A stretch of DNA of 32,000 nt, taken from Breznakia sp. PF5-3. Its GTDB lineage: Bacteria > Bacillota_I > Bacilli_A > Erysipelotrichales > Erysipelotrichaceae. Location of the stretch: contig NZ_JAQFIQ010000002.1 in assembly GCF_029504745.1 (NCBI RefSeq), positions 81,287 through 113,286 on the forward strand, read 5' to 3'. This document shows positions 1-32,000 of the stretch, one piece after another; within the stretch, counting starts at the first letter, position 1; every line of letters starts with the position of its first letter. The position numbers and the translations under genes are program-made. The notes below the pieces were generated by a model that was not told the DNA's origin, did no database searches, and saw nothing but the letters and a program-made list of their open reading frames with translations.

Positions 1-156
1 GTAAATTATGGATATATAAAAGAAATAAAAACCAATATAATTATTTTAAAAAACAAGGTAGAAATTTCAATGAGTCGAAAGATTCGCTCTGAAATTAAAA
101 ATGGTTATTATGAATATAAGTTTAAAAAAGTGAGAAGTGATGGAAATGCTAATTAA
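1..156 (+). CDS. LytTR-type response regulator, C-terminal end only (5' part is upstream of the window)
   Basis: Frame 1 is open from base 1 to TAA 154-156 and translates to VNYGYIKEIKTNIIILKNKVEISMSRKIRSEIKNGYYEYKFKKVRSDGNAN. The YI-x-x-I ... V-x-x-SR pattern resembles the last strands of a LytTR DNA-binding domain. The stop overlaps the GTG/ATG start (137/140) of an AgrC-type kinase, which is typical RR-HK coupling. Only 51 residues are visible. Confidence 0.5.
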   Translation, partial: VNYGYIKEIKTNIIILKNKVEISMSRKIRSEIKNGYYEYKFKKVRSDGNAN

Positions 157-1486
157 GTTTTTACGTTTGTTTCTTGGATACTTTATTCAAATAGTTCCAT
201 GTTTCTACTTGGTTTTTATTCCTTTTCGTTCCCGAAAAGAACTATCAAAAAAGGTTGTTATGCGTGCTTGCGTTATTTTGATGATAGGAGCAGTTTTATT
301 TTCTGTTGGTGGGTTATTATCGTATTATGTTACAGGTAAAAATATCATTGTGAATTATTTATTCATTGCGATTGCCATAGTCGTTTTTATCTGCATTGAA
401 GCACCAATTAAAGTGCCATTCTTTGAAAAGTTATTTATTGCGTTGCTGGTCTCACATTATGCAATTATTGTAAGTACAATTTCAAATTACGTATTATATG
501 CGAATATTATGAATTTACCAAATAGCTCTGATCGCTTTGCGAATGGGCTTGTCGATTTATGGATTATTTTAATTGTTACAGTGATTACATTACCATTTGT
601 AAGCAAATTCATTAGTGTTATTGTGCGAAAAATACCATTGAAATTATCTGAAGAAACATGGAGAAAGCTTTGCTTTTTACCACTTACGTTAACCATTATT
701 TCAATTTTATCATTTGCGATGACTAGAGCGATGGAATTTAATAAGTTTACTGTAGCAAGTTTTGCAATGATTTTTATTTGTATCTTATCTACTTATTACT
801 TAACTTTTGTACTCTTACAACAATATCGAAAAAATGTAATATTAGAAATAGAGGCCGAGGTTATGGATGTACAATTACAATTGCACAATCAAGGATATAA
901 TCAATTGGTAGAAAAAATGGATCAGTTTAGAAAGGTAAAGCATGATTTTATTCATCATATGCGTGCTATTGATGCACTTGCTCAAGCGCAAGAGAGTGAA
1001 AAAATCAGAGAATATATTGAAGGGTATTTAAATAATCAATATTTTTTAGAAAATATTAAATATTGTATGAATGCGGAAATAGATTTACTGATGCGTTATT
1101 ATGCTGGTATGGCGAAAGCAGAGTCCATTCCAATAGATATTAAATTAGATATCCAAAGAGCAATTCATATTTCAGTAGCAGATATTAGTATTGTTTTGGG
1201 GAATTGTATAGAAAATGCAATTCAAGCAAATAAAGATGTTGATGAGAGCAAACGAATGCTTCGTGTTCGCGGGAGCCAAGAAGAAGAAACTTTGGTTTTC
1301 ACAATTGATAATGCATATGCAGGTAGTGTTATTGAAAAAGAAGGAAAACTTATTTCTACTAAGCATCGACAAGATGCAATTGGCATTAGCAGTGTTCAAG
1401 CAATTCTAAAAAAGTATAATGGAATTTTAAAGTATTCCTATGATGATAAATATTTTTATATTTCTATATTTATTGGCAAAGAATAA
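137..1486 (+). CDS. AgrC/ComD-like (HPK10, GHKL) membrane sensor histidine kinase
   Basis: 449-aa ORF. The N-terminal ~230 aa form about 6-7 hydrophobic helices. It has an H-box KHDFIHHMRAI, an N-box LGNCIENAIQA, and a C-terminal GISSVQAILKKYNG typical of the HATPase_c_5 kinases that pair with LytTR regulators. The start may be ATG 140 rather than GTG 137. Confidence 0.85.
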   Translation: MMEMLIKFLRLFLGYFIQIVPCFYLVFIPFRSRKELSKKVVMRACVILMIGAVLFSVGGLLSYYVTGKNIIVNYLFIAIAIVVFICIEAPIKVPFFEKLFIALLVSHYAIIVSTISNYVLYANIMNLPNSSDRFANGLVDLWIILIVTVITLPFVSKFISVIVRKIPLKLSEETWRKLCFLPLTLTIISILSFAMTRAMEFNKFTVASFAMIFICILSTYYLTFVLLQQYRKNVILEIEAEVMDVQLQLHNQGYNQLVEKMDQFRKVKHDFIHHMRAIDALAQAQESEKIREYIEGYLNNQYFLENIKYCMNAEIDLLMRYYAGMAKAESIPIDIKLDIQRAIHISVADISIVLGNCIENAIQANKDVDESKRMLRVRGSQEEETLVFTIDNAYAGSVIEKEGKLISTKHRQDAIGISSVQAILKKYNGILKYSYDDKYFYISIFIGKE

Positions 1487-1516
1487 CCTCTATGTTTTAA
1501 ACATAGAGGTTATTTT
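1484..1516. terminator. Bidirectional rho-independent terminator shared by the convergent kinase and TPR genes
   Basis: A 12-bp perfect stem, TAACCTCTATGT (1484-1495) with ACATAGAGGTTA (1501-1512), has a 5-nt loop and a TTTT run (1513-1516). The stem arms contain the stop codons of both convergent genes. Confidence 0.65.
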
Positions 1517-2940
1517 ACGTAGTATCTAGAAAGCCAATCTTTAGACAAGTTTATTAAATCTTGGTTTTTGGATATTTCAACTACTTCTTCAAAAGCAGCA
1601 GTTGATTCCCTAAATTGATTTAAATTCATATAAGCAATTCCTTGATTATATCTTGAATAGTCTTTCTGTTCATTTAAGCTATAGGACTTTTTAAAATCTG
1701 CAATGGCCTTTTCGTATTTCTTTTGATTAAGGTAGATAGATCCACGATTGAAATATGCAGAGCCTTTGTGAATGTTTTTATCTATACATTTTCCATAATA
1801 TTTTATAGCATTATTACTATCTTTTAAACTGTTGTAGCAACTTGCCATTATAAAGTATATTTCTTTATCACTTCCACCTTCTTTTTCATATTGTTTCCAA
1901 TAGGTAATGGTATTTTTTAAATCTTTGCGCATATAGGAAACATAACCAATTTGATATAAAGTATCTAAATCTTTTGGTTGTAATTTATGAAGGTTGGCTA
2001 AAGTAGTATATGCATGATCATAGTTTTTTAGTTGCATATAGCAATTAGCTAACTTGGTAAGGACTTCTATATCATTTGCATCTGTATGTAGAAAGGCGTT
2101 GTAATCTGTGCTTGCTTCATTATATTTTTTTAGTTGAAAATAACAATCTCCACGTTTTAAATAAAGATCTGCTTTTTGTTGGATTGCTAATGCATTTGTA
2201 TAAAAACCAATAGCAGTATTGAAATCATTTTGTTGATAAGCATAATCACCTTGTAATTCATCTAGTGAAGCTGCATTAGATGAATCATTTATTTTTTTCA
2301 TATCTGCATTTGCAAGTGCTAATTCATTTAATTGTATATAACAAGATGCACGTTTTATAAGTAGGTTTTCATCATCTGGAGATTTAGCTAATAAATAACT
2401 TAAATCATCGACAGCTTTTTTGTAGTCTTCACACATCATATATAATTCAGCACGACTAAGTCGAGCATCTTTATTTTCTTCAAGTTCTAACAACGAAGAT
2501 AGATAAGCGATAGCACTTTCATAGTCTTCAAGTGTTATTTGTAAATTTGCAAGCTTGATTAATAAATTCTTATTTTCGGGATTATCTTTTAAAGCCCGTT
2601 GATATATGGATAACGCCTTTTCATAATCTTCTAATGCAACTAGGATATCTCCTTTTAATTCAATATATGCAGTTTGTTTTTGATGACGTAAAGCGGTATC
2701 GATATAGTCTAAGGCTTTCGCAAAATTACCTTCTTCATATGCAGCAAGAGCTAAATCATAATATTTAGATCCTTGTTCTTGCTGTTCTCTTTGTTGTTTT
2801 TGATTCTCTTGAATTACACCATAAGAAACGGTACTTCCCACGATAAAAAGAATCAAAATGATAATAGCGATAGCATTTCGTTTTTCTTTTTTTATAAATC
2901 TTTTTTTATTGTTTTTTTTAGTTTTTGTTTTTTGTTTCAT
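1510..2940 (-). CDS. Membrane-anchored tetratricopeptide (TPR) repeat protein
   Basis: N-terminus MKQKTKTKKNNKKRFIKKEKR (basic) is followed by one hydrophobic helix (AIAIIILILFIVGSTVSYGVI). About 10-12 34-aa units then show the TPR pattern (A..Y/F..A....P.. and recurring Y...G.....Y..A). I prefer ATG 2940 because GAGGG lies 8 nt upstream. The ORF track extends to GTG 2958. Confidence 0.8.
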   Translation of the reverse strand: MKQKTKTKKNNKKRFIKKEKRNAIAIIILILFIVGSTVSYGVIQENQKQQREQQEQGSKYYDLALAAYEEGNFAKALDYIDTALRHQKQTAYIELKGDILVALEDYEKALSIYQRALKDNPENKNLLIKLANLQITLEDYESAIAYLSSLLELEENKDARLSRAELYMMCEDYKKAVDDLSYLLAKSPDDENLLIKRASCYIQLNELALANADMKKINDSSNAASLDELQGDYAYQQNDFNTAIGFYTNALAIQQKADLYLKRGDCYFQLKKYNEASTDYNAFLHTDANDIEVLTKLANCYMQLKNYDHAYTTLANLHKLQPKDLDTLYQIGYVSYMRKDLKNTITYWKQYEKEGGSDKEIYFIMASCYNSLKDSNNAIKYYGKCIDKNIHKGSAYFNRGSIYLNQKKYEKAIADFKKSYSLNEQKDYSRYNQGIAYMNLNQFRESTAAFEEVVEISKNQDLINLSKDWLSRYYVK

Positions 2941-2953
2941 TTCTTTTGCCCTC

Positions 2954-2963
2954 AACACTTTAT
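2954..2963 (-). promoter_or_regulatory. Inverted third copy of the ATAAAGTGT motif, in the 5' leader of the TPR gene
   Basis: The reverse complement of 2954-2963 is ATAAAGTGTT, a 9/10 match to ATAAAGTGTA at 3011-3020. It lies 14-23 nt upstream of ATG 2940 and just downstream of a minus-strand extended -10 (TGATAAAAT, reverse complement of 2973-2981). Confidence 0.35.
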
Positions 2964-3010
2964 GTTATCTTTATTTTATCATCAAATGGAATGAAAAATT
3001 ATTTTTCGGT

Positions 3011-3041
3011 ATAAAGTGTATCGAAAATGCCTTAAAGTGTA
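3011..3041 (+). promoter_or_regulatory. Pair of perfect 9-nt direct repeats TAAAGTGTA with a 12-nt spacer (candidate LytTR operator)
   Basis: TAAAGTGTA occurs at 3012-3020 and again at 3033-3041, with spacer 3021-3032 (12 nt, 21-nt periodicity). In register 3013-3021, AAAGTGTAT matches 8/9 of the published LytTR consensus [TA][AC][CA]GTTN[AG][TG]. The second copy, AAAGTGTAA, matches 7/9. Confidence 0.5.
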
Positions 3042-3064
3042 AGAATTGAAAAAAGATATTACGG

Positions 3065-3103
3065 TATAATTAAAGTAGGTATAAATATAAAAAAGAAAGG
3101 AGG
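3065..3103 (+). promoter_or_regulatory. Candidate -10 box and Shine-Dalgarno sequence of the giant gene
   Basis: TATAAT lies at 3065-3070. The only -35-like hexamer (TTGAAA 3046-3051) is just 13 nt away, so there is no properly spaced -35, as expected for an activator-dependent promoter. AGGAGG at 3098-3103 sits 6 nt before ATG 3110. Confidence 0.4.
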
Positions 3104-3109
3104 CAGTTT

Positions 3110-3193
3110 ATGAAAAAAAGTGGCTTTTTGAAATTATTGATTTGTATAGCTGGTGTACTTATTTTTGGACTTGGTACAAGTGCAGTAAGTGCA
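3110..3193 (+). other. Sec-type signal peptide of the giant protein
   Basis: A KK n-region, a hydrophobic core LLICIAGVLIFGL, and AVSA followed by DE (predicted cleavage after residue 28). There is no lipobox, because residue -1 to the Cys is Ile. Confidence 0.7.
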
Positions 3194-6100
3194 GATGAGA
3201 TTACCCTCTCAGATACACCGCAATCAGATACACCAGTTGTTACAGTACAAAGTGATATTAAAAAGTTCGATGTGAATGGTACTGAATACACTACGTTAAA
3301 TGAAGCTGTAAATGCAGTAAACACTGCAAGCGGTGATGTCGTTTTCAAAGTACCAGCAGGGACACATGGAACTTTATCAATTGATAATGTAGCAATTAGC
3401 AAATTGACAATTGAACCAACGTCTGCTGGGGCAGTTTCATTTACCGATATTAGTTTTAAGAATATGAAAACAAACCTAAATATCGATTTGAAATCAATTA
3501 CGGTAAATGGGAAAATAAATCTAGAAAATGCTTCTGGATTAGTTTTTAATGCAACAACAGCACAGTTTTCTACAGTAGCAATCCATGGTATGGAAAATAC
3601 TACTCTAGATTTTTCAAGCCGCGTAGGTGCAGTTAATTTCATATTATCTGGATCTATTGGAGGTAGTGTTATTAACGGAGGGAATGGAAATGATGTATTC
3701 ACCCTAAATGAAGTGGTTGCAACAGATCTTGTTCTTGACGGAAAAGCAGGGACTAATAAAATTGTTTCAAATATCAGTGGCGAACTGACATTTGAAGCTA
3801 CAAATATTAAGTCAACTTCTGGAGATATAGCATTTGCTAATATTTCAAATGTTGAAGATACAGCATCAGATCACAGTATTGTGACGTTACCAGATAGCGA
3901 TAATGCAATTGCATTTACAAGTGATGCTGGAAACATAAAATATGACTTAGGAGGTGTTGGGTTTGTACTTAATGGAACAGGAAAAATAACAGTTCTAGGA
4001 GGTAGTGGAAACGATACAATTACATTGAATGGAATTGCTAATCCAAACCTTACACAGTTTAGTGTAGATGGAGGTAATGGAAATGATAAGATATCAGTTG
4101 TATCATCCATTACACTATCGAATGCTGATGTAAAACTAGTAGGTGAACAAATTGAAATTGTTGGTGCGAAAGGGAATATTTTTAATATTTTAGCGAAATC
4201 ACTAACATTGGAAGCAAAAAACAATGCTAGTAGTGCAAGCAAGGTTGAGAGTAAGGTAACCATAAGGTATGCGAAAATTCAGGTGAGTGCTGATATTCGG
4301 ATTTTATCAAATGGTTCTCAGTTAGTAGATATTGATGGACAAGGTACGAGTGTTGTTAAAAACATTGATACAAAAAGTTCTATTGAATTAGAGAGTGTCG
4401 AGTTTATTGCAAGTAATATTAATATCTCTTCAGCAGCTATTTCTGAAATATCAGGTGATGATACAAAGAGTAGGGCAGTAAACAACATCAGTAATAAATC
4501 CCATTTGAGTATATTTGGGGATTCTTCTTTTAGAGCAACAAACAATTTGATGTTTAGTAGTGTTAGTAAAATACTTTCAGCAATTGAAGTAGGTGCGGGC
4601 GAAATCCCAATTTCAATTGCAATGAATTCCATTGTTTCGGAAGCACTATTAACAATTGATGGTAATACAAAATTAAATAGTAGTAGTGTTGCTATGAATG
4701 TAGATAATATAATTGATTCTAAAGTTTTAGCAGATGGATCAAGAGCACCATCGTCCCAAAGCGAGGCAAGTGCAAGTGGTGCATTTATTGCAATTCACAA
4801 TATCCGCCAGATAACAAAAGGGGATATTGGAGAGAATGTAAAAATTGGTGGTATTAATACACCAATTGCAAAAGATGTATCGTTAAAAGTGAATGCATCT
4901 TTAAAACTTGATACACAAGCGAAATCGATTGGTGATGGATATAAAGGAAGTACTGGAACAAACATTAGTTTACAAGGTGTTGTTCAAGAAATTAAAGACC
5001 TTTTAAAATTAACACCTTTCGCTGATATAGCTGCTATATTAAGTGATGATATGTTAACGATATTAGGTTCGGTTAATGCATCAAGTGAAACAGCATTAAC
5101 AAAACAAATGGTTGGAGCATTTGCTTTCAACAATGTTAAAATGACTACAAGTGCAAAATATAAAGCAGATAGTTATATTACAGGAAATTTGAATGTTATT
5201 TCTAATGCTTCAATTAATACGGAAACAATTGCCGATGGTTCTGCAAAAGTAGATGTGGGTGAAGCTGTAATTCCAATAGGTATTGGTGTTGCAGTAGCAT
5301 TACATAAAGTTGATTATGAAAATACAGCAAATGTAGCAGTATCAACACTTCGGGCAAAAGATGTAAATGTATTAGCAAATGAAAGTGCAAATACGAACAC
5401 ATCAAAAATCGTAGCCAAAGCAGGTGTAAACCGTGGTGACTTTGGTATCGGTGGAGCATTTGGTATTACGATTTATAACATTACTACCAAAGCAACAATT
5501 GATTCTTCACAGATTCAAGCAACAGGTAATGTAAATGTTATTACGAATGATAAACATGATGTGAGTATTGACGCTGATTGTAGTTCTGACAAAGCAGTTG
5601 GAGCAGGTATTGCAGTTTTAATTTTTGAAGATATTGCAATGTCACAAATTTTAGACAGCGTAAAAATACTAAGTGTTAAAGACTTAAATGTTTTAACAAA
5701 CAGTATTTCAAATACTATTTTAGATGTGAAGTCTGGCGGTAATGGAGGTTTGAGTATTGCTCCAGGTGTAGCCGTTAATATTAATTTAAATGATATTCTA
5801 TCACAATGTTTAGCAGCAACAGTTGCAACAGGTGATATTAATGTTAAGTCAGTAAGTAAAAAAACAAGAAAAACAACAAGTGCTAGTAATTTAGTTGATA
5901 AAGGTGGAATTGGGGCTACCGTTTCATTGGTTATTAATATTGATAAAAACAAAGCACTTCTAGGTGGAAAAGTAAGTGGTCGTGAAGTGCATGTACATGC
6001 AACCTCACATCACCGCAGTGACGCATATGCTACGGCAAGTCCTGAGGGAGAATCTGACCCTGACCCCGATGCCAAGGAAACATCTCCAGAAGATTTAGTT

Positions 6101-9100
6101 AATAAATTGCGTGGAGCTGTTGATCAGCTAATGGGTAATGAAGGCGATGATAAATTAAGTGATAAATTTAGTGCTGATATGTCTACGCAAGAAGGTAAAA
6201 TTCAAGTAGCTGGTGCAGTAATTGTAGTATATTTGGAAACAAAAAATGAAGCAATTATTGAGAATGCTGAAATTACAGCTGATAAAGTAGAAGTATTGGC
6301 AAAAGAAGCAGTTGCCATTTATAACTTTGCCAATGCAAATGTTAGTGATGGTGTCCAAACAGGAGCTGCAACAGCAGTAATTGTTTTGGTAAGTGATATT
6401 CAAAACAAAGCACAAATAAAAAGTAATGTAACAATGAATGTAAAAGCACTAAGTGTTGTAGCATGTGGTGATACATTAGAAAAAGTAAATGAATTAGCAA
6501 AAGATGATAATGATAATAAAACTGTAACAAATGATAAAAACACATTTGCCAATGTATCTTTATCAGGAGCAGGAGCATCAAAGAATGGAATTGCGGGAGC
6601 AGTTGTATTAGTATTTGTTGATCAAGCTTATGATGCAAGTGTAGATGGAAAAGTTACTGTTTTAAAACAAGATGGAAATACACCAAAAATAGAAATTAAA
6701 GCGGATTTGAAAGAACGTTTCTATTCGCGTGGTTTCTCAGAAGCAAAATATGTGGCTGGTGGAAATAATAATTCTACAAACCAAAGCAAATCGAAAGGTA
6801 TTGCACCTTCCTTTGTAATGAATTATTGTTCAACAACAGCAAATGCGATTTTGGCGTCAAACGGTGCTATTAAAACAGCTACCGGAGCCAAAGCAGATGT
6901 ATTGATTCAAACAACGTTTGATTCAAGTATTGATGCAGAAGCAGAAGCAGGTTCTGGTGAAGGTAAAACAGCCACTGACATCACAATTGATGGAGCGGTT
7001 GTATTGAACTTACTATCACGTGATATCTCAGCTAAAATCTTAGCTGGTGGTGTAGTGAATGTTACTGGAACATTAAGTGTATTACAAAAAACAACAAGTA
7101 CTACAAATGCAAAAGTACATGCTGGTGCGGAAGCGAAGGCAACTGCTGTTGGTGCAGCTGTTGCAGTTACATATTTTAAAGCAAAATATGCAGCAATCGT
7201 TTCAGGGAGTGTAAGTATTAGTGGAAAATTAAGTGTTATATCAGAAGCAAAAACAATTGATATTGTAGAAGCTACTGGTACAAGTAAAGGTGTAAGTGAA
7301 AAAGACTTTAAAGATAAATTTAAAGACTTTGATTTGAAAAAAGTATTAAAAGGTGAGTCATTTGGTAGTGGTGAATCGACTAAGACTGGTGATACAGTTG
7401 CCGAATTTACAGGTGGAAAAGCGGATCAAAACACAAGTTCATCAATTTTAGGTGCAACGAATGTTACAACGATGGAACCAGATACAAATGGAAAGACAAA
7501 TCCGAAAAAAGGTGAACAAGTAGCAATCGCAGCAGCCGTAGCTGTAACTATTCTTCAACATGATGTATTAGCATCAATGGATGGTATAGCCAAAGCTGGT
7601 GAAATAGAGATTAAAGCGATCAATGACAATAACTTTAAATCTTATAATGGATCAAAAGCTTCAAGTAATGGTACAGCAATTACGTTAAGTGTTGCGGTAG
7701 CAATTCTTGGAAGCAAAACGGAAGCTTATGGAAATATGATGGAATCTTTAGGTGATATCACAATTTCAGCTTCTGGAAGTATTAATATGGATGAAACATT
7801 TAAAAATGCAGTAACTTTATTAGCAGTTGGTATGGCTTCTGTTGGTAAAGAAGGTGAGCTATCATTAGCTGGTTCTATCGCATTCTTAAAATATGAAAAT
7901 GTATTGAAAGCAATGATTTTAGAAAATGCAGAAGTAAAAGCAAACGGAAAAGTAAGTGTAACAGCGATTGAAAATAATAAGTTAGCTGCAAAAGCATGGA
8001 ATTATGCAGGTGCAGGAAATTCAAATGCTGTTGCTGTAGGTACTTCTTTTGCAATGATTTTCGCATCATCAACAGTACAAGCAATCATTGCCAAAGGTGC
8101 TAAATTAGAATTGGATGCATTATATGTAGAAGCAAAACGTAAACGTGTGAATCCAAATGAATTGTCATTTAACTTTGAATATAAAGAAGGCATGTTTGAT
8201 GATTTTGATGCATTTGATTATATTGATATTACGAACTTCTTAGCAAGTAATAATTATTATATTGAAGTATTAGGAGCAAGCAATGCTTCTAAAGGAAACT
8301 TAGCTTTACAAGGTTCTTTTGGAATCTTGATGTTTGATAATATTACAGAAGCAAAACTTGAAGCTGGAGTAGAAGTTACAGCTATTAATGATATTACAAT
8401 CAAAGCAGATAGTGATGTCAATGTGAAAGTGATCACAGGTGGTGTAGCGAATGCTAATCAAGTTGGTATTGGACTAAATACAGGTACAATCGTTGATGAA
8501 AGTAAAGTTACAGCATCCATTGGTAATGCAGTAAAACTTACAACGAATACAGGTGGTGTTTTAATAGATGCATCATCAAGACAAGATTATTTAGTTGTTT
8601 CAGTAGCTGCTTCGAAAGCAACAACAGCAGGTATTGCCGGTGTTGTAAATGTGATCTTATCGAAAAACAAGGTAAATGCTATCATTGGCAATCAAGCAAC
8701 AGTAATTGCGAAAAAAGATATTCAAGTATTAGCGAAGAATGATTCATCGTTTAAAGGAATATCACTTGGAGCAACAAAAGGTGGAAAAGCAGGAGTTGGT
8801 TGTACAGCTGCTGTAATCCTTATTGAAAATGAAACCAATGCTAGTGTTGGTGAAAATGTAACATTAAAAGCAGATGGTAATATTATTGTGAAAGCAACTT
8901 CATCTGAAGATCTAGCATTTATTATTACAAGTGCTGCTGTTTCTGATAATGTTGCAATTGGATTAAGTGGAGCTTATGCACAAATTGAATCTAGTACAAT
9001 TGCATCTATCGGTGATGGACATGATGTTACAGCATTGAATTTAAATATTGAAACAGCATCGAAAACAGTAAGTAAATCAATCAATGGTGGAGTAACAGCT

Positions 9101-12100
9101 GCAGGAACTGTCGCTGTTAGTGGAACGACTACTTCAAATGTTATAAAGAAGAAAGTAAAATCGTTGATTGGAAAAGGTAGAGTAAATACAAAGAATAATA
9201 TCGTCGTAAAAGTTGACAGCGAAGAAAAGATTTTAGCTATCGTTGTTGCAGTAGGTGCTAGTAAAAGTGTAGCAGTACAGGGTTCTGTACCAGTTACAAT
9301 TATTGAAAATGATATTTTGGCATCTATCGATGGTGAAGTAATAGCTACAGATATCAGTATTTCGGCGAAAGATAAAGTCGATGCTGATGTATATGCCGGA
9401 GGCATTGGTGCTTCTAGTAGTGTAGCGATTGGTGCAGCAGTTAATACCTTATATATACAAGGAAAAGTGATTGCTCAAATTGCAGACAGTGCAAATATAA
9501 CAGCTGCAAATTTAAGTATTATTGCAGATTCAGAAAACAACATTCTTACAACCTTAATTAGTGGTGCTGCTTCAGGAACTGTAAGTGTTGTAGGTGTTGT
9601 GAATACAGTATTAATGAGCCAACAAACAAAAGCAGTGCTTGGTAACTCTGTTATTTTAAATATTCAAAAAGATATCTTATTGAAAGCTAATGCAGTGAAT
9701 GACTTTACTTGTTATGTTGGAGCATTATCAGCAGCTGGTACAGTTGCGGTAGGTGCTTCTGTAAATACGGTTAAGTTAGAAAATATCGTTAGCACAGTAA
9801 TTGGAAAAACAGTTGAGATAATCCAAAATACAGATACTAACATTGGTAATCTAACGTTACTTGCAACAGGAAAAGACAGTTTCTTTGGTGTTGTTGCTGG
9901 AATCGCAGGTTCTGGTAGTGTGGCTGTTAGTGCATCAGCAAATACGATTTTGAATACATCTAAAATAACTACGGAAATAGGAACAGATAGTAACATCAAA
10001 ATGGGTGGTAGCCTTTATGTGAAAGCGTACCATGATTTAATGATGAAATTATATCTTGGAACAACAGCTGTATCTGTATATGCAGGTGTGGGAACATCCG
10101 TATTAGTAGTAGTTAGTGAAGTAGCCGTAGCTAATAACGTTGGTGATTCAGCAATTTTAAATTTCACAGGATCAAAAACGAATACAGCTACAAATGGTAT
10201 TACATTCGTAAGTGCCTCAGATGTAGATATTATGAGTGTTGTCACAAGTGCAGCAGGTGGAGCAGCAGGTGTATCACCAACAAGTGCAACCTTTGTACTA
10301 AGTGGTTCAACGAAAAATGTAATTGGTGATAATGCATCATTTACAACCGATAAAAAAGTTAGCATTGATGCAAATAGCAATACAACAATAGCACCATATA
10401 TCGGTTCTGCAGGAGTTGGAGTGGCAGGTATTGGAGCTAGTGTATTAGTCATCAATAGTAGTAAAGAAACATCAACTTATATTGGGAAATCAGCAAGCAT
10501 TAAAGCAGTGGAAGGAATTTCAATAAGTGCAACTTCTAAAAATTCATTCACAGGTTTAGTCATTGGTTTCTCAGGTGGTGCAGTTGGTGTAGCAGCAAGT
10601 GTGAATGCAATGATTATTGAAGATATTGTGAATGCTGTTTCTGATACAGGAAGTTCATTAATATCTAGTAATGGTGCAGTTAGTGTACTTGCAAAGAGCA
10701 CGCAAAATTATGATTTACAAACATATACAACAAGTATTGGAGGTGCAGCAGTACAAGCTTCAAATGCAACAATAACATTTAAATCTGTTATAAATGCAGC
10801 ACTTGCAAATGCTGAAGCATTGAAAGATATTCTCGTTCATGCATTGGCTGAAGAAAATATTGGTACACAGATAGTTGGTGGAGCAGCTGGTGGAATAGCA
10901 GTTGGTGGATCGGTAGCAGTTATTATTTCAAATAATACAATAAATAGTTACATCCAAGATGCTTCTACCCTTGTAAGTAATGGAAATATTACTATAAAAG
11001 CTGATGATAGCTTATCAATAGATTCTAAAACAGCATCATTAAACCTTGGATCGATAGCCGTTGGTGCAGGTGTAAATGTAATTTTAATTCAAAACACAAT
11101 AGCAGCATACATAGGAAATAAAGTAAATGTAAGTGCTGCAAACACGCTAAGTGTTCTTGCAACCCTTAACCGTGTTGTTTCATTGAAGTCATTGGCAGCC
11201 TCAGGAGGACTTGTTAGTGGTAATGGAACTGTAAGTGTAATAAGTTTAGGAATTACAAATGATGAAGTGATGAATAATGCAGCGAAAAACGATGTATCGC
11301 AAGCAAATACGAATGTACAAGAAGCATTAAAAACACTTAAGGTACAACGTGATAATTCAAATAGTGATGGAAATGATATCATAGATGAAGCAAATACTTC
11401 ACTTGATGATATTCAATTTGATCTACTTGGATATTTAATAAATAAAACAGAAAATAATAAAGATAAAACAAGTTCATATATTGGTGAAGGTTCAACAATC
11501 AAAGCCAAAAACATTGTAGTGAGTGCAAGTGAAGCAAATGAGATTACACTTCATTCAGCAGCCGCATCAATTGGTGCAGCAGGAGCTGGAGCAAGTGTTC
11601 TAGTCTTGAAACATGGAAGTTATATTCGCTCATACGTAGGTAAAAATACATCATTGTCAGCAAGTGAAGATATCGATGTAAGTGCAAAAGCAACGAAACA
11701 AAAATATACAATTAATTCTGTAGCAGGTAGTGCTGGAGTTACATTAGCACTGGGTGCAGCAGTTACGTATATGGATATTCGTGGTGTTATCGAAGCATAT
11801 CTTAATGATAATGTAATTGTTGAGAATGTTAGAAATCTAAATGTTAATGCAATTGCAAACTATGTAGTGGATACTCATGCAATAGGAGCTTCCTTAGCGG
11901 GAGCAGGAGCAGTTGGAGCAAGTGTATTGGTAATCAATCTTGCAACAACAATAAGAGCTACTATCAATGATAAAGTAGAAATTAAAAAAGCAAATGATAT
12001 TAAAGTTCATGCCAATTTGACAAATGTATTGAATGCAAAAGCAATGGCAGGAGCAGCAGGACTTCTTGGTAGTGGACAAGCAGTTGTACTTACAATTACA

Positions 12101-15100
12101 ATCGCACCAAGTGTATCCGCATTACTTAAAAATAGTGTGAAGGTTCTAGATAGTTCTAGTATTAGCTTATGGGCTGATGCTGATGTGAAAATAGATGCAA
12201 CCATTACTGGAGCATCAATGGCATATGGTGTTGCTGGTGGAGCAAGTGTAATGACAATTACCAATAATGCGAAAATGACAGCAGGTGTTGGAACATCAGG
12301 AAATATAACTACAGGAACTATGGATGTTTATAATTGTTATAATACAAACAAAGATGGAAGTGTGAAAGCCGATCGCTTCAAAGTATCAGCGACATCTGTT
12401 TCTGGAGCATTATATGCTTCGCTTAACGGATTGGTTGTGACAATCAACGATTTCATGTCGATGGATACATATCTAGGTGGTACAATAAAAGCTGGAGCAA
12501 TAAGCGTAAAAGGAATCGCAGCTTCGATGTTGGATGTTACAGCGAAAGGATTTAGTGTTGGTTTAGGCGCATTAAATGCAATCGTATTAAATGTAAATTC
12601 AAAACAAAATGTATTAACGAGAACTTTAACTTCTGCACAAATAGAAGCGACATCACTGAGTGTAAACTCAGAAGTGTATGCGAAACTTACAGTAAAAGCA
12701 GAAGGAACAAATGGTGGTGCTTTCACTGCTGGAGCAGTGGTAGCAACAGCGACATTAAACCCAAGTATTCAAACCCATATTGGAGATTCTAATGTAATTA
12801 AAACAACCGGTGCAGTAGATGTGAAAACAATCTATAATGTACGCAATGGTATGATCCAAGATGGTATCCTTTTAACAGGAAATAATGCAGGTGGTGGAGC
12901 TATTACAGCAAACTATGTTGATTTAACTGCAATTCATACAGCATCAATTATAACCGCAGTTAATGCAAATTCTAAAATAACTGCAGGTGGAGATATTAAT
13001 GTATTGACCTATGCTGGACTACAGGCAAGTGCAATCGCAACAGCGAAGGCAATTGGAGCAATTGGTATTGGCGATACAAAAACAAATGTAAATGTTGGTG
13101 GAAGTATTACAACATCAATTAGTACTGGTGTGGAATTGAATGCAAGTACCATAAGAATTAAGAGTTATGTCTATGGAAAAGCAATCAGTGAGGTTATAGG
13201 TGCATCATTTGGTGGACTATCAGTTGGTGCTAGTAGAGCGACGGTTACGTTAAATCCAGTAATTGAAACGGTTAGTGGATTAAATGCTAAATTAACAGCA
13301 ACAAAAGATATTCAATTAGTTGGATATTACAATATGAAAACGACGCAACCAACTGCGGAAAATCCAGCAAATGACGTAGAAGGTAATCTAGCCGTTATTC
13401 CAGATTTAGGATTAGGAGCATTTGCAAAAGCGAATGGATCTAGTGGTAATCTGACAGGTGTGATTGGTACGCAAATCACAGTAAATCACAATACAAAAGT
13501 TCGTACAATCATTAAAGCAAATGGACAATTAGTAGCAGGAAATAGTATCTTTACATATGCATATTCGGCAATTCAAAATAGTCCAACTTTAAAGACGGAT
13601 TCCGGTGGTTTAGTAAGTGTTGGTGCAAACCAAGTAAAATCTACAATCCAGGTTGAAACTTTAGTAAAAGTAGAAAATTCAGCCACGCTAAGTGCGCAGC
13701 AGGATATTCATCTTATAAGTTATGCAGATATTAGTGCGAGTGCAGAAACAAGACAATCATCAGGAGGCTTAGTAAATGGAGGAGCACTAAACAGTGCGGA
13801 AACTACAATTACATCAAGTACTAAGATTGAATTGGGACAAACAGTTAGTGTTAAAGCATTAGCAAATGTATTTATGAATGCAAGTACGAAAATTGTAAAT
13901 AGTGCAATTAGTACTGGTAAGAGTGTTAGTGGTGTTGCAATTGGTGAATCAAAAGCAATAAATACAATCACTTCAACAACCAAGGTTATTGTTGGAAAAT
14001 CAAGCACAATAACAGCAGGCGATGTATTGTCATTGATTGCAATTGAAAGTATTAAAGCAACAGCAACAAGTTTAGCTTCTGAAGGTGTCTCTATTTTAGG
14101 AAGTTCAAAAGGTGCTACAGCGAATATCACAATAAATGAAAACATTGGTATTGAAGTTGCTAATTTGGTTACTTTTAGTGCCAAAGAATTGATTTTATTA
14201 TCAACACCAATTATTGAAGTTGTTGGTAATGCCAATGCTACAAATAGTGGTATTGTTGCATTAGGTGAAATCAGTAGTGATGTTACATTATCATTAAATA
14301 ATAAAATTATGTTTGGTGATAATACGAAGTTGCTTTCAACTGGTGACTTAATTATTCAAGCATTAAGTGATATTACAGTAAAAGTAGAAGGTACGGGAGG
14401 ATCTTATGGAGCATTCCCAAGTGCTGTTATTAAAAATACTGTAAACATTACAAATGCAGTGACAAGTGTCAGCTTTGCTAACAACAATGAAGTGGTAGCA
14501 ACAGGTACGCTAAAAGTGAATGCTGAAACAAATCTTGTTGCAACAGTGAAATCGATTATTAAAGGATCACATGGATTTGTTGCACATAATAATAATGCTA
14601 AAGCAATTGCTAATGTAAATGTAAATAACACGATTAACCTTGGAGTAAATGGTGTATATCGTGGAAAAAATATCTACATCTTTGCAGATATTAAGACATT
14701 AAATATTACTACATATGCAGAAAGTAAAAGTTATACAGCAAGTTCAAAAACATATATTGATTCATTGATTACAGTAAATGCAAATGTAACAATAACAGCT
14801 ACTAATGTTACTTTAGCTGCAACTCATGAATTGCATTTATATTCACTTATCAGTAATTTTAAAATGAGTGCAAAAACCGATGCTCGTATTATTGGGGTAA
14901 CTGGTTCAATCTTTGCAAATGCAAAAGCAAATGCAAATATCAAAGCTAAAATAATAATTTTAGGTGCTGATTCTGTACTGATGGGAAATGATATTAATAT
15001 TAAAGCATCATCTCCGGTTAATACGAATTTAGTAAGTGTTTTAAACAACCATACAGAAGTAGATACGGTTGTTGAATATGTATTAGTAGCAGTTCGTAAG

Positions 15101-18100
15101 ACAATGCAAGTAGTACGAGAAGTTACAAAGAAAATTGTAAAATGGTTACCATGGCCATTCAATAAACTCGTGAAATGGATTGTCGAAACAATCGTAGAAA
15201 CGGTTGAATATTTCGTGAATGAATTGGTACCAAAAGTATTAAATAGTGAAATCGATAAAAAAGAAGAGAATAAATATAATCGTGAGAATACCATTACATT
15301 GAATGGTAAAATCTATTATGGATCAAGTGTTCCAATTGAAATCACGATTGATAAAGATGGAAATATTTCATCAACAACAGGAGCAACTGCATATAAAGAT
15401 AAAGATGGTAACATTCATATTACATCGTTTGGAAAAATTGCTTCTGGATCACTTATTATCACATCTTATGCAGGTGAGGTAAATGGAAATGTAACAGTTT
15501 ATCGAAATGTTGATATTTCAATGATTAAGGTTGTAAATGAATCTCCATATAATATTTATATTGGAGGTATCAACTTTAATGATGAGGATATAGAAAATCC
15601 TGAACATGTAATAACAGCAAATATAAATAATTTGGAAATTCTATATGTAAGTGAAGGTGATGGAAAGACAAGAGTAATTATCAATAGTCTCTTTGGAGGA
15701 GATATTGTCTTCGAAAGTGGTATTGAACTATTGAATGGAATCTTAGAGTTGAGTACCAATGCAGATATAAAAACAACTGCAGACGCAAACTTAAGATTCA
15801 AAGAATTAAAGATCTATAAGGCGAGAAATGTGGGAAGTGCAGATAATCGTTTTACGATTTATTTGGCTGATGAAGGATTGGAAGATTCTTATATTACAAT
15901 TGATGCAGCAGAAAATGTATATCTATCTGTTAGTGCATTAGACTTTATTGATCTTAGTGAAGAAGCTTTCCCTGATCGAAAGTTACAAATTATCTTTAAG
16001 AATGTTTCAGTAAGTGGTAAGTTTGATGTTCGTACATCAACAGCAATGTATATTGAAAATATATTATTGATTGATTTTGGTAAAACGAAGTTAGTACCAA
16101 TCACTGAAATTAAAGAAATTTGGGAATGGGATCCTACAGCTGGTGATGATGGTATGGGTGCATATGTATTCTTAGGTGCTCAAGAAATTGTTATAGGCTA
16201 TAAGATCGAAATGGAAAGTGGTGAATCCATTACACCAAAAACGAAGCCAGCAGGATTAGAAGTTGTCTTTGATGGTAAGGTAGAAAGTGGAGAAACATAT
16301 TTTGATATAAAAGATAGTGACTTTATCTTTAGTAAAAATGGAAGTTTAAACAGCACTTACAATACCTTGATTACCAAAGGAAACTTGAGTACACAAAAAA
16401 CCTCTGGAATTGATATTCTTGGTAAATCATTGATTTTAAAAATTGATGGAATGATTGGTAGTGAACAAAATGTTATTCTAACAGCTATTGATACATTACA
16501 AGCAGAAAGCGAAAAAGATGTATATGTGAAAAATAACAAGTTGTTGACAGTGAAAAAATTAGTGGCTGAAAAAGCATATCTTACAGCTGTTGATTTAATT
16601 GTTGAACATGCTCAAAGTGATGTATTGAAACTATATTCAGATAAAGCTATTACAGCAAATATCAGTGTGAATAATTTGTTTGCACAAGCGATTGAAAATA
16701 TCGTAATCACAAATGATAAAACACTTACATTAGAGGGTGTTACAACAAATGCTAATATTAAAATTACTGTGGATGGAAACTTGTTAGGAAACAAAACAAG
16801 TGCTTACCATTTAAAAGGTAAAGAACTTTCAATTCATAGTAATAAAGGTATTGGTAATGCAACTACATATCTAAAGACACACTTACTTACAGATGGATTT
16901 ATCAATGTAGAAGCAAAAGACAATGTTTATATTGAAGAAATAACAGGCAATCTAATTATTAAAGCAATAGATGCAACAAATAAAGCAGTACATTTAAAAG
17001 CAAAAGAAGGAATTCTTGGATTACAAGATGGAACACATATCTATGCGAAAGATGTATACCTGGATGCAACGAAATCGATTGGCTCGGCAACGAGATATTT
17101 GAATATTAAACAAGATGCAGGTGGTAAAGTTGTTGCAAATAGTTTAGAAAATATATATCTTCATGGTGTAGATGGATTAGCAATTGAGTCGATTCAAACA
17201 GCGAAAGATGTATTCTTAAGTGCTAAACAAGATATTATGGCGGTTGGTAATGGCGCTCATATAGTAGCTGTTAATACCGATATAAGAAGCACATTAGGTA
17301 ATGTTGGATCTAGTAGTAATCGTATGGTTTTAAATACGAGTGGATTGGTAAAGGCTTATGCAAAAGAAAGTGTTTATCTAACACACACAGGAAGATTGAC
17401 AATTGACAAGATAGAAGCAGGTAAGGTAGTTGATTTAAAAGCAGTGGATATCTTTAGTGATACAACACCAGCAATTAAAGCAAATAAAGCAATCTTAACT
17501 GCAACGAATGCGCTTGGAAGTAGTTTAGAGCGATTGTATATGTCTGTTTCTGAATTTACACTAACAGCGAAAAATGCTTATATCAGTAATGATAAAGATG
17601 TTGCAGCAGTAGGTGAAAGCAATATTCAAGAGACATTAGATCTTGAAGTGAGTGGAAGTCTATCTGGAAGTAGCGGACATCTATTAAAAGCAAATAAGCT
17701 AAAAGTAGTAAGCGATGCTTCAGTAGGAAGCATGGAAGCAAAAATGAATTTATCTGTGAATGTTCTTGATGTAGTTGCAAAAGCATCTGTATACTTTAAA
17801 AATGATTCAACAAAAGATTTAAGAATTGAAAAAATTCATGCAGGTGATACTGTTGATATGTATACAGGCAATGTAATTGCAGGTGATATTCATGCAAAAT
17901 TCCTAAATGGTGTTAGTACAGGAGCGATGGAACTTCATACAACAATTGATGAAGTTGCTCTGCAGGCTACAAAGAAAATAGCACTATATAACAATACAGA
18001 TGTATTGATTCATACAATTCAAAGTGGAGAACGTGTATTTATCCAAAATGCTGGTCAGGTATCTGGTAAAGCAGGCGTAGTAAATATCAAGGCTTCAGAA

Positions 18101-21100
18101 TTGGAAATGGTTGTTTCACAAGGAATTGGAAATAATTTAGGATATGTAACATTGAATGTTAGTGGAAACATAAAAGTAACTGCAGATAAGTCAATCTATC
18201 TTCATGAGACAAAAGGTAATATGAACATTGATCTTGTGAAGACAAAGGAAACAGCATACTTGAAAGCAGAAAAATCAATTCTTAATGCTTCTACACAAAA
18301 CAATATTGAAGCTCAAAAAGCAGTGCTTGAAGCTGGTGGAAGTATTGGATTGAAGAATAAGTTATTAAAGGTTGATTTGAGTGGATCATTGTATGCAGAT
18401 GGAAATGGTGTCTTTGTGGAAGAAACAAGTGGGGATTTGATTATTGATCAAGTGAATGCTCACAACAAAGATGTTATTCTTTCAACAAATGCTTCATTGT
18501 TTGGTGAAAGTAATAAGACACATATTATTGGAAACAATATTGAATTAAGAACAAAAGGTAGTATTGGAACATCTAAAAATGCACTACAAGTAAAACAAAG
18601 TGCAACAGGTATTCTAAATGCTACAGCGAAAAACAATATATACTTGTATGGAACAGATACGCTTGGATTGGGTGCATTGACAAGTGATGAAAACATTTAC
18701 TTGAGTGCTTATCAAGATATTGAGAATCGATCTGATTGTGCATATAACTTGAAAGCTAAATCAGTAACCCTTGAATCTATAAAAGGTGATATTGGATCAA
18801 AAGATAAGAAAGTTATTCTTAAAGTGCCAAAAGAAATCTATGCAAAGGCATATGGTGGTGTTTACTTATCACATTATGGAAGTGATATGAACATTGGTAA
18901 GATTGAAGCTGGTACGAATGTGGTAATTGATGCACAAGAAAATATCTTTGGTTCATCATCTCCAAGTATCATTGCTGATGCAGCAGTGATAAATGCTAAA
19001 AAAGTTATTGGTTCAAGAAGTGAAAGATTTGTTCTTGATGTAAATAAACTTACTGTAAATGCAGCAAAAACATATCTTACTAACTTGAAGAGTTTACACA
19101 TGTGTGGTGATAGTAATGTAGAAAGTGTATTTGATCTATATGTAAAAGGAAATCTAACATCTGCGAAAAATGCAAATGTTAGTGCGGATACACTCATTGT
19201 TAAAGCGAGTGGTAATATTGGTAATAGTAGCCAAGGATTGAATACTAGTGTATCGAAATTGTATGCAAATGCAAAAGACAATATTTACATTGTAAATGCT
19301 TCTGATAAGGATTTACATGTAAAAGACATTACAAGTAGTAATATTGTTAATATCATTAGTGGCAACATCGTTGTTGATAATGTGAAAACAGATGCTCTTA
19401 GTCTTACAAGTTCAAAAAATGCAACCGTGAATGCAATAGTAAATAAGTTGAATATGAAAGTTAGTGGTAATGCAACCTTCACAAACGCGAAAGACTTATT
19501 AGTGGAAAAAGTTAGTGTTGGTAAGAATATCACATTGCATGTAAATGGAAATATTCTAGCAAATAAAAATACATTATTAGATGCAGTGAATATGACAATT
19601 CGTGCAGATAAGAATATTGGTTCAGCGAATGCATGGTTAAAACTTAAATCAAAAGGCGGAGTATTAAATATTAAAGCTAGTGAATATATGTATGTAGAAG
19701 ATTTAGCGTCAATGAGAATCGGCTCAATGACAGCGTCGAATGCGATTCACTTAAAGGCAACTGGAAGTATAACAGGTGGAGGTATCCAAACCAATACGTT
19801 ACACTTGCAAGCTGGACAGATTGGTCAAGGTATTCAAAGCAAACTATCTACCAATGTGAAAACGCTTTATGCAAATGCTTCAGGTAATATTTATTTGAAG
19901 AATGCAGGAAGTTTGAATATTAAGAATATGGTTTCTAAAGGAAACATATATCTTGAAGCAACATCGATTTTGGGAGATATGATTTCGGCGAATTATCTTG
20001 AAGCAATCGTAAGTGGAACATTGCAGTTTACCTCAAGTGTAAACCGTATGAAACTACAAGCTTCAACAATTCAAGTTCGCAATACAAGAAGTGTTATCTT
20101 GGATGATATTAGAGCACAATCAGTTACCATTAACAATGTTGGAAATGTAACTTCAAATGGTAGAATTTATGCTGAAACAATCGGCTTTAATATTCAAGGT
20201 AATGGTAATTTGAAAATTGCTGGAAGTAAGATTAGTGGAAGTGCAAGTGGTAACTTAAAGATTCACAATAACAAGTCTATGAGTATTACAACAGCAACAA
20301 AACTACAAGCTGGTGGTAATCTTGAAATTGAAGCGAATGGAAAAATCCATGTAGCTGCCAATGCTTCATTACGTGGAAATAGTATTAAGCTAGTTTCATC
20401 GTTGAGTGAGGGATTGGAAATCTTAGGTAAGCTATATGCGAAGACAACAGCATTGTATGGTGGATTGAATAACAAATATATCATTGATCAAGATGCTGGT
20501 GATGTTAGTATTTATTCACGTGTAAGTAATAGTTATCACGCGATTACATTGCTTTCATTAGCGAACAAGTTTGTATTTAATGGAAGTAGTGGAAAAGATA
20601 CAGTTCAAGTAGATATGAAAAACTTCAATGCAACTTCATCAAAACAATTTATCTTTGATGGAGCAGGTGGAGATGATGTATTAACACTTGACTTAAAAGC
20701 AACAGGTACAAATAATCATTATACGATTAAGAATATAAATCGTTTAGAATTGAATGGACAAACATCAGATGATACTTATGAAATTGATCGTGGTGGATTC
20801 GCATACGATCAAGGAAATGGTAAAGATACATATGATGTATCAAACATCGGTAGTGTTAAATTCAATGCACAAGGCGGAAATAATGTATTTAAACTTATTG
20901 ATACATTTGCAAAAACAGAAATTCTTGGTGGTAATGGTAATAACACGTTCTATATTGGTGTTATTGTAAATGATAGTACAAATGCAACGAAGACAACGGA
21001 AGGTTACTTATCAAGAGGTACAAGTCATGATACAACCATTCGTGATGGAAGTGGAAATAGTACATATCGTATCTATTCAACAAAAGGAAGTTTAGTGATT

Positions 21101-21520
21101 TATGCAGGTGAAGGTAGTGATATCTTTACAGTGAAAGCATTTATTACATATGATGATAACGGTGATTTGATTCCTTATAGAAATAAGGGAATGGAGTTCC
21201 ATGGAGATAGTAATGACAAAGTAATTATTATTAAGTCTGCACTATTTGATATGATTTCTCATAATGGTGATGAAATTACAGCTCCAGGTATCATGATCAA
21301 ATTATTCGGTATTGATGATGTGGAAGTAGAAGAATTCACAAGGGCAAAAGGTTCAACAGCAGCAATTGCAACATTTGATTTTATTCTATATAATATGGCA
21401 CAATTGCATAGTAGAGGAATTTTAATCCCATTGATTATCGGCATCATCTTACTGTTATTAGCGATAGGATATCTAATCTATCGAAAAAGAAAGAAGAAAT
21501 TAAACTTAGTAACTTCTTAA
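3110..21520 (+). CDS. Giant (6,136 aa) secreted, C-terminally membrane-anchored repeat protein; putative filamentous beta-helical surface adhesin of unknown family
   Basis: A single stop-free 18,411-nt ORF with a strong SD. It has a signal peptide (MKKSGFLKLLICIAGVLIFGLGTSAVSA/DE) and a C-terminal TM helix followed by RKRKKK. Composition is dominated by G/A/V/I/T/S/N, with very few Cys, Trp or Pro. It contains two long degenerate repeat regions and GGxGxD motifs at both ends. No LPXTG motif is present. Confidence 0.9.
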   Translation: MKKSGFLKLLICIAGVLIFGLGTSAVSADEITLSDTPQSDTPVVTVQSDIKKFDVNGTEYTTLNEAVNAVNTASGDVVFKVPAGTHGTLSIDNVAISKLTIEPTSAGAVSFTDISFKNMKTNLNIDLKSITVNGKINLENASGLVFNATTAQFSTVAIHGMENTTLDFSSRVGAVNFILSGSIGGSVINGGNGNDVFTLNEVVATDLVLDGKAGTNKIVSNISGELTFEATNIKSTSGDIAFANISNVEDTASDHSIVTLPDSDNAIAFTSDAGNIKYDLGGVGFVLNGTGKITVLGGSGNDTITLNGIANPNLTQFSVDGGNGNDKISVVSSITLSNADVKLVGEQIEIVGAKGNIFNILAKSLTLEAKNNASSASKVESKVTIRYAKIQVSADIRILSNGSQLVDIDGQGTSVVKNIDTKSSIELESVEFIASNINISSAAISEISGDDTKSRAVNNISNKSHLSIFGDSSFRATNNLMFSSVSKILSAIEVGAGEIPISIAMNSIVSEALLTIDGNTKLNSSSVAMNVDNIIDSKVLADGSRAPSSQSEASASGAFIAIHNIRQITKGDIGENVKIGGINTPIAKDVSLKVNASLKLDTQAKSIGDGYKGSTGTNISLQGVVQEIKDLLKLTPFADIAAILSDDMLTILGSVNASSETALTKQMVGAFAFNNVKMTTSAKYKADSYITGNLNVISNASINTETIADGSAKVDVGEAVIPIGIGVAVALHKVDYENTANVAVSTLRAKDVNVLANESANTNTSKIVAKAGVNRGDFGIGGAFGITIYNITTKATIDSSQIQATGNVNVITNDKHDVSIDADCSSDKAVGAGIAVLIFEDIAMSQILDSVKILSVKDLNVLTNSISNTILDVKSGGNGGLSIAPGVAVNINLNDILSQCLAATVATGDINVKSVSKKTRKTTSASNLVDKGGIGATVSLVINIDKNKALLGGKVSGREVHVHATSHHRSDAYATASPEGESDPDPDAKETSPEDLVNKLRGAVDQLMGNEGDDKLSDKFSADMSTQEGKIQVAGAVIVVYLETKNEAIIENAEITADKVEVLAKEAVAIYNFANANVSDGVQTGAATAVIVLVSDIQNKAQIKSNVTMNVKALSVVACGDTLEKVNELAKDDNDNKTVTNDKNTFANVSLSGAGASKNGIAGAVVLVFVDQAYDASVDGKVTVLKQDGNTPKIEIKADLKERFYSRGFSEAKYVAGGNNNSTNQSKSKGIAPSFVMNYCSTTANAILASNGAIKTATGAKADVLIQTTFDSSIDAEAEAGSGEGKTATDITIDGAVVLNLLSRDISAKILAGGVVNVTGTLSVLQKTTSTTNAKVHAGAEAKATAVGAAVAVTYFKAKYAAIVSGSVSISGKLSVISEAKTIDIVEATGTSKGVSEKDFKDKFKDFDLKKVLKGESFGSGESTKTGDTVAEFTGGKADQNTSSSILGATNVTTMEPDTNGKTNPKKGEQVAIAAAVAVTILQHDVLASMDGIAKAGEIEIKAINDNNFKSYNGSKASSNGTAITLSVAVAILGSKTEAYGNMMESLGDITISASGSINMDETFKNAVTLLAVGMASVGKEGELSLAGSIAFLKYENVLKAMILENAEVKANGKVSVTAIENNKLAAKAWNYAGAGNSNAVAVGTSFAMIFASSTVQAIIAKGAKLELDALYVEAKRKRVNPNELSFNFEYKEGMFDDFDAFDYIDITNFLASNNYYIEVLGASNASKGNLALQGSFGILMFDNITEAKLEAGVEVTAINDITIKADSDVNVKVITGGVANANQVGIGLNTGTIVDESKVTASIGNAVKLTTNTGGVLIDASSRQDYLVVSVAASKATTAGIAGVVNVILSKNKVNAIIGNQATVIAKKDIQVLAKNDSSFKGISLGATKGGKAGVGCTAAVILIENETNASVGENVTLKADGNIIVKATSSEDLAFIITSAAVSDNVAIGLSGAYAQIESSTIASIGDGHDVTALNLNIETASKTVSKSINGGVTAAGTVAVSGTTTSNVIKKKVKSLIGKGRVNTKNNIVVKVDSEEKILAIVVAVGASKSVAVQGSVPVTIIENDILASIDGEVIATDISISAKDKVDADVYAGGIGASSSVAIGAAVNTLYIQGKVIAQIADSANITAANLSIIADSENNILTTLISGAASGTVSVVGVVNTVLMSQQTKAVLGNSVILNIQKDILLKANAVNDFTCYVGALSAAGTVAVGASVNTVKLENIVSTVIGKTVEIIQNTDTNIGNLTLLATGKDSFFGVVAGIAGSGSVAVSASANTILNTSKITTEIGTDSNIKMGGSLYVKAYHDLMMKLYLGTTAVSVYAGVGTSVLVVVSEVAVANNVGDSAILNFTGSKTNTATNGITFVSASDVDIMSVVTSAAGGAAGVSPTSATFVLSGSTKNVIGDNASFTTDKKVSIDANSNTTIAPYIGSAGVGVAGIGASVLVINSSKETSTYIGKSASIKAVEGISISATSKNSFTGLVIGFSGGAVGVAASVNAMIIEDIVNAVSDTGSSLISSNGAVSVLAKSTQNYDLQTYTTSIGGAAVQASNATITFKSVINAALANAEALKDILVHALAEENIGTQIVGGAAGGIAVGGSVAVIISNNTINSYIQDASTLVSNGNITIKADDSLSIDSKTASLNLGSIAVGAGVNVILIQNTIAAYIGNKVNVSAANTLSVLATLNRVVSLKSLAASGGLVSGNGTVSVISLGITNDEVMNNAAKNDVSQANTNVQEALKTLKVQRDNSNSDGNDIIDEANTSLDDIQFDLLGYLINKTENNKDKTSSYIGEGSTIKAKNIVVSASEANEITLHSAAASIGAAGAGASVLVLKHGSYIRSYVGKNTSLSASEDIDVSAKATKQKYTINSVAGSAGVTLALGAAVTYMDIRGVIEAYLNDNVIVENVRNLNVNAIANYVVDTHAIGASLAGAGAVGASVLVINLATTIRATINDKVEIKKANDIKVHANLTNVLNAKAMAGAAGLLGSGQAVVLTITIAPSVSALLKNSVKVLDSSSISLWADADVKIDATITGASMAYGVAGGASVMTITNNAKMTAGVGTSGNITTGTMDVYNCYNTNKDGSVKADRFKVSATSVSGALYASLNGLVVTINDFMSMDTYLGGTIKAGAISVKGIAASMLDVTAKGFSVGLGALNAIVLNVNSKQNVLTRTLTSAQIEATSLSVNSEVYAKLTVKAEGTNGGAFTAGAVVATATLNPSIQTHIGDSNVIKTTGAVDVKTIYNVRNGMIQDGILLTGNNAGGGAITANYVDLTAIHTASIITAVNANSKITAGGDINVLTYAGLQASAIATAKAIGAIGIGDTKTNVNVGGSITTSISTGVELNASTIRIKSYVYGKAISEVIGASFGGLSVGASRATVTLNPVIETVSGLNAKLTATKDIQLVGYYNMKTTQPTAENPANDVEGNLAVIPDLGLGAFAKANGSSGNLTGVIGTQITVNHNTKVRTIIKANGQLVAGNSIFTYAYSAIQNSPTLKTDSGGLVSVGANQVKSTIQVETLVKVENSATLSAQQDIHLISYADISASAETRQSSGGLVNGGALNSAETTITSSTKIELGQTVSVKALANVFMNASTKIVNSAISTGKSVSGVAIGESKAINTITSTTKVIVGKSSTITAGDVLSLIAIESIKATATSLASEGVSILGSSKGATANITINENIGIEVANLVTFSAKELILLSTPIIEVVGNANATNSGIVALGEISSDVTLSLNNKIMFGDNTKLLSTGDLIIQALSDITVKVEGTGGSYGAFPSAVIKNTVNITNAVTSVSFANNNEVVATGTLKVNAETNLVATVKSIIKGSHGFVAHNNNAKAIANVNVNNTINLGVNGVYRGKNIYIFADIKTLNITTYAESKSYTASSKTYIDSLITVNANVTITATNVTLAATHELHLYSLISNFKMSAKTDARIIGVTGSIFANAKANANIKAKIIILGADSVLMGNDINIKASSPVNTNLVSVLNNHTEVDTVVEYVLVAVRKTMQVVREVTKKIVKWLPWPFNKLVKWIVETIVETVEYFVNELVPKVLNSEIDKKEENKYNRENTITLNGKIYYGSSVPIEITIDKDGNISSTTGATAYKDKDGNIHITSFGKIASGSLIITSYAGEVNGNVTVYRNVDISMIKVVNESPYNIYIGGINFNDEDIENPEHVITANINNLEILYVSEGDGKTRVIINSLFGGDIVFESGIELLNGILELSTNADIKTTADANLRFKELKIYKARNVGSADNRFTIYLADEGLEDSYITIDAAENVYLSVSALDFIDLSEEAFPDRKLQIIFKNVSVSGKFDVRTSTAMYIENILLIDFGKTKLVPITEIKEIWEWDPTAGDDGMGAYVFLGAQEIVIGYKIEMESGESITPKTKPAGLEVVFDGKVESGETYFDIKDSDFIFSKNGSLNSTYNTLITKGNLSTQKTSGIDILGKSLILKIDGMIGSEQNVILTAIDTLQAESEKDVYVKNNKLLTVKKLVAEKAYLTAVDLIVEHAQSDVLKLYSDKAITANISVNNLFAQAIENIVITNDKTLTLEGVTTNANIKITVDGNLLGNKTSAYHLKGKELSIHSNKGIGNATTYLKTHLLTDGFINVEAKDNVYIEEITGNLIIKAIDATNKAVHLKAKEGILGLQDGTHIYAKDVYLDATKSIGSATRYLNIKQDAGGKVVANSLENIYLHGVDGLAIESIQTAKDVFLSAKQDIMAVGNGAHIVAVNTDIRSTLGNVGSSSNRMVLNTSGLVKAYAKESVYLTHTGRLTIDKIEAGKVVDLKAVDIFSDTTPAIKANKAILTATNALGSSLERLYMSVSEFTLTAKNAYISNDKDVAAVGESNIQETLDLEVSGSLSGSSGHLLKANKLKVVSDASVGSMEAKMNLSVNVLDVVAKASVYFKNDSTKDLRIEKIHAGDTVDMYTGNVIAGDIHAKFLNGVSTGAMELHTTIDEVALQATKKIALYNNTDVLIHTIQSGERVFIQNAGQVSGKAGVVNIKASELEMVVSQGIGNNLGYVTLNVSGNIKVTADKSIYLHETKGNMNIDLVKTKETAYLKAEKSILNASTQNNIEAQKAVLEAGGSIGLKNKLLKVDLSGSLYADGNGVFVEETSGDLIIDQVNAHNKDVILSTNASLFGESNKTHIIGNNIELRTKGSIGTSKNALQVKQSATGILNATAKNNIYLYGTDTLGLGALTSDENIYLSAYQDIENRSDCAYNLKAKSVTLESIKGDIGSKDKKVILKVPKEIYAKAYGGVYLSHYGSDMNIGKIEAGTNVVIDAQENIFGSSSPSIIADAAVINAKKVIGSRSERFVLDVNKLTVNAAKTYLTNLKSLHMCGDSNVESVFDLYVKGNLTSAKNANVSADTLIVKASGNIGNSSQGLNTSVSKLYANAKDNIYIVNASDKDLHVKDITSSNIVNIISGNIVVDNVKTDALSLTSSKNATVNAIVNKLNMKVSGNATFTNAKDLLVEKVSVGKNITLHVNGNILANKNTLLDAVNMTIRADKNIGSANAWLKLKSKGGVLNIKASEYMYVEDLASMRIGSMTASNAIHLKATGSITGGGIQTNTLHLQAGQIGQGIQSKLSTNVKTLYANASGNIYLKNAGSLNIKNMVSKGNIYLEATSILGDMISANYLEAIVSGTLQFTSSVNRMKLQASTIQVRNTRSVILDDIRAQSVTINNVGNVTSNGRIYAETIGFNIQGNGNLKIAGSKISGSASGNLKIHNNKSMSITTATKLQAGGNLEIEANGKIHVAANASLRGNSIKLVSSLSEGLEILGKLYAKTTALYGGLNNKYIIDQDAGDVSIYSRVSNSYHAITLLSLANKFVFNGSSGKDTVQVDMKNFNATSSKQFIFDGAGGDDVLTLDLKATGTNNHYTIKNINRLELNGQTSDDTYEIDRGGFAYDQGNGKDTYDVSNIGSVKFNAQGGNNVFKLIDTFAKTEILGGNGNNTFYIGVIVNDSTNATKTTEGYLSRGTSHDTTIRDGSGNSTYRIYSTKGSLVIYAGEGSDIFTVKAFITYDDNGDLIPYRNKGMEFHGDSNDKVIIIKSALFDMISHNGDEITAPGIMIKLFGIDDVEVEEFTRAKGSTAAIATFDFILYNMAQLHSRGILIPLIIGIILLLLAIGYLIYRKRKKKLNLVTS
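4780..15050 (+). repeat. Coding array of degenerate ~54-58-aa (about 165-175 nt) repeats, roughly 50-60 units by eye
   Basis: The recurring unit is x-A-x-[IV]-G-x-x-[AV]-x-[IV] ... [IL]-x-[IV]-x-A ... G-x-G-x-[AV]-[AV]-[GS]-[AV]-S-V-x-V. Examples are AGVGVAGIGASVLVIN (10409-10456), IGAAGAGASVLVLK (11570-11611) and LAGAGAVGASVLVINL (11894-11938). The repeats are conserved at protein level only. I saw no long identical DNA repeats. Boundaries are approximate. Confidence 0.6.
16928..19690 (+). repeat. Two colinear super-repeat units (495 aa and 426 aa) built of ~75-80-aa sub-repeats; a partial third unit follows
   Basis: Unit A starts YIEEITGNLIIKAIDATNKAVHLKAKEG (16928). Unit B starts FVEETSGDLIIDQVNAHNKDVILSTNAS (18413), exactly 1,485 nt later. 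A third unit starts YVEDLASMRIGSMTASNAIHLKATGS (19691). A and B align without gaps for over 300 residues at roughly one-third identity by eye, for example KSIGSATRYLNIKQDAGGKVVANSLENIYLHG against GSIGTSKNALQVKQSATGILNATAKNNIYLYG. Confidence 0.65.
21419..21499 (+). other. C-terminal transmembrane anchor plus basic stop-transfer tail of the giant protein
   Basis: ILIPLIIGIILLLLAIGYLIY (21419-21481) is followed by RKRKKK (21482-21499), 6 more residues and the stop. No LPXTG-like sortase motif precedes it. Confidence 0.75.
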
Positions 21521-21524
21521 TAAC

Positions 21525-21559
21525 AAAAACCCCTGATTTATGAATCAGGGGTTTGTTTT
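21525..21559. terminator. Bidirectional rho-independent terminator between the giant gene and the convergent M42 peptidase gene
   Basis: A 9-bp GC-rich stem, CCCCTGATT (21530-21538) with AATCAGGGG (21543-21551), has loop TATG. It is flanked by AAAAA (21525-21529) and TTTGTTTT (21552-21559). The right arm encodes the last codons of the minus-strand gene. Confidence 0.7.
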
Positions 21560-22584
21560 GTGATATAAGATAATACTAATTTCATGGTATTTTCTACGGC
21601 TTGATAATGGGTTCGTTCCATCCCATGGCTGGCATGAACACCAGGACCAATCAATGCTCCTTTGATATTGTTGCCTCCACGCAAGGCAGCACTTACATCA
21701 CTGCCATAGAAGGGATAGATATCGACTGCATAGTTTAACTTGTTCTGTTTTGCTAAAGCAATTAAATCGTTTGTCATATCATAATCGTATGGACCAGAAG
21801 AATCCTTTGCACAAATGGATACATCATACTCTGTACATGCTAGATCTAATCCAATACACCCCATATCAACTGCTAGAAGAGCATTGATATCTTCTGGAAT
21901 ATAAGAAGATCCATGACCAACTTCTTCATAAGTAGAGAAGATGAAAGTTACATTATAAGGTAAAGTAATAGCATCCGTTTTGATTTTTTCTAAAATACCT
22001 AGTAGTAGTGATACACTGATTTTATCATCAAGGAATCTTGATTTGATAAAATCACTTTTGGTGATCTCTACTTTTGGTTCAATGGCGATATAATCACCAT
22101 TTTGAATTCCAAGAGCTTCTACGTCTTCTTTGGTTTTAACGACTTCATCGATTCTTACTAACATATTGTCAATCTTACGCTCTTGTGTAGAAGCGTCAGG
22201 ATAGACGTGTGCAGCTGGTGTATTGGCTAAAATAGTTCCAGTATAGATTTTATTGTCTCTTGTATAAATCTTGCAATACTCTGCGTCTAATGTTGGTATA
22301 ATAGGCCCACCAAGATTAGTAAGTGCTAATGTTCCATCACTTTGAATAGATCGTACCATAAGTCCCAAGGTATCTACATGTGCACAGATACCAAGTATAT
22401 AAGATGTATCCTTACCGGTTAATGAAACCATTAAGTTTCCTTTTTCACTTTTCTTGTAAGAAAAACCAAATTCTTTGATTTGCGTTTCTAGATACGCGAT
22501 TGCTTCTTTTGTATATCCAGTTGGCGAATCAATGGATAATAGTGTTTTTGCTGTATTCAATACATAGTCTTTATTAAAGTTCAT
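21538..22584 (-). CDS. M42-family metallo-aminopeptidase (PepA/FrvX/YsdC-like)
   Basis: 348-aa ORF with M42-like blocks: HVDTLGLMV (His/Asp metal ligands), FLDDKISVSLLL, FSTYEEVGHGSS (the EE motif) and GPGVHASHGMERTH. The SD is AAGAGG, and the gene starts 9 nt downstream of pyrR, so it is probably co-transcribed. Confidence 0.8.
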   Translation of the reverse strand: MNFNKDYVLNTAKTLLSIDSPTGYTKEAIAYLETQIKEFGFSYKKSEKGNLMVSLTGKDTSYILGICAHVDTLGLMVRSIQSDGTLALTNLGGPIIPTLDAEYCKIYTRDNKIYTGTILANTPAAHVYPDASTQERKIDNMLVRIDEVVKTKEDVEALGIQNGDYIAIEPKVEITKSDFIKSRFLDDKISVSLLLGILEKIKTDAITLPYNVTFIFSTYEEVGHGSSYIPEDINALLAVDMGCIGLDLACTEYDVSICAKDSSGPYDYDMTNDLIALAKQNKLNYAVDIYPFYGSDVSAALRGGNNIKGALIGPGVHASHGMERTHYQAVENTMKLVLSYITKQTPDS

Positions 22585-22593
22585 AACTACCTC

Positions 22594-23106
22594 TTATTTC
22601 ATAATGTAGACGCCATCTTCATCGTCAATTTCTTTTACTTTTACTTTGATATTTTCATCTAATGAGCTAGGGATGTTTTTACCTACATAATCAGCACGTA
22701 TTGGAAGTTCACGATGCCCTCGATCAACGAGTACAGCAAGTTGAATTTCTTTTGCTCTTCCAAAATACATGATTGCATCCATAGCAGCACGTACTGTTCT
22801 ACCTTTAAAAAGGACATCATCTACAAGGATGACTTTCTTATCTTTAATATCTAAATCAAGTTTTGGTAAATTGGTATTTTTATCTAAGTCATCACGCCAT
22901 GCATAAATATTTAAAGCAATGCATTCAACATCTTTTCCTTCTACCTTTTTGATGTTCTCTTTGATTCGTTCTGCTAAATAAATACCCCTTGTTTCAATAC
23001 CAACTAACAAGAGTTTTTCAACACCTTTATTGTGTTCAAGAATTTCATGAGTAATGCGAATTAAAGACCTTCGCATTCCGTTTTCATCGATTATTTGTTT
23101 TGTCAT
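22594..23106 (-). CDS. pyrR: PyrR, bifunctional pyrimidine operon attenuation regulator / uracil phosphoribosyltransferase
   Basis: [28 protein letters not shown]...[12 protein letters not shown]...[20 protein letters not shown]...[22 protein letters not shown] is colinear with Bacillus PyrR, including the PRPP-binding VILVDDVL-x-GRT motif. I chose ATG 23106 by alignment to the PyrR N-terminus. The ORF track start at 23154 adds 16 hydrophobic residues not expected in PyrR. Neither start has an obvious SD. Confidence 0.88.
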
Positions 23107-23108
23107 AA

Positions 23109-23138
23109 TATTAGTATAAAAGGTATTAGATAAAAAGG
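23109..23138. repeat. Tandem 15-nt direct repeat abutting the pyrR start codon
   Basis: TATTAGTATAAAAGG (23109-23123) is followed directly by TATTAGATAAAAAGG (23124-23138). On the pyrR strand this reads CCTTTTTATCTAATA-CCTTTTATACTAATA-TT-ATG. Confidence 0.5.
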
Positions 23139-23179
23139 CAAATAAGCAAGTCATATTTTATAAGGATTTAAAAAAGCTG

Positions 23180-23188
23180 TGCTATAAT
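23180..23188 (+). promoter_or_regulatory. Extended -10 promoter element upstream of pflA
   Basis: TGcTATAAT: TG at 23180-23181 and TATAAT at 23183-23188. No good -35 is present at 17-nt spacing. The GAGGTGG SD follows at about 23197-23203. Confidence 0.45.
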
Positions 23189-23208
23189 ATGAAAAAGAGG
23201 TGGTAGAT

Positions 23209-23931
23209 TTGGCACGTATTCATTCTTTTGAAAGCTTTGGAACGGTAGATGGACCAGGAGTCCGTTTTGTTGTTTTTATGCAAGGTTGTCCACTTCGTTG
23301 TTTGTATTGCCATAACCCTGATACTTGGGAAGTAAACAGGGGAAAAGAGTATGGTGTGGATGAAGTATTTGAGCAGATAATGAAATATTACAACTATATA
23401 AAAGATGGTGGTGTCACACTAAGTGGTGGAGAACCTCTTTTGCAGATTGATTTTGCAATTGAATTGTTTAAGAAGTTAAAAAAAGAAGGATTACATACTT
23501 GTATTGATACCTCTGGAATTACATTTCAAGAAAACAATGATAAAGAACTTCAAAAGTTTGAAGAACTATTGAAATATACAGATTTATTTTTGTTGGATAT
23601 CAAACAGATGAATCCTAAAAAACATAAGCTTTTAACAGGGGCTGAAAATAAGCATACATTGGCTTTTGCTAGCTTTCTAGATAAGCATCATAAGTCATTA
23701 TGGATTCGTTATGTACTTGTCCCTGGATACAGTGATGATAAACAAGATCTTTATGCATTGCGATCATTTTTAGATACCTTGCATAATGTAGAAAAGATAG
23801 AAATACTTCCTTATCATACTTTGGGAGTATCGAAATATGAGAACATGCAAATGGAATATCCTTTAAAAGGTGTTTTAACACCTTCAAAGGATAGTGTAGA
23901 TGAAGTGAAAAAAATTTTAGGAGTGAAGTAA
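23209..23931 (+). CDS. pflA: Pyruvate formate-lyase activating enzyme (radical SAM glycyl-radical activase)
   Basis: IHSFESFGTVDGPGVRFVVFMQGCPLRCLYCHNPDTW contains the CxxxCxxC cluster motif, and GGVTLSGGEPLLQ is also present. Length and colinearity fit PflA. The start is ambiguous. TTG 23209 has GAGGTGG at good spacing, whereas the GTG 23200 in the ORF track overlaps that SD. Confidence 0.9.
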   Translation: MARIHSFESFGTVDGPGVRFVVFMQGCPLRCLYCHNPDTWEVNRGKEYGVDEVFEQIMKYYNYIKDGGVTLSGGEPLLQIDFAIELFKKLKKEGLHTCIDTSGITFQENNDKELQKFEELLKYTDLFLLDIKQMNPKKHKLLTGAENKHTLAFASFLDKHHKSLWIRYVLVPGYSDDKQDLYALRSFLDTLHNVEKIEILPYHTLGVSKYENMQMEYPLKGVLTPSKDSVDEVKKILGVK

Positions 23932-24270
23932 ATGTTGAAAAATGAAAATTTTAAAGAAGTACTAGAAAACGAAGAATTTTGTTTGGTACTTGTAAGTGGT
24001 GATGGTTGTGCAAACTGCACCACCATGACACCAATTGTGAATCAGATGCGAGATAAGTTTGATGAGCTAAGTGTGTATGTTGTGGATATTAACCAAAGCA
24101 ATCATAAGATAACAGAATTTTATGAAATTGAGGTCGTTCCAACGATTTTGTTACTCCATCGAGGGCATGTGATTTCGAAAGTTACAGGGTATCAACCAGA
24201 GGAGATTTTGGAAATATATATCGATTGTAAAATCGGGGAATATAAGCAAAGAAAAGTATATGCCAATTAA
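23932..24270 (+). CDS. Thioredoxin-fold protein with a CANC (CxxC) motif
   Basis: 112 aa. LVLVSGDGCANCTTMTPIV...VDINQ...EFYEIEVVPTILLLHRGHVISKVTGYQPEE matches the thioredoxin pattern (CxxC after beta1 and a cis-Pro VP-T before beta3). ATG follows directly after the pflA TAA, and TAGGAG lies 8 nt upstream. Confidence 0.7.
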   Translation: MLKNENFKEVLENEEFCLVLVSGDGCANCTTMTPIVNQMRDKFDELSVYVVDINQSNHKITEFYEIEVVPTILLLHRGHVISKVTGYQPEEILEIYIDCKIGEYKQRKVYAN

Positions 24271-24298
24271 TGACAATGAGGGGCTTATGTGTTATAAT
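24270..24298 (+). promoter_or_regulatory. Sigma-A-type promoter of pflB
   Basis: The -35 is aTGACA (24270-24275). After a 17-nt spacer comes an extended -10, TGtTATAAT (24290-24298). Confidence 0.55.
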
Positions 24299-24369
24299 CT
24301 TCACGTGAGTCAATAGGTTTTGTAAGAGTCATACAAACATTAAATTATAGAAGAAAAGAGGTAACATTA

Positions 24370-26379
24370 ATGTACAAAGGCTGGGAAGGATTTAAAGCGG
24401 GAAAATGGAATAAAGAAATCGATACCAGAGATTTTATTCAAAGAAATTATACGCCTTATGAAGGTGATGAAAGTTTCTTGGAAAAGCCAACTGATGCTAC
24501 AAAAAAATTGTGGGATCAAGTAACCGATTTAAATCAACAAGAAAGAGAAGCCGGCGGAGTATTAGATGCAGATACAAAAATTGTTTCTTCGCTAACATCT
24601 CACAAAGCTGGATATCTAAATAAAGACTTAGAGAAAATCGTAGGTTTTCAAACAGATAAACCGTTCAAACGTTCACTACAACCTTTTGGTGGAATTAGAA
24701 TGAGTGAATCTGCATTAAAAGCTTATGGATATGAAATTGATTCAGAAGTAGTAGAAATTTTTACGAAATATCGTAAAACACATAACCAAGGTGTATTTGA
24801 TGCATATACACCAGAAATGCGACGTGCTCGTACATGTGGAATCATTACTGGATTGCCAGATGCATATGGACGAGGAAGAATCGTGGGGGATTATCGTCGA
24901 GTAGCACTTTATGGTGTGAATTATTTAATAAAGGATAAACAGGATTTATTAAATACAGTATTATTAGGTTCAATGACGGAAGAAAGAATCCGTGAACGTG
25001 AAGAAGTTTCCGAACAAATCAGAGCATTAACTGCTTTAAAAGAGTTAGCAAATATCTATGGATGTGATATTTCAGAACCAGCTACCAACGCACAGGAAGC
25101 TGTACAAGCAGTTTATTTTGGATATTTAGCAGCTGTAAAAGATCAAAATGGAGCTGCTATGTCACTAGGACGTACATCAACATTCTTGGATATTTATATT
25201 CAAAGAGATATTGATAATGGAGTAATCAGTGAAGTTGAAGCACAGGAACTTATGGATCATTTCATTATGAAGTTACGTTTAGTGAAATTTATGAGAACAC
25301 CAGATTATAATGAATTGTTCTCAGGTGACCCAACTTGGGTAACGGAATCTATTGGAGGTATGGGATTAGATGGACGTACCTTAGTTACAAAGAATTCATT
25401 TCGAGTGTTGCACACACTTGTAAATTTAGGGCCAGCACCAGAACCAAACCTAACGGTTTTATGGTCTACACGCTTGCCAAATAACTTCAAACGGTATTGT
25501 GCAAAGATATCGATTGAGACAAGTTCAATTCAATATGAAAATGATGATTTGATGCGTGTCGAAATGGGTGATGATTATTGTATTGCTTGTTGTGTATCTT
25601 GTATGAAAGTTGGAAAGGATATGCAATTCTTTGGAGCTCGTGCCAACCTAGCAAAATGTTTACTATATGCTATTAATGGTGGTGTTGATGAAAAGAAAAA
25701 GATTCAAGTATCACCAAGAATGGAACCAATTACTTCAGAGTATTTAGATTATGATGAAGTAATCCAAAAGTATACGCAGATGATGAGCTGGTTAGCAGAG
25801 TTGTATGTAAATACTTTAAATGTTATTCACTATATGCATGATAAGTATTCATATGAAGCAGTAGAGATGGCTTTGCATGACCATGATGTAAGAAGATTCT
25901 TTGCAACTGGTATTGCTGGATTATCAGTAGTTGCTGATTCTTTATCTGCAATCAAATATGCAAAAGTAAAAGTAGTTCGTGATGAAGATGGTATTGCAGT
26001 AGATTATGCGGTAGAAGGAGATTTTCCAAAATATGGAAACAACGACGACCGTGTTGATGAAATTGCAGCAAACCTAGTAAAAATATTTATGAACATGATC
26101 AAAGAACATAGAACATATCGTGGAGGAGTTCCTTCAATGAGTATCCTTACGATTACATCAAATGTTGTATATGGAAAGAAAACGGGAAATACACCAGATG
26201 GACGTAAAGCTGGAGAACCATTTGCACCAGGTGCAAACCCAATGCATGGTAGAGATACTACAGGAGCAGTTGCTTCTTTAGAATCGGTTGCCAAATTACC
26301 ATATGAATATTCTAGAGATGGAATTTCAAACACATTCTCGATTATCCCTGAAGCGTTGGGGAAAGATGATGAGAAATAG
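24370..26379 (+). CDS. pflB: Pyruvate formate-lyase (formate C-acetyltransferase), catalytic body lacking the glycyl-radical domain
   Basis: 669 aa, colinear with PflB: N-terminal WEGFKAGKW, the active-site Cys-Cys in CIACCVSCM (codons 25588-25593), and an end at ...[15 protein letters not shown]. coli PflB reads ...SIVPNALGKDDEVRK... at this point and continues for ~75 more residues. The ORF is terminated by an in-frame TAG at 26377-26379. Confidence 0.9.
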
Positions 26380-26385
26380 GAGGTC

Positions 26386-26622
26386 ATGATGAAAGATAGA
26401 GTTGATAACTTAGTGACGATGATTGATGGATATGCACAAAGTGGTGGTCACCATTTAAATGTAAATGTATTTAATCGTGAAACCTTATTGGATGCTCAAA
26501 AACATCCTGAGAAATATCCACAACTTACAATCCGTGTATCTGGATATGCTGTTAATTTTAATAAACTATCGAAAGAACAACAGGATGATGTAATAAATCG
26601 TACAATGCACGAAGGTATGTAG
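26386..26622 (+). CDS. Stand-alone glycyl-radical domain (C-terminal PFL domain, GrcA/YfiD-like), in the same frame as pflB
   Basis: The sequence ends [65 protein letters not shown] and carries the RVSGYAV radical motif (Gly codon 26542-26544). AGGAGG lies at 26378-26383. ATGs are at 26386 (2-nt spacing) and 26389 (5-nt spacing, the more likely start). Confidence 0.8.
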
Positions 26623-26626
26623 CAAA

Positions 26627-26656
26627 AGAGTGTTTCGAAAGAAACATTCTTTTTTT
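26627..26656 (+). terminator. Rho-independent terminator of the pfl operon
   Basis: A 10-bp stem, AGAGTGTTTC (26627-26636) with GAAACATTCT (26641-26650), contains one G-U pair and a GAAA tetraloop. A T-run follows, ending at 26656. Confidence 0.7.
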
Positions 26657-26715
26657 AAATTTATTGCATAGTTTTTCTTTATGTTTTCTTATATAATGGT
26701 TGTGGAAGGTGCTTT

Positions 26716-27390
26716 ATGTACAAAATTGTAATTGTTGAAGATGATCAAAACATTCGTAATGAATTGGGAGAATTTTTGAATAAGAATGGCTATGAAACAA
26801 CTTTGGTTGTGGATTTTAAGCATGCTGTAGAGAAAACATTAGAGGCACATGCACATGTGTTATTGTTAGATTTAAATTTACCAATTGTTGATGGTTATTA
26901 TATTTGTCGAGAGATTCGTAAGCAATCCAACTTACCAATTATTGTTGTGACAAGTAGAGATAGTGAAATGGACGAATTGATGAGTATGAATTTAGGGGCT
27001 GATGATTTTGTAACGAAACCTTATAACTTACAAATTCTCTTAGCACGTATTGAACGATTGATAAACCGTGCTTATGAACATGAAGAGAAGACATCACTGA
27101 TGGTTGGTGATATTATTTTGGATATGAGTAAAAGCTTATTGCAATATCAAGATCAAACAATTGAGTTAACCAAAAATGAGTTTCGTATATTACATTGCTT
27201 ATTTCGTCATAAAAATGAAATTGTATCTCGTGATGAACTGATGAACGATATGTGGGATGGAGATCTTTTTGTTGATGACAATGCTTTGACTGTAAACATT
27301 AATCGTGTTAGAAAAAAATTGGACTATATTGGATTACAGGATCTAGTACAGACAAAACGAGGATTAGGATACATCGTGTATGAAGATTAG
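26716..27390 (+). CDS. OmpR/PhoB-family response regulator (BceR/GraR-like)
   Basis: The receiver domain has IVEDD, LLLDLNLP (phospho-acceptor Asp), VVTSRD and VTKPY. The C-terminal winged helix has LTKNEFRILHCLF...LTVNINRVRKKL...GLGYIV. It overlaps the downstream kinase gene by 11 nt. Confidence 0.9.
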   Translation: MYKIVIVEDDQNIRNELGEFLNKNGYETTLVVDFKHAVEKTLEAHAHVLLLDLNLPIVDGYYICREIRKQSNLPIIVVTSRDSEMDELMSMNLGADDFVTKPYNLQILLARIERLINRAYEHEEKTSLMVGDIILDMSKSLLQYQDQTIELTKNEFRILHCLFRHKNEIVSRDELMNDMWDGDLFVDDNALTVNINRVRKKLDYIGLQDLVQTKRGLGYIVYED

Positions 27391-28390
27391 TAAGTTTTTA
27401 CTTGAGAAGTTTTATGTTTTTGTTTTAGGGTTGTTTGTTTCCTGTATACAAACAATGTTTTTTGTTGCCAGTGGAAGTAATCTTGATACAATTTTATTTT
27501 TTGCGATTTTATTATGGGTTGCCATAATCGTAGGTTTGTTTATTGAATACAAACAAAAAGTAGGGTTTTATCAAAATCTTGATGCAACCTTACAAAAGGT
27601 TGATAAAAAATATTTAATTCATGAAATGATTCAAGAACCAAGATTTATAGAGGGTCGTATTCTATATGATGTTCTTGTGGATTTGAATAAAAATTTAAAT
27701 GATACAATCAATGCTTTCACTATCCGTGAAAAGGAATATCAAGAATATATTGAGTTATGGGTTCATGAAATAAAAACCCCATTAGCTGCTGGGAAATTGA
27801 TTGTAGCAAATAATGATAGTACAGTCATGCGTAATTTAGATACTGAATTAAATCGTATTGATAGTTTTGTGGAACAAGCATTATTTTATGCACGTAGTAC
27901 AAGTCTTGAAAAAGATTACGTTGTGAAAGAAGTACAACTAGATGAGATTGTTCGTAAGGTTGTTAAGAAACATAAACAAACGTTTTTATATAAGAATATT
28001 AAAATTGATTTATGTGATCTTGATGAAAAAATATTTAGTGATGCGAAATGGGTAGAATTTATATTAAATCAATTGATTGATAATGCTCTTAAATATACAG
28101 GAGTGGATGGAGAAATAAAAATTTATACAAAAAAGGAAAAAGAAAATACTGTATTGTATATGAAAGATACTGGAATTGGCATTGATCCAAGGGATATTGA
28201 AAGAGTATTTGAACGTGGTTTTACTGGGGAAAATGGAAGAATTTACAATAAGGCAACGGGTATGGGGTTGTATTTGTGTAAACTCTTATGTGAAAAATTG
28301 TATATTGGAATTGAAATATCTTCTTCTTTAGAACAAGGGACAGAGTTGAAGTTAATCTTTCCTTTAGGTAGTATGATTGGATTAAGATAA
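27380..28390 (+). CDS. Intramembrane-sensing histidine kinase (BceS/GraS-like)
   Basis: 336 aa. Two N-terminal TM helices are joined by a linker of under 10 aa (ASGSNLD), so there is no extracytoplasmic sensor domain. It has an H-box WVHEIKTPL, an N-box LIDNALKYT, a G1 box MKDTGIGI and a G2 box GMGLYLC. Confidence 0.85.
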   Translation: MKISKFLLEKFYVFVLGLFVSCIQTMFFVASGSNLDTILFFAILLWVAIIVGLFIEYKQKVGFYQNLDATLQKVDKKYLIHEMIQEPRFIEGRILYDVLVDLNKNLNDTINAFTIREKEYQEYIELWVHEIKTPLAAGKLIVANNDSTVMRNLDTELNRIDSFVEQALFYARSTSLEKDYVVKEVQLDEIVRKVVKKHKQTFLYKNIKIDLCDLDEKIFSDAKWVEFILNQLIDNALKYTGVDGEIKIYTKKEKENTVLYMKDTGIGIDPRDIERVFERGFTGENGRIYNKATGMGLYLCKLLCEKLYIGIEISSSLEQGTELKLIFPLGSMIGLR

Positions 28391-28402
28391 TAAGAATGTG
28401 TA

Positions 28403-28439
28403 AGTAGTAGGGTTACGAAGTATGTAATGCTACTTTTTA
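28403..28439 (+). terminator. Possible imperfect terminator after the two-component operon
   Basis: AGTAG..GTTAC (28403-28416) can pair with GTAAT.CTACT (28424-28434) around an internal loop, and TTTTT follows. The stem is imperfect. Confidence 0.35.
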
Positions 28440-28456
28440 TTTTTAAAAGGGATATT

Positions 28457-28485
28457 TTGAAAAGATAATGAACCTTTTTTATAAA
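28457..28485 (+). promoter_or_regulatory. Sigma-A-type promoter of the phosphoesterase gene
   Basis: TTGAAA (28457-28462), a 17-nt spacer, then TATAAA (28480-28485). The GAGGAGG SD lies at 28521-28527. Confidence 0.45.
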
Positions 28486-28531
28486 CTGACGACTTATTTA
28501 TTAGAAAGAGTAATTGAAAAGAGGAGGGAAT

Positions 28532-30997
28532 ATGAAGAAATTAAGGAATCTTTTTATTGCATTGGTGATAGGTATCATCTGTTTTATTACAGTACCTAAT
28601 GAAATCTCTGCGGCAAGCGATTTATACATTGGGAATGTGAATACAACATATGTAGGGGATAGTAGTACAAGTATTCAAATCAACTTTAAGACGGCTAAAC
28701 TGTCTAGAAAAGATACTCAGCCAGTGGTTGATATTTATTACTACCCAACAGGAGCAAAAGCAGAAGAGAAGAAGATTGCTGCTACAGCTACGGTGGAGTC
28801 ATATACAAGTTATCATGTAGCATATATAAAAGGATTGAAGAAGGATACAGCATATACATATTATGCAAAGAATAAAAATGATAATTCTATATCAAAAGAA
28901 TATATATTTAAAACGACAGGAGATGAAGTGAATTTTGTTGCATTATCAAATGCCCATTATCGCTCAACATCAAGTTATCAAAATAATTATGTAAATACAT
29001 ATAATGCAGCTATTGAACGTACTGGTGCTGATTTTATAATCCATACAGGAAAACTTGCGTCAGGAACAAGTGAGAGTTATTTAAATGGTTACTATGATAT
29101 GTTTAATAGTGATATTCCATTACTTCATAATACGGATCAAAAAAGCAGTGCTAATAAGTACTTTGCATTGAATCATTCAGCTACAAAAGCACAGAAAGAT
29201 TCATCAGATTCTTATGTAGTTGTAGGAAATACGTTGATTTTAAATGTGAATACAACGTTGAATTCATCAACTGATATTAAGAATCACATCGCTTGGTTAA
29301 GAAATACGGTAGCAAATAATAAGAACTGTAAATGGATTGTAGTTAGTATGAGTGATAGTTTTTATGGAAACAGTATTTCAACAAGTACGATTAAGAAACA
29401 ATTGACACCAGTCTTTGATGAATTAGGTGTAAATGCAGTTCTTCAAGGAAAAGAAACGTATTATGCAAGATCATATCTTGTGAAAAATGATATGATTTTA
29501 GAGGATTATCCACAAAGAAGTGCATTTGCAAAGAAAGATGGTCTGTTATATATCAGCCCTGGAGTTGCAGGAGCAGAACAAACGGATCCAAGTTCTGGTC
29601 GAACATGGTTATCAAAAACAACAGCTTATAAAAACGAAGCAAAAGCAGCAGGTGCGAAAACATATACAAATATTAAAGCAAATGACAATGAATTAACATT
29701 TACGACATACCGAGTTGACGGAAGTGTAGTAGATACATATAAAATCTATGAAGGTGAAACACCAGAGCGTGGAATAGAAACGTTTGAACCAATTGGTTTG
29801 AATAATGCATTTGTGAAACAAGCTACGGATAACCGTACGTTTACTTGGCAAAGTAATTCAACTTTTGCTGAACCATATATACGTTATGCGACAGTTGATC
29901 AAGATTTAGCTACTCAAGGTATTGAAACAAGAGGTAGCTCTGCAAAGACATCTATTTATCTAACAAGTTATAATGCGAATAAGGTAAGTTTAAATGGATT
30001 GAAACCAAATACAACATATCAATATCGTGTTGGTAATATTGTTACAAATGCGAAAACAGGATCAAAGACAAAGTTTGAAAGTGAAGTATATACATTTACA
30101 ACAGATGATACGAATACAAAAGATTTTAGTTTTGTACATTTCTCTGATTCACAAGGTGGATCAAGTGAATATAATGCATATTGGGGAAATACAGCTAGAA
30201 AAGCAAAAGCTTTAGTACCAGATGCTGCTTTATATATTCATACAGGAGATATGGTTGAGTCGATGAGTAAATCACATTGGGATGGATTCTTAACAAGCTT
30301 TGGTAATAGCTTTACAACTGGAGCCTTTATGCCAGTATTAGGAAATCATGAAGGAAAAACAAGTGAAGCTTTATATCCACAAATCTTTTCACCAGTGAAT
30401 GAGAATGGATATGCACTTAACTATTCTTATACATATGGGAATGCATTGTTTATAAATATTAATTCTAATTATGACAGTACAAGAGAATTAGAAAAACAAG
30501 CTACTTGGATTAGAAATACAGTTTCTACATATGGTAAAGATAAGTTTATTGTAGTATCTTTCCATAAAGGGCCTTTTGGTGGTAGATGGGCTTTGGGTCA
30601 TGGAGATACAGGATTAGGATCAGGAAATATTAAAAAGATCTTAGTTCCAGTATTTGAAGAGTGTGGTGTAAGTTTAGTACTACAAGGACATGATCATAAC
30701 TACTTAAGAAGTTATCCAATTAAAAACAGTGCTCCAAATACAAAGGTAGATAATCGTAGTGAAATTTCAACTTCACAAGATGGAACCATCTACATGGTTT
30801 CACGTAACAGTGGAGAGAAAACATATGATATGTATGATAATCGTGCTTGGATTGATGTATCTTGGAATCCAGGAGCAATGAAAAAGAGTCCAGATGCAAC
30901 CGTCTTTTCAAAAGTTGATGTAAAAGATGATCGCATGATTGTAACCGTGTACACAAGTACATATCAAATTATTGACTCTTATACAATTACAAAATAA
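28532..30997 (+). CDS. Secreted tandem purple-acid-phosphatase-like / calcineurin-like metallophosphoesterase; N-terminal module degenerate, C-terminal module canonical
   Basis: I prefer ATG 28532, because GAGGAGG lies 4-5 nt upstream. The ORF track starts at TTG 28514. The signal peptide is MKKLRNLFIALVIGIICFITVPNEISA/AS. There are two colinear modules, each a beta-sandwich followed by a phosphoesterase fold. Module 2 carries GDMV (30245-30256), GNHE (30341-30352), SFHKGP and GHDH (30686-30697). Confidence 0.85.
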   Translation: MKKLRNLFIALVIGIICFITVPNEISAASDLYIGNVNTTYVGDSSTSIQINFKTAKLSRKDTQPVVDIYYYPTGAKAEEKKIAATATVESYTSYHVAYIKGLKKDTAYTYYAKNKNDNSISKEYIFKTTGDEVNFVALSNAHYRSTSSYQNNYVNTYNAAIERTGADFIIHTGKLASGTSESYLNGYYDMFNSDIPLLHNTDQKSSANKYFALNHSATKAQKDSSDSYVVVGNTLILNVNTTLNSSTDIKNHIAWLRNTVANNKNCKWIVVSMSDSFYGNSISTSTIKKQLTPVFDELGVNAVLQGKETYYARSYLVKNDMILEDYPQRSAFAKKDGLLYISPGVAGAEQTDPSSGRTWLSKTTAYKNEAKAAGAKTYTNIKANDNELTFTTYRVDGSVVDTYKIYEGETPERGIETFEPIGLNNAFVKQATDNRTFTWQSNSTFAEPYIRYATVDQDLATQGIETRGSSAKTSIYLTSYNANKVSLNGLKPNTTYQYRVGNIVTNAKTGSKTKFESEVYTFTTDDTNTKDFSFVHFSDSQGGSSEYNAYWGNTARKAKALVPDAALYIHTGDMVESMSKSHWDGFLTSFGNSFTTGAFMPVLGNHEGKTSEALYPQIFSPVNENGYALNYSYTYGNALFININSNYDSTRELEKQATWIRNTVSTYGKDKFIVVSFHKGPFGGRWALGHGDTGLGSGNIKKILVPVFEECGVSLVLQGHDHNYLRSYPIKNSAPNTKVDNRSEISTSQDGTIYMVSRNSGEKTYDMYDNRAWIDVSWNPGAMKKSPDATVFSKVDVKDDRMIVTVYTSTYQIIDSYTITK

Positions 30998-31001
30998 TAT
31001 T

Positions 31002-31024
31002 AAGACATCTTCGGATGTCTTTTC
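31002..31024 (+). terminator. Rho-independent terminator of the phosphoesterase gene
   Basis: AAGACATC (31002-31009) pairs with GATGTCTT (31014-31021) around a TTCG loop. A short T-run follows. Confidence 0.6.
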
Positions 31025-31194
31025 GTATTATAAAGCTAAGAGATATCTTAATAAAACATTAGACTTACGTAAATGTGCGTGAGAATGTGATATACTTCAA
31101 TTAGGGAGTGTTCACATTTGGGACTTAGATCTCGTAAAAACCTTTATAGCTTAGACTATTGATTAAGGTTCACTCCCACATATTGCATATGAGA

Positions 31195-31233
31195 GCTAAG
31201 AGTTATGTAAGATACTCTTGGCTTTTTTCTTTT
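31195..31233 (+). terminator. Terminator-like hairpin with a T-tract in the non-coding region upstream of the IS110 transposase
   Basis: GCTAAGAGT (31195-31203) pairs with ACTCTTGGC (31213-31221) to give 9 bp including one G-U. The loop is 9 nt and TTTTTTCTTTTC follows. No protein-coding gene ends here. Confidence 0.45.
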
Positions 31234-31446
31234 CTAGGCATAGATTAGAAAAAGGTTCTAGGGTATGAAGAACGGGGCGTCTTTGGGGTCATTGAGCTCG
31301 TTAAAAAAAACGTTCTCATCCCTTTCTTAATCATGAAAGCCTGCTTAGAACTAATGAGGAACGTATCCTGTATGAAAAACGAAAATAGGCACCGTGTACA
31401 AGAGAAGGAAACTTAAGGCTCACAAGCATGGAAAGGAGGCAACAAA

Positions 31447-32000
31447 ATGAAATTACCATGTATAGCAATAGATGTATCAAAAGGAAAAAGTCATGTGCGA
31501 TCATTTTTTAAATTGGGTAAGGAATATGGAAAAACATTTTCCTTTGAGCATAACAAAGAAGGATTTGAGGTTCTTATGGACCGCTACAATGAGCTCAAAG
31601 AAAACAGTGGTCATGATGTGATGTTTATTTTTGAATCTACTGGGGTGTATCACAAAGTAATTCAACACTTTTTAGAACAAAAGAACAAGAAGTTTATTAT
31701 GATTAGTCCACTACAGTCTGCAAAGGTTCGTAAGTTAGATCTGCGAGCTGCAAAAACTGATAAACTGGATCCAATGTACATCGCTAAAGCGTACTATATG
31801 TTGGATATCGATATGAATGTCAAGAAGCAAGAGGTGTATGATGAGTTGATGCAGTTGGACCGTTATTATGAAGTACAGTTAACCTCGCTAACAAAGGCTA
31901 AAGTGCATTATCGAGAGAGCCTTGATTTAGTATTTCCTAAACTTGATGAACATTTCGATGTATATGATCCTTGTGTTGTGCTGATAATTCAAAAGTATAA
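31447..32000 (+). CDS. IS110-family transposase/recombinase (DEDD RuvC-like N-terminal domain), 3'-truncated by the window edge
   Basis: My translation is MKLPCIAIDVSKGKSHVRSFF...DVMFIFESTGVYHKVIQHFL...FIMISPLQSAKVRKLDLRAAKTDKLDPMYIAKAYYM... It shows the IS110 DEDD signature blocks (IDVSK, ESTG.YH, KTDK.D). AGGAGG lies at 31434-31439, 7 nt before the ATG. The frame is open to base 32000. Confidence 0.85.
   Translation, partial: MKLPCIAIDVSKGKSHVRSFFKLGKEYGKTFSFEHNKEGFEVLMDRYNELKENSGHDVMFIFESTGVYHKVIQHFLEQKNKKFIMISPLQSAKVRKLDLRAAKTDKLDPMYIAKAYYMLDIDMNVKKQEVYDELMQLDRYYEVQLTSLTKAKVHYRESLDLVFPKLDEHFDVYDPCVVLIIQKY

Follow-up and report, generated by a model that had tools for sequence, protein, structure and literature searches.

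A single gene that fills more than half of a 32,000-nucleotide stretch of the Breznakia sp. PF5-3 genome (hereafter, the window) is predicted to encode a giant fibre displayed on the surface of this monoderm, a Gram-positive inhabitant of insect guts. According to this reading, the protein would be exported by the Sec route, tail-anchored, oriented with its N-terminal head at the distal end and probably involved in adhesion. We assign it a probability of roughly 60%; the adhesive role is argued from architecture and analogy. Repeats of the LktA type were already known from filamentous proteins that Gram-negative bacteria secrete; what is new is their predicted Sec-exported, tail-anchored arrangement in a monoderm. 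Giant tail-anchored fibres of this type in Bacillota constitute a small uncharacterised family, probably of adhesins. The features of the gene are collected in Table 1.

Table 1. Features of the giant gene and its flanks in the window, with the corresponding residues of the encoded protein.
Feature	Residues (aa)	Window coordinates	Strand	Basis or remark
Shine-Dalgarno sequence AAAGGAGG		3096..3103	+	6 nt before ATG; direct sequence reading
Giant ORF		3110..21520	+	ATG start; 6,136 aa + stop; 18,411 nt, 57.5% of the window
Signal peptide (predicted)	1-28	3110..3193	+	signal-peptidase I type site, VSA before D
N-terminal head	29-640	3194..5029	+	sequence comparison, motif search
Head GGxGND motif	190-195	3677-3694	+	motif search
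Head GGxGND motif	297-302	3998-4015	+	motif search
Head GGxGND motif	321-326	4070-4087	+	motif search
LktA-type 53/54-aa repeat region	~640-3850	5027..14659	+	NF012206, own HMM, periodicity
Strong core of the array, ~26 units	1327-3062	7088-12295	+	own HMM
Non-repeat insert in the array	2712-2799	11243-11506	+	NF012206, own HMM, periodicity
Conserved central module	3850-4450	14657..16459	+	homologue comparison, AF2
Amphipathic helical hairpin	3989-4044	15074-15241	+	hydropathy, AF2
WLPWPFNK at the hairpin turn	4012-4019	15143-15166	+	homologue alignment
Second repeat regime	4420-5610	16367..19939	+	14/15 copies of ~71-aa unit; periodicity, AF2
C-terminal GxGxD module	5750-6060	20357..21289	+	HMMER, AF2, Foldseek
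Widely shared core of the GxGxD module	5905-6025	20822-21184	+	includes TEGYLSRGTSH
TM helix ILIPLIIGIILLLLAIGYLIY (predicted) and RKRKKK	6104-6124 and 6125-6130	21419..21499	+	hydropathy, AF2
Bidirectional intrinsic terminator		21527..21554	.	12-bp stem; common to the convergent M42 peptidase gene

Gene integrity and genomic context

The giant ORF is a genuine, intact gene and not an assembly artefact. Base composition predicts a stop about every 12 codons, and hence the probability of 6,136 consecutive sense codons is ~1e-235; the remaining five frames across the ORF contain 137-712 stops. GC content at codon positions 1, 2 and 3 is 0.45, 0.40 and 0.17, respectively. The identical protein is deposited under four NCBI accessions, including MDF9823781.1, with the labels "hypothetical protein" or "beta strand repeat-containing protein". 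An assembly artefact or a decaying pseudogene is extremely improbable. Nothing specific was found in its favour, beyond the general point that giant repetitive ORFs may be assembled wrongly. This explanation was rejected given that the DNA repeats of the gene are degenerate (none exceeds 60 nt at 72% identity), the protein recurs in four accessions, an independent Logan assembly matches window positions 11538-27410 at 100% identity, and collinear homologues exist in five other genomes. The intact frame of the collinear B. pachnodae orthologue, the strong codon-position GC signal and the absence of stops over the whole ORF also count against it.

A promoter scan found no sigma-70-like promoter upstream of the giant ORF. 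The ten neighbouring ORFs encode a histidine kinase, a TPR protein, an M42 peptidase, a PRTase, a radical-SAM activase, a thioredoxin, PFL, a response regulator/histidine kinase pair and a metallophosphoesterase. Among them there are no TpsB, type I secretion (ABC/MFP), sortase or accessory-Sec genes, and no immunity-like small gene lies downstream of the giant ORF. A LytTR/GHKL two-component system adjoins the giant gene. Homologues do not share a common downstream context.

Predicted export signal and membrane anchor

The N-terminus, MKKSGFLKLLICIAGVLIFGLGTSAVSA followed by DE, shows the n/h/c organisation expected of Sec signals and ends in a VSA site, as judged by inspection by eye and hydropathy. 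Besides this signal peptide, the only region with strongly hydrophobic 19-mers is aa 6099-6126, where the Kyte-Doolittle value peaks at 2.96, and AlphaFold2 (AF2) puts a C-terminal helix at aa 6105-6135. Together with RKRKKK, this helix is predicted to be a stop-transfer tail anchor. A regular-expression search found no LPXTG-like motif in the protein, and no short motif preceding the TM segment is conserved among five homologues. The TIGR01167 profile scored 11.7 bits, below its cutoff of 15.9, in a match limited to profile positions 13-34, which cover the hydrophobic segment and the tail. With neither an LPXTG motif or variant nor a TIGR01167 score above cutoff, a sortase-anchored protein was rejected.

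Homologues from B. pachnodae, Thomasclavelia, a Eubacteriaceae MAG and a Bacillota MAG also end in a TM helix and a K/R tail. In the Lacrimispora indolis homologue, choline-binding cell-wall-binding repeats (Choline_bind_3, 50.9 bits; Choline_bind_1, 31.5 bits) replace the TM anchor. Because homologues end in one or the other of these elements, the C-terminus is taken as the cell-proximal end.

These results bear out most of the initial annotation. Its unbroken frame of 18,411 nt (57% of the window) was recounted as 6,136 codons plus a stop, and the strong Shine-Dalgarno sequence, the Sec signal peptide, the C-terminal TM helix followed by RKRKKK and the absence of LPXTG were all recovered. 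Its estimate by eye of about ten Cys was exact: the protein has 10 Cys, 8 Trp and 51 Pro. The absence of enzymatic motifs agrees with Pfam and NCBIfam, neither of which detected an enzymatic domain, and the almost entirely beta character agrees with AF2 models of two 1,200-aa tiles. The proposed monoderm host is Breznakia, a member of the Erysipelotrichaceae, which are a monoderm family. Two repeat architectures were also confirmed: aa 1701-3100 repeat with a period of 53/54, and aa 4421-5620 contain a 498-aa super-repeat.

Repeat arrays and central module

The first repeat regime belongs to a catalogued type. NF012206 (LktA_tand_53; cutoff 50) scored 75.7 bits over 8 stretches within aa 1-2000 and 146.5 bits over 15 stretches within aa 1801-3800, and degenerate units flank the strong core on both sides. 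In the AF2 model of aa 3560-3967, each unit consists of two strands of 15-26 residues and one of 4 residues, with strand pLDDT above 90. Foldseek returned only beta-helical neighbours for the model covering this region (HpmA, the FHA secretion domain and EtpA), at an insignificant E of 1.5-8.

The units of the second regime, with the consensus ...KGSIGSASNRLKLKV...ENVYLENTKGDLNIGKI..., are grouped into the 498-aa super-repeat, and a 15th copy lies upstream, at aa 4214-4273, within the central module. In the AF2 model, the part covered is a beta-helix whose ~24-aa coils each comprise three short strands, with a pLDDT of ~90-96; the tile spanning aa 4937-6136 has a mean pLDDT of 89.5 and is all-beta with short strands, followed by the terminal helices. 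These units are most closely related to the ~76-aa repeats found in a TPS-bearing "LktA family filamentous adhesin". The Toastrack (DUF4097) profile PF13349 reached 41.8 bits (E 1e-10) only when six copies of the consensus were artificially joined, a procedure that inflates the score, and had no match in the Pfam search of tiles of the native sequence.

Between the two regimes lies the central module, a helical hairpin followed by a mixed beta domain, which the initial annotation had not described. The motif W-PWP-NK at the hairpin is invariant in four homologues, and the WLPWPxNK hairpin is the best-conserved stretch across phyla. Giant proteins from other Bacillota, from Planctomycetota and from Burkholderiales likewise have it C-terminal to their LktA-type arrays. 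In Planctomycetota and Burkholderiales giants, unrelated Ig/cadherin or RTX modules come after the hairpin, and a Burkholderiales relative of the LktA-hairpin module has true RTX nonapeptides. Small metzincin-like proteins from several phyla carry a related motif in their hydrophobic N-terminal part; a genome scan found no Fusobacterium locus with the hairpin motif. AF2 confidence for the hairpin is low (pLDDT ~45-57). Its helical moment is 1.6-1.7 versus 0.3-0.5 for strand, and its mean hydropathy is 0.3-0.6 versus 2.96 for the real TM helix. A literature search returned nothing on the WLPWP motif, on this giant family or on Breznakia surface proteins.

N-terminal head and GxGxD modules

The head is the fastest-evolving part of the protein, with 45% identity to B. 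pachnodae compared to 65-78% in aa 800-2000. It is not alignable between genera, and alignments to other genera start only at aa ~285-382. Neither Pfam nor NCBIfam identified a ligand-binding domain in it. Heads also differ among relatives, with a Listeria-Bacteroides repeat in the Eubacteriaceae MAG protein and a Lipase domain in a Planctomycetota giant.

The GGxGxD motifs, interpreted earlier as caps, are present in the head, and looser GxGxD matches lie near the C-terminus, at aa 5851, 5902 and 6000; their likeness to RTX proteins proved weak. PF00353 (HemolysinCabind) gave its sole match in the head, at 13.5 bits (E 0.075; cutoff 23), and no tandem nonapeptides were found with it in the tiles or in the C-terminal 396 aa. 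Foldseek aligned the C-terminal module to serralysin and lipase RTX domains in PDB with probabilities of 0.9-0.98 and E values of 6e-3 to 0.1. The best match for the C-terminal AF2 model was the S-layer protein RsaA (E 1.3e-3), at TM-scores of 0.16-0.23 and an rmsd near 38 A, which therefore indicates only generic beta-helix similarity. Neither AF2 model had a match in PDB at E <= 1e-3. The modelled fold of the C-terminal module weakly resembles RTX beta-rolls. Ca2+ binding by the GxGxD motifs of the two ends, with capping or nucleation of folding, is a possibility tempered by an RTX similarity that is sub-threshold in sequence and weak in fold.

A small family of giants in Bacillota

The informative source of homologues was an exhaustive HMMER search. 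A search for proteins sharing words with the giant yielded, among the matches listed, only a fragment (P0009). Pfam searches of three overlapping tiles gave no match, and single-sequence and profile searches of PDB sequences gave no meaningful match. Presence in related genomes was confirmed for five other genomes, with collinear homologues of 6,000-6,600 aa. By BLAST, collinear matches were obtained with the proteins of B. pachnodae (P0139; 6,626 aa, 55% identity), Thomasclavelia (P0135; 6,601 aa, 25-30%) and a Eubacteriaceae MAG (P0010, also listed as L006; 6,300 aa, 26%); the Bacillota MAG (L004) encodes a further collinear homologue. All share the order signal peptide, head, LktA-53 array and WLPWPxNK hairpin module, followed by a beta-helix of 71-76-aa units, a GxGxD/TEGYLSxG module and the TM helix with its basic tail. 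The giant gene is single-copy, and the family was found in 6 Bacillota species genomes of the 185,579 species scanned.

These data revise two earlier statements. The protein had been described as impossible to place in a characterised family. This no longer holds for aa ~640-3850, where the kinship with Fusobacterium LktA that had been suspected is supported by NF012206 scores above cutoff, and the second regime also has relatives. Similarly, its standing as an undescribed candidate does not survive as that of a one-off protein, since a small Bacillota family of giants has the same layout.

Comparison with known systems

LktA of Fusobacterium necrophorum is a secreted leukotoxin (bioRxiv 10.1101/534297). 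The Breznakia protein shares with this leukotoxin and with the NCBIfam "leukotoxin LktA family filamentous adhesin" or "tandem repeat-containing filamentous protein" entries (NF012204 and NF012206) the ~53-aa LktA_tand_53 repeats, above the curated cutoff, and proteins of both kinds are giant, nearly Cys-free and beta-rich, with a composition dominated by G/A/V/S/T/N. Unlike those proteins, it lacks both an FxxPxG/TPS domain and a TpsB partner, comes from a monoderm and relies on a predicted Sec signal and C-terminal TM anchor. It is also about twice as long, at 6,136 aa compared to 3,241 aa for F. necrophorum LktA. The absence of a TPS domain and a TpsB partner had been noted before, and both profile searches and the ten neighbouring ORFs were negative. 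NF012204, TIGR01901 and PF05860 gave no match at E <= 1 in aa 1-2000 or at E <= 10 in aa 29-640, while the positive control (P0011) scored 142.1 bits with NF012204 and 34.7 bits with TIGR01901. Membership of the TpsA/T5bSS exoproteins was rejected on these grounds and on that of the monoderm host.

The TpsA exoproteins FhaB, CdiA and HpmA are likewise long beta-repeat fibres with two regimes and a non-repeat module between them. However, the Breznakia protein has no Pfam TPS or Fil_haemagg match and no C-terminal toxin. Moreover, Breznakia has no outer membrane to cross, and the protein would be held by a C-terminal anchor rather than by an N-terminal TPS domain in TpsB. With RTX adhesins and S-layers (LapA, SiiE, MpIBP and RsaA, and also serralysin), the protein shares GxGxD beta modules, and RsaA and the serralysin/lipase RTX domains are the nearest, though weak, Foldseek matches of its C-terminal module, but it lacks tandem nonapeptides, a type I secretion signal and transporter genes, and its motifs are 20-50 aa apart. 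A type I-secreted RTX adhesin was rejected in view of the missing PF00353 nonapeptides, the C-terminus made of a TM helix and RKRKKK, and the lack of ABC/MFP genes in the window.

Among proteins of monoderms, Ebh and Embp of staphylococci are giant, Sec-exported and anchored by a C-terminal TM segment without LPXTG, and Ebh is built from alpha-helical FIVAR/GA modules. The Breznakia protein follows the same monoderm logic, with an N-terminal signal, a megadalton-scale ectodomain and a C-terminal TM helix with a charged tail. Unlike Ebh, it is all-beta with LktA-type repeats and has no FIVAR/GA match in Pfam. Giant1-5 of Apilactobacillus kunkeei, an insect-associated member of the Bacillota, are presumed adhesins of 3,000-8,000 aa that lie outside the cell; they combine a beta-solenoid head at the N-terminus with a rod of alpha-helical repeats and, at the C-terminus, an SH3b-like domain that binds the wall (PMC12863079). 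Anchor and stalk of the Breznakia protein differ from those of Giant1-5 and of the beta-solenoids of serine-rich repeat proteins (PMC12863079), and no sequence relation was detected in our analysis.

Proposed model and alternative explanations

In the model that we favour, SecYEG would export the pre-protein N-to-C, and cleavage would remove the 28-aa signal peptide. Transfer would stop at the one TM helix near the C-terminus, with RKRKKK on the cytoplasmic side, so that the C-terminus stays in the membrane. The ectodomain of ~6,070 aa would fold outside the cell into successive beta-rich segments, which are, starting at the membrane, the RTX-like GxGxD module, the beta-helix of 71-aa units, the central module, the LktA-type stalk and the variable head. 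The head, with its GGxGND motifs, would be the distal, ligand-contacting tip. At 4.8 A per beta layer, the fibre may be ~70-110 nm long, which would carry it well past the Gram-positive wall; the estimate is loose, since the LktA-type repeats may stack either as a parallel solenoid or as an antiparallel meander. Its role would most likely be adhesion or cell-cell or substrate contact in the gut. Such a protein may have originated as a mosaic of modules that belong to TPS or type I secretion in diderms, here combined instead with a Sec signal and a membrane anchor.

Some of the same data could be read as an envelope or matrix scaffold, that is, a coat, a spacer or a biofilm or cohesion matrix with no specific ligand, similar to the S-layer protein RsaA or to Ebh in the envelope. 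The Ca2+-dependent RsaA is the top Foldseek match, the stalk is more conserved than the head, membrane and cell-wall anchors are interchangeable among homologues, and Pfam and NCBIfam recognise no binding domain. Nevertheless, we regard a scaffold as unlikely: the RsaA likeness is of a generic kind, the gene is single-copy in a rare family, and variable heads with binding-type domains in relatives are better suited to a tip-mediated interaction. Distinctly unlikely, in our opinion, is a contact-dependent cytotoxin that damages membranes as LktA does, with the WLPWPxNK hairpin inserting into the membrane and the anchor keeping the toxin on its producer. Repeats in common with a secreted leukotoxin (10.1101/534297) are consistent with it, as are the strong amphipathicity of the hairpin helices, their conservation across phyla and the related motif in metzincin-like proteins. 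On the other hand, the name given to the family by NCBI is "filamentous adhesin", Pfam and NCBIfam detected neither toxin or pore-forming domains nor enzymatic ones, no immunity-like gene follows in a context that is itself not conserved, the hydropathy of the hairpin is far under that of the TM helix, and the Fusobacterium loci scanned lack the motif.

CdiA, which Ruhe and colleagues are said to have described in 2018, has the reported layout FHA-1, receptor-binding domain and FHA-2. Two beta-repeat regimes split by a non-repeat module that is conserved across phyla resemble this layout. By analogy, the central module could be the distal tip of a folded-back fibre with antiparallel regimes, its N-terminal half returning towards the cell or held in reserve until contact. 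This topology is very unlikely, considering that the C-terminus is a predicted TM anchor with no toxin or pretoxin domain, that the N-terminus has no anchoring feature after signal peptide cleavage, and that the Ig/cadherin or RTX modules following the hairpin in Planctomycetota and Burkholderiales giants are more in keeping with an array-end cap than with a tip. There is also a slim chance that the WLPWPxNK hairpin module is not a passive cap but an undescribed functional device, either a membrane-engaging element or a hinge, and the fibre an active contact-dependent machine. If true, a Gram-positive lineage would have built such a machine from the parts of diderm exoproteins, and not merely an adhesin.

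Returning to the adhesive, tail-anchored fibre, beta-repeat filaments of the LktA/FhaB type are regarded as characteristic of two-partner secretion, in which an outer membrane is crossed. In the present family, LktA-type stalk modules are found in the Gram-positive gut bacteria Breznakia, Thomasclavelia, Lacrimispora and Eubacteriaceae. These modules occur in proteins predicted to be Sec-exported and anchored by a TM helix or by choline-binding repeats; therefore, the stalk appears to be a portable module that is not tied to one route of secretion. The family may offer a tractable case for the folding of a beta fibre of ~6,000 residues outside a monoderm cell, and for the roles of the LktA-type repeat and of the conserved hairpin. 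Finally, our analysis puts a name to a family annotated only as "hypothetical" in the Erysipelotrichaceae of human and insect guts, bacteria whose colonisation factors are poorly known.

Results

The giant protein is encoded by one ATG-started ORF that occupies 57.5% of the window. With a stop expected about every 12 codons at the gene's own base composition, the chance probability of an open frame this long is ~1e-235, and the remaining five frames contain 137-712 stops. GC content at codon positions 1/2/3 is 0.45/0.40/0.17. We found AAAGGAGG 6 nt 5' of the ATG, in the position of a Shine-Dalgarno site, and an N-terminus, MKKSGFLKLLICIAGVLIFGLGTSAVSA|DE, organized like a Sec signal peptide. 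Apart from this segment, only aa 6099-6126 are strongly hydrophobic, and RKRKKK comes after them. The protein has exactly 10 Cys, no LPXTG-like motif, three GGxGxD motifs near the N-terminus and looser GxGxD motifs near the C-terminus. From the ORF to these motifs, everything that the initial annotation had seen directly is present.

Since the protein repeats are degenerate as DNA (the longest DNA repeat inside the gene measures 60 nt, with 72% identity), an assembler would have had nothing to collapse. Four NCBI accessions, all of unclassified Breznakia isolates, carry precisely this 6,136-aa sequence, and over window 11538-27410 an independent Logan assembly (run SRR35246390) shows 100% identity. 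Moreover, other genomes carry intact collinear homologues of comparable size. Altogether, these data essentially exclude that the ORF is an artefact. Neighboring genes encode an M42 peptidase, PFL and PyrR identical to those of Breznakia sp. PF5-3/PM6-1, and Breznakia is placed in the Erysipelotrichaceae (Bacillota).

The order of segments was derived from self-comparison, autocorrelation and iterated HMMs.

Features of the window and segments of the giant protein
Feature	Window (nt)	Residues (aa)	Remarks
LytTR-like ORF tail	1-136		two-component pair
Kinase	137-1486		two-component pair
Multi-TPR protein	1510-2958 (-)		482 aa
Giant gene	3110-21520 (+)		6,136 codons
Signal peptide		1-28	
Head		29-640	GGxGND motifs
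53/54-aa repeat region		~640-3850	strong core of ~26 units (1327-3062) flanked by degenerate ones
Non-repeat central module		3850-4450	
WLPWPxNK motif	15143-15166		
~71-aa unit		4214-5610	15 copies in 498-aa super-repeat; first copy (4214-4273) inside central module
GxGxD module		~5750-6060	includes TEGYLSRGTSH
TM helix and basic tail		6104-6130	
Bidirectional terminator	21527-21554		3' of giant gene
Split PFL-like enzyme	24370-26622		
ORF starting MKLPCIAIDVSKGKSHV...	31447-32000		runs off window end

Pfam gave no match in any tile, that is, in any stretch of the protein used as one query. The first repeat regime corresponds to LktA_tand_53 (NCBIfam NF012206, "tandem repeat-containing filamentous protein"), with scores of 75.7 and 146.5 bits (cutoff 50). 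For about half of the protein, the kinship with Fusobacterium LktA suggested in the initial annotation is hence backed by a profile match. As also anticipated, the hallmarks of two-partner secretion (TPS) are missing: the profile search found no FxxPxG/TPS domain in the giant protein (positive control P0011, 142 bits), and none of the ten neighbors of its gene codes for TpsB, the outer-membrane partner. In an exhaustive HMMER search with aa 4937-6136 against 1.84 billion representative proteins, only five proteins matched at E <= 1e-30. Among them is P0011, a Cyanobacteriota MAG protein annotated as "leukotoxin LktA family filamentous adhesin" (partial, 5,075 aa); it carries a TPS domain, and its body is made of ~76-aa repeats that share homology with the second regime. 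On the basis of these two homologies, the nearest relatives of both repeat regimes are diderm two-partner-secretion exoproteins. In the same search, the C-terminal module core (aa 5905-6025) was common to 114 proteins, 16 of which end in a TM helix and basic tail; none of the ten sharers tested has a Pfam domain.

AlphaFold2 modeled aa 4937-6136 (13-sequence alignment, mean pLDDT 89.5) as an all-beta structure, a beta-helix in which each ~24-residue coil contributes three short strands. In this model the GxGxD module is likewise beta, and the C-terminal end is helical (aa 6088-6101 and 6105-6135). Foldseek retrieved no solved structure at E <= 1e-3; the nearest was RsaA, an S-layer protein that binds Ca2+ (E 1.3e-3), along with serralysin and lipase RTX beta-rolls (probability 0.9-0.98, E 6e-3 to 0.1). 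The model of aa 3560-4759 (four sequences, mean pLDDT 71.5) resembles no solved structure in Foldseek. Its LktA-type part has two 15-26-residue strands and one 4-residue strand per ~53 aa (strand pLDDT >90), a fold that extends up to a low-confidence two-helix hairpin (aa 3989-4010 and 4017-4044, pLDDT 45-57). Beyond the hairpin come a mixed beta domain and the second-regime beta-helix, the latter with pLDDT 85-90.

Full-length, collinear homologues were found in B. pachnodae (6,626 aa, 55% identity), a Thomasclavelia sp. MAG (6,601 aa, 25-30%) and a Eubacteriaceae MAG (6,300 aa, 26%). A Bacillota MAG, whose locus starts within the gene, has a frame that stays open over at least 6,001 aa (30% identity in the best tblastn segment, central tile). 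Length polymorphism between related genomes, a proposed check, is evident within the genus: in B. pachnodae, the second regime is longer by one ~491-aa super-repeat, inserted near aa 4671-4680 (window ~17120-17150). All four homologues have the C-terminal TM helix and K/R tail, and the three with an available N-terminus have a signal peptide. The homologue of Lacrimispora indolis retains array and hairpin, but in place of a TM helix its C-terminus has choline-binding cell-wall-binding repeats (Choline_bind_3, Choline_bind_1; ~15500-15856 of its locus). The head is the least conserved part, with 45% identity within the genus versus 65-78% for aa 800-2000, and could not be aligned between genera. 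Other heads in relatives include a Listeria-Bacteroides repeat and a lipase domain. Downstream of the homologues lie unrelated housekeeping genes, so no dedicated partner gene is apparent there.

The most conserved stretch across the four full-length homologues, TVVxY...K..VV..VT.K..W[LM]PWP.NK[LI]VKW[IV]V, includes the motif of the hairpin, whose helices are strongly amphipathic and not TM-like. Scanning one genome per GTDB species for this pattern, we found it within giant open frames of the Bacillota listed here and in two diderm MAGs. The Planctomycetota giant comprises, in order, Lipase, 21 LktA_tand_53 stretches (426 bits), hairpin and Big_9/Cadherin domains; that of Burkholderiales has 11 such stretches, hairpin and true RTX nonapeptides. 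In 6/7 giants, the window protein included, the exact motif follows the LktA-type array on its C-terminal side, and the Bacillota MAG matches in the surrounding region without it. On the simplest reading, the hairpin would be a conserved element that caps the LktA-type stalk C-terminally or serves as its junction.

WLPWPxNK and matching flanks (KIC.WLPWPLNKLC.WV) are likewise present in a set of small proteins, ~315-350 aa long (loci L009-L017; e.g., L009 9926-10918 and L015 413-1351) from MAGs of Woeseia, Deltaproteobacteria, Chloroflexota, Bacteroidales, Lentimicrobiaceae and Dehalococcoidia. Here the motif belongs to an N-terminal part rich in Cys, Trp, Val and Ile, and in most cases the protein ends with a metzincin-like HExxGHxxDLxxHxxDPxNxM with weak Peptidase_M10 matches. 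Hhalign matched the two motif alignments over 34 columns (probability 99%, E 2e-18), both sets having been picked by the motif itself. We found no Pfam family, PDB entry or paper describing the small-protein motif.

A LytTR-type response regulator and a GHKL (HATPase_c_5) histidine kinase adjoin the giant gene in two distant genera, upstream in the window and directly downstream in Thomasclavelia (19122-21204 of that locus); a regulatory link may exist. The multi-TPR gene and the giant gene are divergent. The PFL-like glycyl-radical enzyme is divided between two ORFs: a TAG (26377-26379) terminates the first, of 669 aa, midway through the Gly_radical domain, and the second, of 77 aa, starts at 26386 behind a GGAGG site of its own and contains the glycyl-radical motif RVSGYAV. 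The independent assembly calls the split likewise. By eye, the ORF at the window end resembles the N-terminus of an IS110-family transposase.

Discussion

The giant gene is intact and its product combines a signal-peptide-like N-terminus with a single C-terminal TM helix and basic tail. The ectodomain is predicted to be almost all-beta, and sequence comparison shows module homologies and an anchor swap in a relative. These interchangeable cell-attachment modules are the best evidence here that the C-terminus would be cell-proximal and the N-terminus distal; a CdiA-like fold-back topology is less well supported. We propose that the protein would be exported by Sec, its signal peptide cleaved by signal peptidase, and the TM helix retained as a stop-transfer anchor with the tail in the cytoplasm. 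Folding would occur outside the cell, where GxGxD modules might help through Ca2+, giving a fibre of ~70-110 nm. The variable head would be the contact tip, from which an adhesin-like role in the gut would follow. A leukotoxin-like role in contact-dependent membrane damage, or a non-specific coat or matrix role, has less behind it than this adhesin-like function.

Erysipelotrichaceae are monoderm, and the host thus has no outer membrane. The protein shares modules and way of working with LktA/FhaB-type filamentous exoproteins, but membership in this class is rejected, as TPS domain, TpsB and outer membrane, the defining secretion features, are all lacking. In logic the protein parallels Ebh, a tail-anchored staphylococcal giant, but with an all-beta build unrelated to that of Ebh. 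It also differs from the Apilactobacillus Giant proteins in stalk and anchor (PMC12863079). Databases label it "hypothetical" or "beta strand repeat-containing," and we found no description in the literature. Giant adhesin-like proteins as such are already familiar; what deserves attention is a hitherto undescribed hairpin module and a stalk that appears portable across envelopes.

Follow-up and report, generated by a model that had tools for sequence, protein, structure and literature searches.

We find that a locus of Breznakia sp. PF5-3 probably encodes a functional pyruvate formate-lyase (PFL) made of two polypeptides, a reading to which we assign a probability of about 0.78. Within the 32,000-nucleotide stretch of DNA analyzed here (the window), the catalytic body of the enzyme ends without its C-terminal RVSGYAV segment, and this motif sits instead on the next open reading frame (ORF), downstream of a gene for a PFL activase. 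That the two chains form a complex, are activated and are catalytically active is what we infer from sequence comparisons. The elements of the locus, all on the forward (+) strand, are as follows:

23200-23931, +: pflA, encoding the PFL-activating radical-SAM enzyme (TIGR02493 PFLA, 323.8 bits against a cutoff of 231.75; Pfam matches Fer4_12 and Radical_SAM)
23932-24270, +: thioredoxin-like ORF of 112 aa with a CANC motif (Pfam Thioredoxin, E=1e-12)
24270-24298, +: promoter-like site 5' of the body, ATGACA-17-TATAAT, matching at 11/12 positions and with a TG extension (a consensus match only)
24370-26379, +: PFL catalytic body, 669 aa, ~75 kDa, equivalent to E. coli PflB residues 10-680
25588-25593, +: catalytic Cys407-Cys408 in IACCVS, corresponding to E. 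coli C418/C419 and aligned to AIACCVS
26377-26379, +: TAG stop codon of the body, read directly
26378-26383, +: Shine-Dalgarno sequence AGGAGG overlapping the body stop, read directly
26386-26622, +: putative small glycyl-radical subunit, 78 aa, ~9 kDa, equivalent to E. coli PflB 681-759
26533-26553, +: RVSGYAV motif, whose Gly53 (26542-26544) is the counterpart of the radical-site residue Gly734 of E. coli
26624-26653, +: intrinsic-terminator-like hairpin directly 3' of the small ORF, with a stem of 13 pairs and then a T run

Judged by profile and alignment, the homology of both pieces to PFL far exceeds what chance would give. On TIGR01255 (cutoff 994.2) the body reaches 1123.9 bits over profile positions 2-664 of 744, and the small ORF covers positions 665-744; similarly, the break divides the 106-position Pfam Gly_radical model, whose positions 1-51 match the body and 51-106 the small ORF. 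Identity to E. coli PflB is 66% over the body region and 65% for body and small chain taken jointly. Motifs IACCVS, GRGRI and FGARANL of the body align with E. coli C418/C419, R176 and R435, and the Cys-Cys pair and the pyruvate-binding arginines are invariant in 30 relatives, while RVSGYAV is at least 90% conserved among 77 small ORFs. Both pieces are under strong purifying selection: dN/dS lies between 0.04 and 0.10 in the body and between 0.05 and 0.12 in the small ORF, with dS at 0.55-1.4.

At the junction, the body ends in GAT GAT GAG AAA TAG, and the small ORF begins 6-9 nt past this stop, in the same frame, at one of two ATG codons (26386 and 26389). The two-ORF layout, the overlap of TAG with AGGAGG, the ATG codons and the RVSGYAV motif reported in the preliminary description were all recovered on the sequence at the same coordinates, and its view of TAG as a genuine stop holds as well, in that TAG also closes the small ORF and a response regulator (26716-27390); the remaining nine ORFs that were checked in the window end in TAA. 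The AGGAGG lies 5 nt from the second ATG but only 2 nt from the first, stand-alone small homologues are 77 aa long in most of the matches listed, and in the three closest loci the start codon is the ATG that aligns with the window's second one. For these reasons the true start of the small ORF is probably the ATG at 26389, giving a protein of 77 aa. The body-to-small junction was also examined for promoter-like and terminator-like sites, and since it contains neither, the two genes probably form a single transcription unit. The pflA gene adjoins the body in most related loci. All 17 related loci of the operon type pflA-trx-body-small, and also loci L082-84, carry the thioredoxin-like ORF at this same position between the two genes.

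With its ORFs in frame and only one stop and two codons apart, the locus looks just as a single nonsense change would make it look, and one might suspect that the sequencing or assembly is at fault, or that a nonsense mutation arose recently in this strain alone, leaving a pflB pseudogene next to a small ORF that is a chance frame. However, the same break, at a GK(D/E)(D/E) site, occurs in 73 of the 76 related genome loci that have an adjacent body, and these independent genomes differ in their stop codons, spacers and reading frames. At the protein level, the chain terminates at the GKDD site in 110 of the 120 nearest body clusters, and the other ten contain a fused PFL of 741-743 aa. The closest relatives (93% identity, syntenic) terminate one codon earlier, with TAA and a 15-nt spacer, and the junction in B. 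blatticola has a 23-nt spacer and a different frame. In addition, a perfect Shine-Dalgarno sequence precedes the small ORF, and each piece has a dN/dS of about 0.05 with synonymous divergence close to saturation, which rules out pseudogene status. We accordingly regard an error or a recent mutation as having next to no probability.

Stand-alone small proteins of 76-83 aa form more than 100 clusters. The split is old; many gut anaerobes have it, and it occurs in Erysipelotrichaceae, Lachnospiraceae, Ruminococcus, Atopobiaceae/Coriobacteriaceae, Gastranaerophilales, Treponemataceae and Acholeplasmatales. (In a representative library clustered at 50%, searched with the body, the family collapses and most matches are fragments.) The junction had been described beforehand as an inserted stop-SD-start cassette, about 7 residues longer than the corresponding part of E. 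coli PflB. A cassette recently inserted in this one genome does not agree with a split that is old and widely shared and whose junction sequence differs even in the closest relatives, and the length is mistaken, because alignment to PflB gives 3 extra residues followed by a 5-residue deletion. Comparison with the closest genomes, proposed at the same time as a check, upholds the break point but not the TAG-AGGAGG-ATG sequence itself. The central proposal of the preliminary description, a natural fission of PFL, finds strong comparative support in the conserved break, the variable junctions, the purifying selection, the adjacent pflA and the intact Cys-Cys and Arg residues.

The same in-frame arrangement, which in the window has no additional stop ahead of the restart, would also suit programmed read-through of the TAG to yield a PFL of ~749 aa, in which case the split would be apparent only, or would set the ratio of long to short product. 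Under this explanation a preference for in-frame junctions would be expected, but the 73 split junctions (the window's own included) are distributed over the three frame offsets as 20/19/34, so that the shared frame, noted earlier, carries no meaning. Furthermore, 13 of the 20 junctions that are in frame have additional stops in that frame, gaps between body and small ORF range from -4 to as much as 406 nt, and every junction (73/73) has its own SD-like motif and start codon ahead of the small ORF; the stops themselves are TAA, TAG and TGA in 52, 12 and 9 cases. Read-through or other recoding is rejected on the frame statistics and extra stops and must be considered very improbable. An RNA element at the junction was likewise dismissed, as tRNA and Rfam searches of the window returned no tRNA and no known RNA element.

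The break falls at a defined point of the PFL fold. By sequence alignment, it maps between E. coli PflB residues 680 and 681, and in a model of a fused homologue (pLDDT 84.7, TM 0.96 to 2PFL) this site is the GKD loop that leads into helix 666-682; beyond that helix come strand 687-692, the glycine hairpin and the C-terminal helix. Because the break lies in the loop ahead of it, helix 666-682 would belong to the small protein, together with three elements that the body lacks: strand β10, the glycine loop and the C-terminal helix. AlphaFold2 prediction of the body alone, from a low-diversity alignment of 30 rows, gave a poor model (pLDDT 58) that served solely as a query against the PDB fold library.

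A further explanation accepts two proteins but assigns them different roles: the small ORF would be a GrcA-type spare part for a full-length PFL encoded elsewhere, and the truncated body would be inactive or otherwise employed. The NCBIfam name of the family, 'autonomous glycyl radical cofactor GrcA3', points this way, as does the existence of unlinked copies of the small gene. Against profile NF038360 (GrcA3) the small ORF aligns end to end with 158.2 bits as the 78-aa form or 157.7 bits as the 77-aa form (cutoff 158), and related small chains score 154.5-167.1 bits, those of Ruminococcus albus, Lancefieldella and Gastranaerophilales 161-167; it falls below the cutoffs for GrcA (TIGR04365, 96.9 vs 170 bits) and GrcA2 (NF008341, 99.5 vs 145 bits). 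However, the body retains every catalytic residue and is subject to strong purifying selection, it is co-located with the small gene and pflA, and none of the 76 loci contains a full-length PFL within the flank of up to 6 kb per side. The small chain, moreover, retains a helix equivalent to PflB 681-692 that is absent from E. coli GrcA, and it lacks a GrcA-like N-terminus: small ORF residues 19-77 align with E. coli GrcA 68-126, but where GrcA has a disordered N-terminus of ~60 residues, only ~18 residues precede the aligned region here, matching PflB 681-698. A spare part thus appears unlikely, and although the name GrcA3 implies a repair function, the genomic evidence points to a constitutive subunit, because the partner PFL is without a radical domain altogether.

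If the locus does encode a two-chain PFL, a ribosome ending the body at TAG would sit on AGGAGG and reinitiate at the ATG at 26389, and such coupled reinitiation would yield body and small chain in roughly equal amounts. The small chain would dock non-covalently on the body, its conserved N-terminal helix (DNLVxMIDGY) and strand (HHLNVNV) completing the ten-stranded barrel and its RVSG*YAV hairpin (the asterisk following the radical glycine) placing the glycine beside Cys407/Cys408. PflA would abstract the glycine hydrogen, with either the small chain by itself or the complex as its substrate; the radical would then move to the cysteines, and pyruvate would be cleaved as in ordinary PFL. Two results from E. 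coli bear on these steps: truncated PFL(1-695) together with YfiD has wild-type specific activity once activated (PMC8683613), and in a strain with PflB G734A, GrcA supports formate production (PMC12338860). Truncated E. coli PFL nevertheless binds YfiD weakly (PMC8683613), so tight association of the natural chains is an assumption.

Oxygen would cleave the backbone at the radical glycine, so damage would be confined to the 9-kDa chain, and repair would require a new chain of 77 residues rather than about 746. Relatives in two lineages carry unlinked paralogues of the small gene that adjoin Fur-family and rubrerythrin genes, and these extra copies near oxidative-stress genes could be a supply of fresh chains. 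The earlier suggestion that the radical-bearing module is a replaceable subunit thus gains circumstantial evidence with which it fits, and we keep it as a suggestion. In its broadest form, the proposal would be that a large, obligately heteromeric group of PFLs spans several phyla, with the body and a dissociable, PflA-activated 9-kDa cartridge made by coupled translation, the cartridge being exchanged after oxygen damage and the 75-kDa body kept; that extra cartridge genes are wired to Fur-family/rubrerythrin oxidative-stress regulons; that E. coli GrcA is a special case derived from a far more common design in nature; and that the split form is a principal PFL in many Lachnospiraceae, Ruminococcus, Erysipelotrichaceae and Atopobiaceae of the gut. 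We advance this extended proposal tentatively, at slightly less than even odds.

All 12 fused sequences of the ingroup lie within the split group in a neighbour-joining tree (50/50 bootstraps), with E. coli PflB outside in only 33/50. Whether the fused forms are ancestral or re-fused is settled only for one relative, L063, in which the linker retains a tail and an internal Met; inspection of the junction DNA of a second, L088, for a remnant of a Shine-Dalgarno sequence revealed nothing convincing. Because close relatives with a fused PFL exist, the fused form is viable in the Breznakia lineage, and any advantage of the split over the fused form is unproven.

PFL is the founding glycyl radical enzyme (GRE), and it is above all vulnerable to oxygen, which cleaves it irreversibly at the radical glycine. 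It is also the most widespread member of this class (2026 review). Should the split prove to be an obligate two-chain enzyme, it would be the first natural GRE with its radical on a separate small subunit, and the action of PflA outside the barrel, docking of the segment and exchange as repair would become testable with native proteins. Thousands of genes of gut microbes annotated as 'GrcA', 'GrcA3' or 'glycine radical domain-containing protein' that lie beside a 'formate C-acetyltransferase' would then be parts of one enzyme, and PFL would be miscounted by pipelines in which the large chain must carry a radical domain.

As to novelty, hinted at in the original observation, our literature search (a June 2026 review included) found no description of a natural two-piece PFL and no paper using the name GrcA3, but the pieces themselves are known to databases, the small one as NF038360 and the body from two structures. 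These entries, PDB 38la (687 aa) and 38lb (739 aa), both labelled 'Formate acetyltransferase', come from other organisms, align with the body up to SLGKED and are without a radical domain; the small ORF matches neither of them, and the small chain is in neither entry. PDB 38la is 77% identical to the window's body, and its best match among the proteins compared is 82% identical. Both are absent from the structure library ending 8 April 2026, and no paper was found for either.

Among characterized systems, E. coli PflB (PDB 2PFL/1H16) with PflA is alike in its Cys-Cys pair, Arg residues, RVSGYAV motif and activase, the gene for which is adjacent here; however, PflB is one chain of 759 residues, and the equivalent of its residues 681-759 is a separate gene product in Breznakia. 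The engineered pair of E. coli PFL(1-695) and YfiD is an artificial construct with weak binding (PMC8683613) whose cut lies 15 residues downstream of the natural one, and the extra conserved helix that the natural cut between 680 and 681 leaves on the small chain may be a docking handle. E. coli GrcA/YfiD and phage T4 Y06I (PDB 6OWR) are likewise small, stand-alone homologues of the PFL C-terminus, able to bear the radical glycine and to function in trans. Unlike the small chain described here, whose adjacent PFL has no radical domain, E. coli GrcA coexists with intact PflB and acts after oxygen damage. Two other GREs, 4-hydroxyphenylacetate decarboxylase and benzylsuccinate synthase, also combine a large catalytic subunit with one or more small ones, but in both the radical glycine is on the large subunit, whereas in the split PFL it is on the small chain.

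The pyruvate formate-lyase (PFL) of the window is encoded in two pieces, a 669-aa catalytic body and a small ORF carrying the glycyl-radical motif RVSGYAV, and re-reading the sequence bore out the layout in the preliminary description, in which the stop codon of the body overlaps a Shine-Dalgarno (SD) sequence followed by two ATGs. The features of the locus are as follows:

23200-23931, + strand: pflA, for the PFL-activating radical-SAM enzyme (TIGR02493, 323.8 bits), upstream of the body
23932-24270, + strand: thioredoxin-like ORF (Pfam; 112 aa, CANC not CGPC), between pflA and the body
24270-24298, + strand: promoter-like site (11/12 matches, with TG)
24370-26379, + strand: PFL body, 669-aa ORF ending GAT GAT GAG AAA TAG
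26377-26379, + strand: stop codon TAG of the body, overlapping the SD
26378-26383, + strand: perfect AGGAGG (SD), overlapped by the TAG
26386 and 26389, + strand: ATGs, candidate starts of the small ORF, both 3' of AGGAGG
26533-26553, + strand: RVSGYAV, inside the small ORF, which runs to 26622
26624-26653, + strand: terminator-like hairpin and T-run, directly 3' of the small ORF

TAG is a genuine stop here, as had been stated, since the small ORF and the response regulator gene at 26716-27390 also terminate with it. The second ATG (26389) is the likelier start, judging from its spacing to the SD (5 nt versus 2 nt for the first), from the length of the stand-alone small homologues (77 aa in most of those listed) and from the three closest loci, where the small ORF starts at an ATG aligned with it. 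A scan of the body/small-ORF junction returned neither promoter-like nor terminator-like signals.

Together, the two pieces cover one PFL sequence. The body scores 1123.9 bits against TIGR01255 (formate C-acetyltransferase; cutoff 994.2) but covers only positions 2-664 of 744, with positions 665-744 matched by the small ORF, and the Pfam Gly_radical model is likewise divided mid-way (1-51 in the body, 51-106 in the small ORF). In a search of solved structures, body residues 4-668 correspond to residues 10-679 of E. coli PFL and small-ORF residues 5-77 to residues 681-758; global alignment with E. coli PflB (from NC_000913.3) places the break at V680|R681, with 65% identity for the combined chains. 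The same alignment shows the Cys-Cys pair (C407/C408) intact and the equivalents of Arg176 and Arg435 retained in the body. The junction, described at first as about 7 residues longer than in E. coli, is actually 3 longer, followed by a 5-residue deletion.

With the small ORF as query, a scan of 185,579 species genomes yielded 80 loci, in each of which body and small ORF were placed by tblastn before the junctions were read. An adjacent body is present in 76 loci: in 73 the PFL is split at one site, just 3' of a conserved (A/S)LGK(D/E)(D/E), and in the other three (L024, L061 and L063) it is fused. Among the taxa with split loci are Erysipelotrichaceae, Gastranaerophilales, Treponemataceae and Acholeplasmatales, besides many Clostridia (Lachnospiraceae, Blautia, Dorea, Sellimonas, Ruminococcus albus, Oscillospiraceae, Christensenellaceae) and Atopobiaceae/Coriobacteriaceae (Lancefieldella rimae, Olsenella uli, Collinsella). 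Protein searches gave a matching picture: more than 100 clusters of stand-alone small homologues (76-83 aa), and 120 nearest body clusters, 110 of them terminating at GKDD and the remaining 10 being fused proteins (741-743 aa). Two metagenomic "small subunit" entries on short contigs, P0001 (111 aa) and P0023 (103 aa), each repeat a stretch of ~30 residues internally, probably as an assembly artefact.

The junctions themselves vary. Including that of the window, body stops are TAA in 52, TAG in 12 and TGA in 9, and the spacer ranges from a 4-nt overlap to 406 nt (median 67 nt), with an SD-like motif 5' of the small-ORF start in all 73. The 4-nt stop/start overlap, in Candidatus Ornithomonoglobus (L053, ~4761-4820), is the tightest coupling among them. 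The closest genomes keep the break point, whereas the TAG-AGGAGG-ATG arrangement of the window is not conserved: the nearest relatives read GAG TAA GCGGAGGTAATGAAC ATG, their stop lying a codon further upstream, and B. blatticola has a 23-nt spacer and a different frame. Compared with these relatives, the window has a Nei-Gojobori dN/dS of 0.04-0.10 in its body gene and 0.05-0.12 in its small ORF; dS is 0.55-1.4. A sequencing error, a recent nonsense mutation and pseudogene status are therefore rejected: the split is conserved, its junctions differ and both pieces have low dN/dS. Conserved read-through of the stop is rejected as well, because the small ORF lies in all three frames relative to the body (20/19/34) and 13 of the 20 in-frame junctions contain additional in-frame stops. 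Natural fission of PFL into a body and a radical-bearing piece, as originally proposed, is thus well supported by the conservation of the split and by selection on both parts.

The break also falls at a structural boundary. A model of the fused Massilicoli timonensis relative P0239, built from an alignment of fused proteins, bodies and small chains (pLDDT 84.7, pTM 0.89), superimposes on E. coli PFL (2PFL) with a TM of 0.96 at 1.9 Å and places the split site in a short GKD loop that caps helix 666-682 at its N-terminus. Beyond it follow that helix, strand 687-692 (HLNVNV; β10 in the terminology of PMC8683613), a further helix, the glycine hairpin (712-721) and the C-terminal helix, so that, in the model, the split sets the small chain off as a neat structural module. 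In a comparison of 77 small ORFs, an N-terminal NL(V/I)..LDGY and nearly all residues from GGHHLNVNV to RT.H are conserved.

Two operon types were found. In the window's type, pflA-trx-body-small, bodies have at most 2 residues past GK(D/E)(D/E), and a thioredoxin-like ORF (trx) is kept between pflA and the body in every locus (L001, L003, L004, L006, L008-L013, L015, L026, L027, L033, L080, L082-84); it could serve as a reductant for PflA or guard active-site thiols. The body-small-pflA type lacks this ORF, and most of its bodies bear an extra acidic, often Cys-rich tail of 11-51 aa, absent from the window's body (e.g., VFMGDLDIDLGLDQGCCETTVY and ...EPDCACCEPN...; L007, L014, L016-L023, L025, L028-L032, L034, L035, L037-L045, L047, L049-L060, L062, L064-L068, L070-L079). 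The order in the window (M42 peptidase, phosphoribosyltransferase, pflA, trx, body, small ORF, response regulator, histidine kinase) is identical on contigs with Breznakia pachnodae proteins, whose body is 93% identical, which assigns the window to a Breznakia-like member of the Erysipelotrichaceae. The OmpR-type response regulator (224 aa) and histidine kinase (336 aa; 26716-28390, + strand, 11-nt overlap) lie directly downstream of the terminator-like hairpin and are syntenic on those contigs. Elsewhere in the window, a single giant ORF (3110-21520, + strand; 6136 aa) has a signal-peptide-like N-terminus (MKKSGFLKLLICIAGVLIFGLGTSAVSA); neither half has Pfam matches at E<=1e-5, and a search for DNA tandem repeats found none. 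It probably encodes a huge secreted or surface protein.

Fused PFLs are nested among split relatives (L024, L061, L063, P0183, P0214, P0216, P0222, P0234-P0240 and L088 4001-6229). They measure 741-743 aa, or 794-895 aa stop-to-stop in L063 and L024, and the Massilicoli timonensis gene sits in a different neighbourhood without an adjacent pflA. In a neighbour-joining tree of 192 bodies, in which full-length PFLs are under-sampled, the fused ingroup forms, 12 in all, lay dispersed within the split group in 50/50 bootstraps; distant full-length PFLs fell outside it, E. coli PflB in 33/50. With Fitch parsimony on this weak tree, the simplest reading would be a single ancient fission with several later re-fusions. 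In favour of this, L063, the fused Treponemataceae protein, still has a Cys-containing tail plus an internal Met in its linker, ahead of the QIDNLV motif, remnants that suggest re-fusion.

We propose that the stop/SD overlap couples translation of the two chains, that the small chain would dock non-covalently on the body and complete the barrel, and that PflA would install the radical on small-chain Gly53, after which chemistry would proceed as in ordinary PFL. Such a two-chain enzyme is plausible because E. coli PFL cut at residue 695 regains wild-type activity with YfiD once activated, despite weak binding (PMC8683613), and because GrcA supports formate production in a strain with PflB G734A (PMC12338860). 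Unlike YfiD, the small chain has a further conserved helix, the counterpart of residues 681-692, which may give it the affinity that the artificial pair lacks. The radical glycine is where oxygen cleaves PFL; in the split enzyme, damage would therefore destroy the 9-kDa chain only. A benefit of the split over a single chain is thereby hypothesized. Fused relatives show that this lineage can also live with a single-chain PFL. That the split PFL is obligate is plausible.

Additional small genes occur away from PFL. The B. pachnodae-like contigs (L085-L087, 6001-6234) carry an unlinked 77-aa paralogue, conserved relative to the window's small ORF (pN 0.056, pS 0.79), with DegV genes on one side and an ECF sigma factor, a Fur-family regulator and rubrerythrin on the other; an uncultured Erysipelotrichaceae (L002, 5995-6237) has the same order of small gene, Fur-family gene and rubrerythrin. 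Unlinked copies in one Lachnospiraceae and one Gastranaerophilales locus (L046, L069; ~6001-6240) lie in unrelated contexts. From genomic context, these copies fit a replaceable radical subunit whose supply is plausibly timed to stress.

The gene pair is already catalogued, but what it appears to mean, a PFL naturally in two pieces, seems not to have been described. NCBIfam NF038360, on which the small ORF scores right at the cutoff of 158 (158.2 or 157.7 bits; 161-167 for small chains of R. albus, Lancefieldella and Gastranaerophilales), names it "autonomous glycyl radical cofactor GrcA3", that is, a spare part; the name is absent from the literature searched. Two PDB entries for "Formate acetyltransferase", 38la (687 aa) and 38lb (739 aa, by its sequence probably a tailed body), end at the split site and lack the radical segment; neither is present in a structure collection running to 8 April 2026, and our literature search found no paper on them. 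A 2017 genome paper saw no more than a "replacement part" in the small gene (PMC5476646), and a glycyl radical enzyme review dated June 2026 covers YfiD-type spare parts only (PMC13450708). The preliminary description knew of no characterized, obligately two-piece PFL, and we found no description of a natural two-piece PFL in the literature searched. Compared with a PFL accompanied by a GrcA-type radical protein, the window locus is a variant in which PFL itself lacks the radical segment.
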